A stretch of DNA of 63,235 bases, filler included, from Perkinsus olseni (Eukaryota), in NCBI GenBank assembly GCA_013115125.1. It is 3 parts of 3 records of this genome, joined end to end, with 100 filler letters (N's around TTAATTAATTAA, not from the genome) between each part and the next. Parts side by side here need not be neighbours in the genome. Positions count along the whole stretch, not along the records: positions 21,170 to 42,236 come from JABANN010000563.1; positions 42,337 to 63,235 come from JABANN010000564.1; 1 more part is not named here. One strand, written 5' to 3'. The position numbers and the translations under genes were made by a program. The notes below the pieces were generated by a model. That model had not been told where the DNA came from. It searched no databases and saw only the letters and a list, made by a program, of their open reading frames with translations. How positions within the stretch are numbered: position 1 is the stretch's first letter; each line of letters begins with the position of its first letter. Of this stretch, positions 1-63,235 are shown in pieces.

Positions 1-876
1 TATACCCGAAGACTTGGCCGCCAAGTCTTGGTGTAGCCCGGGGTAGGAGTTCGTAGTTCACCCTCCATTATAGAGCCTTCGTGTGTATGGCTCTCTCGCT
101 ACCGTGCGAGGCAAGGCGGGAGTACTAACAAGTCAGACAAGTCGAAAGAGTGTATGGTTACTAATGACTAACCAGCGCACAATTTTTTTGCTAGTTTGGT
201 CGGCTCAGAGCCCATCTGGCTTACACGGGAAAAGTGCCGCTTACACGCTCGAGGTCGCGGGTTCGATTCGACGGTACAACATCGCCCGTGAATAGAGACA
301 CTTTGTCGAGCTTTGCGGCCGACATGTACAGAGACCACCGTTCAATCTCTCCTGCTCCGGCACCGGTATATCCACTGTACCCACCCAAAGCATCGCTAAC
401 TCGACGCTCCCACCCTTGGCTGCAGAAAACCGGACCATTGAGCGACCATGTGTATCCCGGAGCAAACGACATCCTACACAGCGGTCATGGCTTGCGGTGC
501 AGCCATGACTACAGCCAATCGCGATTAGCCAAACCTCTCGCTCAATGGAACCTGCCCTCGGGCGGTAGAGGGTGGGAAAAAAATCGGACAATCTCAGACA
601 CAACTAACAGACGAGTGAATTAAATAGGTAACATCACCTCGACTCTCAGACCTAGTTAGTAATGTACGATGCAAACACATGCCGTATCGTCAACTCATCA
701 TCGACATCACCCAGCTGCCAGATCTTGCCCACTTGCAAATCCTCCGTCCCCTCGCGCCGATCTTGAACTCTTAAGCAAGGGTCCTTGCTTTTCCAAATGA
801 AGCGTCAAAACTTCTCGGTTAAGTTTCTTGAAACGAGAAGTTCATGAAGATCAGATTTTTGAAATAGGTTATGACC

Positions 877-1077
877 TTCTTGAAGCTTCTTACGCATTTA
901 AACGTGTGAAAACGAGGTTTTTACAGGAAGCCTTCCTTAATGAATGGCTCCTTTAAGAAGGGTTCTTGAACCTCAAGAAGTTGATGGTTTAAAGAATCCT
1001 TCTTAAGGTTCTTAAAGGAGGATTTTGAAAGCCGTTAAGGCAAAATTTGGCGGTTTCACGCGTAAGAAGCTCAAGAA
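877..1077. repeat. AT-rich foldback/MITE-like element with imperfect inverted repeats
   Basis: TTCTTGAAGCTTCTTACGC (877-895) is the near reverse complement of GCGTAAGAAGCTCAAGAA (1060-1077); ATTTTGAAA / TTCTT-AAG sub-repeats recur from about 770 to 1110; no ORF. Confidence 0.5.
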
Positions 1078-2349
1078 TGCTTCTTTAAAGAGAATTTTGA
1101 AATAGGCCCCTGAGCGCCGTACTCTCCAAACTTGCTCTCTCGCTTTTCAAGAAAGAACTCCTCTGAGTAATTTACACTTCCTCCTCGAAGGGCCTTCCTA
1201 CACGCAGTAGTCTGCACTCAGTGGAGCTGAGCCACAGGCCATGCCACAGACCCGCTCATGTCGAGTTGGCTCGACTAAAACTTAAAGGAAGGACAGCCAG
1301 AGACTCTGCTGGGCCTCCCTTCGTGACTTCCGCTCATCGGATGATTTCTCTAGTCAGTAGTAACGTGGCTAGAATGGCTGCGGCGCCTACCACATAACGG
1401 GAGAATTCGAGTGAGCCCCCATTTGGGAAAGGGTTTCAGTCATAGTCACCCGACGGAGGAGGCTCAAGGTCGCATGTCTGTGTCTGCGTGACTTGGAGCT
1501 GCCCGGGAAGGAAGTGTCCCAACCCCTTGCGGCCACAGCGTACCGGTACTGTCCGGACTGATTTACGTCTGCTTGATTCTGTTGCCAAAACCTAATTGAC
1601 CCCTTTGACCTGGGAGAGCGCTCTTGCCGCTTAGCCGCACGAGGCCACCCAACGCCAATACTGAAGCCGCTTAAGTAAAGACTCAACACAGTGGGGCTCC
1701 TGGTCGAGAGAAAGACGGAATTTATTATTATTCAGCGGATAAACGAGTAGTTTATCTAGGTTAAAACCGGTGCGGAGAGATGCTGTGTTATATTGTGTGC
1801 ACAGCGGGACACCTAGTGTCCCGACTGTGCCTCCCACGCTAGCAAGCTAGTATCCTGACTACCGGCTTGGGTTATCTGGTGCTTGCTCACGGCTCGGAAG
1901 TCGAGCGTCGTTCCCCTGACGCTCTCTCTCTTTTTTTAACCGAGGTCTTCGAGAGGCAACTTGTGCCTGCCGGACCGCGATCGCCTCTTGCAGCATCGCC
2001 TTCGGCCTCGGCACATTTTGCCTTCGCGTTTCCCTCGCTGCCGTCGTGAGGTCCTGTCGACCTTTCCGACGCTAGCTTGGTACCGCGCCTTGCCCCATCT
2101 CGGAGACGAGAGGTTTTAGAAGACTGACAAGTAGAATTGTTTGCGAGAAAGTCTTTTCCCGTGGAGTTCGAGCTCGGTCCCTGATTCTCTCAGGTGGTCA
2201 CTAGAGGTCAGCGCTCCCCAAAGACTGACCGTCCGGGACCGTCCGTCCCTAAGCTGCCGTCGCATGGGAGATGTCCTCAGTCGCAAGGGCCACTTAGCGA
2301 AATCTGTCCCTGAGTGTTCAGTGGGGGTCGTGTGAGATGAGCCCGCATC

Positions 2350-2500
2350 AACATTCTCCTGCCAACGCCTCCTTCCGCGATTCCATGCTCTCCAACCCCT
2401 CCAGATTCGGGGTCGTTCGGTGAACTACTTTGGGAACTAAAAGGTGATCCGCGATCACTACGATGAGTTTCTGAAGCCCACCATTGCGTATAATTGGCGT
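2350..2500 (-). mobile_element. Degenerate LTR-retrotransposon integrase fragment
   Basis: Minus strand reads (GL/)ETHRSDRGSPFSSQ-SSSPNDPESGGVGE, resembling the rve core motifs P..I.SD.GSQF.S and S.PY.PQSNG..E, with a frameshift and an internal deletion. Confidence 0.4.
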
Positions 2501-2682
2501 GAAGACAGCTGGCGGCGGCCTTTGTGATGAGAGACGTGGCGATTATACCATGTACAGCACGATGTATAAGGAAAGCTTCTATTGATAATCATTCTACCCA
2601 ACTTCTATGCTTGCCTCCAGCTCACGTCGATCCTTCTTTTCCAAGTCCCTGTGCTGTCAGCTCCGTAAATATTATCACTCGA

Positions 2683-4979
2683 ATGTCTAAGCGACCAGCT
2701 CAGGCCTGCCCTCCGGCTGCCAAGTCCGCCCGTCAGAGCGATCTGGTGTCGGAGATGATCCTCGACCGGCCCGCCATTCTCTACACCGGCGACGTGGCCC
2801 TTCCCAAGGATGCCGCAGTTTCGAGCGTCTTCGTTGTCGGACAGCCGGCAGCGATGAAGGCGTTTGTCGCAGCGGCCCCTGAGTTTCTCAAACAAGAGCT
2901 GAGCAATTTTGTTACTGCTCATGATGATGGTAATAGGAGTACTCTCGGGATGGCGTTGGATCTCGGAATCTTTTTCCAGCCTCGTCGGCCACGGTTTCCC
3001 GACCCTCCCAAATAGTGACCATGATCAAGCCAAGTGATTCGACCGGTGAAGATAAGCTCGTTAAACTCGTTCTCATCAACATCCCTACTGAAGCTTCGAG
3101 GCATAACAAGTAGTAGCTAGCGGAACTTGACTTGCCCAATTTTGACTTCATTCTCTCAGTCCGGCTCGCCCCGACGCTGTGGCCAAGGCTTTAGTGAAGT
3201 TCCCCGACTTCACCGCTCCTGGAAGTCGCGCCGTCCACGTTTTCGCACTCGGAAATACAGCCCGCGACGCAGCCGTCACGGGCATTTCCGTGGGCCGCGC
3301 AGCCTTCCGGTTCAACCTGAGCACTAAGCGAGGAGCGCCGTGCGAAATGCCGAGTCCGAAGATCACTGTGGGAGTATGGTCGGCGGAGTCGGGCTCTGCC
3401 AGTAAGGAGCTATGCAAAGCGCTTGGTGTGGTAGTGGACAAAATGAGAATGTCCGCGACTTTGACGGATATGCCCACCAACTTCCTCAACACTTCAACGT
3501 GAGCTCGTGGGAAACTCGGGCGAGCATGAGGCTGACTGTCACGACGGCAGGTACGTATCCTTCATGGAGCGTCTTGTTGGTGACTTGAAGGCGTTGGGCC
3601 GTGATGTGAAGATGAATGTCATCAAGGGCAACGAGCTGGAAGAGCAGGGGTTCGGGGGACTGTGGAATGTGGGGAAGGCTTGTACGAAGGGGAAATATTT
3701 GGAAATGTCGGCTGAATGGCGGTGTTCAGGCACGGCGAACCCTCCGGCGCTGGTGGTCCTCTCCTGGAACGCTTCCGATGTCAAGCCAGATAATAAGTCG
3801 ATCGTTTTGGTTGGTAAGGGTATCGTCTACGATACTGGTGGACTGGCCTTGAAGAGTCGGGAAGGCATGTCTATGATGAAGAGGGACATGGGAGGTACTG
3901 CAAGGGGTACTCCAACTCTACTGCCTTTGCATCCACTTGCCTGCCTCGGCTGCGTTTGCTAAGTCTATTTATGTGACCTTAACCCGACTAACTTCCCACA
4001 GGCGACGTGGCTTGGCAGGTTCTGCCGGCCTGTTGGGCGCTTTCGCTGCGATCGTCGAGTCTGACGTGAAGCTCGGCAAGCCGTTGTACTTCGTCGGATG
4101 CCTCGCCGAGAATTCGATCGGCCCCAACGCCTTCCGCATGGACGACATCATCACCATGTACTCGGGCCTTACCGTCGAGATCAACAACACCGACGCTGAG
4201 GGACGGCTGGTGATGGCCGATGGCGCTGCGTATGCGGCCAAGCATTTGAACCCAGAGTTCCTGATCGATATGGCCACCCTCACCGGCGCTAGTGGCATCG
4301 CTGCTGGTCACTTCCACGCAGCCATCATGGCCAACTCTGAGGAGGTCGAGAAGGCTGCCGTGGAAGCTGGCAGGAAGATCGGTGACATGGTGCACCCTCT
4401 CATCTTCTGTCCGGAGTTCCACCGAGCCGAGCTTCAAAGCGACATTGCTGATATGAAGAATTCGGTAAGCTCACGGGAGGCGACTCGATTATTTTCACAA
4501 ACGTAGCCACGATTTCACGGGGCCACAGATTTCACTCTCGTTGACATTAAACCTTTTGAAGTTCATCAATAAACTCTCCTTATTTAGAGGGTCATCTCAA
4601 AAAAGGTTATTTGCAGGACGGTTTGGTTCGCACGGTGCTCCGATGAGCGTGTGGCTCTTGAGGGCTTGTAGGTCTCGGTCGGTCTGTAGGTTGTGAAGAT
4701 GAGTTCTTCGCTGCTGGGGAGGCTTTTCCACTCATCGATTTCCGTCTTGGTTATCCCTCTTTTTTGCAGGTTAAGAATAGAACTAACGCTCAAGTGTCGT
4801 GCGCCGGTTGGTTCGTGTATGAGAACATGATGGCAGCGGCGGCCGAGACAGAAGATATCAAGTACCTCCACGTCGATATGGCGTTTCCCGTCGAGTTTAT
4901 GGACAACAAGGCCACCGGCTACGGCGTCTGTCTCATCAGTCAGCTTCTCGGCCTCTTCAACGACTGCCTGCCTCAGTAG
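2683..4979 (+). CDS. M17 leucyl aminopeptidase, NPEPL1-like (copy 1; multi-exon)
   Basis: Spliced ORF has [52 protein letters not shown] and HVDMA; GT-AG introns, the last at 4465-4769. Confidence 0.93.
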
Positions 4980-6247
4980 GCCTGATACGTACTTAATTAA
5001 AACGCTACTCGGCCCTACAGAGGGTCGAAGTAGCGACAACGTTTCTGCCCCTCCCCTTCCATCTCGGAATAAAGACACCACTGTGGCACTGCTGCCGTCG
5101 TCTTCCTCGTGAAACTCAACTGACTTCATTGTTACTATCATTCTGCGAAGCCGAGTTTCGAAAGTTATGGTATGGTTAAAGCGTTTAGTTGTTGTTCGTC
5201 TGCAGGAGAGGACACTCAGATGCCACCGGTCCTCAGGTACCTTCCAGGTTTTGTGACGAGTGCTTTCTTGTTAGCGATGAACGTTCACGATCCATGCTAG
5301 CTGGTCGACTGGAGTGAGTGGTAATCTTTATTAGGATTCGGTAAGGGTTCAAGTTCGCCTCCAGAATGATTCCGTACATACCACTTGGTTCGCACTGTGT
5401 CGAGGGAAGTGCAACAAGGGAAGGCAACTATGCCACGCGACGCTCGAGCGTAATTGCACGAGCAGTGAGATTGTATCTGAATGCTTCTTCAAATCTGAGG
5501 TGCTGCTGTTACTGCCAAGGCATAGTGTCCTCATTCCCAGCTGGTTGGGTTCTCTCTTTACCGACTGAAAAGCGCTGCTGCCAAGTGGCACAGTGGCCTC
5601 AGCGTCGCATGTATCTTTCTCGCCTCGCTGCATCTCTCGTCACAGCGCCGACTACCAGCGCTTGCTTGGCTCGGATCAATGTTCGATCATTTGTTTTGAA
5701 AAGAAAACCAGCGTGCCAATCGCAGGCATTTCGGCCAAGCTGTTACCATCATCACCGCGTCTCTCTCCCTCATGTCGGCCTCGGGCGCCCTTGAGAGGCT
5801 TAACTGAACGACTAACTGAACGCAAAAATGAACGATTACTATCTGGAAAAGCGCGAGCCCGTGTGGAGTGAAAAAGGGGCGTAGGAGGCTAAAGAAGCCT
5901 TGCGTGAAGAGGAAGAATAGTGGATAATATGGCTCTCAGGTCGGGCTTTTACACGGTGCCCGGACAGCTAGACATCCTATGAGACAGCGTTAATAATGAT
6001 CCAACAGTCTGTGTAACAATGGGGCACCACCCCGACACACGTCAGGAAAGGACAACGTGCCAGCGATGTGCTGAAAAAATGGATGTAGCTTCATAAGCCA
6101 TATAATACCTAGTCTCCCCCCAGCGGAGGCACATAAGCCGTCTGATCTGTCAGCAGGAGATTTGCTCGGACGGGCGAAAGTGGTACCCGGGGGAGAATTT
6201 ACCAACTGTACATAGTCTGATATCGGGTATGTCACAACGTGGAGGGC

Positions 6248-7054
6248 TTAGACCTTAGTGAGGGGCAGGCGGCCTCCTTCGAACTCCACGTAGATCGTCT
6301 TGTCAGTGGCGACGACTACTCTTGAGAGGTCGTCGGGAAGCACACGTTTGCCTGGGCAGACATACCTCACTTGGTCGAGGAATTGATCCAAGGTACCTCT
6401 CCCAGCTGACTCCACAACATGGTAAATGTATTGAAGACCACGATCGCGGCGAACGAGCTTGTGGCCGAAGCGGGAAGTGCTACGCCTCTTACACTCAACC
6501 AGTACACCACCAACCCTATCGACACGTATAGTGTAACTTATCCTGAGGTAAGGGGCCACAAACTCCTTGTACACGTATTCACCCGGCACCAAGTTGCGTC
6601 CAAGCCTGGAGAAGAGGATATCTTCGCCGCGGAAGTTGACGGAAAACTCATCCCCGCCCGTGTAGGTAAGAGTGGTTAGCGGCCGAGGCTGAGTGTCTTC
6701 GGGGGAGTATATCTCGTCAGACTCGAGCACTCCGGTGTTTACAAGGAAAGTCTCGAGCGCCTCGTGCCAATCATCACTGCCTGAGTCGGAACTCTCGAAG
6801 TCGACGGTGTAGGTGAAATCTTCGACCTTACGTAGAGGGTTAGGCCCGCGGTTGAAATAAGCTTCGAATGTTTTGTCACCCCTAGTTACCAAGACTGAGG
6901 GGACCACGACGGTCAATGTGGCTTCATGCTCCTCGTTCACAGCATAGAACATTTTGAAGAGGGACGTCTCATGGAGGAAGGTGCCAACATCTTGGGCCGT
7001 GCCTATGACCAGAGCTTGAGCTAACAGGGGCCAAGTCGGGACGAAGTTCATCAT
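6248..7054 (-). CDS. Intronless lineage-specific putative secreted protein (copy A)
   Basis: 268-aa ORF with hydrophobic signal-like N-terminus MNFVPTWPLLAQALVIGTAQ; clear paralogs at 10919 and 14037. Confidence 0.8.
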   Translation of the reverse strand: MMNFVPTWPLLAQALVIGTAQDVGTFLHETSLFKMFYAVNEEHEATLTVVVPSVLVTRGDKTFEAYFNRGPNPLRKVEDFTYTVDFESSDSGSDDWHEALETFLVNTGVLESDEIYSPEDTQPRPLTTLTYTGGDEFSVNFRGEDILFSRLGRNLVPGEYVYKEFVAPYLRISYTIRVDRVGGVLVECKRRSTSRFGHKLVRRDRGLQYIYHVVESAGRGTLDQFLDQVRYVCPGKRVLPDDLSRVVVATDKTIYVEFEGGRLPLTKV

Positions 7055-7899
7055 TGGGGTGGCGGGAGTGCCTTGGAGGAAGCTGAAGTGCAGGAATCAT
7101 TCGTCGAGGAGCCGAACATCGGAACGGTGTTGGAAATCTCAATTTGAGATTGGCCGATGCAATGTCGATGGCGGACAGACATCTCCAACACTATGAACGT
7201 CGAATCGGATCAGTGCGTAATTAACAGCCTGAGAAGGCCTGTGGAAGGAAATCGTGAACGCTTATGCATGACGCATGCACACGTAAGCTATGCTTAAACC
7301 ACCAGCGCGCGCCAAATACTGGCTACTTCTCACAGACTGAAAGGCATAGGGACCAGTATTATCCACAGTGGATCGCCGAACGGAGTCGATTCACACACAG
7401 CTGAGTCATGAAGCCATAACAGCTGAGAGGCCTCGCCAAAGAGGATCAAAAGAAGTCCAGAGACTGCAACCACAGGCTTGAAGCTTCGGCATCACGTCAC
7501 CACGGGACAGACTTGGCGCTCGCCATTCGTAATATACATCGTCGGGTTGTCGAACTCAATCTCTGCCGGCAGTTCTGATGGTATGCAACCATACTGTTGT
7601 TTCCCCCAGTAAATCTCAAGGTCGAGGATAGAACCAAAGCTTGAGAGTCTTGCTCTCACCGGTTTGTGTGCTCGCGGTGTGCCTTGCGTTGGATACTCCC
7701 AGGGAGAAACGGAGGCGGGCGGGGGTGCCCTTCGAGCGATTGTGGCTTCGCGATCCCCCGCTGATGACGTGGACGACTCGGCCGTCGCGAACTCTGTAAT
7801 CCCACGACCGCGGAGGTCATCCGCAGTTAGGCGTCCCCCCGGGGGAGGAACTATCACCGTAGCCATATTCCTCTGGAGTCCTCCAACCCCTTCCCTTCA

Positions 7900-9768
7900 A
7901 TGGACAGACAGCAGCTCGGTGAGTCCTCTGCCAAACGCCTGAGACGTTACGACCCGGTGGACCAGCTGCTGTTGAAGGAGTATGGTCAGCGGCTGGAATT
8001 CCTTGACCGGGAGGAAGCGCTGACTTTATCATCCTCGAGCACCATATTCGTGGTCGGCCAGATGCGCGCTCTCGCAGCGTTTGCAAGCGACCCAAAATGC
8101 GTCGTTGCCAAGGGGGTTATGCGGCAGATCAATGACTTCGTCCGAGCTGAAGCTGGTACGGGTGACGTCTGGAGCACCCTTTCGGTAGCTCTGCCATTCA
8201 GGCTCTCCTTCGAGGGCATCTCAGACGGTGGCGTTCGTTCGGGAGACTGATGGGCTGCGTAAAGTGGTGGTTGTGGGCGTGCCCGAGGAGGCCACTAGGA
8301 ACAATAAGTAGTGCCCTCAGCGAGACACGCACCTAGAGTAACGGAAGTGAACTATATCCCGCACAGTTCTGCCCGTCCCGATGCGGTCTCCAAGGCTCTG
8401 GTGAAGTTCCCACAGTTCACTGGTATGGATGATGAGCCGTTTGGTGTCTATGCTCTGGGCTATACGGCCGAGGATGCACTCGTGACGGCGATGGCGGTGG
8501 GCAGAGCCGCGCACAGATTGAATTTTAACTCTAAACGAGCGGTGAGAGTCGGGGACTCCTCCGAGTCGTTCGTCGTGGTATGGTCTGCGAAAGGCCGCCC
8601 GCCGCACCTCGGAAGACGCGGAAAGCTCGAATTGGTGGTGGAGAATATTAGGATGGCAGCATTGCTGACCGAGCTCCCGACCAACCAACTCAACACTACC
8701 ACGTAGTGACACGCTTACCCGTCGATGGAGCACAGTAGCCGCACAGACGGCGAAGGAGAAGCCGGTTCCTGTGAGGTACATCAAAGCTATCGAGGGCGTC
8801 GCAGGCCGTCTCCGCGATCGGCTTGGATCGGATATCGGTTTGGAGGTCATCAAGGGTCAAGAGTTGGAACGCCGGGGCTTCGGCGGGCTGTGGAACGTTG
8901 GGAAGGCTTGTGGGCAGCGGCACACCGCCTACGTTAGGACACGCTTTACGGTGTTCAGGCACGGCGAACCCTCCTGCGCTGGTGGTCCTCTCGTGGAACG
9001 CTTCCAATGCCAAGCCAGATGATAAGTCGATTGTCTTGGTTGGTAAGGGTATCGTGTACGATACTGGTGGACTGGCCTTGAAGACCAAGGATGGGATGAT
9101 GGGAATGAAGACCGACATGGGAGGTCAGCTTGTCCTTATGACCGCGGTGACGCACATCACGCTCAGGTTCGGCGGGGCTCCTCGGGGCGTTCGCTGCTCT
9201 GGTGGAAACAAAGGCGATCGTGAACAAGTCGCTGTACTTCATCGGCTGCCTTGCTGAGAACTCTATCGGGCCTGATTCGTATCGTCACGGTGATGTTATT
9301 GAGATGTATTCCGGCCTCACAGTGGAGATCAACAACACGGACTGTGAAGGGCGGCTGGTCTTGGCCGATGGGGTTGCGTATGCTGCTAAACACCTCAACC
9401 CAGAGCTTATCATTGACATGGCCACGCTGACCTATGCACAAGGCGTGGCTACCGGCCTGACTCATGGCGCCATTTTCAGCAATTGCGCGGATACTGAGAA
9501 AAAGGCTTTCGAGGCAGGCAGGAGGAGCGGTGACTTGGTCTTCCCAGTTCTGTTCTGCCCAGAAGTTCATAAACCGCAACAGCCCACGCCCGGCGCCGGC
9601 TGCTCCTGTGCTGGGTTGTTCATCTACGAGAACCTCATCGCGGCGGCTGGCGGTGACTCTGTTAAGTTCTTACATGTTGACATGGCGGCGGTTTGCTCCA
9701 ACCTCGAGGGACGGGCCTCTGGCTTCGGCGTTGCTCTTGTTTCCCAGTTATTAGGAGCCCTAGACTAG
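7900..9768 (+). CDS. M17 leucyl aminopeptidase, NPEPL1-like (copy 2; lacks a ~12-aa C-terminal segment)
   Basis: [34 protein letters not shown] and HVDMA; most intron positions shared with copy 1; the SDIADMKNS segment is absent. Confidence 0.88.
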
Positions 9769-10918
9769 TGTGGTCCACCAGCCTCAAATCGATGTCGTTT
9801 TATTGCCTAGGGCTTCGGGCTGGCTGCTGTGATGTCTGCCGCAGTTAATTTTTTCTCGCTGACCGCTGTAGTGTTACGGAGAGTATATGAGGGGCCTCCT
9901 CTGCGGGAGGGGACATTCCGGTGGGGAATGTTGCACGCGATAGCCCGCTGTGAGTCGCCGTGACCTATCCCACGCCGTATTCCTGGCTCGCCCAGTTGAT
10001 TGATAGTACTGTCGTAAATGTAGTGTCATTGTTGTATGGATCATTCGCGAGAGTAGTGAGAAGAGTGGTAGGAGACGAAGCCGTCAGTCTGAGATAGACT
10101 CGGATCGGAGTTCACAACACGGAGGCAGGCGGGCACGAGGCTCTTAGACACTGTTACGTATGCTGTCATGAGGACTGCCGTGCACACTAACGCGAGGCTG
10201 CATACTCTTCCAAACACGTTCGCAAGACTAATGAGATCTCTTACGTCGCTACAGCCCAATACCCTCTACCGGGCCTTTATCATTGGAAGCTCCTAATCGC
10301 TCTGTTACGTGCCGTCTTCGAGTCGTCAGCATGACGAAGCTTCGCTGAGTTTCGAAACCATGCCCCTCCCTGCTAGGGTGCCTGAGTGTGCGTCAGATCA
10401 TTCCAAGTTGCAGTGGCGATGGAATTTGCCCTGGGAATACTGAAGGGGCTGACAAGTATGGCATGATTGGTTCAATGACGCGCAACTCTTTCGTAACGCA
10501 AGAGTAGAACCACTGGAGCGAGAATGGACCGTTATGCGTAAAACCGGTGCACAAGGGCGGAAAAGCCTTCTTCGGGAACCGTGATTGATCCACGAACGAT
10601 AGAAGGCATCGAAAGCTAGGCCTGCTACACTCTATCAGAGGAGCTGGACCCCTATGATGCCAGATTAATAATAGTCTCATAGTCTATCTGATGAATCAGT
10701 ACCCGCAGCCTCCATAAGAGAGGCTATTTGCGGTCCATGCTCCATACAGAGATTCGATGGGGAAAGATATAGGCTATCAGGCACTTAGTCTCCGGCAGAG
10801 AAGAGTGGCCCGGAAGCTAAAAAATTGCCCGGAATAGCGGCCGATAGTACTCGGGCTAAAAGTAAACAACTGTCAACAGTCTATCACACGATGTCGGATG
10901 TTTCACGACACGGAGGGC

Positions 10919-11710
10919 TTAGACCTTGGTGAGAGCCAGCCGACCTCCTTCCACCTCCACATAAATCGTCCTGTCAGTGGCGGCGACTACTCGTGAGAAA
11001 TCGTCAAACAACACACGTTTGCCTGGGCAGACGTACCTCACTTGGTCACGGAATTGATCCAAAGTACCCCTCCCAGCTGACTCCACAGCATGGTGAAGGT
11101 ACTGAAGACCACGATCGCGACGATGAAGCATGTGGGCGAAGCGGGAAGTGCTACGCCTCCTACACTTGACCAGTACACCACCAGTTCCATTATCGAAAAT
11201 CTTATAACTTATCCTCATGCGGGGGGACACGGGCTCCTTGTACACGTATTCTCCCGGCACCAAATCACGTCCCACTCTTAAGAAGAGGAGCTCTTCGTCG
11301 CCGAGGTTAACGAAAAACTCATCCCCACTAGTGTAGGTAAGAGTGGCCAGATCACCCGGGTTGAAGGGGTCATCATGCTCGAGTACTCCGTTGTCTCGAA
11401 GAAAAGTCTCGATGGACTGGTCCCAATCATCACGTGATATCCCGGATTTCTTGAAGTCGATGGTGTAGGTGAAGCCCTCCTCTTTGCGTAGGGGGTACGG
11501 CCCGAAGGCCTGATCAACACTCGGTGGTATATCGCCTCTCCCATGTCGAGGTCTTGGCACTTCGACCGTCAACTTAACTTCTTTGTCCTCGTTCACATCG
11601 TAATACATATTGAAGAAAGACTCCTCGTAAGCAAACCTGCCAATATCTTGGGCCGTGCTAATGACCAGAGCTTGAGCGAACAGGAGCCAAGTCGAGACGA
11701 AGTTCATCAT
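10919..11710 (-). CDS. Intronless lineage-specific putative secreted protein (copy B)
   Basis: MMNFVSTWLLFAQALVISTAQ start; aligns over its full length with copy A, ending GGRLALTKV*. Confidence 0.8.
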   Translation of the reverse strand: MMNFVSTWLLFAQALVISTAQDIGRFAYEESFFNMYYDVNEDKEVKLTVEVPRPRHGRGDIPPSVDQAFGPYPLRKEEGFTYTIDFKKSGISRDDWDQSIETFLRDNGVLEHDDPFNPGDLATLTYTSGDEFFVNLGDEELLFLRVGRDLVPGEYVYKEPVSPRMRISYKIFDNGTGGVLVKCRRRSTSRFAHMLHRRDRGLQYLHHAVESAGRGTLDQFRDQVRYVCPGKRVLFDDFSRVVAATDRTIYVEVEGGRLALTKV

Positions 11711-12925
11711 TGGAGTGGTGGAAGCTGAAGTACAGGAATAATTCATCGAGAAGGAGCCGAACATTAGGGAGGTATTGAGGTCTGCCGATTCAATGTCGAC
11801 TCCCAAGACTATGAAAGTCGATTGGTAGTGAACAAAACTATCAGAATTATGTCACGTCACCACGGGACAGAACTGGCGCTCGCCCACCCGCAGCGGCGAC
11901 GGCTACGACGAGGGATGGTTGTTATGGAAGCTTGCACGACAACTCAACGCAGTGCAGGGTCGCTGCAAGGGGGTCGAGGGAGAGGGAACGCTCGCACGCA
12001 CTGCGTTCACAAGCGGCATAGCCCCGAGCTAGATTGGACGAATGTGCCGCACCTCAGTCGGGGCTGGGCCAGACCGTCTGGCTCAGATGCGCGGAAGTTT
12101 GACGGGGCTCCACCGCATGGGGAGGGCGCGGAGGGTGCCATCATGTCTAAAGTCGCCAACCCTACGCCGACCGCGTGGTTTACTGTCTGTATCTCATTCT
12201 CATCACGCACTGATACGGACGAGTTAAAGCTTTGGGCTACACCACTGGAGTCCAGTGACTGGACGAAGTTGTGCTGGATCAGTTGAGATAGACCCGGGAT
12301 AGGTGACGCGGCGTAACAGATGTCACACCGGAGATGCACAGCCTGTGCCGCCCAGCCCGAGAGCTGGCTCTGAACCAGGGCCCCTGGTCCAGGAGCCTGT
12401 TTCACACAATGAAATTCATAGGTCGTGTCGGCTGAGGACGCCTTCGAAGTGGAGCTGCTCCACAACCTCCTGGTCAGCTCTCGGGATCCTCAACTCAAAC
12501 ACGTCCTAGCCTGAGGTTGGCACACTCTAGACCGTAACTAAAGCCTGGATAGATGAGCCGCGCATACAACGTCGGTCGCTTGGGCGTTCCACACAGATTG
12601 AAACGTTCCTTAATAACGAGCAATACATGAATTAGTCATCACGTCTTCCTGCTCTAAGGCTTCGACCGACTTCTTCTGCATCTTCCTCCATCCTCGCGGT
12701 CAACGTCCCAGTCGCCAATCCTCCGACGCTTGCTCCCGCTGCTGCTATTTATTTTTTGACAGCAAATATTCAATGGCCTCGTAGAAAACAGAGGCGGGAA
12801 ACCAAAAGTTGTGCCTGCCCGGCACTGCAATAAGCCCCTGCGAGCATCGAGATACTGCATGAGGGCCGAACAAAGTTGATTGAAGGACTTGCGTCGATTT
12901 AAATCAACAATTAGTTTCCTAGCCG

Positions 12926-13680
12926 TTAGTTCCTAGTTAGTTTCCTAGCCTGCTGCAGGAGCGGACAGGAGAGGAGGTAGTGCCGCGTGTTCCCCACCGG
13001 CGCCCCACAGTCTGGCGAGTTGACCACCCCGCATCTATAGAGATGGGCTGGAATTGGGGCCCTTCCGAACACAACGGCACTGCTAGCTGCCGTGACTTCC
13101 CCGCGGATCCACAAACGAACGTGTGAAGCGCAGTAAAAGAAGTCGTTGACAGAAGTGCCCAGGCTGGCTCTCTTGTCTGACCATCACTTGCGCAGTGACA
13201 GACGGCCAGCTTCTCCTTGATACCGCCGAAGAGTCCTCACACTGATTTCCGTCTCCGCAGAGACTTCCCTTATGGAGGCACCCTTGGCTGCTAGCTCATC
13301 GGCCCGTTCGTTGGCACTGATGGAACTGTGCCCCGGCACCCATCGAAGGGATACCCTACCAGGGATTAAATCCCCGGGAATCCCTCCGAATCAGATAGAT
13401 CTGTCTCGCCTTATCCCACCGGGCCGTGGATGCTCGGGACGACAGCATCTTGAGTACCGCCAGAGAGTCCGTGAAGATCTCCCAGGCCTCGTCACCCGCT
13501 GTCGAGACAATCCAGCGGACTGCTTCCAGAACTAGGAGTTCGCAATCCGTAATAGAAGCGTAGGGGGAGAGCTTCCAGAAATTGGAGTAGACCTCTCCGC
13601 CCTCGCGATAAACGACCATTGCAGCGCCGGTCTTGACGTCCTTGACCACCGGAATAAGAATAAGCCGCTGTGCCTAACAC
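12926..13680 (-). mobile_element. 5'-truncated non-LTR retrotransposon relic (RNase H plus C-terminal CCHC-like region)
   Basis: TGAAMVVY...ITDCELLVLEA...IFTDSLAVL, then (frameshifted) WVPGHSSISANERADELAAKGA, then CGAPVGNTRHYLLSCP; typical of RNase-H-bearing LINE clades. Confidence 0.85.
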
Positions 13681-14036
13681 TGGTGCACAGGGCAGAAAAG
13701 TCTTCTTTGGGGCGAAGTCGATCCACTAAACACAGAAGGTGTTAAAAAGCTACGTTCGGCTTCTTGCTCCTCACCTGAGGAGCTAGAGTCCTATGAGGCC
13801 AGATAAATATATCTAATAGTCTATCTAATGAAGCAGTACCCGCGACCTCCTTCAGTGAGGCTACATATTTGCGGTCCATGTGCCCTATACCGAAATTCGA
13901 TTTCGAATGATTTGAACCATTGGGCGCTCGGTCTCCAGCAGAAAGAATGAGCTGGAAGCCTAAGAGGCTTGCCCAAGCTGCAGGTACTGTTCAGAAGGGA
14001 AATATCCCTCGATCTAGCGTCTCTTATACGGATTGC

Positions 14037-14880
14037 TTAGACCTTAGTGAGAGCCAGGAGACCTCAGCCAGACGCCACGTAGATCGTCTTCGCGGTGGCG
14101 ACGACTACTCGCGAAAAGTCTTCGAGTTCCGGATGTTTGCCACGACACGCGTCCTTAACTTGCTTGAGGAATTGAGCCAACGTACCGTGTCCAACCGGCT
14201 CCATAGCATGGTGAAGGTATTGAAAACCACGATCGCGACGAGAAAGCTTGTGGGGGAAGCGGGTAGTGCTACGCCTTCTACACCTAACCCGTATGCCAAC
14301 GACTCCATTTTCGTAAAACTTATAACTTATTCTCATGAAGGGTGCCACAGTCTCCTTGTATATATATTCACCCGGCAACAACTCGCGTCCCACCCTCATG
14401 CAGAGAAGCTCTTCCTCGCCCAAGTTGACAAAAAAATCATCACCGCTTGTGTAGTGGAGAGTGGCTAGAGGAGGGGGCTGGTCACGTTCGTGGTCGAAGG
14501 GTTCTTCAAGGTCGAGTACTCCGACGCTTCGGAGGAAGTTCTCGACGGAGTCGTGCCAATCATCACTCGTTATGCCGGAGTGCTCGAAGTCGATGGTGTA
14601 AATGAAATTCTCTACTTTACGTAGGGGGTAAGGCCCGAGGTTGCGATGGCCAGCAGCCGGTACGTCGCCCCTACCTCCTCTAACAAGCCGAGGTTCGCGG
14701 ACTTCGACCGTCAATGTAACTTAATGGTTCTCGTTGATGTCGTAATACATGTTCAAGAGGGAGTCCTCGTAACTTACGAGGACTCCCTTACGAGTCGTGA
14801 GCAAACCTGCCAGCATCTTGGGCCTTGCTTATGACCAGAGCTGAAGCGAACAGGAGCCAAGTCGGGACGGAGTTTACCAT
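14037..14880 (-). pseudogene. Pseudogene of the secreted-protein family (copy C)
   Basis: MVNSVPTWLLFASALVISKAQ start; 28-nt frameshifting insertion near 14773-14800 relative to copy B; premature TGA at 14064-14066 before GLLALTKV*. Confidence 0.8.
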
Positions 14881-16899
14881 TTTGATGACGGAGGGGCCTT
14901 CGAGGAAACTCAAGTGCGAGAATGCCCCATCAAGGAGGAACCAATCATCGGCACGGAGTTGAGATTTGAAGATGACAGCACATTCCCGAGATCATGAACG
15001 GCGTTCATTGAACGCTGACCAGTAATGAGCGAAGCTACTGGAGCTTAGCTGCATGTCACGTCACCAGGGATCGGTTCTGGCACTCGCCAACTCCCGCCAC
15101 GCTAAGCTATGGCAAGGGATGAATTGGTAATAGCAACTTGCTATAAAAGGTTACAACACAACGCGGTGTAGTTGCGGAGCGCCGAAGTAGTTTAGATCTT
15201 GTGAATATCTCCTGAGGCATTACAGAGCCTTCAAGGCTCAGCCTTGCACCAATCATACATCGGGTATGTGCCACATACTATGTAAGCGAGACCATGGCTC
15301 GGCCCGAGCGACGCATGCGTGCCCACAGTTCAACGCAAGCACGTAAAGCGCTCAAACGGCCCAGGATCAGGGACTCCCGGTAACACAGGTGACGCCGTCA
15401 TCGTGACTTTGCATCACAGCAACACAACTCAAAAGCCGGGTTAGTACCAGGGGCTCTCTTTCATCCTGTGAAATCGTAGGCATGGAGGGCTGGAAGGGAG
15501 TGAGGATGCAGATCCTCGATTTAGAGGTTAACTCGAGCCATATACATTCGCGCTTGAATTTGGAGAAGTGACTATGGAGACGGGTACGTTGGTGTGTGTG
15601 AGTTTCTAGTCCAACGCCGAGAACCGAGAGGGGTGCACTACTCACATCGGTGTCGGACCGACACTGTCGGTATGCCCCAAACGCCCAGAACGGTGTATTC
15701 CCAGACCTCTTCAGTTCTCGAAAAGCTGATAACGAGTAGACCCCCGACTCGGGGGACGACCATGTCACGTTCGTCAATCGGGGATCTCGGGAACGTCGGA
15801 GATGCCGACGATATGGTGAGATGAGTGCCAGAAGCAATGAACAAGACTAATGGGCTTGCCTCGAGGGTGACGTGACGTGGCTCACGTCACGAATAGACAG
15901 AACGAAGCGCTCGCCAACTCGCGCAAGCGACAAGAAAGGGGCCGTCAAGTCTCAAATTCAATGACCGACTGCTAGGCCTAATTGGCACAAGCAGAGCCTC
16001 CTAGGGCTCATCCGTTTGGTGCACGAACGCGAGGTGGCAATGGATCAACCGGAGCTAAGCACGCGTGCCAGCATATCGGGCGAGCGCAGTAACCGCTCAA
16101 GCTGTCGAGGCTAGGTGACGCCCCATGACACGTGCACAATCCATGCCCCGCAGTCCGAGTACTGGGTCAGAACCAAGGGGCCTCTTGTATAGGTACGATA
16201 CAGGTACAGGACACCTCTAGGGTCACCCCAGTGGGGTGAGTGAAAGCTGGTGCAGTGCCCAGTGGTACAGCTTGACAACCGGCGTTGGACTATAAACTCA
16301 CACACACCGCTTGACAATGTACGAGCAGTGTACAATGCAGATGTGTCGTCATACAGCATCAATCTTGTACTCAACGCAATCCTACAAACCGGTTCTGTCT
16401 TTCGTGAAGTCGTACAGTTGCAAGTAATGCTGGTCTATTCTGTACAGTGAAGTTCCGTCTCGAGCCAATTCGAACGTTTAATTCCGTAAAGTGCCATTCA
16501 TTGCAGTTTCAAGGCGTTTGAGTTACAGTGTAACAAAGATGTACTTTAGGCTATAGCTTCGTATAGGTGAGAAGCAGTGTAGTGAACTCCCTCCCACATG
16601 CCATGTGGCGCATGGGTACCATTATTTGTGACGTTCTTGTGAAATTCTCTGAGCTGATTCGAGCATCAGATCAGCTGTAGTGTCCAGATCGATCCCCAGG
16701 ATTGGCGGTTCCAAAGCCGAGGACCTACCTAGGATTCCTAGGCTGGGAAAGCTAATTTCGTCGCTTCAACGAGGATGTTGATGACCCTACGCTTCAAACT
16801 CGAAGGGTCTAACTCGACCTTCTCATGACTTGATAGGATTGAAACTTCAAGGCTGGGCAAGTTGTACTTATGTTATGCGAAAGACCTGCTTCCTCGAGG

Positions 16900-19800
16900 A
16901 CCTCACGCGCAGCTCTCAGTTCCAGGGTCATGGGGAGACGTAAGGATATCGACAATTATCTCCACGCCGACTGAATATGTCCTTCTCATATATACACTGA
17001 GAACTGCTGCCCGAGTCACTCGAGCCGAGTGCTCTGCGGCAGGCTCCGCTGCTTGCCCCAAGTCGTTGTTCAACGATTGAAAGGGAGAAAGTCTTCCCCA
17101 CGCAGCAACAACGTAAAGAGGTCCTCTTCGAGAGGCCCTGGTGAAGCTAGCCAAGCCTGATTGGTCTCAGCTCAGCCGGTCCAGATGACTTCGCAGGGTA
17201 ACTCAACATCATACTAATATGACACGCCGATCACCCATCCATGACAGACGATCAGAAGCCTGGTTGGAAGATCTGCCTCTCAACCTGAAAATAAACACGT
17301 CAGCATCTTAGTTCTTGACATCGTTGCCTACCGCATGCTTAGTCTCGAGCTCCTGGCGTTGCTTTTCACCTTCTATCGCTCGGAGCTGGATCTCTTGCTC
17401 GTTTGCCTGTCACAGGTTTACCAAGGAAAAGTAGGCATGCCTAGGTACCCTCCTCTTAAGCATCTCGATTTCTTTCGTATCCTCGGCAGCATGTCTAGAC
17501 GCCTCCACCATCTCCAAATTCGTGATTTTATCCCGCAGTCTTTGCTCCATTCCGGCTACCTGTGAGCGTACCGAGCTGCGAAAACTTGCCAACCTGAAAA
17601 TGCAAGGGTGCCTCAAGGATTTTCTCTCAGAAGACCGCTCTACATCTCATAATCGATCTTTTGGCTAAGTATCATATCAACACGTGACCTTATCTCCTCC
17701 TCCACAGTAGACGCCGACCTCGTAAGCTGATCGAAGTTGTACTTGCTGGCATCTTCTAGTGTAGCGAGCTCGTTGGTGATGCGAATGGAATCCACCTCTG
17801 AGAGCAACAGTCACTGCGTAACTCAATCACCGTGAGGTTGCAGGATTCCGAACAGGGACGGTCTTTACCCGCAGCATTCGGCCGAAAACCACTGAAAGCT
17901 CGCCGGACTTCAGCCTGTTCTTCGCTGCTCTTGCGGAGCTCTTCCCCTAGTGATAAGGCTGTGTCTCTTAGACTACGAATCTCTTCGCCTAAGACAAAAA
18001 AAACTCAACCGAACAAGCGTGAAGGGCTGATCTGTCACTCAGGGATGCCGCGGCTTCTCTAAACTTTCCCACGGTCATTGAGGCCTGAAAAACTCAAAGT
18101 ACACACTCTTGTCGCGAAGCGGCGGAGATCGACTACGTTGTGGATCTTCCCTGCTGTATGCCAGTGGGCCAGACCCAACGTGCTGAAGCTAAGTGTGGCG
18201 ATTGCCAGGAAGGCTGACTTAGAACGGAGCATGAATGGGCTCCTAACCTGCCTACGTTGGAGAGTTGATACTCTAGTCATTGCTTTCAACGAAGTGGGCT
18301 TGACGGAAGGCGAATCATGCCGCTGGCATCATAATTGTCGGCGTTTGTAGAAACTTTCAACTCCGCTTGTGCCGAGGCTGTCGCTGGCCTCCACAGGCTA
18401 GCGTACTCGCGGTAGTCAATCGCGGTAGAGGAGACTAAATTGAGCGATATTGCTTCAAAAATTCTCCATTCGGTTCAGTAGTATTAATAAGAGAAGATGG
18501 AAGTAAATCCCTTAATTGAGGGTGCTCAGGGCTTAGCAAGTGCAACATCACTACTAGTTCGAAAACACGTAGTATGGACTGTATCGATCATGGCTTGGAG
18601 GACGCAGATTCGCGCAAGCAGCGTAGCAATGGGGTCTTCAGAAGCAGAAGTGGCAATATTATGGTACAATTTATGAAGGCAGGAACGTATTTCCAGTTCT
18701 TCAATGAGATCAGGGTAGCGTTGTGCAGTACCGTGGCTTCGAGGGACCACGTAATGCCAATAACAGAGAGGCCAGTGATCGCGAGGGCACGAGCACCTGA
18801 CCAGCCTGGCATAAAGATGGAGTGTGCAACATCAAAGAGGAGGATACTTGACCGTTGTCCGGCAATTATATGCGCCTGCTCTCTCATTAGAAGCCAGCTC
18901 GCGATCAGAGCCCATTCGGCAGTGCCCTGGTGGCTGTGGCCGAGACCAGTACTGCTCAGGGTCATCAGGCCAATGGTCCAGTTAGACGATGGCAGCAAGA
19001 CGTACCTGATCCGTGATCGTTGAAGATAGCCCGGGCAGCTGTAAGCACTCACAAAAGCAGCAGGACGAGCGGGGAAGGGGATGGCTGTGATCTAGGCCTG
19101 GATGGAGAGAGGCGCTCCAGCCAGAAGACAACGCAGGAGACAGCTGAGGAGAAAGGAGAGGGGTGCTCTACCACATGCCAGTACCGCTGAATGTCGCCGA
19201 AGACAAAAATCAATCCGAAGTGGCATGTTAGCTGAACAAACTTTACTCGTCTCACTCGATGACGTGACAGCCAAGTGCCCTGCCAAAGCCTTCACGTCAC
19301 CACTCATGCTCGCTGGTACTCTCTCGACCAAAAGGTGCACGGTAGAGGGCAACAGCTCGATGACGCAGAGGAGGTGACTTCGCCAATGTTGCCACTAACA
19401 TGGGACACGCAGTTGGGCACGGACAATAAACATGGACACTCAGGGAACGACGAACGCATCCCACTATGAACCAACTTGGGCTGTTCGGGACCTCAACCAG
19501 CCCCCTCGAGCTCGCAGCCATACGCTGCTGCTCACTGATGAGCGTCATCTGCAACGCTAGTGCTAAGCCTTGCCACGCTAGTAGCTTTGGATGTCATGCA
19601 ATGATCTTTACTCATTGTTTTCGGTTGTCGGGGTCGTCAGAAATCGAAGGTCCTTCATCTCACCGATCTCGATGACTCTGTGACAACGATAAGCCAGGTC
19701 ACTGCAAGCAGAGAACTGTGGACGAGTGTAGTGATTGAAATAAAGGCATCCAACAGCCAGAACGGTAGGCGTGCCACGAAGTTGCCCAGCAGACCGTATC

Positions 19801-20348
19801 TGCAATTTGCCGTACTCGGCCGCTTGGCGATGGCGCGGCCGGGTCCTCACCGAGTGGTGAAGCTCCCTCCTTGCTTCTTCCTCCTCTTCTTCGCGGCACT
19901 CCCGCCAGCAATCAGCGATAGGAAAGACAAGGTTAATACCGTCAACAACATCATTGAACGGTTCAAGAAAAAAATCGCTGCCCTCATCGCCTACGGCGTG
20001 GGCCCTACGCACACGCGCCCACCTTCCCAGACGAGTTATAGGCGCTTTCTACGTCAGTCGAGAGTGTGTCACACTCTCGACTGACGGTGTCAACATCGGT
20101 GTCACTGACACCGATAATATTTTGCAACCATTTGCTGGCAGTCGAAAGAATATATCTGTTGTAGTAGGGAGTAAGCCACGAAGCCTAGCTTCGTCTCCAC
20201 GAATATAGCGAAGTTGTTGCGTCTTCCGAGCGTTTCCATCGTCTACCGAGAAGACCTGAAAGGCCGCCAGGTTCCGCTTTCGGTTGAGACAACTTGTCTC
20301 AACCTTGTCTCAGACAAGGTAGTGATCGGTGCTTTCCTTGCAACCCAT
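16900..20348 (-). CDS. Probable multi-exon coiled-coil hypothetical protein; boundaries uncertain
   Basis: Short minus-strand segments with heptad-like composition (MEQRLRDKITNLEMVE, EEIRSLRDTALSLGEELRK, IRITNELATLEDASK), some bounded by plausible splice sites; no family recognised. Confidence 0.4.
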
Positions 20349-20936
20349 AATAATTCGAGAGTATAGAAAGTTATTGCAGCTTTTAGCATTGCTGAGCAGA
20401 AAGTATTTGGGCAGGTGAGTCATTCCTTGGCACCCTGGAATCCAGGGTCGACGTCGTCGTCGTCGTCAATCCAGGGCCTGGATTGACGACGTCGTCTAGT
20501 CGTGTTCTTTCAGCCTTCCAGTGGGAGCTAGAAAGGCTTTAAGCCTTAGGCTTACGAGGAAGTGGCTGACATAGCCACGACGGATCTAGGGACTCAGATA
20601 AACTCGGTCGTATCTTCCTTGAAGCCAATGCTGGAATTATATGACTACCTACAGAGCGACCCTCGAAGCACTATGGAGGGTCTCCTTCGCCCCTCTTTTG
20701 TACCGAAGGAGTGGCACCAACATACACACTAGGAAGATGCTGACAGGAGACCGTTCTCTTCAGGAGATCATTCTTTGCTCAAGAGTCTTCCTCTGTAGAA
20801 TACTGTGCCCAATTCGAGCGAATCCCGGGGAATACGTCATCGGTGGCCTAATTTCTATTTTCGCTGAGCGCTTCGCCCTCGGGGACGCACGGCATAGAGC
20901 GCTGCTTCTCGATAGTCAGGACCCTGACAACTTGTC

Positions 20937-20969
<33 letters not shown>

Positions 20970-21069
20970 CGGGGGGGGGGGGGGGGCCCCCCCCCCCCCC
21001 CCCAGCCGAAGGCGCAAGACCTCTGTCAAGTCACTGCTGTGTCTCCACGCCCCATCCGGGCTGAGGATA

Positions 21070-21168
21070 NNNNNNNNNNNNNNNNNNNNNNNNNNNNNNN
21101 NNNNNNNNNNNNNTTAATTAATTAANNNNNNNNNNNNNNNNNNNNNNNNNNNNNNNNNNNNNNNNNNN
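21070..21168. other. Assembly gap with artificial six-frame-stop linker TTAATTAATTAA
   Basis: N run + TTAATTAATTAA (21114-21125) + N run; poly-G/poly-C upstream and (CAA)n downstream. Confidence 0.97.
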
Positions 21169-21169
21169 N

Positions 21170-21233
<64 letters not shown>

Positions 21234-21472
21234 CGACGACGAAGTATCCTCCTTGCCCCACAACTACACCGTGTCCGACTCGGCCACCGTGCCCAACGAC
21301 TACACCGTGCCCGACTCGGCCACCGTGCCCAACGACTACACCGTGCCCGACTCGGCCACCGTGCCCAACGACTACCACAACGACGGAGTATCCTCCTTGC
21401 CCCACAACGACGAAGTATCCTCCTTCTCCTCTATTCCGTATGCTCCGAAGCAGTGATCGTGGCACCAGCTGA
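21170..21472 (+). CDS. 3' end of a Thr/Pro/Cys-rich mucin-like protein (5' part lost in the gap)
   Basis: poly-T, KYPPC, three copies of the 36-nt unit PTTTPCPTRPPC, then TTTEYPPCPTTTKYPPSPLFRMLRSSDRGTS*. Confidence 0.65.
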
Positions 21473-22254
21473 TAATGCAGTAGTGATGAGCTTTTCGCTT
21501 AATTGTCTCTCGTGAGCCCAAGTTGTTCTGGGCATCTTTGTGTATCAGATACCGTATCAGCTTTTATAGTTATCATTTTCTGAGAATCTATCCTTCACTG
21601 TAAGATTGAACCAGAGAGATCACCTGAATAGTTTTGTCGATTTCGCCTCAAGGCTGAGGGCCACCTCCATCGGGAAGGTTAGATCATATTCATCACGCTT
21701 CTTAATGTGAGCTACGGGTTCCGTAGCACGGGATTGTTTCCTGGCAAGTCTTACGTCATGTGCGTTGCCTTAAGAGAGGCTGCTGTGGAGAGAGCATGAC
21801 CCGGATCGTCTGAAATGTTCTTGAAGAGGGCAAGAACTTCATGCTGAGTGTTACGCGAGAGTCCAAACTTCCTTCGCCCATGGGCGAATTTCACTTTCGA
21901 CTGCTGTTCATGGTTAGTAGTCCAGTTGAAGTCGTTGACTGCAGCTACAGTTGAATCGTGATTCTGTCGACGAGAGCCCGAGGACTCCGACGTAAGAGTC
22001 CAGTCCTGATTAATGGTAACATGATCTGTGAACGAAAATGATTTACGGGAAATTAAAATAGCACCAGCATTCACTTCGTGGTGCCAATCAGCGCGGCGTT
22101 CGATAGACTCATTTTCTCAGACTATTCTGTAAGATCATTCTTCCTCAATAGAATCAGTCAGCCCAACTAGTCATTCACTTCATGAGTTGCTCGGAGGAGC
22201 CTCTTCCCATTTGTGATCATTGTGTTGGCTCACCTCACAAGGGAAGTGTTTGTT

Positions 22255-24480
22255 ATGATAACACTGCTACCATGTTGTTGTTGGCTTCCGTTCATGCTGC
22301 TATTCGTATTCATCTGCCTCCTTTTACTCGTTGCTGCACGATTGCTTGCAGCTTCCTGGCTGCGGATCGGACACCAGTCTAGCTTGGCGAAAGTGAGACC
22401 CGCAGGAGATGTGGTCCACACGATAGCCACTGCGTTTCGGCTGACCTCCTCATCACCTCACGCTCTTAGGTTTCAATGAACCAGTCGAGGACCAAGAAGG
22501 GTGGGGGCGAATCCGCCAGAGAGATGATGGTGGTGTTGGGCTCGGGCGGCCACACGAATGAAATGCTTACAATTCTAGAGGCGCTGTTGAATGACAAGCG
22601 AGCTGAGCGGATTTCGACGTAACCTTTTCATTCTGAGTAGCTGTTCCGTGCTTGGCCAGCTCTTCACCCTCAGGCTGCACTTAGTGCTTGCTGAGACCGA
22701 TCAAGGCAGCGTTGCTCGGGCTAAGAAGTTACTGGAAGGTCGTCAGCTCAAGGTGGAGTGGCAGTTGATCCCTAGAAGCAGAGAGGTTGGACAGAGGTGA
22801 GTCATCTTCATTCTGTTCTTCACGACTCTATGAGCATTGTAGCTGCTAATGGCTTCATCAACTCGTCATGATTTGCACACTACTACTGGTATCAGTGGTA
22901 GTGATCTGCGCGAGGAAGCGTTCCTCTCCGTGAGAGACGTTCCGGACAGAAACGAGCTTAGATTCGGCGTCGTCGTGTTTCGTGAGATATCCCTTAGGAG
23001 CAAGACCTACATGAAGATGTTCCCGCCGGGGTTCTCTTTACTACTCCGAAACGATTTTAGGACGTTCGTGTGGTTTACTTACCAGAAACTTTCTCATGAT
23101 CGCTGGTGAGACGCTTGCTTGTTGTTCCTGGTAAGAAACCAACCCAACAGAGTCCTGAGTAAAGAGGGCTCATCTCAACGTGAGGTAGCCACCCCCGGGC
23201 GACGACAATAATTCGTCTGGCTCTTACGAACCGAGTTACGAAGTAACTAGCATCACTGCTATCTCGGTATCTGCCATCCGCGCGCCAGTCAGATCGTAAC
23301 ACGTGGACCGCAACCGGGAGTCGCATCGATCATCCCAACCCACCGCTCTGTTGTCTGTAGAGGCTACAACGCAGAATTACGTGCCGGATCTCGAAGGAGT
23401 ATCCTCTGTGGTCAAAAAAACACCGGCAATCTTTGATTACGGTAAAAGCCGGAGAAATCCACCGCCTCAGACCGTCCGGTCTCGTTGACAACTCTAGGGT
23501 CTACAGCTTCGCTCCCTTGAGGGCAGTGATGGTCACCTACGATGACGTGTCGGGTGCAGGCCTCTTGCGGGATAGGGCCATCAGGGTGGTAGAATCATGT
23601 GTGCAAGTTGCATACTATTACTCTGGTCACCAGAGTCTGGTGACTGCGGGCCACGATAACGCTCATGACTCCTGTGCGGAGTGAAGACAAAGCATCACTT
23701 TTCTGGCACAAGCAGACCGAGGAAAGCAGGAGAAGAGGAAAGCCAGGGGTCCGACTTATTAAGCTCTCCCTACCCATTAATCTCGTCTCGGTCAGCGTAT
23801 TTTGGTATGTCGTGTACGGCCGGCCACACCCAAGCCGTACTCAGCGCTTCCCTCAGGGTATATTGCTTCGTTAATGCGATACGGTAGCGTACGGTGACTT
23901 GAGCAAAGTCTGTCCCGCTCGTTGCACGCATACTCATAAAGCGTTTTATTTTCCATATTGTGATGCCCCACTCAAAAAGACCCTTCGAAAACCCGTAAGG
24001 AGGGCCCGCTTGACTCTCCACCAGTTAAATTTGGGTTTGAGGCTGCTAACGCTCTGGATAACTTTCTGAAGTCACAGGCCTTGACCATGATCATCCTCCC
24101 TTATTCAGCTACTTCACAACGATCTTCACAACGCTGGCATCGATCTGGGCATGCCTTTCCATAGTATGGAGATCACCACCCTCTCTACTACTAGTGAACG
24201 GCCCCGGTACGTGTGTACCCGTCGTTGCAGCTGTCATCCTCCGGGAAGCATTGGGCCTCACACCCGGTAAGCTCCGTACAGAGGGCTTCGGTTCGGTGCC
24301 ATTTTTCTCCATCCAGGTCGTTGCTCAATCGTTTATGTGGAGTCCATCTGTCGAGTCACTACGTTGTCACTTACCGGTTCACTTTTTCACTACCTGGGAC
24401 TGTGTGACCTCCTAGTGGTGCAATGGGAGGTTCTCGCTAGAAAGTACCACCGTACTCGATACCTAGGCTGTTTGCTGTAG
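22255..24480 (+). CDS. ALG14: UDP-GlcNAc transferase subunit ALG14
   Basis: N-terminal TM segment; VLGSGGHTNEM, IPRSREVGQ|SYFTTIFTTL, NGPGTCVPV, VYVESICRVTTLSLTG and VVQWEVLARKY; 1312-nt intron at 22797-24108. Confidence 0.92.
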
Positions 24481-24544
24481 CACAGTGTATGCACTTGTGT
24501 TTGAGGCGGGCACTCCGAGGGAGAATATCAGTCCTTTTTGAAGC

Positions 24545-27107
24545 ATGCCCACCGAGAGCTCCAAAGTTGAAGTCAATAGCGCCTGTGCTGAGTTTGGTCC
24601 GGGGTCAGAGACAGGTTCGGGGATGCCCCGACCCGACAAGGAAGTCGTCTATCAGGGAGTTAAGATCGGTAAGTGTCTTGTCTCGATCGGGGGTCCGCCG
24701 CGACTCGCTCCACTACGTACGAGCCAAGCCCGACAATCATAGGCGTATTCCGCTGAGGCGATCGATCATAGAATCGATCATAGAAACTCCAAGAGTGCTT
24801 CCTGGTTGAAAGGCTGGACGAGAGAATGCTCCAGAGACTGGAGGCCAGGCGTTATCATCATCGTGCTTGCGATTCTGTTCAGGCACCATTCGCGCCTCGG
24901 ATGGCTGTGTTGAGGTCACCGACGTTGGTGCAGCTCTGGAAAAACTGACGGAGCACCTTGGGTGGGGAGCGGCGGTCCCTCGGAGTTTATCGTCAGTCGT
25001 CTTTTTAGTGTTGATGATTTGGAAGGCCTTTTGGGTTGTTTGGATGACGATGATCCGCTCAGGGAGCTTAGGGGTGAGTTCGCCAATGAGGTCGAGGGTG
25101 TGACTGACGTATCATATTTTCTGCCGTGCGCCAGCTCAACCTCCCGCTCATTAGATGAGTTTGTCTTCCCTCAATCCCTCCGTGGTGATGCTGGTGACAA
25201 CAACAAGGTCATTTACTTTCTGGGAAACTCCTTGGGGTTGATGTCGCGCCGCGTGAAAGAGTAGGATTCCGCCACTCGGTCATTCTGACACCTCTAGCTG
25301 ATCAATCATCAGACTCGTGAACAGAGAGCTGACCAAGTGGGCCGACCTTGCCATCGAGGGTCACTTCAGAGGCGACCTGCCGTGGATGCCGATGGACCGG
25401 TGACCAACCATTCTCCCCCGTGACCATCTTCGTGGCCGCAGTTACATGTTGAAGGCCATGTCCGCTATCGTAGGAGCCGCCAGCGTCGACGAGGTTGCTC
25501 TGATGAACAGCGTCACGGTCAACCTACATCTACTGCTGGTCAGTCATCGCGTGGAGACATCAGCGCGATCGGAGGTTAGGTACGCTGCTACCGACCCAAG
25601 GGAAAGAGGTTCAAAATCATGTGTGAAGGTGGATGCTTCCCCAGCGATCACTACGCATGTCGGGAAGGCCAGCCGGTCGTCGCCCTCCGGAAACTCGTTT
25701 GTGTGCTTAGTTGTCTCCCAACTGGAGCTGCATGGCTTCACCCGCGAGGAGGCTCTGATTGAGCTGTATCCTCGAGAAGGGGAGTACACTCTGAGGACGG
25801 TGCGTGAGGGCCGTCGAAGGTCCGCTAGAGTCTTGACGGACTTCAGGACGACATACTGGCCGAGATTGACAGGAATAAAGGAAGCCTGGCCGTAGTTTGC
25901 CTCAGTGGTGTGCAGTACTACTCCGGGCAATACTTCAACAGTAGGTATTGTATTCAATTTCAACTGCCAGCTCGCTTCAGTTCCGCTGATAACAGCTGCC
26001 ACTCGGAAGGCGGGAGCCTTCTCCCTCTGGGACCTGGCCCATGCTACTGGAAATGTTGATCTAGCGCTGCACCAGTGGGGTGTTGATGGTAGTAATGGTC
26101 GCCGCCGTCTCCTGTCTGTCTGCTGCTGGTCTCAGGCGCTGTGTGGTGCACCTATAAGTACCTCAACTCTGGAGCTGGGGGGATTGGGGGTCTCTTCCTG
26201 CATCAGAGACATCATCATCGTAACAGTGGTCCGGACCAGCAGCCTTATCTTAAGGGTGAGCTGCCGTGCCGGAAATATCGTCCTGGCGTTGTTGCCAGGC
26301 ATGTGCGTGGATACCACAACATCCGTAACTCAGAAGAGCGATCCAGACCACTCACTTCCGTTTTACTGTGTCAGGGTGGTGGGGCCATCTGGAGTCCACA
26401 CGTTTCGCGATGACCAATGAATGGGAGCCCGAGGTCGGCGCGGCGGCCATGCGGCTGTCGAACGTTCCCATGCTGGCCGGTACGGCGATGATGGGCAGTC
26501 TGGAGATCTTCAGTAAAACCAGCATGACCCAACTCAGGTCAGTCTGGCCGTCGCATGTCGTCATCAGAGAGTACCTTGCCAGGACGAAGTCGATACTCCT
26601 CACCGGCCTGCTGGACCGCGAGCTTCGGCGACTCGCGTGCCCCTCTGATGATGAGGCGACGGAAATTTTCAAGATTATCACGCCGGAAGACCCGTGCCAG
26701 CGAGGAGCGCAGCTGAGCCTGAGGTTCCAGGTGGGTTCATAACCAGTGTCCATGATACCAATTTTTGCGGTAATTGGAAAATGGAAATTTCCCGCAAGCT
26801 CCCTTTCCTGGGAATTCCCCAGTTTTGGCGACCCCTAACCAGGGGCGTCCCTTTGCTTCAGGCAGTACCACCGGGAGCTGCTGAAGAGAACGTGACGGCG
26901 TTCACGTTGAGGGTTCATCGTCAACTCGAGGCTAGAGGGGTTATTACGGACTACCGGTAGGCAAACCAAGCTGATACTTTACTTTCACCATACCGTAACT
27001 TTAGGAACCCCAATCTCATTCGTGCCGCACCAGCACCGCTGTATTGCCGATTTGCTGATGTGGGTGACTTCATCTGTCGTTTGCAAAGTGCACTGTTCGA
27101 CCTATGA
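24545..27107 (+). CDS. KYNU: Kynureninase (PLP-dependent; multi-exon)
   Basis: [68 protein letters not shown] and IRAAPAPLY. Confidence 0.94.
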
Positions 27108-27711
27108 TACGAGTGGTCATGTCGCTGACGTTTCCTCGTCTGCTAAAGATTAGTTCATGTGTTAACAAAATCCAAAGTACCATCATGAGAAATACCATGC
27201 CACGCTGAGCTGCTCAAAAGCATCCAAGGTTCATCCGTGCAATTCTCACTGAAGCTCACCGAAACGTACTCGAGAATCGGCCCATCCGCACTCCGACGTG
27301 CGTGATAATATGATGCCAAGACAAGCAACAGATTAGTCTCGTCTTTTGGAAGGCGGGGAGATTCTTCTGCCGGTTGTCTTTCCCCCAGTTCGGTTTGTTC
27401 GAGCGTTTTTCGTCCAAGTGCCATCGCTAGGCGACGCTCTCTTCACAATGAGTCGATCTCGCCATTTAGTTGGAGACAACTCGACGCAGTTTTACATGAA
27501 ACTCTAGGAGCCCGATACAGGCTGTGTTGACGTGATCAGCGGCGGTGGCGGCTGCGCTGCGGGCGTGTCATCCGTCATCACCACGTCATTATTCTCTTGC
27601 TGGCCCGCGGCATCACCTGAGGACGACCCGAATCAAGCGGCTATTCAAATGATATTCTCGGCAAATATTTACCAAACAGAAAGTAGAAAATCGTGTCAAA
27701 TCTGAATCGCT

Positions 27712-30073
27712 TCAATCGTGCTGATGATGGACGGACGAACGGTGAGACGGAACCCAAGCCCGACTACTGTGTGATGACGCCGTGACCCCGGTCGTTGGAG
27801 GGCCTTGCTGGTAATGCCGGTTGATATCCTGATTCCAGTCCTCGCCCACATTAAGCTGTCTATGTTGTGATGCTGCTGATTTAAACATGTCGAACACTCC
27901 ACCCTCCACTTCTATCGGCAACTCGGGCATCTTCGGCGCCGCGCACTGCCTTATTTTGTAACTGCTTGTGAGCATCAACCGCCGCTGAACTTCCGCACCC
28001 ATGACCCTACATTTCCATTTTCCCATTGGCAAGGGCCACAGCAACGCAATCGCTCCACTGCGAGTCCTTACTGCTTTTCAAGGCAGCAGTAACAGCTGCA
28101 CATATCGTGACATGAGTTAGCTTCTGAGCACCTGGTCGAGGATGTGCGCCCGAGTGCCGGACACGCCGCAGCACCTTTATTCCGGAGATCTAGCTGATTA
28201 ACAGTCTCCGGCGCCCTACCGTCGGCCCAGGCGGCGTCGGGCCCGTCTGGCAGTACGTGAGTTTGCACAGTCCCGTCCGAAGACCTGTCCAGTGGGGGTA
28301 TGGTTCGAAGGAACGTTAACAGGCTTACACAAACGAGAGGAGGAAGTTGGCGGGTTGCAGCCCGGGAGCCTCGGAAATGAGGATGCTTCTCAAACGAGAA
28401 CTGTAGTTGAGGGGAATCGAACCGAGGACCTGACGGGTGAGAACAGACGCTGCTAACGTGGCGGCCAATAAATCTTGTTACCGCGGGATTGCTGGTTTTG
28501 CGGCTTTTCGTCCCGCTCGAGTTGCTCTTCTCTCCACTATCTTCCACAAGATAGCCGGATACCCGCAGCCTGGATGATGGTAGAATGACAAAAGCACGCA
28601 GGTTCGAAACCCACACCCTGCAACTACATGTCCAGTGCCACAATCCTTCCAACATTGGCCTCGCCGCCCACCAAAAGCGTGTCACCATGCATAGCAAGAG
28701 AACGCACAGGAGAAGCTACTGCAGACTTGAAACCTGTCCAACCACCATCCAGTCGGAAAGCAGCCCCCCACTATCATCATTACATTGAAGGACGCCTCGG
28801 AGATCACACTCGAGACGAAGATTATTATCCTCGACCTCACAGATGAGTCGAGCTAGACCCACGTAGCCACTCGAAGTTCCATAAGCCAGATAGGAGCCAT
28901 CGGACGACTGACGAGTCCACGATTCGTAATAGCGTTGGCTGCCTTCCTTACCAAGTGCATGGCAGTGACGCAGCCAAGATACGTTTTCTTCGCTCCTCGG
29001 TAAAGACAGTCCACTGGAGGGATCAGTCGTCTCGCCGGCCGCTTCCCGCCACGGACGGCGGCGGTGCTTTCCGAGGACGCATCAGTCGCCAAATCGGTGA
29101 AGTGAATCTTCCCACCAGCAGACCCAACAGACACCTGAATGACGGCGCCTGCGACCAAGGCTGGCTGCGACCAATCCCTACCAGTACGTTATACCGACCG
29201 GCCTCCCGTGTGAGGATGGCGATATGGTCGATATCACCGATGTCGATGGTCTTGCCACCAACGGCAGGGATGTTACGACTGAGGGTAGTGCCCTGGGGTC
29301 AGCACAACAGTTGAGATGGTACTACTAGTGCTCATATTTCCCCTGTCGCGATCGTTTCCAAACTCTAACTGTGGAATCCAGACCACTGGTCACGATGACT
29401 GAAAATGAGCGGGCCTTGCTCGACTTCCAAAGTCGCGAAGAAGAGTTCGGATAGTTCCTCGCCTACAGAAAGCGCTTGAGTGGGTGATATCTTTGGACTG
29501 CGTGAGTTTATAGTCCAACGCTGGGTCGGCTTAGACGCTTGTCGATGTGCTCAGCTAGGGACTCTCTGTAACGTTGATATGCAGTGCAAGGAGACGGATC
29601 GTCAAGAAGCTTCCCTCTGGGGTAAATTCAAACAGGGAAGCTAACTCCGAGTGAAAAAAGTGTATGAAAATTAAGAAAAAAATGCAAAAAGTTGAAAAAT
29701 GAAAGGAAAAGGTCGAGAATCTGTAAGGCTCGCCTGCGGTTGCGGAGGCCTTCCTGAGTACTACCGGTCCCAACGCAGTTGACGGCGATGTCCGACACGC
29801 CGTATTTGTGGTCAGGGAGCTCCGATACCTCCTCCAGCTGCGGTTGGTCGCCCGCAGCACTGTAGCGGAAGACCTGAATCATAGGTTGAAGCCGGCAAGA
29901 TACGTGTGAGGTCATGATAATGGCGCCCAGCCTACCATCACGCTTTCTTCATTCGGGGATCCGATTACGAAAAGTGATTCATCATTGCCGTATCGAAAAA
30001 AGCGAATTATCGACGCCGGTGACGGACAGAACTTCCTGGGCGAGAAGGACAGCAGTGGCGAGATGGTGTCCAT
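27712..30073 (-). CDS. Divergent WD40-repeat protein, Ski8/WDR61-like; 3' end approximate
   Basis: Spliced pieces LFVIGSPNEESVM|VFRY...LPDHKYGVSDIAVN, VIVTSGLDSTVRVWK, VSVGSAGGKIHF, SPVRSLAMHGDTLLVGG and SSDGTVQ follow the order of WDR61 blades; long intron at 29399-29764. Confidence 0.6.
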
Positions 30074-31042
30074 GAAAGGAAAGTACTACAGCGCGAGTCA
30101 GGCAGACAACATATCATCTCTTTTGACACCTATTCTTTGGTCGTAGGGCAACAGTTGAGGTAATAAATCATTTCACCCGGGTTCGATCCCCGGTGAGGGG
30201 ATTTCTCTCAACGGAAAATACACTAGACCATCGCTGTACGGCTTTTGCTGGGGTTCGTGCGGTCGGCAAGTGGACGGTATAGCGATACGCCCCTTCGAGG
30301 ATCACTTGAGATGATCATCAATCATACCCCGAGTGATGACGATCTCGCCCCACCATCCGTCGATTCTCAGAGTTGACAGAGGACGACGCTTTACTCGGGG
30401 AGTGTCGGTGGTGGCGATCGTCTCAAGGACCTTGGCTATCGTCCCTTGGCTGTGATGAGATCACCAACGTCGATCACCGATATGAAATTGATGCCATGCC
30501 TTTGCACAGCGTGTGTAGTTTACTGTCAATTTTTGTCAAGCTAACAGCTCCGCCATTGAACCCCCTCTCCCCCCAGCACGCATGCGCATCGTTAAGGCGC
30601 CTTGCATGAGGGAAGTCAGAATAGATTTCTTCTCTCAACCTCTGCCCTCTTCTGTGGCATCGGGCCACTCTGGTGCCTTTGACTTGGCTCAGACTCTGGA
30701 AAGTTCTCCGTTAAAGTAGATCGGAACTGTGCGAGTTTTTTGTCACGTTCGAGAACCCTCAAACATGTACTACATTACACGAAGACAGTACGCAAGTTCG
30801 GTCGACACGCAAGTGCATCTCCAGGCAGTTGAGCCAGGTTCAAGGGAGAGGGAATTCATGGTCTCACACAGTTATAGATCGGTATCAAAAAATCGGTATT
30901 GCTGCGAAGTAGGCACTTACTAGTCTCTGCACGGGTGTTGAGCGAACCGGGCGAGTACATATCGCCTGGGCGAGCCCTGAACGCATTGCAGACTGCAAAG
31001 CCATCGTGATCACGTTCGCTCACAGCACTATTCACCCTAAAA

Positions 31043-33180
31043 ATGGCATACGATGGTATATGGTTCTCGATAGAAGAAGCAGATAGGGTCTTCAATGCAT
31101 TTCTGTATAAAATCTTCCGTCGAGAGGGGAAGAAGCCGTCGCCCACCTACGACTTTATCGCCGATTTCCTAACAAAGGAGGTCCTCGGTTGGCTGATAAC
31201 ATTCCCGTACGAACTCTTGGCCAAATTCGTAGCACGAGGAGTCTATCATATCAATGGTGTGGCGTCGGCAAGTGTTGTTGGTGTAAGAACAAGTGTATCA
31301 CATATCGGGTATTGGCATCATCATCCTCCCTTCTCAGCTACTGGCTGGACTAACCCTCCCATCACCTTACAAGGAGTTCGCCTATGGTGGTGGTTTCACA
31401 TCAACCTCTTCTAATTCGGTGAGCCAATTTGAATCGCACGAAATGCCGAAATCGACCTAAAGATACCCATCTAGCGAAGTTGAATAACTTTTCTCGCTAC
31501 GCCAGAGTGCTGCTTGTCATAATCATCATCCGAAGTTCACATGTACTTACCATCCAGCAAGGTCGTTTCCTAGGACTATCCAGCGGTAACATCATCATTT
31601 TTTCCTCGCCCTTTGTCGCATCGGACTGGGAACATAAAATTCTTATTCTTCTTCTCGCGCAGCACCCCTTCGGCCAGGCAGGTGATAGCCAGTACAGGGG
31701 TATAGCTGCGGGCTCATATAAAATTAGGTCCTATTAATATAATATATATGCCAACTCTATGCATGCCCTTCACCTTCATTGATGAGATAATTATCATCAT
31801 TTGATTCACTGTCTCGCGAGGCTGACTTCACTCTCAAGTGAAAAGGAGTCGCCTTCTTATTTCTGCAGGCTTTTACCATCCAGTGGGAAGCCTTCATCTG
31901 CTTCGTCTTCGTTACCGTCAACAATGCCTTCCGACCGATTCTTAACGCTCTTGGAGGCAAACTAGGTGATCCCTCCAGCAGCTGCTCACCGTCTCCACGG
32001 CTCGGAACTCAGGGATGACGGTCTACGTCTCCGGCCACCTCAACGCTTTGCTCATCATCGCACTTAGTGGTGCCACTTTCGAGACCGCCAGTCTGGATCC
32101 GACTGAGAGATTCAATACTTGGTGGGTCAAAATTTGACCCTATTTGACCGTCAAATAGGTGTGGGGGGGGATCGTTGGGCGAAAGAGGACTTCTCAGGGT
32201 GGACTTCTGGTTCCACCGTTATAATAAGGGTAGTATCGTCACTAACGTGTTTGTGGACATCGCCTACGTCCTCGCCTGTGCCTTGGCTGGGGTAAGTCCG
32301 CCACTGCCATTGTTGTTTCAACGCCCGTCTTCCCTCCTCAGTGCGCCACCTTGTGGCTTCATGTTCATTTCGACAAGAACTCGAATCCTGTGGTGGCCTC
32401 CTCCTTAGTATCATTAGCAGCTGGCCTTTACCTTCCCCCTTCAACCAACCCCCTCAACTTCTTCATCTGGACCGGTTCTTTCGTTGGTAACAGCCATACC
32501 ACTCCTCGCCGTCATCGCCATCGATGATTCATCAGGCATGAGTAATCCCGCGGCCAAGCCCGGTGCCTACGCCCTCGTCCACTTTGACAATAAACCCCAG
32601 GTGTACTCCGATATGGTATCCTTATTTATCACCGGTATCATTGCCGGTCTCATTCAAATAGCCATCTGGTGGACCGCTCCCGGCATCGGCGGCAAATTCG
32701 GATTCATCGCCCACTGTGCATGTAAGCCCGTCAGTTTCCCATGGCATCCTCTCCTCTAACATCATCTCGTCAGGCCTGCCCATGCGTCTCTTCACGAAGT
32801 GGCGACAGCGGAAACGGTCGCGTGAAATCGTGGCCGACTCCGTCGTAGGGCAACCTGATTCAGTCAAGGCTTCCCTCAGCGATCTCCAGCCGACCGATGC
32901 CGAGTCGTCCGACGAACCCTTATCTGAGCAGGCCTTGCCGAATGAGAAGGACTCGGAGAACGAGAGCTCCTCTGAGTTCTTCTCCGACCTAGACGAAGAA
33001 GCGGCCGACGAGGAGTTGATCGAGGGTGATCTGAAAGTGAGGGTGGACCAGTCCGAGGACGGGTTAGAAGTTGTAGAAAAGTTGAACACGGCAGCTCACC
33101 ACGGGGGAAAGGATCCCGAAGGGGAGGAGATGAACCACATCAAGAGAAGAACCACGACGGAGATGCAGGAATACCTGTAA
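31043..33180 (+). CDS. Uncharacterised multi-pass membrane protein with internal duplication (copy 1)
   Basis: Two homologous halves (FAYGGGFTS...ALGGKLG and FIWTGSFVGMS...GIGGKFGFIA), many hydrophobic helices and an acidic C-terminal tail. Confidence 0.85.
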
Positions 33181-34124
33181 CACGATTCTGCCGCTTCTCG
33201 GTGGGCTTGGACCCGACAGGCTCCATCTCGCCCTAGTTAGTCGTGACTTGCCATCGTCTGATGCGTGCTGCTGTGCGCGAAGGGACGAAGTGTTCACGAA
33301 TCTTCTTACTTTCCCGCATCTCATTTTTCTTCAATTTTTTTGCTTCTCGGTTTCAAGTCAGAGAGTATTTTTGTTGTTGTTTTTTCTCATTCGACGGGAA
33401 GTTTTTTGAAGTAAACGGAAGAGCTGTCTCGAGGGAGTGTTCACCACTAGATACAGAGAGGCCACCGTTACGTTACCGCCTTTACACGCTTCGAGTAGAC
33501 CGTATTAACTGCCTGGGAAGTCTGGCTCAGGACGATGGGTATATCGACGGCCGCGGCCGCCTCCTCCGTTGGCTCTGTCACGGCTTAGCCTCGCAGTAAT
33601 ACACGTTGCCATCAAGCGGGCTTGTAATCGTCCCTCCTCAGTTCAAACTTCAGAACTCTGACATAGAGACTCGACAGGCCAAGTAAAGAGTGGCCGCGGC
33701 GTCCTGACTTGGAAGGAGAGGGCTGCTAATCTGTCTACTTCATCATCCACTGCGCACAACGTCACGCTGTCTCCACGTCAACGCTTCCAGCACGAGGCCC
33801 TCCACCCGAGAGCCCGCTGTTCACGACGGAGGCTTCCAAAGCGGCAGGCAACAGCAAGAGACACCCGAGTCGAGGGTGATCGAGCATCGCATGAGTTCAT
33901 CGCCAATGGCCGGGCAGCTTCCATAAGTATTCAGCAGAGGGGCCTACCGCCAAATCGAAGAACGCCGATTAGAAGTTGGGGAAATTAAGGGAATCAAGCT
34001 GGTCGAACTTCATGAGTTCCTCTTTCCGTCACGTGCAAGCTTGGCTTCATTCAGTCCAGGGATAACAACGAGTATCTAAGGTTGATGCGAGGCTTCGACA
34101 GATACACCCCCCCGCTCAAGAAAT

Positions 34125-34208
34125 GATTCCGAAACTCAGAATCGATTCTGGAATTGATTTTTACACGTAAACGCGGGGCTTCCAGATTCTACTCTGAGTT
34201 TCAGAATT
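34125..34208. mobile_element. ~84-nt hairpin MITE-like element; partial second copy at 39255-39319
   Basis: GATTCCGAAACTCAGAATCGATTCTGGA pairs imperfectly with TCCAGATTCTACTCTGAGTTTCAGAATT; a related AGAATCGATTCT / TTACACGTAA sequence occurs at 39255-39319. Confidence 0.6.
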
Positions 34209-34766
34209 GGTTCATTGACCGAGGTCGTAATAACAAGGAAAGTACTGACGATATCAATTCAATAAACCAACACCACCTTCTGGTGGGATGTTGCCCAGCT
34301 CGTGTGCATGCGTGCTTTATCTATAGCTAATCGGCGCGGCTGGTGCAGTTGGTCGTCGTCCCAGCTCTTAGCGCCCTCGATCATCATTCCCCTTCCTTAC
34401 CACTTAACCTAAGGCCCCTCGTGGTCGTGTTAACTGAATCGGAGCACTAGAGTGACCACTAGTTCATACCTTATCCGAGCCCTCAACAACCTTGCTCGCG
34501 TCCCCGCACGCATGCACACGTCGGTGAGAGAAACAATTTCGAACAGATGCGTTGCCATCATCATCAGCAGGAGGAGCTGGCCCCCTCTTGGCAAGACATG
34601 CCCGATGGAGCGAGCGCTTGGAACTAATCACCTCCCTCTCTTCCTCGAACTCTGCGCCACCGCAACGCAACCGGCGTCAAGGGGTTGGGCGAGCGAGATT
34701 TTCTCTCGATATTTTTTCAATTCTTCAATGGATGCGAAATCTTTCCGTACCATTTTTCTTCCGGCA

Positions 34767-35281
34767 CAAATTCTTCCGCGCGCGCCACAAATCTTTTTCC
34801 CGTGGCACAAATTCTTCCTCTGAGGCATACTCGGTTAAGTCATCACTTGTATAACAGCCTTGCCTTGTATAACAGCCTTGCCTTGCATAACAGTTCGGGT
34901 TTCGGGTTTCCCTCAGTAACAGCCCAGCCCCGGGTAACACCTCGGGTTTCGGGTTGCCCTGTAATCATTGTTTTTTTCTTCTCGGCCCCGGCTGTAACAG
35001 CCCAGCCTTGTATAACAGCCCAGCTTGTATAACAGTTCGTACCTTGAGCTTTGTAACGCACCCGTGGATTGAATTCGGCCTTGCAATCGATGGTTTTACC
35101 CCGCAGTTTTTTTACTGAAGGTGCTTCTATAAGGAAGCACCTATCAGAAGAAGTACTAACAGTGCGCCCCCACGCGGATAGCCCCCAAAATGGAGTTTGC
35201 TCTGAATAGGATTCTTTGTGCCCTCCAAAAGAAATTTGTGCCCCGGAAAAATAAATTAGTGCCGGGCGCGCGAAAATTTCC
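34767..35281. mobile_element. Non-autonomous TIR element (~515 nt) with internal tandem repeats
   Basis: ~60-nt imperfect inverted termini (34767-34827 vs 35219-35281) built from GGCACAAATT units; internal (GTA)TAACAGCC repeats at 34849-35040. Confidence 0.65.
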
Positions 35282-35595
35282 AATCTTTCCTCATCTTTAG
35301 CAGAGCAAGTTTAAATAACGAAATGGAACCTGTTGGTCACTTTTACAAGCCGAGTCTCGTTTCGGAGGCGATTCTGAATTACTTCATAATCCTTCCGTTG
35401 AACCCTTTCCGATGATTCCGCCGGTCTTCTCCTGTTCGACTTTGGCGTTGTCGGTTGACCTCCCTTCATGCACGGACTTGGGAGGCTGGGCAGCAGTCCA
35501 TGGGAGTATCTTTCCTTGGGTTGATGACTTTGTTCTCCTCTTTTAGTCATTCACTTTGGCTCTTCACTCGGAGCTGTTGTTAACTATAATAAGTA

Positions 35596-37379
35596 ATGGC
35601 ATACGATGGTATATGGTTCTCGATAGAAGAAGCAGAGAGGGTCTTCAATGCATTCCTGTATAAAATCTTCCGTCGAGAGGGGAAGAAGCCGTCGCCCACC
35701 TACGACTTTATCGCCGATTTCCTAACGAAGGAGGTCCTCGGTTGGCTGATAACATTTCCGTACGAACTCTTGGCCAAATACGTAGCACGAGGAGTCTATC
35801 ATATCAATGGTGTGGCGTCGGCAAGTGTTGTTGGTGTAAGAACAAGTGTATCACATATCGGGTATTGGCATCATCATCCTCCCTTCTCAGCTACTGGCTG
35901 GACTAACCCTCCCATCACCTTACAAGGAGTTCGCCTATGGTGGTGGTTTCACATCATGCTCGACCAACGCGGTAGGCAGTGGCCTATTGACACTGATCGA
36001 AGATACCTTTTGTTATTTTCCTCAGGCGTTCACTATAAAGTGGGAGGCTTTCATATGCTTCGTCTTCATCACTGTCAATAACGCCTTTCGTCCGATCCTC
36101 AACGGTTTAGGTGGCAAATTAGGTAATTTCCAATTTATGCTACTTTACCATTATTAACCTATTTTTCTCTTCCCCAGGTATGACGGTGTACGTGGCTGGC
36201 CACATCAGCGCCTTATTCATTGTGGCCTTCCAAAGTGGTACTTTCGAGACCACCTGTCTCGACCCGACAGCACGTTTCGGGACTTGGTAATTCTGGCCTA
36301 CCTTACGCTATCATATTCTTCCTCGTTCTCAGGGTGGACTTCTGGTTCCACCGTTATAATAATGGTAGTATCGTCACTAACGTGTTTGTTGACATCGCCT
36401 ACGTCCTCGCCTGCGCCTTGGCTGGGGTAAGTCCGCCACTGCCATTGTTGTTCCAACGCCTGTCTTCCCTCCTCAGTGCGTCACCTTGTGGCTTCATGTT
36501 CATTTCGATAAGAACTCGAATCCTGTGGTGGCCTCTTCATTAGTATCATTAGCAGCTGGCCTTTACCTTCCCCCTTCAACCAACCCCCTCAACTTCTTCA
36601 TTTGGACCGGTTCTTTCGTTGGTAATAGCCATACCACTCCTCGCCATCATCGTCACTCTTGTTGTCACCATCAGGCATGAGTGCCCCAGCGGCCAAGCCC
36701 GGTGCCTACGCCCTCGTCCACTTTGACAATAAACCCCAGGTGTACTCCGATATGGTATCTTTATTTATCACCGGTATCATTGCCGGTCTCATTCAAATAG
36801 CCATCTGGTGGACCGCTCCCGGCATCGGCGGCAAATTCGGATTTATCGCCCACTGTGCATGTAAGCCCGTCAGTTTGGTCATTCCTGTTGACACCCCTCT
36901 TGCCAGGCCTGCCCATGCATCTCTTCACGAAGTGGCGCAACAACAGACGAGAGCGGAAAGCAGCGCTGAAGGACGACGGCCTGGTTGCGAAGAAGGGTAA
37001 TTATGATGACGACGATTCTTACGTGACGGAAATGAAGCCAAAGGCTGCGGTCTGGGAGGATGACGACGAGGAGGATGTGATGACGTCAGTGGACGGGTTG
37101 AAGGGCGCCTCTGGCGACGAGCCCGATCCTGAGGGTGATGATAGCACTTCCGAGTCGTCATCGTTTGGTATGGGTGAAGATGCTGCTGCTGGTGTGTTCG
37201 GCGGCCGACCCCCGACTGAGATGCGTCCGATGCAGGCAGCTGACCATGAACCCGAGGAGGAGGAAGACGGTGTGATTGTGGAGAGGTTGGAGATGCCCCA
37301 AGCAGGCAGCAGACGAGGGGACGAGAGCGGTAGTGAGTTGAAGCTGAGGTCGATGTCACAAGTGCAATCGTATCTTTGA
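35596..37379 (+). CDS. Uncharacterised multi-pass membrane protein (copy 2)
   Basis: Same exon structure and motifs as copy 1 (NGLGGKLG, GSFVGMS, GIGGKFG); different acidic tail. Confidence 0.85.
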
Positions 37380-39366
37380 ATCCGTGGGTTGCCAGCTTCA
37401 ACCTAAGATACGCTAGGGTTCCTGCTTGAGTGTTGGTGAATGGCCTTTCGAAACGATAGGTGCCGCCCCTGGTGTGCTGATCGTGTTCGGAAGGCCCTCC
37501 CCTTCCTGTCGATGTTTAGTCTTTCTTCCTTTGCTTGTTCGTGTCCTGCTTCCCTCCTAGTTACCATTCTTCCACCGCCACGATTATTCTACTGCTGATG
37601 TCATTGCCTTTCCTTCACAACGCGCAATGAGTCGTTTCTACAGTTACTTGCTTCACTTCTGTGCGTAGAGTTGTAATCAATTGGGTTCCTTCCCGGGCCG
37701 AAACCGTTACGGTGCATGCTGGACTGAGTAATAAGTTGAGATTGGGTGTTACTACGACTACACACTAGGTATAGTCATCAGCTACAGCAGCTACACCCTC
37801 ATACTGGCTAGCACCCGCCCGGTCGAAGGGGTGATGCACAAGAAGAAAAAGACACACTAAGTTACGGGTAGTAGGAGGCTATTGGTCGAACAGTGGTGAC
37901 CGTCTGCTAACATCGCTGTGCGTGCTCACTTCCGTCAGCTATTACTCGTTTCTTTGCGGTTATGATGATGTCATTAAATGGCCTTCAAGAAAGACCACCG
38001 ACTGACGAGGAGACTGAGGGGTAGTTGACGAGGGGTGATACTGTAGCGTTGTAGTCCTCTCGCTGGCGCCATGCTCGCGCATCTCGGAGGTTGGTCTTGG
38101 CCCGTGAGTGTGTAACCGGCGCTGTCCTCAGGTGTAGTAGTAGTGGTAGTAGTACCCCAGAGTGCGGAGAAGGGTGGGATCTCTCTGTAAGAGATTCCCA
38201 GGCGTTGAACGGTTAAGCAATTCTAAGTTTCTTTGTTAAGGCTAAGCATGGGGTGGATCCTTGGCTACTGCGCCAACGCTTGTTGGACCTGCAGGAGCAT
38301 CGTCGAAGGAGGAGAAGGGCTGACCGCCGGAAGGTGGTAGTGACAATTTCGGGGCGCGCGACATTTTCTGTTCGGGTTCAGCGTCCATCGGGAGTCTTTC
38401 CAGCGGCTTTTGTGGTGACCCTAGTTGCCGCGGCAACCTGGATCAGCATGGTGGATCTGGTAGTATCTTAGGGAATCTTAGGTTGATCATGGGCAGTGAT
38501 GGAATTTTCCATCAGACTGTGAGTAACTTGGCGACCTTAATGGCGGCGCTGGCTGCTTTTGCCCTCGGCGTTTTCCTCGAGCGTCGTCATCAACAGTTGA
38601 CAGCAACTGAGAGGACAGCGTCGATTCATCCATCCACTAATGCTGAGCATGAGTTGGGTGAGGAGTGGTACTAGTGAAGGTTGGGGTTGTGTTATTATCA
38701 TGGTGCGGTAGCAGGCCCCTCGCCTACTTCTTTTCGGGCGTATTGCTTGTAAGGATTCCTGCTAGACAGGACTACTACCATAGACATTCTCACTAATATC
38801 AGATGGGAAATGGGCATAACAACGAATTAGGATGTGCTGGACGTGCGGTATGAACCGGTATGAAAGTCCTTAGAGAAAATCCCGACAACTTTCAGATCGT
38901 CATTGCGGCAGGAGGCAGACTAGGATAGTTTTGTACTACCTAGAGATAACGTACAAGGTGAAGATCCACCCCCACCCTCATAGTGAGAGGGATGCTGCAT
39001 CCTCAGGTGGGTGTCAGAATTATGCCCATCATCTTGACTCGATCCAAGTAGGCTACTAGCCGGCCCAAGGTTGTTGGGATCTCACGGACACGACAGCTGA
39101 ACAAGACTTAGGATTTTCAGTTTGGGGTCGCTGTGTGGACACTTCTAGGTATATCTTGATCAGAGTAAACAGCCCCGGTGGGGAAGATGAGGGCGGTTTT
39201 CTCGGAGGGACCGATCGAGGGTCTTTGGGGTTGTCCGATGAACCGACTTTGAGGTCGATTCTGGAGCCGTGTATTACACGTAAAAAACAATCTTAGAATC
39301 GATTCTGAATTTCAGAATCGCCTTTATCGGACACCAGTGGATTGCCCATCATTCTCACAGTAGTTG

Positions 39367-41138
39367 ATGTTTTTCAAGCCACCTTATGCAAAATGCAAAT
39401 GCGGTGACCTCACCACCACCTCCCTTCTCCCCAACCTCATCGTCGTCATCATCAGCTACGCAGTGTCTCTGTCGTCCATCCTCCTAGCCAAGTACGCAGC
39501 TGAGGAGGTCTACGGCGTCTCTGGCGTCGCCTCAGCTAGCACCATCGGGGTGAGGGCGCCCTGCGACTGCCGCTGTTCTCACAGCCGATCAGATCCTCGC
39601 CGGCCTGACCCTCCCGTCGCCCTACCGAGAGACCGCCTACGGGGCGAGTTTTGTCTCAGCATCAACGAATGGGGTCCGCCTACAGCGTCTCGCAGTTACC
39701 GAACTCCTTCCTGGCAGGCCTTCACCATCCAATGGGAGCCCTTCATCTGCTTCGTCTACGTCTGTGTCGTATTCTCCCTCCGCCACGCGCTGCTTGGGAT
39801 CGGAGGAAAGCTCGGTAGCCTCTCCCTCTGCCGTCACTGGGCAGCCTGTCCTGAGCAGGAATGATGGCCTACGTAGCCGGCCACATCAGCGCCCTCTTTA
39901 TCGTCCTAGTCGGCGCTGGTAGCTGGTCCACAACCAGTCTGGATCCCGATGATGCCTTTGAGTCCTGGTAATAGGGGTTCGTAGAGCCGACAGAGTATCG
40001 AGAAAGCCCGAAGCTTTTTCTTCTGAGACCCTGTCTATGCGCACCGGACCAATAATTGGTAGCTTATACGTTAAAGACGAAAGAGAAATTAAACCGTAGC
40101 TGTTGTTGTGGCGATAGGAGTCACTACAGCTGTCCCCTCTCCTGGAGGCCATCCTGTCTGTGTCAGGGTGGACTTCTGGTTTCGCTCCCATGCTGACGGC
40201 AACGTCCTCATCTCCACCATCATCACCATCTGCTTCGTGATTGCATGTGGAACTGCTAGTGTAATAACCCCGCTTCGCTCCGCCCTTGAAATGAGTCACG
40301 CTTTTCCTTTTTTCAGTCCCTCACCCTATGGTTGCATCTACATTTTGATAATCATCTATCCCCAGTAGTGGCCTCCTCCCTAGTCTCGCTGGCAGCCGGT
40401 CTGTTCTTGCCTCCCAGTACCAACCCTCTCATGTTCTTCATTTGGACTGGCTCCTTCGTCGGTGAGAACTAGTTGATCTGCGCCCACACTGTTACTTTTA
40501 TCATCTTCCGGCGTCACTCTTTTCGAATTACTCCTCCGCCACTACGTCGATTGAACTCGCTGTCGTATATCATTCGAAAGCTCGGGACTGTGTAGTTGGT
40601 AAAAAACGTAATCGCCTTCGTTGCCATTCTTGCAGCCAAAATTGTTGTATTTAGATCGTCCCGAAAAAATACAAAAATGCCGTGCCGGGGTTCGAACCCG
40701 GGAACGTCCGCTTTTTCGCTGTGAGGGTTCATCATGATTAGGTATGAGTGGCCCGGCAGCCTCTCCGGGAGCATACAGCATCATCACCGTCAAAGATTCT
40801 CCGGTCCTCTCTGACGTAACTTCGATATTTCTCACCGGACTCTGGGCTGGTATCTTATTGATATCATTTTGGTGGTGGACGGGCGAGATCGGCGGCCGCT
40901 ACGGCTTCATTGCATTCGTTGCCTGTACGCCTCTCGCAGCTCGGGTAAAGGCCGTCGATGCTTCCATCTCCCTTCAGGTATCACCGTCCACTTGCTCACA
41001 AAAATCCTCAGAAGAAAAGGCCCGGAAGCGGAGGAGTCTGGCGACGATACGGATGATATTGGAAAGGAGAACGCTGATTCAGAAGTCGAAGTCTTGTCGA
41101 GGCCAGCGGTCACTACTACTGGGTTCGAGTCGGTTTGA
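39367..41138 (+). CDS. Uncharacterised multi-pass membrane protein (copy 3, more divergent; true start may lie upstream)
   Basis: LLAKYAAEEVYGVSGVASASTIG, AFTIQWEPFICF, GIGGKLG, RVDFWF, GSFVGMS and GEIGGRYGFIAF. Confidence 0.8.
40678..40712 (-). other. tRNA 3'-half relic (T-arm/B-box) inside an intron, followed by oligo-T
   Basis: Minus strand CCGGG-TTCGAAC-CCCGG-CACGGCA-TTTTTGTATTTTTT; no A-box or D-arm upstream, so not a complete tRNA. Confidence 0.55.
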
Positions 41139-41427
41139 GAGAGAGTCGAGTTTCGGATATTTACTGTAGCATTTGTTTTTGGAACTGTCTCGTACTGCAT
41201 CATGTGCATGCGTGCAGATTTGCTATCGGTCGGCGCTGCCATTGACAGCCTCTGATCGCCCCTCACTGGTCCTCGCCATTTTTGTACTGTACTCGGTATC
41301 ACAGCAGCTCAGCTGTTATCCCTCCTCGGCCGTTTGTCCGGAGGGTCGGTACTGATCACCCGTGTAGGACGACCGAGTTGAGTTGAAGTACCCTACTGGT
41401 CTGCATGCAGCCTCAGTACTCCCCCCC

Positions 41428-42060
41428 ATGCAGCCCTGGCTTCTTATCGTACTACTCTCGCTGTCCTGGTCGTGTTGTATGATAAGCTGGGCGGTTCAGA
41501 TAGGATACAGTACACCGACTTTGAAGCATTTGGGCATGTCTGATGCCATGGTAAGGAGGCTCTCGCACGGCAGTGGAAGATTATCCATTGGAATGTCATT
41601 CTTGTCGGCAATGGGAAGAGGGGTCCTTCTGAATATTAATAAAGTCCTTGACTCAAGTTGTCCTCGAGGCTCGCTTAGCCCTGCCTGCATTTCAACGCTA
41701 CAGAGAGTCCCCAACTGAGCACGTCGGTTTCGAGTCTGACTAAGCCGAACCGGCGTTGGACGATAAACTCACAGCTACGAATGGAACGATTCGGCATTGA
41801 CACCTGCCCGTTATTATAGTCTTCATGCCTTGGTCATCAGTTCGAACCACATTAGAGTTTATAGTAACGGAGTCGATTTGGCGTTTCGGACTGCACGCAA
41901 GGTCAATGGACTGCTACAGTTGAACTTATCGATTATTGCTCACCCTTATCAGGTGTCATTCACGTGGCTGGCGGGCCCCCTCTCCGGTATGCTGGTCCAA
42001 CCAGTAGTCGGCGTCCTCTCCGATAGGGTCGGCCGTCGGCGTAAACCCTTCCTCTGTGCC
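41428..42060 (+). CDS. SUC/SLC45-type (GPH/MFS) sugar transporter, 5' part, truncated at contig end
   Basis: ISWAVQIGYSTPTLKHLGM|VSFTWLAGPLSGMLVQPVVGVLSDRVGRRRKPF; intron at 41551-41952. Confidence 0.88.
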
Positions 42061-42236
42061 GGTCAGCCCACCTCCACCCTGGGGGGCGGCGGCCGCGCGG
42101 GGGGGGGGGGGGGGGGGGGAGCGCGGGCGTCTCCATCTCGGGCGCGCCGCGCGGCGAGCCCCCCCGAGACTCGGGCCAAAAGTGGAGAAAAGGCACGCGG
42201 ATTCAAGCCACGCAGCCGTCGATCAATTTTTTCCCT

Positions 42237-42335
42237 NNNNNNNNNNNNNNNNNNNNNNNNNNNNNNNNNNNNNNNNNNNNTTAATTAATTAANNNNNNNN
42301 NNNNNNNNNNNNNNNNNNNNNNNNNNNNNNNNNNN
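42237..42335. other. Assembly gap with TTAATTAATTAA linker
   Basis: N run + linker at 42281-42292 + N run. Confidence 0.97.
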
Positions 42336-44283
42336 NCTTGTTGAGGAGGTCAGTGGCATCAGCACCGCTGTTGCGGGCCAGCGTACGAGGGATGCACTCG
42401 AGCGCTCTAAAGAGAAGACCGATGAGTCAACACTCACGAGCTCAGACCCCCACCTAGCGTAGTAATTAGTAACGGCCTGGTCAGCTCCAGTGCAGGTTCT
42501 GGAGTACTCCCGAAGGTAGCGCGACAGCTCGAGTTCAATGGCACCACCGCCACCAACAATCTAGAGACAAGGCAATGGCCCTTGAACACAGGGGACTGTC
42601 GTACCTTGGAGCACTTGAGGGCCCTCCTGACGATCATAACAGCATCGTGAAGAGAACGCTCAGCCTCCTCGATAAACTGAGCTGCGCCACCGCGCAGGAT
42701 GATGGTAGCTGAAAAGGAGGAGAACAATTTGAGACAAACCCCGCCCATCCAGATGGCGTTGGCATTACCACTCTTCGACTGGGGGCACTGGTGGAAGACG
42801 TTGTAGCGCTCATTGCCGATCTGGACCTCCTCGAAGCTCCCGCAAGTCCCGAGCACATCGGCAGTTAGACCGTTCACTGTGGTTTGGATCGACCCGCCGA
42901 CGGCCTGTGAGGACGACGGTGACAGGCAGGTCGACAGGGGTTGCGGCTTACCAAAAGCGTGCGGTTCATGTCGTCCTGATCGACCCTGCCAGCGCAGAAG
43001 ATGTTGCGATCGGCGAAGTACTGGGTGGCGAGGTCTCCGATGGGCAGGCGAGAGAGCACAACTTGGGCGCCGCTCTTGGCTATGTTATCAAGCTTCTCGT
43101 AGATGACGTTCCACTCAGCATCCACAATCTCTTGATACTCGTCCGGGTTCGAAATACGGACCTACCGCAGCACAAATATTCGGAAGGCCACCGAGGGGCG
43201 ACCGAGGCCTACCTCAGCGTTGTCCTTCTCTGCCTTCAACTCCAACTCCAAGTTCAGGAGGAGAATCTTGGGGTGCTTGAAGTACTTCGGCTGCTGCTCG
43301 AAACCTGACAGACGACGGTAGAGCTTGGAATGGTGACAGTGGTGCTGACCAGCATAGGAGAAGGTCTTCTTGAAAGCAACTCCATCGACGAGCCTGGACT
43401 CAGTCAGAGATCCGCCGGGGACCTTCTTGAAACCAATCATGTTGACAGGGAGGGAATCTTGGTCCAGCATCAGCACGGCAGACACGACCATGTCGGAAAA
43501 GAATCTGATGACGATCACCCGCCATAGACAACCCAGCTGCTGCTCATTGCTGTTATTACTTCTTCTGGCCACTGACGAGCTTGCTGTTGAGCGTGGTCTC
43601 TGCGCACTTGACCAGCATGGCTCTCTTCTCCTCCGGCGCCTTGGCCGTCAAATCCACGGCCAGCTCCTCGAGCTTGTCTGACAACAACACCATCCACTCT
43701 CCCCCCACACCGGAGCCAGTCTACTCAAGGCGAGCTCGAGGGCCTTGCGGTAGCCCTTGAGGAGGGCGCGAGGAGGCAGGCCCTCCTCCAGGAACATCTT
43801 GGCCTCCTTCAGGAGCTCAGCCGCCAGCAGCACAACCGATGTAGTGCCATCTCCGACCTGACAACACTTGCGATTTCCAACCCTCCCATACGGTCCTTCC
43901 CACCTCAGCGTCCTGAGCCTTCGAGATGTCGGACATGAGCTTGGCAGCCGGGTGGCTGATGTTGAGGAGACTCATGACGGTCGCGCCATCGTTGGTGATG
44001 GTCGGCTCTCGGTTCTCGGAGTGAATTAGCTTGTCCATACCCCTGGGACCTGCAGGAGACCATCAACCGCGAAGCCAGCCCAGAAGCAGCAGCAGCAGTA
44101 CCCAATGTCGTTCGGACGATGTCCGCGATAACCTCGCACGCGTTGATGTTAGAAATAATCTGAGGGATACCTGAGACACAGAAGAAGACACTGAGTGAGG
44201 AGGTCGGCGGGAGAGGCCGTGGTACCCTGGGAGGAGTCGGTGCCCTGCTTGAGGAGGATGATGTTGGGGCGAAGAGAAGTCAT
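42336..44283 (-). CDS. CCT7: Chaperonin CCT/TRiC subunit eta (3' end truncated at gap)
   Basis: [81 protein letters not shown] and [18 protein letters not shown]. Confidence 0.95.
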
Positions 44284-44406
44284 GATCGATTACAAGCCGA
44301 GAGATTGACGATGAGCCAAGAAACTGTCAAAAGATTCCAACACCACGGGCGGCAGTCTCCAACGCAACACAACGTCACAAATCACAACAACAACAACCGA
44401 GATCAA

Positions 44407-46254
44407 CTATTCATGGTATGCTTCAACGGTGTAGTCGCTAAGGTAGTGCCCTCCGCTGCTGCTGCTGGCCTTCACCGTAACAGCCACCCACGCCGCAGCC
44501 CCCCTACTCACCCAGGCCGCGTACCTAGCCCTTACGTCGCTGACTACCTCCCGATGGTCACAGAAAGCACAGGCATCCTCCCTGCCAGGACCTCCCCGAC
44601 GCGCCGCCGGGGGCCTGACAGACTCGCTGAGCGTCGCAGGTGGAGGAGGTCCAGCTGGTAACTTCACCGAGTTGCGCAGTAGAGAGGTTCTCGTATGGCA
44701 AACGTCAGGAGGCACCCCTCTCCCCGGAGGCTTGCCACGGATACTCAGGACGGCTTTCTGAGTATCTTTTCGGGCACGTAGGTCACGCTTAACCTCAACC
44801 CACAGCTTGAACAGACGTCGCTTCAAAAGATACCTTTCTCGCACTTGCTGTAGAGCCCTCCTTCGAGCTTCCGAGTACCCCTTCCCGGGCTGCCACGGTG
44901 GCAACACCTCCAACTTCGCCCGAGACCCTCCCACCACCCGGTGGGGTCGCCTCCGAGGTCTCACCGTAACACGTTTCAACCTCGGTGACATCGATGCTGA
45001 CCGCGGAGGTCGTTGGCCCAGTCTCTCAACGGCCACCTCGGTGTCAGACCACGAGCCACATGGTGGCCGTTTAGGTCCTTTCCGCCTCGGCAGTGGCCGT
45101 CGAAGGGCCGGGCAATTCTCCCCAAACGAAACAGTCTTACCTGATGGCGCTTTCCTGCATGGGAGCAAGGCCTTGGTGGGGCCTCTTGGCTTGATATCAC
45201 CCCTGATGGCTCTGAGGTCACTACCTGTGCAAGCTTTCGTCCGGACAGGCCCGAGCCGGAGAGGCCGTGTGCCGCGACTCGGGGGAGCCGTCGTCATCGC
45301 AGTTCTGCTTTTGGCCCACCTGACTGGCTTCGCAGAACCCTCAGCAGGAACCTCACGACGCCTTTGGAGAATCTTCAGAGTCTGCACGTGCGTGCTGATA
45401 CCAACTTTTCCGCAACTCCCGCGTTGGTCACCCTCGGTCGACCGTGGCGTTACCAGTGGCGTGAGGGAGACAGACGTCTCATGACCAACCGAATGAGCTG
45501 CCTCCTCCCTCGCAGGCCCTCTCTCCTCCCGCTTCACGCGATGTACCTGCATTCTGTCATATGCAAGCTTCAACCTAAGATGCGTACCTCCTGATGCAGC
45601 CTGTCCGCAGACACCAAAGTCCGTTCATCTCTCGACACAGAGCTGGACGAGCTCGAGTCCGGTATCACCCTCAACGGCCCCTGTATCAACTCCCAATTGC
45701 ACGAAACCTGAAGAAGGAAAATCCCAAAACTCACCGTCTGCCACGGCCAATCTCACCTCTAAGCCACGCTGCAGCGCTATGGGGTCTCCAACGTCGAATC
45801 GGCGAATATGACCGGGACTCGACCGGTCAGTATCGAAGTGACCACTAGGCTGCCTTGTATTGTGACCGAGCAGCTTCATCGAGGTCTCGCTGGTGGAGGA
45901 CGGACCATCACGGAAGGCACCACCATGACGGAGACCGGCCGGAGAAATGGTTGCACAAAGCTGCTGTCCCCTTTTGGCGCACGGGTCCGATACCACTCGT
46001 CTGTGGGTCAAGGGCCTCGGACACGGTAAGTCGGCAAGGAGCTCCTCCAAGGTACAGGCGGGTACATCTCTACAAGAGTGGCAGGGGTACTCTCCTACCA
46101 ACAACAGCAAAAGCTTCAGCGGAGCGAAGCGTTTCACGAATTGCATAATCGTACCAGCCAGCGACTGCCTCTCCCCCAGCTGTTCCTTGAGTAGCATCCT
46201 GACACACTCTTGCCTAACTCTGATGATATCCTCAGTGGCCGCGACCGATGGCAT
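44407..46254 (-). CDS. Hypothetical basic, low-complexity multi-exon protein
   Basis: ORFs 45625-46254 and 44407-45573 with plausible GT-AG introns between them; same strand as neighbours; no family recognised. Confidence 0.5.
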
Positions 46255-46443
46255 CAGGACCGCAGCATAGTCGAAAAATACACGAGCTGGGGACCCTCAG
46301 AAGCCGACCCCCTCCGCCCAACTCGAGCCTTTGAAGAATAAGAAAATGTCAGTACACGGTCTGGTGGTCGCCAGCTGCTGCATCAATAATACTCATCCGT
46401 AAAATTACACTTCCGGGAAAACACTCAGGACGCCCTAACTCTC

Positions 46444-48848
46444 TCAGCTAGCCTCGGTGATAGACAGTGATGGTGCTAACAGCCAACACAGTGGTATCTA
46501 AGGTTGATGCTAGTACTTGACAAAACGGGCGAAGCGAAGATTTCACCTGGCATAGTGCAATAGCAATGACGACATACTTGATGAGCACGCTAGTGTGACT
46601 GCCCGACACCTCCAGGTGGGCCTGCATGGCCGTCTTGTATCTACAACCAGTCCTCATCGGCCAACGACACTAGGAAGACGCTTACGTTGTGAAGTACTGT
46701 AGCGAGACTAGGCAGGCGTAGCCTGCTGCAAGGGAGAGGTAACCCAACAGGACCCACCAAAAATACGCCTGAAGGGAGGGTTTTGACCCTGGACCGACAC
46801 GAAGTGGCACTACCGTAGGGACCTTGCTAGACAACAGTATCCGTGCTATGCAGTACACTGACAGGTGGAAGTACTTATACCCGATAACGCAGACCAAGTC
46901 CAACAGTCGCAGACTGAAAGGAGACACATTGCCGCGGCACTCACTGGTCACCAGCACTCACCTCGTCATGTTGACAAAGTACCCAGCAGCCCTTGCCAGG
47001 ACGAGCTCGATGATAGACAGTACCTAACAGTGAGGCCTCTCAGGCTTAACACCCTCCTCCTCGGGAGACCTACCGCGGCAAAGGTTGCCGTGTCGTAGAG
47101 GATATCTGGATGGAAGGACCCGTCATCCGCCGCTCCCTGATGCAACAGCGTGGAGAGGGCCGACCAGAGGCGACAGAATCTTACCTTGATCACCGCAAAG
47201 GCCAGAACATAAGTAATGAAGCTCATCAACGGTATGTACATATCCGGCCGGCGATCGGGCACCTGACCACAGAATTTGCCCACAATCCCCCTACCACTCC
47301 TCCCCCTACAAATCGCAGAGCCACCCCCTCGTTCGGATCTCCTGATCGCTGCGTCGGTGCTTGCAACTGAAAACGTGCTACATGAGGCCCCGGGCTCGTT
47401 GGCCCTCGGGCCCAACCTACATTATCCATCTCGTTGGCGCCATCGCCGCTGTAGTGTCTCTGGTTCCGTCCCGGCTGAAACAACCGCCTGACAGGAGTCC
47501 TGGACGCCCGCGAAGGTCGACACTTCTTACTTGACGAAGGGCATCATCAAAAATAAGCACTTCCATTTCACGTAGCTGTGGGTGATGTTAAAATAGGGCC
47601 GCAAACCTGCAACACTATCACAACCGCCACCCATCAGAGCGCCTTAGTACTGTCGAAGCCCCAAGGGACGAACTTGGTCCACCCCGATTCCTCCGCTTGC
47701 TGGTACAGGTTTTGGCCTACCTGAACGCTGCTGACTACAGACGAGGACCCCCTCAACCACCACCTTACCTGGCTCATAACAGCCCCTACCATCTCATCAT
47801 TGTTGCTGTCTAAAAGACCATCATGATACCTTCGTACAACCACCAGTATTAGCCTCACTTCCCTGTCTTCCCTGGGCACCTCCAAACGCTGTCTTAGCCG
47901 CCGCGTTGAAGGCAGCACCCACAAGTTGGTCTGCAAAGCCTCCCCCAGACGAAGCCGACTGGGCACCTGCGCAGCACAAGGTTTAACCTCTTCCCGAACC
48001 AAGAGGCCCCCCTCCCTACCCTGATGCTCCTCATGATGCTGCTGCGGCTTCTGCTGCTGCTGGTGGTACCCGTCAGGCCCTGGGTGACCAGCAGAGGCCT
48101 TCGAGAAGGGCTGCGGCGATACACTACCGAATGGCGAGTGGACAGACTGTTGATGATGCTGAGGATCGTGGCCCATATTAGTCCGCGCCATACCCTGCGG
48201 TTCCGACTGACAGAAAAAATGGAGCAAGGCACGATAATGGCGAAAGCTCACCCCAGCTGCTGTCGAGCTGCCCCATGGGCTCTCCGCCCCGCTACTGCCA
48301 AAGCCACTCGGACCGCTAGGGTGACCTGCGTGATGATGAGCGCACTAAGCCTGTGAAGGCAGACGACGAGTGAGCGACGCCCTTGTCTAGCTCCCACCGT
48401 GATGACGTGGTTGAACGACGTTTGCACTCATGACGATAAAAAGCGAGCTCAACAGCAAAAACGTTCCGCAACGCTATGCGTAAATTATTCCGATCAAGAC
48501 GGTCCTAGTTCTCATAGGAACGATTTAAGCATCCCACCATTACCTGCGTGTTGCGTCTCCATTCCGGGAGCGTGCACTCTGTTCCACGGCGCAGTCACTC
48601 CTCCTCCTCCTCCTCCTCCACCTCCAGGCCCCGGAGCTGAGGTAGGGGCCGATGCAGCTGTCTGCATGGGCGAGGCTTGCTGATACCTATAAGGGAAGGG
48701 GGTAACGACCCAGGTTCGATCCCTGCACCTAGTACCATCCTGCTGAGCCTCCTCCCTGCTGTTGTTGCTGCTGTTGAGCGGCGAACGGATTCTGCCGTAC
48801 CCGAGTATTCGGTGCCGCCACTCCCCGCTGTTGGTGTTGCGCTGACAT
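46444..48848 (-). CDS. YIF1: YIF1/Hrf1 family ER-Golgi membrane protein with Q/G-rich N-terminus
   Basis: LRPYFNITHSYVKWKCLFLMMPF, PDMYIPLMSFITYVL, LLDLVCVIGYKY and C-terminal TM segments. Confidence 0.88.
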
Positions 48849-49032
48849 CCGGTAAAAGCGAAGCCAACTAAACCAGCAACCATGAGACCCAGGTTCGAAC
48901 CCCAGTCCCGACACCACAGGCCGTATATCAGACTGAAAGAATGATCAGAAACTAGCACTAGCAATATTAAATAGTACGCTCCGGCAAGTATCCATGGTAA
49001 AAATACTAACAGTTTTGGGTCTGTCGATCACC

Positions 49033-51208
49033 TCAAAGCTGCCTCGGACGATAATTGAGAATGCCGAACACAGTACCAAGGGAAAGGCCAATGGACAGAG
49101 CAACAGCCCCGATCTCCACGCCACGGAAGAATCCAATATACGGCCGCATATCCGATAATATCTGACAACTCCAGCACTACCGACAATCTACCATAGCGGT
49201 AGAATCCTCATCCGCCATCCCAAAGACCCCAGCATCTATCCAACCACCTACCTTTTCACTGCGCTTATTGCGATCAGCCTGCAGCTGCACTTCCAACTGC
49301 TGCTTCAAAAGCTCTTCCTTATGATCCTCCGACGCTTCTTTGTCCCGAGAGAGAATGATATTCTTCATCCGGAAATATGAGTCGAACCGGAACTTCGCGT
49401 ACCTTATCAAAAATAAATCCCCTACCGCCTCACGACCAACCATCTCCCATTACACTAGGAAATCAAAGTCATCATAGGTCGGAGCCTGCGGGGCACGGAT
49501 GACGCTCCAAAGGCCCCACAGAAGATGAGAGGCCAGGGCGAACTTCGACACGTTCCTCATCAACGGCAAGATGTAGAGATCGTTGTCTGGGAAAATAGGG
49601 GTCTCCAAATACCTGACAATGACCATCACCAAAATCGGTATCGTCCGGCACGTGCGGCCCACAACGCGTCCGCCGAACTGAGGCACGCACGGTATGAATT
49701 CACGGAGGGACGTGCACAACACAGGACCGCGACCACCAACAGCACCGAGGAGACACTCAGGACCCTGGACACTTACTCGGAGAGATACACGCTGAGGAAC
49801 ATCCTCTGCGTCCGACGATCGGGATAGGCCGCCAGATCAGTAGCAAAGAAAGGGTAGTGCCTGCGGGACGACCAAGGTACGCAGACGAACCTCGTCCAGC
49901 ACTGGTCGCTTACGTCTCGGTGTAGTCCATAGTGAACTCACAGAAAAGATTCGCAATATCGTAAGCCTGGTAGTTGTAGTGAGCATACTCGAAATCAATC
50001 AAGCGGAGACCGTACTGGGTCTGCAAGATGTTGTTCTCTTGCACCTACATCAGCCACCCGTAGCCAACCACAACAACAGCAGCGAGGGGTGCTACATCAT
50101 TATGGGAGAAGACGACGTCCATGCCCTGCCCCTTCACTATGTCATTCTGGTTCTGTGTAAGGTAAGCTATGAGCCACCTAAGATACACCAAGATACGCTA
50201 TGCTACTCCGCCGGCGCACAGCCACGATTACTCGGCCTCCTTCACCATCCTTTCAACGTGTAGTCTGCTCAGCTTCCTGCGTTGCTCGGGCTCGACAAAA
50301 GACACCTTCGACGCCTCAGACGCCCAACTCCTGAATAAAAATTACAGCGGAGCGAAGCACTCCAACCATCTCACCTCAATCGCTTGATGGTAGCTGGTTC
50401 CGTGCTGAAGGACCTCGGGAAGTCTTGCCGCTGATCCAGCTTATGGAAACGGCCAAGTTGAGATGCAATCTGAGTTGATGATGACCCACAAGCAGCAGGA
50501 GAGCCTTCGTCCCACCTGGCACAGTATACTAGGGTTGTTAAGCAGCTTGGTCGGTACTGCAATCGAGGCATGCCACTCCTCAATCCGCCAGCCGTCACCC
50601 TGACCACCACAAGCTCCACCAACGACGCCAGCGCCTTTCTCATTACATAAGCTATCAACTGGGGTGCTATCCGATACCGCGACAAAGTCTTGAAGACCTT
50701 CAGTTCATACACTGGGTCGTAGAAGGACTTGGCGTCCTTGCCGTAAATTCTGACGAAAAAAAGCTTCGCTCCGCCTGCTCCTACTACGGCGCTGCTGACC
50801 GGAAGAGGACGCTTGTGAAAGGGACGGGGACGTCGTGGCTGGTGGGGCTGTCGGAGACCATCGAATCCGTTCGAGGCTTCGGCAGGGACACTCTGAACAG
50901 CTGATTGGAGAGGCCTTCGCACAGCTGGTTGATCTCGACCTAAAAATGCGGAAAAATTCTAGCGGAGCGATGCAGGTAAAATGGTAGTACATCTTCCGGA
51001 TTTACTCTGCCTTGCCACCCAGGGACCTTTTGCACGCACAACTCCGCTATCTTGGCAGGCTTAGATAACGAACTGAAGTCGGTCACCTACTCTGAATCAA
51101 TTCACCTCCATCGAATCAACTTCGACGAACCATGCTTACATTATCCGGCATATCATTGAGACCCGATATCTTCCGCACTGAGAACTTGCTCTGCTTGGGA
51201 TCTGACAT
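49033..51208 (-). CDS. Choline/ethanolamine kinase
   Basis: FVRIYG, ELKVFKTLS, LGRFH, QENNIL, LIDFEYA..NYQAYDIANLFCEF, FALASHLLWGLWSVI and YAKFRFDSY. Confidence 0.9.
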
Positions 51209-51768
51209 AGAAAACAGTCCTGGTAGAATGACATGTACCGAGCTCCTCTTCCTGATTCAACCAGCAACGATTTCGAGCCTCATGACCAAGCACATACTAC
51301 TGCCCCCTAACGCTGCAGCATGCCTTAGGCAGCATCGTTACGGAAATCTCGAGATGAAGGCAGAAGGCAACCACAACAGAGTCCTGGATGAGGCAGCTTC
51401 AAGAAATGCAGTACCGGCTGCACAGATGCACAGTCTAGTCCTGCTAGGACCCCGCCTACCTATCACACCAACTGTGTTTAGATCCATGTCAAGCGTTCGA
51501 GAGAACTCGTTGTTCGAGGAGGACGAGGAGGACTGACAACATAAACTCGAGAAGGGCCTCGCCAACAATACCACTACCGTCTCTTGACTTGGCGACTGAG
51601 CTTCATCATGATGATCTCTCATCTCATCGAAGCCCGGATTATGCTGCCTGACAACCACAAGCAGTCAACGGGCACCACATTCAAAGTCCAACCCTACATC
51701 GCTCCGTCCAGCTCATACACAGACGCCGTGACGGCCTTGGCCACCGAGTGGGAGGAGAGCGAAGCAAC

Positions 51769-51770
<2 letters not shown>

Positions 51771-51806
<36 letters not shown>
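51771..51806. repeat. (GAT)n microsatellite
   Basis: About 12 GAT units. Confidence 0.9.
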
Positions 51807-52073
51807 CTGGAGAATCGGCCATTTCCGGATAGTAGAAAGGGAACCTGTAGCCCGATAGAAGAGGCCCCCGCTCAACTCAACGCCCCAGGACAGCGTCGAT
51901 GGTGATGGTGATGATGTTGATCGGACTTCCAGTAATTTTACGTGCCAGGCGCGATTCTACTACCACTACTACTACTCAAGTGAGAGAAGCGACAGCAGCA
52001 GAAGTGTCGGCGAGATGGTGTCGCTAGGCGGTGAGCCTTCAGACCTGCGTCGTGAGGATGGTCATCATCCATT

Positions 52074-54401
52074 TTACAGTATACCAAGGGCTGCGTCCAT
52101 CTCGACAAGAACAGGCCTACAGAAGCAGCGCAACATATGACAACCCGTCCGCTATCACTGTCGGCCTACTTCGCCAAATTCTGCCAAGTTTCCTCATCAA
52201 CGCTGCTCATGTGCACGACTTGGCCATCATACTTGCGTCCCTTCATGCCAGTCATGCAAGCCTCGGCACCTGAGTACCACACCATCACCAAAAAAGGTAC
52301 GCGCACTCGACTCACCTCCGAGATCAGAGTACTCGAGACAGACATCGCCCGCGGCCAGGACCAACCCTTGGGTCGAAGGGTCCTGCGGACAAGTCAGATT
52401 TCCTCCACGCGACACAAGCTAGCACTACATGAACGTCAGCCGAAGCGACGTAGACCGCATCCAGTTTTCCAAAGTCCCCACAACCGCCCTTCATATCCTC
52501 GATCACATCAGTGTATTCATCCTTGGCAGTATTCGGCCCTACTCGTACAATCTGATGAAAAAAGTGTTAAATCGGTAAGAGGAGAAGAGGATGATACTCA
52601 CCTGAGCGAAGCGAACGATGCGACTGGTGGCTTGACCACCAAGATTTCCGACGGCACCTGAGCAGAGGACGAAGATTACCCAGCAGATGATACGCGTTTT
52701 AAAGAAAGAACAGCAATACCCTCCTAACGCCTCCAGCTGATTTATCATGGCAGAATGAATAGTAAAGGAGATGGTCGATGCAGGACGAGAGGACGGACAA
52801 CAATAATACCCTCCTAACCGGCGGCAATTATGAGTGATAGAAAGATAAACGAATTGATCATGGAGTGAGCGGGAGGACTACGGCGAAGGTCTCGTCTACA
52901 TGCGGGTATCAACTACTTATCATTTCTGAGGGGAAGGGTTTCATCTACTCCTAAGGTTTCCGTAATATTTAGCACGAACACTATCTTCAGACGTATCTCA
53001 GGTTGACTCGGACTATTCACAGAAAATGTCGAGGCCTCGTCAATTGACCTGTTTCGATTCCACTATACCAGTATTTGCGCGAGTTATCCGAGCAGACCCC
53101 CTCCCCTTTCCCCTACTGTTGGCTGCAGCTGCCGCTGCTGCCGCCACGACCGAATCGTTCAACATCGGCACGGTGGAGTCCTGATAGTCCGATGGCCGGC
53201 GAATAGTAATAGGAGCGCCCATAACGACGAGACCTGCCACGAAAATGACCGCTGCGCCACGAAATTAAACCGGAGACCCACCATCAAGCGCCAAGGCATT
53301 CTCGGTGTCTTCCAGTGTAGCAAACTCTACGAAGCCGTAGTTGCCTGAAGAGAATGGGGGAATCTTCGGGAGGTCCACGGCCCCGAATGAGGGCCTGCGC
53401 ATGCGTACCACCCTTCTCTCTGGCGAACCATACATGCAGGACGGGACTGTGGCCATCAGCAGCGATGCAGCCACGCTCACGGAGGGCGGCGAAGAGCTGC
53501 TGACCCAGGAACTCCTCCGTGAGACCTGAGAGAAATGATGCTGCTACCCCGAGAGTCTCAAGCGAGGCTATTGCACATGGCAATCGTTGATTCACTATTC
53601 TCATATAAGAGATCCCGCCGCTATGATAAAGTAACCCGGCGAGAGACTTCCTCGCTACCGTGAAGCTGGACACCCTAGCTTGCTATTATAAAGAAGCCCC
53701 ACAAGGGTCCCCTCCCTACCCAGTTGGATGGGCAGATTGGCAACATAAAGACGACGGTTCTTGCGAGTGGCGTTGTGCTGAGCCGAATCTTGGGTGCCGA
53801 TCTTAGGAATCCACTGGAAGCCATCCCAGAACATGTTTGAGCTGTTACCAGCCTGATGGGCCGACTTGTTAAGGAAACTGTCGAGGCATGAGCGTGAATG
53901 ACCAGCTTCGACCTAAGATACGCCCTTACTCTCGTTGGGATCTGCGACGCGCCTTCTCCCGCTCGGTGGAACTGTCACGATCGTCGCTACGCCTGAAAGA
54001 AAAATCATGTAATTTCGAATTCGCAAGAGAAATTGAACATCATCGCGCCTGAAAACTCAATCACGACAAACTTCGAAAATTCCTGAAATAAACTGATGAT
54101 GAACCTGATGGGTCGTCAGCTGGAGCGCCACGAAATTGCCGTTGACTTTTGTGAGAGCCTGAGCGAAGGAAGGGACAAGAGGCTTACTGGTGGTGTCTAT
54201 GGGACCTATGGCTTCGATGATGGTCGCGTTCACGGTCACGACTCCCTGAAAAATACAAGAGAGAAAATGAGAACTGCTAAGGGACTTGAAGAACCTGCGA
54301 AAATTTCGAGGAAGCGTCAGCTGAAAAAAATAGGTTCATAGGGAAAAATGGGTAACCTGTTGGCCCTTACCACTAGGAGTAGTAGTCGGATGGTCAGTCA
54401 T
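52074..54401 (-). CDS. U2AF large-subunit-like RRM/UHM splicing factor
   Basis: RS/RD-rich exon (SRDRERDHHRSHRSHR), RRLYVANLP (RNP2), NYGFVEF (RNP1), ALALDG...IRRPSDY, and a UHM-like end IEDMKGGCGDFG...MKGRKYDGQVV. Confidence 0.8.
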
Positions 54402-55096
54402 CGTCCGTCAAATCCCAATCACGGAACCCGAACTAACATCACGAGTATGTCTCATAAATTTTCGTGTCGAACCGACTAGAGTGTTGTCCAACGACGTGCG
54501 TGCTGACCTATTTGGTATCTTGCAATGGCCGACCTAGGATACTCCCGCCTGCCAATTACTATCGTGATGCCTGTCCCTTCGTGATCTGCTCCTACTGTAC
54601 GGCGATCGGCTGCGGCTTCTACCGTCGCGACCCATATTTGACAAGTTCGAGAGGAAAAAGAATAGCTGCCTGTTCTAGTGAAGTCATTTCATATCCTGCC
54701 AGAGTCAACCTCAGGATACCCCGACGCCCGAACAGTCACTGCAAGACTCAGCAATAACTCTTCCATCGATATCGACGCTCACCTGAAAGGATTCTCACAC
54801 GTACAACCTTTAAAACACACCCGAGGCGTGAAGCGCCGACCATTATCGCAGAATGCTTAATCGATCATAATGGCGCGCGCGGTTGACGTTAAGCGCAAGA
54901 TCCACGGTTTCTGAGCACGCGGTCGCTCCGACTTTCCACCCTTTCTTCTTCTTGCTGGTCTCCTTGGTAGGTCGAGCAGCTGGTTGAAAATGCTCCTCTC
55001 GTTGCTTCTCTGCCTTGTCGAAGGCCTGGGAAGAGCGCCGTTATAGTTCCCCCCCGTGAACCGCTGTTTTCAGTTACCACTCGGCTGACCGTTTCT

Positions 55097-57663
55097 ATGG
55101 CCGCCTCCAACCCTACTGCCTTCCCAAACTACTTCGGGCCTCCTCCAGTCTTCAACCCGACATTCGCGATGGACGCAGCGGCCTTCTCGCAGCGCCCTCC
55201 CACTTCGTCCAAGGCTACCTTGGACCAGTCCCGAAGGTCCATCGTCCAACAGCAACAACAACAGCAGCAGCAGCCGGGTTTCCCGGCCTTTCAGCAACAG
55301 CAACAGCAACAGATGGACCCGGTGTTCACCTCCACTCGGCTTACCAGGGATCCCGAGGTCACCGAGGTCCACCAAGTTCAGCGGTTCCAGGCGCCCCCGG
55401 TGCAGCACGTCCAGGAGATCCTCACGGACGAGGTCATTGAGATCCCCGTTGATGTGCCCGAGATCCAGTACGTCGAGGAGGTCGAGGAGGTCCCTATGGT
55501 GCAGTACGTCGAGAAGATCGTCGAAGTGCCGGAGGTACAGTACATCGAGAGACCTGTCGAGAAGATCGTCTACGTGGACGTACCCAAGGTCGTCCATCAG
55601 GAGAGGATCGTCAACAAGCCCGTTGTGCAGTACGTCGAGGTAAGGCGGGCGGGTGGTGATGATTTCCTTCACTTGTCCGAACCAGAGCTGAGTTGTTCCC
55701 AACTGTCAGGTCCCGAAGTATGTGAAAGTCCCTCGCATTCGAGAGGAGGAGGTTCGAGTTCAGCAGGAGCGCATCATTGAGGATATCGTTGAAGTTCCTG
55801 TGGACCAAATCGAGGAGGAAATTATCGAAGTTCCCAAGGTCCAGGTGAGCCGATAAGATCCTTGAAATTAAATAGGGACGGGGACGTAGCATTTGAAAGT
55901 GTGTTGCTGTAGGTGCAAGAGAGGATCGTGGAGAAGCCGGTGAAGCAGGTTGTGACGATCCACGTCAATCGGCATGTACCGGAAATAGAGGAGGAAGTTG
56001 TGGAGGTGAGGGAGGCCTCCCTTCCTAGGGTGTTGCTTACTGACTTGTGCAGGTCAAGGTCCCTCAAGTGATCGAGGAAGTGGTAGAGGTGCCGAAGATT
56101 CAGTACGTCGAGCGCGTCATTCACAAGGAGGTCGCAACTATTGTTGAGGTGCCTGTGTATCGGGAAGTGCCGGTCATTACCGAGGAGACGATCGAGATCC
56201 CGGTGGAGGAGATCCACGAGGAGATCGTTTACGTGCCCAAGGTTCAGAAGGTGGAGCGCATCGTTGAGCGCCCTGTTGAGCAGATCGTCGAGGTTCCGCG
56301 CATCGTGCAAGTGCCTGAGATAATCGAGGAAATCATCGAGATCGAGAGGCGCGTGCCGAAGGTCAACATCGAGGAGATCGTCCGCGAGGTTCCTCGTCGG
56401 GAGGTTCAAGAGAGGATCATCGAGATTCCGAAGATTACTCGGACCATCGTCGATCAGGAGATCGAACAGCAGGTGCAGGATGTTATTATCGAGAAGAAGC
56501 GGGTGGTTGAGAAGATCGTCGAGAGGAAGCGTCCCATTGTCCAGAAGATTCACAAGAAGGTCCCCAAGATCGAGGTGCAGGAGATCGTCCGTGAGGTTCC
56601 GAAGATCGTGTACGAGGAGAAGATAGTTGAGATCACTAAGGAGGTCCAACGGGAGGTCCCTGTCGTTGAGTACATCGACAAGGTCGTGGAGGTGCCGCAA
56701 ATCGAGTATCTCGAGAAGATCATTGAGGTCGAGGAGGAGCAGGTTGTCTATAGGGAAGTCCCTGAGATTGTTGACCGGCATGTACAGAAGATAGTCCAAG
56801 TGCCGAACATTCGCAAGGTGCAGAAGTACATTGAGGTGCCGCAGATCGAGTATGTCGACAAGGTTGTGGAGATCCCTCAAGTGGAGTACGTCGAGGAGTA
56901 TGTGGACGTCCCCTTCAAGCAGAAGGTCCAGAAGGTCGTCCATATTGCGGATGTTCAGAGGGTCCAGAAGATTGTCGAAGTCCCCCAGGTTGCCTACGTC
57001 GATAAGGAGGTTGAGGTACCGGTCACGCAGCAAGTGCAGAAGGTCGTCGATGTGCCGGTTAATAAGACTGTTCAGAAGGAGGTCCGTGTACCTCAAGTTC
57101 GGACGGTTCAGAAGTACGTCGAGGTCCCCGAGATCGAGTACGTCGACATTCCCCAAGACGTCGTTGTGACCAAGTATGTCGATGTTATCCAGGAGCAGAA
57201 GGTCCCCCAGGTGGTCCAAAAGTACCAGGACAAGATCATCGAGGAGGAAGTCTCGCAGACGGTCGAGAAGGTCGTGGAGATCCCTCAGATCGAAACGGTC
57301 GAGCGGTATGTCGAGATCCCTCAAGTGGAGACTGTCACTGGTGAGCAACGTACGGTTACTACCCAATTGGAGACCATCCGCATCGAGGGTGGCATCGAAC
57401 GACTTCACGAGCGTGTTGATGGTACCGCCTACGACCCCGTGCCCGCCCACATCTACACCTCGGTCTCGACTCATGATCTTCCTCCGGGCAGTCTAAGCCG
57501 GTATCAGCTCCAACAGTTAACCCAACAGCAGCAGCAGCAGCAGCAGCAGAGCAGTCAGCGGGCGTCTGTCCCCTCTGCGACAGGAGCAGCAGCTGAGCAG
57601 CAGAGTTTCCCCAACCAGATGAACTTCGCCGACATGTTCAACAGCTTCGGCCCGATGCTCTAG
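55097..57663 (+). CDS. Alveolin / IMC1-family (VPV-repeat) cortical protein 1
   Basis: Dozens of EKIVEVP / QYVEKV-type repeats, Q-rich termini and short introns. Confidence 0.92.
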
Positions 57664-58013
57664 GTTGATGCTTGCTTTTGATAAAGTGAATGATGAAGCG
57701 CGTCGTGAATTCAAATTCATATGAATTTCCGGCCTTCTTCTTCCTTCGTCGTCGTCGTCCGTTGGATGATTTGATGATATTTTTATTTTTATTTAGCATC
57801 ATTAGATGGGCTGCTGACGATGGGCTCCGAGGGCTGCATGGACAATGGTGGGCATTTGAAGAACCCGTGTTGTTACCTAGGCACTCTGCTTCGCGTTGTA
57901 GTCGATATCAATATCGGTCGGGCGCTCCTTCGGTCAATGTTGTCCAGATTATCTTCTTCCCTTCAGGCTGGTACCAACAACAGCTACCTTTTCTAAGGTC
58001 ATCCGTCTACCCC

Positions 58014-60673
58014 ATGTTCCAGCCATTCCAGGCCTTCCGTCCGCAGCCTTACCAGACGCCTGGTAGTCAAAGCAGGCAGACACCCCAACAGCAGCAGCAA
58101 TCTCAGTTCTACCAGCCCGGCCACTTTCAACAAGCAAACCTATTCACCCCCACCGGCCAGCCTGTGCAGCCCGCCGGTTACGCGATGCTGCAGCAGCAGC
58201 ATCCCTTCACCAACAACCTCACTCATACTCCTACGGTCTCGGTCGAGTCCGCTCCTCCTGAGATCACTGAGGTTCGGGAGGAGCAGGTCCGACAACTGCC
58301 GACCAAACAGAACGTCCGCGAGGAGTGGCAAGAGGAGATCGTGGAAGTCTATGTTGACGTTCCGGAGGTGCAGTATGTCGAGGAATTGATTGAAGTGCCC
58401 CAAATTCAGTATGTTGAGAAGGTGGTCGAAGTCCCTCAAGTGCAAGTGGTTCAAAGGACGGTTGACAAGGTTGTGCATGTGGACGTCCCTCGTAAGGTCG
58501 TCCAGGAACGCATTATTCACAGGCCCGTGAAGCAGGTTATTGAGGTGAGCTAGGAGGGAGGAGCATGCGTACCATCATTCTTCATTTTCTCAGGTCCCCA
58601 AGTATGTGAAGGTTCCTCACGTTGTGGAGCAAATCGTCGAAGTGCCTCAGGAGGTGGTGCGAGAGGAAGTGATCGAGGTCAAGCGTCCCATCACTCGAGA
58701 GAAGGTCATCCCGAAGACGGTTGAGAAGGTCCAGAAGGTTCCGAGGTGACCAAACTCCAACTTCGGGGCGCACCTTCGTAACGCTCCTTCCCCAGATACC
58801 TGCATGTCCCACAGATCGTGGAACAAGTTATCGAGGTTCCCAAGGAGGAGATCATCGAGCAGATCAACCACATCCCCAAGATCCAGGTAGGTGCCGTTGA
58901 GTGCCACTTCATTGCATGGCACTTGGGTAGGTGCAAGAGAGGGTCATCCCGAAGTATGTTGAGCACATAGAGAAGGTGCCGATCTATCGTCACATCCCTA
59001 AGATCCAGGAGCAAATCGTGGAGGTTCCTGTGGAACAGATCGAGGAAGAGATCATCGAGGTCCCTCGAATAACAACTATGGAGCGCATCATCCCGAAGTC
59101 GGTCCAGCAGATCGTCGAGGTGCCCAAGTACCGGCATATACCGCAAATCACTGAGGAGGTCATCGAGCACCCGATCGAGCAGATTGTGGAGCAGGTCATC
59201 CACGTGCCGAAGACTGAAGTGGTCGAAAGGGTCATCCCGAAGTCGGTCGAGCAGGTGGTAGAGGTGCCTAAGGTCGTCTACGTCCCCCAGATTGTGGAGG
59301 AGATCGTTGAGGTCGAACGGCGCGTCCCGAAGATTGAAGTCGAGGAGGTCGTCCGCGAGGTGCCTGTAATCCACACGCAGGAGCGCGTGATTGAGATGCC
59401 CAAGGTTATCCGCAAGATCATCGATGACGTCGAGCAACAAGACTTGCAAGACGTGGTGGTGCAAAAGAAGAGAGTTGTCGAGAAGGTTATCGAACGGAAG
59501 GTCCCTGTCATAGAGAAGGTGCAGAAGCACGTCCCGAAGTACGAGATCCAGGATGTGGTCCGCGAGGTGCCTCGGGTTGAGTATCAGGAGAACATCATCG
59601 AGAATGTCATTGAGGTGCCGGTCGACAAGCCGTATGTTGAGTATGTTGACAAGGTCATTGACGTGCCTGAGGTGGAGTACCACGAGAACGTCGTGGAGGT
59701 GCCGGAGGAGCAGGTCGTCTACAAGCATGTCCCTAAGGTCTACGAGACGGTTGTTCAACGTACTGTGGAGGTGCCGGAGATCCACGAGATCGAGAGGGAG
59801 GTCGAGGTCCCTCAGGTTAGGTATGAGGAAGAGATTATCGAAGTACCCGTACCACAGACTGTCCAGAAGGTTGTCGAGATTCCTGTCACTAAGACTGTCC
59901 AAGTGGATGTCGAGGTGCCCGAAATCCAAGTGGTGGAACGAGAGGTCGAGGTGCCGGTCGTGAAGCGTGTGGAGGAGATCATCGACATTGAGGTCCCTCA
60001 GACTGTGCAGAAATATGTGAACGTTCCTGTTCATAAGAAGGTTCAGAAGTACGTGGATGTCCCTCAAGTGCAGTATGTGGACCGAGAAGTTGAAGTCCCG
60101 GTGGTTCAGCAGGTTGAGAAGATCATTGACGTCCCGGTGCCACAGGTTATCCAGAAGCACGTCCAAGTGCCGGTGACCAAGACTGTTCAGAAGGTCGTGG
60201 AAGTCCCCGAGGTGCAGTACGTTGACAAGGAGGTCGAGGTCGTGGTTCCCCGGTATGTTGAAAAGGTCAATGAGGTGCCGGTGCCCCAAGTGGTGCGGAA
60301 ATACGTCGATAAGATTATCGAGGAGACTCAGGTCCAACGCGTTGAACGTGTTGTGGAGGTACCTCAAGTGCAGACTGTTGACCGCTATGTTGAAGTTAAC
60401 CAGACTGAAGTGGTGGCTGGTGAAAGCAAGAAGCGCAACAATCAGCTTCAAACTATTTATTTGGATGGAGGCGTCGAGCGAGTGCAAGTACGGGAGAATC
60501 TCAACCCCAACCTCGGTGGCGGAGATCTCTCCCATTCAGCTCAGACAGTCCTCGCCCCGCCAGTGGCGGGAGGCGGTAACGAGCCATTGACTCGGTCTCA
60601 GCAGCACTCTGCTGCCACTCCGGTGGCCGCTAATTTAGACTCTAGCACGGGCATGCAAGCCAATCTGGCATAA
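58014..60673 (+). CDS. Alveolin / IMC1-family cortical protein 2 (tandem paralog)
   Basis: Same repeat type; shares landmarks with copy 1 (PEITEV, QDVVVQKKRVVEK, QLQTIYLDGGVER). Confidence 0.92.
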
Positions 60674-61744
60674 TTCTTACTGGTATTGTTTATCATTTCA
60701 TCATCTCATTCAGTAAGAATAAGGTTACACTATCATCATCTCTGATTCTGTTGTGTTCATGTAGTTTGGGAGTATCGTCGACACAACGATGTCGCATGAA
60801 CGCAGCGAAACGCAGGATGAGAAGTTCTAGTCAGTAATGAGATCTCTACTTCCACGGGTCTAGCCTTACGAGTGACTTGACGAAACCACGGCTGCACCAA
60901 AGTTAGCGTGGACATTGGTACACGTACATGTCGAGCGTATAGGGAAACGAGGGAGGCTGCCCGGCAAGAGGGTGACAACAGGTTGGGCGAAGAGCCGTTG
61001 GTGCGTACACCGCAGTTTTTTTCGCCAAGATGGGTACTGTTGATGGTGGCGCTGAGAACTCGTGCGTGCGTAAGATCATAGTCCAACACCGTAACTGCCT
61101 TGGACTTTATCAATGTGCTCGTTTCCTGGGGCCCCTAGGCTGGGGGATTTTCCCAGCAGATTGATATGAAGTGAGTAGCACATGGTTTGTCGAAACGCTA
61201 CTCAAGGAGCTGTATTTCATCTAGGGAGCGTCCTTTCCTTCTTGGAGATTCCGTCCGTGCATCCGAGGCGGGCCTGCTCTTGTATAAGTAAGGGACTCCT
61301 ACGGTGTCCTACTGTCGGCGGTGGACTTTAAACTCGCACACACACGTTCACCTCCAAGGATTCAACAAAGGAGACTTGCTCCCAAGCGACGGGCCATAAC
61401 TACACCATTTCCCGTGCAAGTCTGGCGAGTTAACATGCAAGTTTGACATCTGTCAAATATGTTAGCACCAAGAATGTTAATGTGAAGTCCAAGATTGACA
61501 AAGGTGAAAATATCACAGGCAAGAATGACTGTATCACAATCAAGTTTCACGATAGACGGCCAAGATTGACAAGTTCCGGTCCAAGTTCGATGTCCCGTCC
61601 CTGGAAGCCCAGACTCAAGTAAAAGAGCTCATTTGGCTTTAGAAACCGCACTTGTTCACTGCCTATAGCATAGTAATGCTTCACTGCTTCTAGCAGCTCC
61701 TTGACGTGGGTGAGAGTCCGCTGGGGGGAGAATCATGTTGGACC

Positions 61745-63235
61745 CACACTCCGGAAGGCTCTACCGAGTACTTCCACAGATCTAGAGGTGACATAACGAT
61801 CTTTGTGTTTGGCATCTCGTTGTTATTGCCTAGAGTGTTGATCTCTCAGCCGCTATCCACCCTCACCGGTTACACCGCGCGGTATTGCCTGCTCTGTTCC
61901 CAGCCTTAGCCAGTGCCCGCGACTTCGGATGTTCGGATGTGATGACCTCCGCCTACCCACCCGAGCTTAGTGACCCCTTGGGATGGGCTGCTGATCTCCG
62001 ACCGACTCTCGGCACGACACGCCATTCACTCAGATCTTGCCCCCGCATGGGTTACAGGCGCTCGCTACACACCCGGCTTATTACTTCCCGGTCGTCACAG
62101 TCCCAGCTAGTACAATCAGAACGCAATCGGGAATGGAGTGGTATGGCCTGCCCACTTGCCATTTGTGAAACTTGTCCCACCTTCTCGAGAATAACGTGAA
62201 GCGAGACGCCTCTTCAACGGTGGTGGATGCACTTGCGAATCATGGTGAAGAGTAACTCTCAAGAAAATCCCCACCATTGGAGAAGTTCGAGCAGCTAGGT
62301 ACCAGATACAGAGCAAAGTCGGGTGGGAACAGGCATAACAGCGATGAGTTGTTTTCGATGCACTAGAGGGGAATGACGGTCACTGTTAAATAGTCATAAC
62401 CCGAGAGCAGACGGGCTGACAAGCAGGCCGGAGTATCAATACGGTGGCGTATTTCAATGACCGTTTGTTTCGGCATAGACTTGCCGCGGTTTGCAACTGG
62501 CAGATGCTCTGCGCTTGGTTTGAAATGTCCTCTCAGGCAGGAACGGTCTCTTCACCTGCGATATCCGATGGTATGATAAGAATCCACTCCTGTAAAACAG
62601 ACGAAAGAATAAGAATAGATGACGCGCCGCAGGAGAAAGACACGCTTTCCAGCAGTATCCGGCACACTTCGACAGTACTTTCGCCGATCGATGGGCTCTG
62701 AGAGAAACCGAATCTGGTGCAAAACACTCCGATCAGAAGCTGCTATAGTGTGGTCGGTCCAATCTGTTAGCTGAACTGGTTCCTAACTAGTTCAACCCCC
62801 ACTCATGGGCCTCGCCCACCCACAAACTAAAGTTGTACATGGTAGACTTCCTCCTCGACCCTCATTATGAGGGCCTCATAGGTATCATGTCTGGTGCATC
62901 CCGAAACGCATGCGATATTCACCACCTTCGTCTCGCACCCACATGGTCATTCTTTCGGAGATTCTTTAGTAACCCTTCTTGTTCAGCGAAAGCGAGAACA
63001 GCTCTCGTCCTAAGCCCTTCAGCTTCATGCTCCACAAGTCTCGAGGTGCTTCGACGTCATGTGTGGCTAGTTTACCTATCCTACGCACACTCCGGAAGGC
63101 TCTACCGAGTACTTCCACAGATCAAGAGGTGACAAAACGATCTTTGTGTTTGGCATGTCGATGTTATTGCCTAGAGTGTTGATCTCTCAGCCGCTATCCG
63201 CCCTCACCGGTTCCACCGCGCGGTATTGCCTGCTC
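61745..63235 (+). repeat. Direct repeat of at least 150 nt (61745-61894 and 63086-63235)
   Basis: Near-identical copies 1341 nt apart with a handful of substitutions; the second copy runs off the window end. Confidence 0.9.

Follow-up and report, generated by a model that had tools for sequence, protein, structure and literature searches.

A dispersed 33–41-bp motif of the Perkinsus olseni genome, probably a selected DNA-level site for a sequence-specific factor

The window, by which we mean the whole analysed stretch of 63,235 nucleotides from the shellfish parasite Perkinsus olseni, carries a kynureninase-like gene, a membrane-protein gene, a choline-kinase gene and further intron-bearing genes, and a recurrent non-coding motif is scattered within and between them (Table 1). 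The copies quoted when the motif was originally predicted are found where they were placed, those at 37392-37413 and 53902-53923 agreeing at 21/22 bases. Their excess over chance holds as well: when up to 3 mismatches are tolerated, the window holds 7 matches to the 17-mer where 0.09 would be expected, and 7 was reached in 0/100 shuffles. The loose variant at 31452 did not reach the threshold of our model. The first reading of the sequence had passed over the full-length copies at 29876-29915 and 54503-54542 and the entire tail of the site.

Three copies had been described as lying in sense shortly after the donor of short introns in three different genes. This is borne out for the 53902 copy, whose 52-nt intron (53878-53929) is seen in RNA contigs from four runs of four studies, three of them only presumed to be RNA; for the 45566 copy the 41-nt intron is predicted. 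The 50177 copy forms instead the acceptor (TCTTAG/GTGG) of a predicted 54-nt intron, 50178-50231, in the choline-kinase gene (PF01633): with this acceptor the frame stays open into FSHND/QENNIL, whereas placing the copy close to a donor leaves an in-frame stop. The alternative intron was drawn one base off at both ends, yet its stop falls in sequence that is retained in either case. Five bases of the core, together with the tail, would thus be coding there, and a tandem half-site stands 10 bases before this site. The proposed overlap of the 46494 copy with an acceptor agrees with an RNA contig piece ending at 46497.

Table 1. Motif sites in the window; scores are those of the matrix model.
Feature	Position	Strand	Score	Context
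33-bp site	27078..27110	-	17.1	overlaps stop codon and 3' flank of kynureninase-like gene (gene model, weak Pfam match)
Weak 33-bp site	27220..27252	+	13.8	intergenic
Full-length form (core, inverted half-site, second AGGTY)	29876..29915	+	23.7	antisense, predicted intron
Loose variant, one-base register shift	31452..31467	-		under model threshold, uncalled
33-bp site	34072..34104	+	20.9	intergenic
33-bp site, exact core	37379..37411	-	29.0	antisense, just past in-frame TGA (37377-37379) of membrane-protein gene; region wrongly fused by gene finder
Site at 38473 after tandem 10-base half-site	38463..38505	+	22.0	probably intergenic
33-bp site	45551..45583	-	24.5	sense, fills most of predicted 41-nt intron 45547-45587
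33-bp site	46494..46526	+	22.1	antisense, core bases 5-6 are acceptor AG of intron 46498-46546
Weak site	47176..47208	+	13.4	across predicted donor in gene of 46494 site
Site	50154..50186	-	15.7	sense, core bases 8-9 are acceptor AG of predicted intron 50178-50231; tail in exon
33-bp site	52993..53025	+	20.0	antisense, within RNA-shown 459-nt intron 52658-53116
33-bp site	53889..53921	-	21.1	sense, within RNA-shown 52-nt intron 53878-53929
Full-length form	54503..54542	-	29.9	sense, within RNA-shown 314-nt intron 54246-54559
Register-shifted site	54704..54719	-	15.9	upstream of gene hosting 54503..54542

The motif is genuine. The 39.9-Mb genome contains 457 exact copies of the 14-base core and none of the reversed control, and if one mismatch is allowed the counts are 1,342 and 11, as expected of the undescribed genome-wide element that had been proposed. 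The right half occurs 196 times against 2, and the inverted pair gives 123 strand-hits against 0, a palindromic count in which many loci appear twice. We estimate a few thousand copies of the site. The short form, ~33 bp long, consists of the core, a G at position 20, a near-random spacer and AC-purine at 27-29. Within the core, half-site a (GWATCYT, bases 1-7) abuts half-site b (AGGTYGA, bases 8-14); G20 and, beyond the spacer, AC plus purines at 27-31 stand at a fixed distance. The optional long form of 41 bp adds an inverted a (AAGATAC at 22-28) and a second b, AGGTY, at 34-38, and places the centres of a and inverted a 21 bp apart, equal to two helical turns. It is confined to a minority of sites: 9/102 exact cores, counted as matching AAGAT at 4-5 of 5 bases, or 46/175 sites by a mixture model. 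The inner b may shift by one base, the second module being in register in 45 cases and shifted by one base in 20. Information content is ~24 bits for the short form and 24-37 bits across site forms. A 10-bp periodic array was also considered and dropped, as tandem half-sites at -9 occur in only 2/102 sites.

Conservation skips the spacer. Among 103 distinct exact-core sites, picked on the core alone, G20 is kept in 89%, A27 in 66% and C28 in 59%, and pairwise identity at 21-26 is 0.278 against ~0.26 in the flanks. Sites without AAGAT retain AC at 27-28 in 31/86 cases (p 3e-16; 1-7 at other offsets) and G20 in 76/86, and identity of a pair at 15-19 does not raise its likeness at 22-26 (0.253 against 0.266-0.287). 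The core itself is tolerant in a position-specific manner: among 129 short-form sites A3, T4 and C5 are present in 127-128, T2 in 93 and T12 in 84, with C at position 12 in 40, and bases 8-10 are variable. The tail is alike in antisense (n=28; G20 0.89, A27 0.71, C28 0.79) and sense copies (n=96; G20 0.92, A27 0.64, C28 0.60), and copies outside genes keep it as genic ones do. No long-range pairing stood out.

Site density is 0.28/kb in genes against 0.24/kb in intergenic DNA (118 vs 57 sites, p 0.27), the intergenic class taking in missed genes and UTR introns, and four of the nine contiguous pieces having been chosen as site-rich. Because this chromosomal density is alike in and between genes, sites crowd into short introns, where they reach 5.5 times the intergenic density, stratified by contig. 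The gene models were self-trained and recovered 11/14 RNA introns, which had also seeded them. Exact cores lie in or across predicted introns in 79/100 cases, commonly in a register that overlaps the acceptor, and many copies sit deep in long introns or between genes. Offsets in short introns range from 0 to 31 nt from the donor and from -5 to 38 nt from the acceptor, in several registers, and the median length is 49 nt with or without a site (51 vs 1,018 introns). Among 76 sites with a motif-masked gene strand, 57 are sense and 19 antisense, a 75% sense share that falls within the 60-80% predicted from intron composition; in introns and junctions the A-rich long form is more often antisense (17 copies) than sense (6). 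Positions along genes are evenly spread (23/18/16/17), neighbouring sites are randomly oriented (37/35/34/29) and the host genes are unrelated to each other. Neither start against stop proximity (23 vs 17 sites, p 0.34) nor divergent against convergent spacers (20 vs 11 sites, p 0.37) made a difference. A divergent strand switch lies no more than 1 kb from 24.6% of sites and from 7.4% of introns, but a link to strand switches was dropped, since that control ignores intergenic DNA. Along the genome the sites cluster (variance/mean 2.4, p 2e-7), together with B-boxes and two other motifs (r 0.18-0.31 after control for intron content and GC).

We consider it probable, from sequence comparison, that the motif is the site of a general and probably chromatin-organising putative factor, kept by selection. 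The reader of the 33–41 bp would most likely be a sequence-specific multi-domain protein or complex acting at the DNA level. A tail present in both orientations, variable splice offsets, the lack of target duplication and host introns of normal length are better accommodated by a selected DNA-protein site than by a splicing signal, a telomere insert or an Introner, and the core counts and the tail conserved beyond the spacer lend support to the protein-binding signal among the original suggestions. Such a protein would make its main contact on positions 1-20 and a second on 27-31, the long form offering optional extra contacts. Selection would maintain how densely sites occur locally along the chromosome, irrespective of annotation, so that genic sites would end up in ~49-nt introns, often borrowing the acceptor AG. 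Since the sites occur in unrelated genes and are biased neither to promoters or 5' ends nor to one polarity, the factor would be general rather than pathway-specific; of this step we are least sure.

Several observations count against a selected site or feed its principal rival, an ancient mobile module, non-autonomous and corresponding to the 41-bp form with an inverted repeat of 7 bp, that spread, made or filled introns on hitting genes and decayed, selection on the core being a later exaptation. Insertions that create introns would likewise give equal density in and between genes, the long form makes up nearly the whole of some introns, and site-rich genes have about twice the introns per kb of coding sequence (6.7 vs 3.6 in site-poor genes). 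Pairwise-identity variance is inflated (6.23 vs 5.46 in a block-shuffled null, sd 0.17, 0/300; long form p 0.017), so some shared descent or long-range coupling exists, and tandem arrays of 23-50-bp period contain the motif, so copying happens. Site-bearing introns are absent from old paralogues in 9/9 cases (6 distinct introns) against 40/89 for others, a control confounded by younger tandem families. We nevertheless hold a mobile origin to be unlikely. No target duplication of 2-9 bases was found at nine candidate right ends in 15 full copies, the register to either splice site is not fixed, flanks and spacer are unrelated between copies, and host introns are no longer than others, all of which disfavours the micro-mobile element seeding introns that had been envisaged. 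Exact cores mostly lack the right half and are not the youngest full copies, and the survival of AC at 27-28 where 22-26 is random is explained neither by truncation nor by the uniform decay from a master expected of a MITE. The inverted repeat would suit a MITE or another TIR transposon, but it is restricted to the long form, and conservation extends 10-13 bases past it. BLAST of 186 sites against the examined loci revealed no longer element with common flanks, and a search for presence/absence pairs gave one near-identical duplicate only. A tyrosine-recombinase site was rejected: the symmetry lies in the outer and not the inner bases, contrary to the layout of such sites, and the recombinase that turned up is part of a DIRS-like element whose ends carry no site. 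According to excerpts of PMC8101967, the terminal inverted repeats of P. marinus Merlin elements were not identified. Introners as presented in parts of PMC9860276, and the Amoebophrya elements in parts of PMC7789003, resemble the site in recurring in introns of unrelated genes, in both orientations, and in the inverted repeat of the long form. The site differs from them in having no end-to-end similarity up to both splice boundaries (flank identity equals background), no boundary repeat, and neither the target duplication nor the fixed splice-site register that are marks, if not universal ones, of that family.

The remaining explanations fare worse. A site serving replication, recombination or segregation (as an origin, a hotspot or a mark for pairing), whose reader would be a complex and not a chromatin or transcription factor, would fit the bipartite length, orientation independence, domain clustering and indifference to gene structure equally well; yet the flanks are neither A+T-rich nor poly(A/T) (0.503 vs 0.499 A+T), neighbours show no polarity and a density rising to one site per 1.4 kb is high for origins, and we regard such a mark as improbable. 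The splicing signal first proposed, an RNA-level element bound by protein or snRNA in pre-mRNA, could draw on the intronic location of most exact cores, their frequent acceptor overlap and the sense bias. It is already largely refuted, and we give it very little credence: composition accounts for the bias, the 19/76 antisense copies and the intergenic ones have the same tail, donor and acceptor offsets vary where a sense-only, fixed-offset signal was expected, and the suggested snRNA complementarity comes down to a best ungapped core identity of 8-9/14 to U2, U6, 5S-like and 7SL genes, with no pairing signal. No site lies upstream of the U2, one U6, 7SL or 5S-like genes in the manner of a PSE (scores <=7.0 except 9.7 at one U6); Rfam, run over the window and over six 10-kb loci, detected nothing but 7SL, and ARAGORN predicted no tRNA either within the window or next to the snRNA loci. 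A k-mer first taken for 5S proved to be a local tandem repeat.

Finally, we find it hardly credible that the copies are inserts left by templated repair or by telomerase from a TTAGG repeat, or that they descend from the spliced leader or from tRNA boxes. The core does contain TTAGG, and a 9.7-bit look-alike precedes one of the three U6 genes examined by ~80 bases, standing like an A-box ahead of a reversed B-box. Yet core bases 8-10 vary, the assembly, which may be without chromosome ends, yielded no TTAGG-type arrays, inserts would not keep a fixed tail past a random spacer, and b is one base shorter than a B-box, does not follow GTTCRANNC and has no B-box at a fixed distance after it, the real B-boxes being a separate motif. 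Compared by eye and with gaps allowed, the core loosely resembles the 3' portion of the Perkinsus leader in the text of PMC3101222 available; against the telomere-like insert stands the candidate repeat TTTCGGG given for another species, P. marinus, in excerpts of PMC3622300.

If the motif is a protein site, its factor would be somewhat more probably than otherwise an organiser of chromatin or domains in housekeeping regions rich in introns, judging by the distribution of copies; a general transcription factor is a possible but less favoured reader, and a reader of replication or SMC loading sites rather a doubtful one. C2H2 and Myb searches for the binding protein gave one multi-finger array and ordinary Myb proteins: PF00096 had 6 matches, the array on C2630 consisting of generic finger matches and intron-split arrays being liable to be missed, and no SHAQKY-type Myb passed the cut-off. 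Tentatively, the site could, together with lone B-boxes and two or more further long motifs, form a DNA-encoded chromatin-domain code, held at set densities across housekeeping domains, in which mini-introns serve as, or were gained as, slots for sites in genes. With such a code, the sister group of dinoflagellates would have a genome organiser that is sequence-specific, and intron gain would have a selective explanation. How dinoflagellates, next to which perkinsids branch, handle their chromatin and control transcription has long been a puzzle. A 24-37-bit site is an immediate handle for finding its putative protein, and it makes testable the idea that tiny introns are kept or gained as hosts of DNA-level sites, not for RNA functions. 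A 20-base degenerate pattern matched metagenomes at 17 isolated places, with no second site nearby, and a scan of viruses gave 11 single matches, all taken as chance; no other carrier was found in either. A full-text literature search with four 10-mers listed matches unrelated by title, and we found no description of a genome-wide cis-element for perkinsids.

Yeast general regulatory factors such as Reb1, and TTF-I with its Sal box, are systems of sequence-specific DNA sites like the present one; half-site b presumably resembles the Sal box and half-site a, we assume, GARP-type Myb sites. The ApiAP2 and other transcription-factor motifs of alveolates are likewise sequence-specific DNA sites, the AP2 motifs named in excerpts of PMC4117751 being 5-8 bp long and upstream of genes, whereas the site here spans 33-41 bp, holds ~24 bits in its short form and has no promoter bias. 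Architectural-protein and TFIIIC clusters of Drosophila and mammals, as treated in parts of PMC4226948, also combine several motifs, B-boxes included, without fixed spacing; there ChIP and domain maps place them at borders, whereas here the evidence is sequence co-occurrence over multi-kb domains, and the B-boxes that cluster with the site may be tRNA relics. From CTCF sites, as far as sections of PMC12885311 describe them, the motif differs in that no sequence likeness was noted, no long CTCF-like finger array was identified, neighbours are not convergently oriented, density rises to one per 1.4 kb, and copies sit in ~49-nt introns and share splice sites. It is like them in being long and widely dispersed, with a core in all copies and, at near-fixed if variable spacing, an optional second module in a minority, just as the optional upstream module of CTCF is present in 13-15% of sites (PMC12885311, same sections).

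The motif is probably a functional DNA site and apparently one that has gone undescribed so far. In the assembly of the same genome (G000; 39.9 Mb, 3,353 contigs), its exact core, made of half-site a (GWATCYT, bases 1-7) and half-site b (AGGTYGA, bases 8-14), occurs 457 times, 252 on one strand and 205 on the other, and the reversed pattern 0 times; with one mismatch allowed, the counts are 1,342 and 11 for the reversed control. No description of the motif was found in the literature searched, which mostly excluded subscription papers. The original prediction of an undescribed genome-wide element is supported. Every motif copy that it quoted is present in the window, and its claim of an above-chance frequency agrees with 7 window matches against 0.09 expected. 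Among 7-mers, GTATCTT shows the greatest excess in a sample of 400 kb (128 versus 49.5). A two-class model run over 661 kb of contiguous sequence found 175 sites, as against 1 in the reversed sequence; scaling by the ratio of sites to exact cores (175:23) gives a genome total of ~3,500, which is only rough because four of the nine pieces were chosen as site-rich.

Across 103 distinct exact-core sites, the sequence is non-random from -2 to 33, with C17 (73%), T18 (60%) and G20 (89%), little preference at bases 21-26, then A27 (66%), C28 (59%) and purines at 29-31. The strongest dependencies link near neighbours (15-16 and 19-21), and dependency analysis gave nothing outstanding in the way of long-range pairing within the site. 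The inverted half-site pair yielded 123 strand-hits versus 0 in the control and the right half 196 matches versus 2, and therefore a long form exists; a degenerate left half lies in register, by eye, in most of the 100 right-half matches listed. The long form is laid out as a (1-7), b (8-14), inverted a (22-28) and b (34-38); 20 of 65 copies have b offset by a single base. Information content is ~24 bits for the short form and ~37 bits for the long form; exact matches served to seed the core but not the tail.

The shape of the site, its strand independence and its spread are direct observations. Site density per chromosomal kb is 0.28 in genes and 0.24 between them (p 0.27), or 0.27 and 0.20 with tandem copies merged, and short introns carry 5.5 times the intergenic rate. 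Neither a 5' bias in genes nor neighbour polarity was found, and promoter bias was not significant. Sites are clustered, the sparsest region having 8 in 130 kb and the densest 36 in 50 kb. Their host genes are unrelated by Pfam (119 exons searched, the majority without a match) and include RNA polymerase large subunit, GAPDH, a proteasome subunit, coatomer, Syf1, BBS5, helicases and carriers. Tandem paralogues, often transporters, are commoner in site-free stretches (21/72 versus 7/59, p 0.019).

We consider it most likely, with fair though far from complete assurance, that the motif is kept by selection as the binding site of a general DNA-binding factor with several domains. Such a factor would bind the site; with less certainty, selection would act to hold the local density of sites; and, with the least, the bound factor may organise chromatin. 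Searches for C2H2 and Myb proteins identified no binder, yielding one multi-finger C2H2 array, probably TFIIIA, and several Myb proteins that we take to be R2R3-, SNAPC4- and CDC5-like. The main rival, though unlikely, is that the motif is an old intron-seeding module, because the equal density within and between genes also fits it, as do the higher intron density of site-rich genes and a paralogue comparison that is confounded. Target duplication was absent from the 15 full copies examined, and introns hosting sites have the usual length.

That the motif is a splicing signal, as had been suggested, is argued against by a tail equally strong in antisense sites, by variable splice-site offsets and by a sense share within the 60-80% predicted from intron composition alone. 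With the motif masked at 140 sites, both flanks agreed on sense at 57 and on antisense at 19, a single flank called 27 and 15, 4 were discordant and 18 had no call; the long form leans antisense. Offsets peak with the acceptor within the core or 21-27 bases past it, as we would expect of a 36-base site packed into a 45-base intron. Among 21 acceptor-overlapping sites, the tail is kept in the predicted exon (G20 in 17, C28 in 12, a purine at 29 in 18). For the proposed check on snRNA complementarity, the core was compared with the U2, U6, 5S-like and 7SL genes and agrees with them at just 8-9 of 14 bases. Exact cores (n=100, 3 of 103 having been dropped at locus edges) fall in introns (56), across junctions (23), in intergenic (14) or coding sequence (6) and at a gene edge (1), in a sample that is 46% exon. 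The gene models come from a purpose-written self-training finder that recovered 11 of 14 RNA introns, the same introns having also seeded it. In the window, RNA contigs from four studies (15 of 49 joints examined; three of the four runs only presumed to be RNA) support introns 53878-53929, 52658-53116 and 54246-54559, whose sites are sense, antisense and sense. The copy at 46494 is consistent with the reported acceptor overlap; that at 45566 does lie in a short intron, albeit a predicted one; and that at 50177, placed shortly after a donor, sits instead at a predicted acceptor.

A short form derived by truncation or decay of the long form would give a smooth fall-off of conservation, with perfect cores as the youngest full copies, which is not the pattern seen: the right half is present in only 9 of 102 perfect cores, and of the 86 perfect cores without it, 76 retain G20 and 31 retain AC at 27-28 (p 3e-16). 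Site pairs identical at 15-19 have no higher spacer likeness, and mismatch tolerance in the core differs by position. For a selected binding site there are three caveats: pairwise-identity variance exceeds the block-shuffled null, the motif is carried in tandem arrays, and some introns are almost wholly module. Site-bearing minisatellites have a 23-50-bp period and a unit holding the whole site or half; one lies inside a predicted intron of an RNA polymerase large-subunit gene.

Near exact cores, density is raised 5.5x for B-boxes, 2.7x for GCGGAGCGAAGC and 4.9x for CGCCACGAAA (controls 0.9-1.7x), and this co-clustering survives control for intron content and GC (131 bins), with neither constant distance nor constant orientation relative to the site. 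In 400 kb, GCGGAGCGAAGC has 22 copies and CGCCACGAAA 13, on both strands and with unrelated flanks; both motifs are densest in short introns. Some lone B-boxes in the window are followed by tRNA-tail-like sequence. At loci L137 and L138, U2 and one U6 gene share an element starting GGAGACAG, seen by eye ~90-125 bases upstream, which may be an snRNA promoter element and differs from the main motif. At loci L139 and L141, two U6 genes are preceded, at 60-150 bases, by an A-box-like stretch and a B-box in reverse orientation; the main-motif score of one copy is 9.7, and ARAGORN found no tRNA at these stretches. The arrangement is similar to that of trypanosome U6, with its divergent tRNA gene.

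The window has 53% G+C, is dense in ~50-nt GT-AG introns and holds an alveolin-like repeat gene. Across 1,555 predicted introns, the exon starts after the acceptor with G (61%) and T (55%) in a strong AG/GT context, which may be a record of intron gain. A loose RNA-contig end at 44325 agrees with the 3' portion of the spliced leader of Perkinsus, as given in PMC3101222; this is the trans-splice site of the CCT chaperonin gene, and a 9-base leader-like relic lies in the genome three bases 3' of it. TTTCGGG is a reported telomere candidate in P. marinus (PMC3622300). The inverted-repeat stretch and its related ends are likely a MITE family. The first two membrane-protein paralogues are 97-98% identical in parts, and the exon searched has no Pfam match.

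Coordinates of features in the window and elsewhere in the assembly
Feature	Location	Strand	Detail
GCGGAGCGAAGC copies	window 40272-40283, 46119-46130, 50347-50358, 50763-50774		
CGCCACGAAA copies	window 53255-53264, 54126-54135		
Lone tRNA-type B-boxes	window 48713, 48892, 49379-49388, 40689, 30180		
CCT trans-splice site	window 44312-44325		
7SL (SRP) RNA gene	window 61795-62077	-	100.8 bits
Short interstitial TTTCGGG-type repeats	window 34894-34909, 34942-34955		
Inverted-repeat stretch	window 15591-16308		~720 bp; 29-bp terminal inverted repeats (97%)
Related end sequences	window 29499-29584, 41685-41772		
Membrane-protein paralogues	window 31043-33180, 35596-37379, 39367-41128		three, in tandem
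N padding with TTAATTAATTAA linker	window 21070-21169, 42237-42336		three contigs in window
DIRS-like retroelement	L031 (locus):3057-6125		reverse-transcriptase-like ORF (by eye), then tyrosine-recombinase ORF
Minisatellites with site-bearing unit	G000 contigs C320:3684-3919, C837:24595-24962, C1560:1147-1410, C2729:24037-24188, C343:52190-52328, C365:6520-6720, C1449:18925-19010		

The main site lacks two Introner hallmarks set out in PMC9860276, likeness that runs to near both splice boundaries and a target duplication or constant mode of recruiting splice sites, and it differs from the Amoebophrya elements as PMC7789003 describes them. The tests run gave it membership neither in CTCF-type nor in TFIIIC-clustered architectural sites. 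It would work like a CTCF-type site, a second module being optional in both (PMC12885311), and is reminiscent of the clustered architectural sites with TFIIIC presented in PMC4226948.
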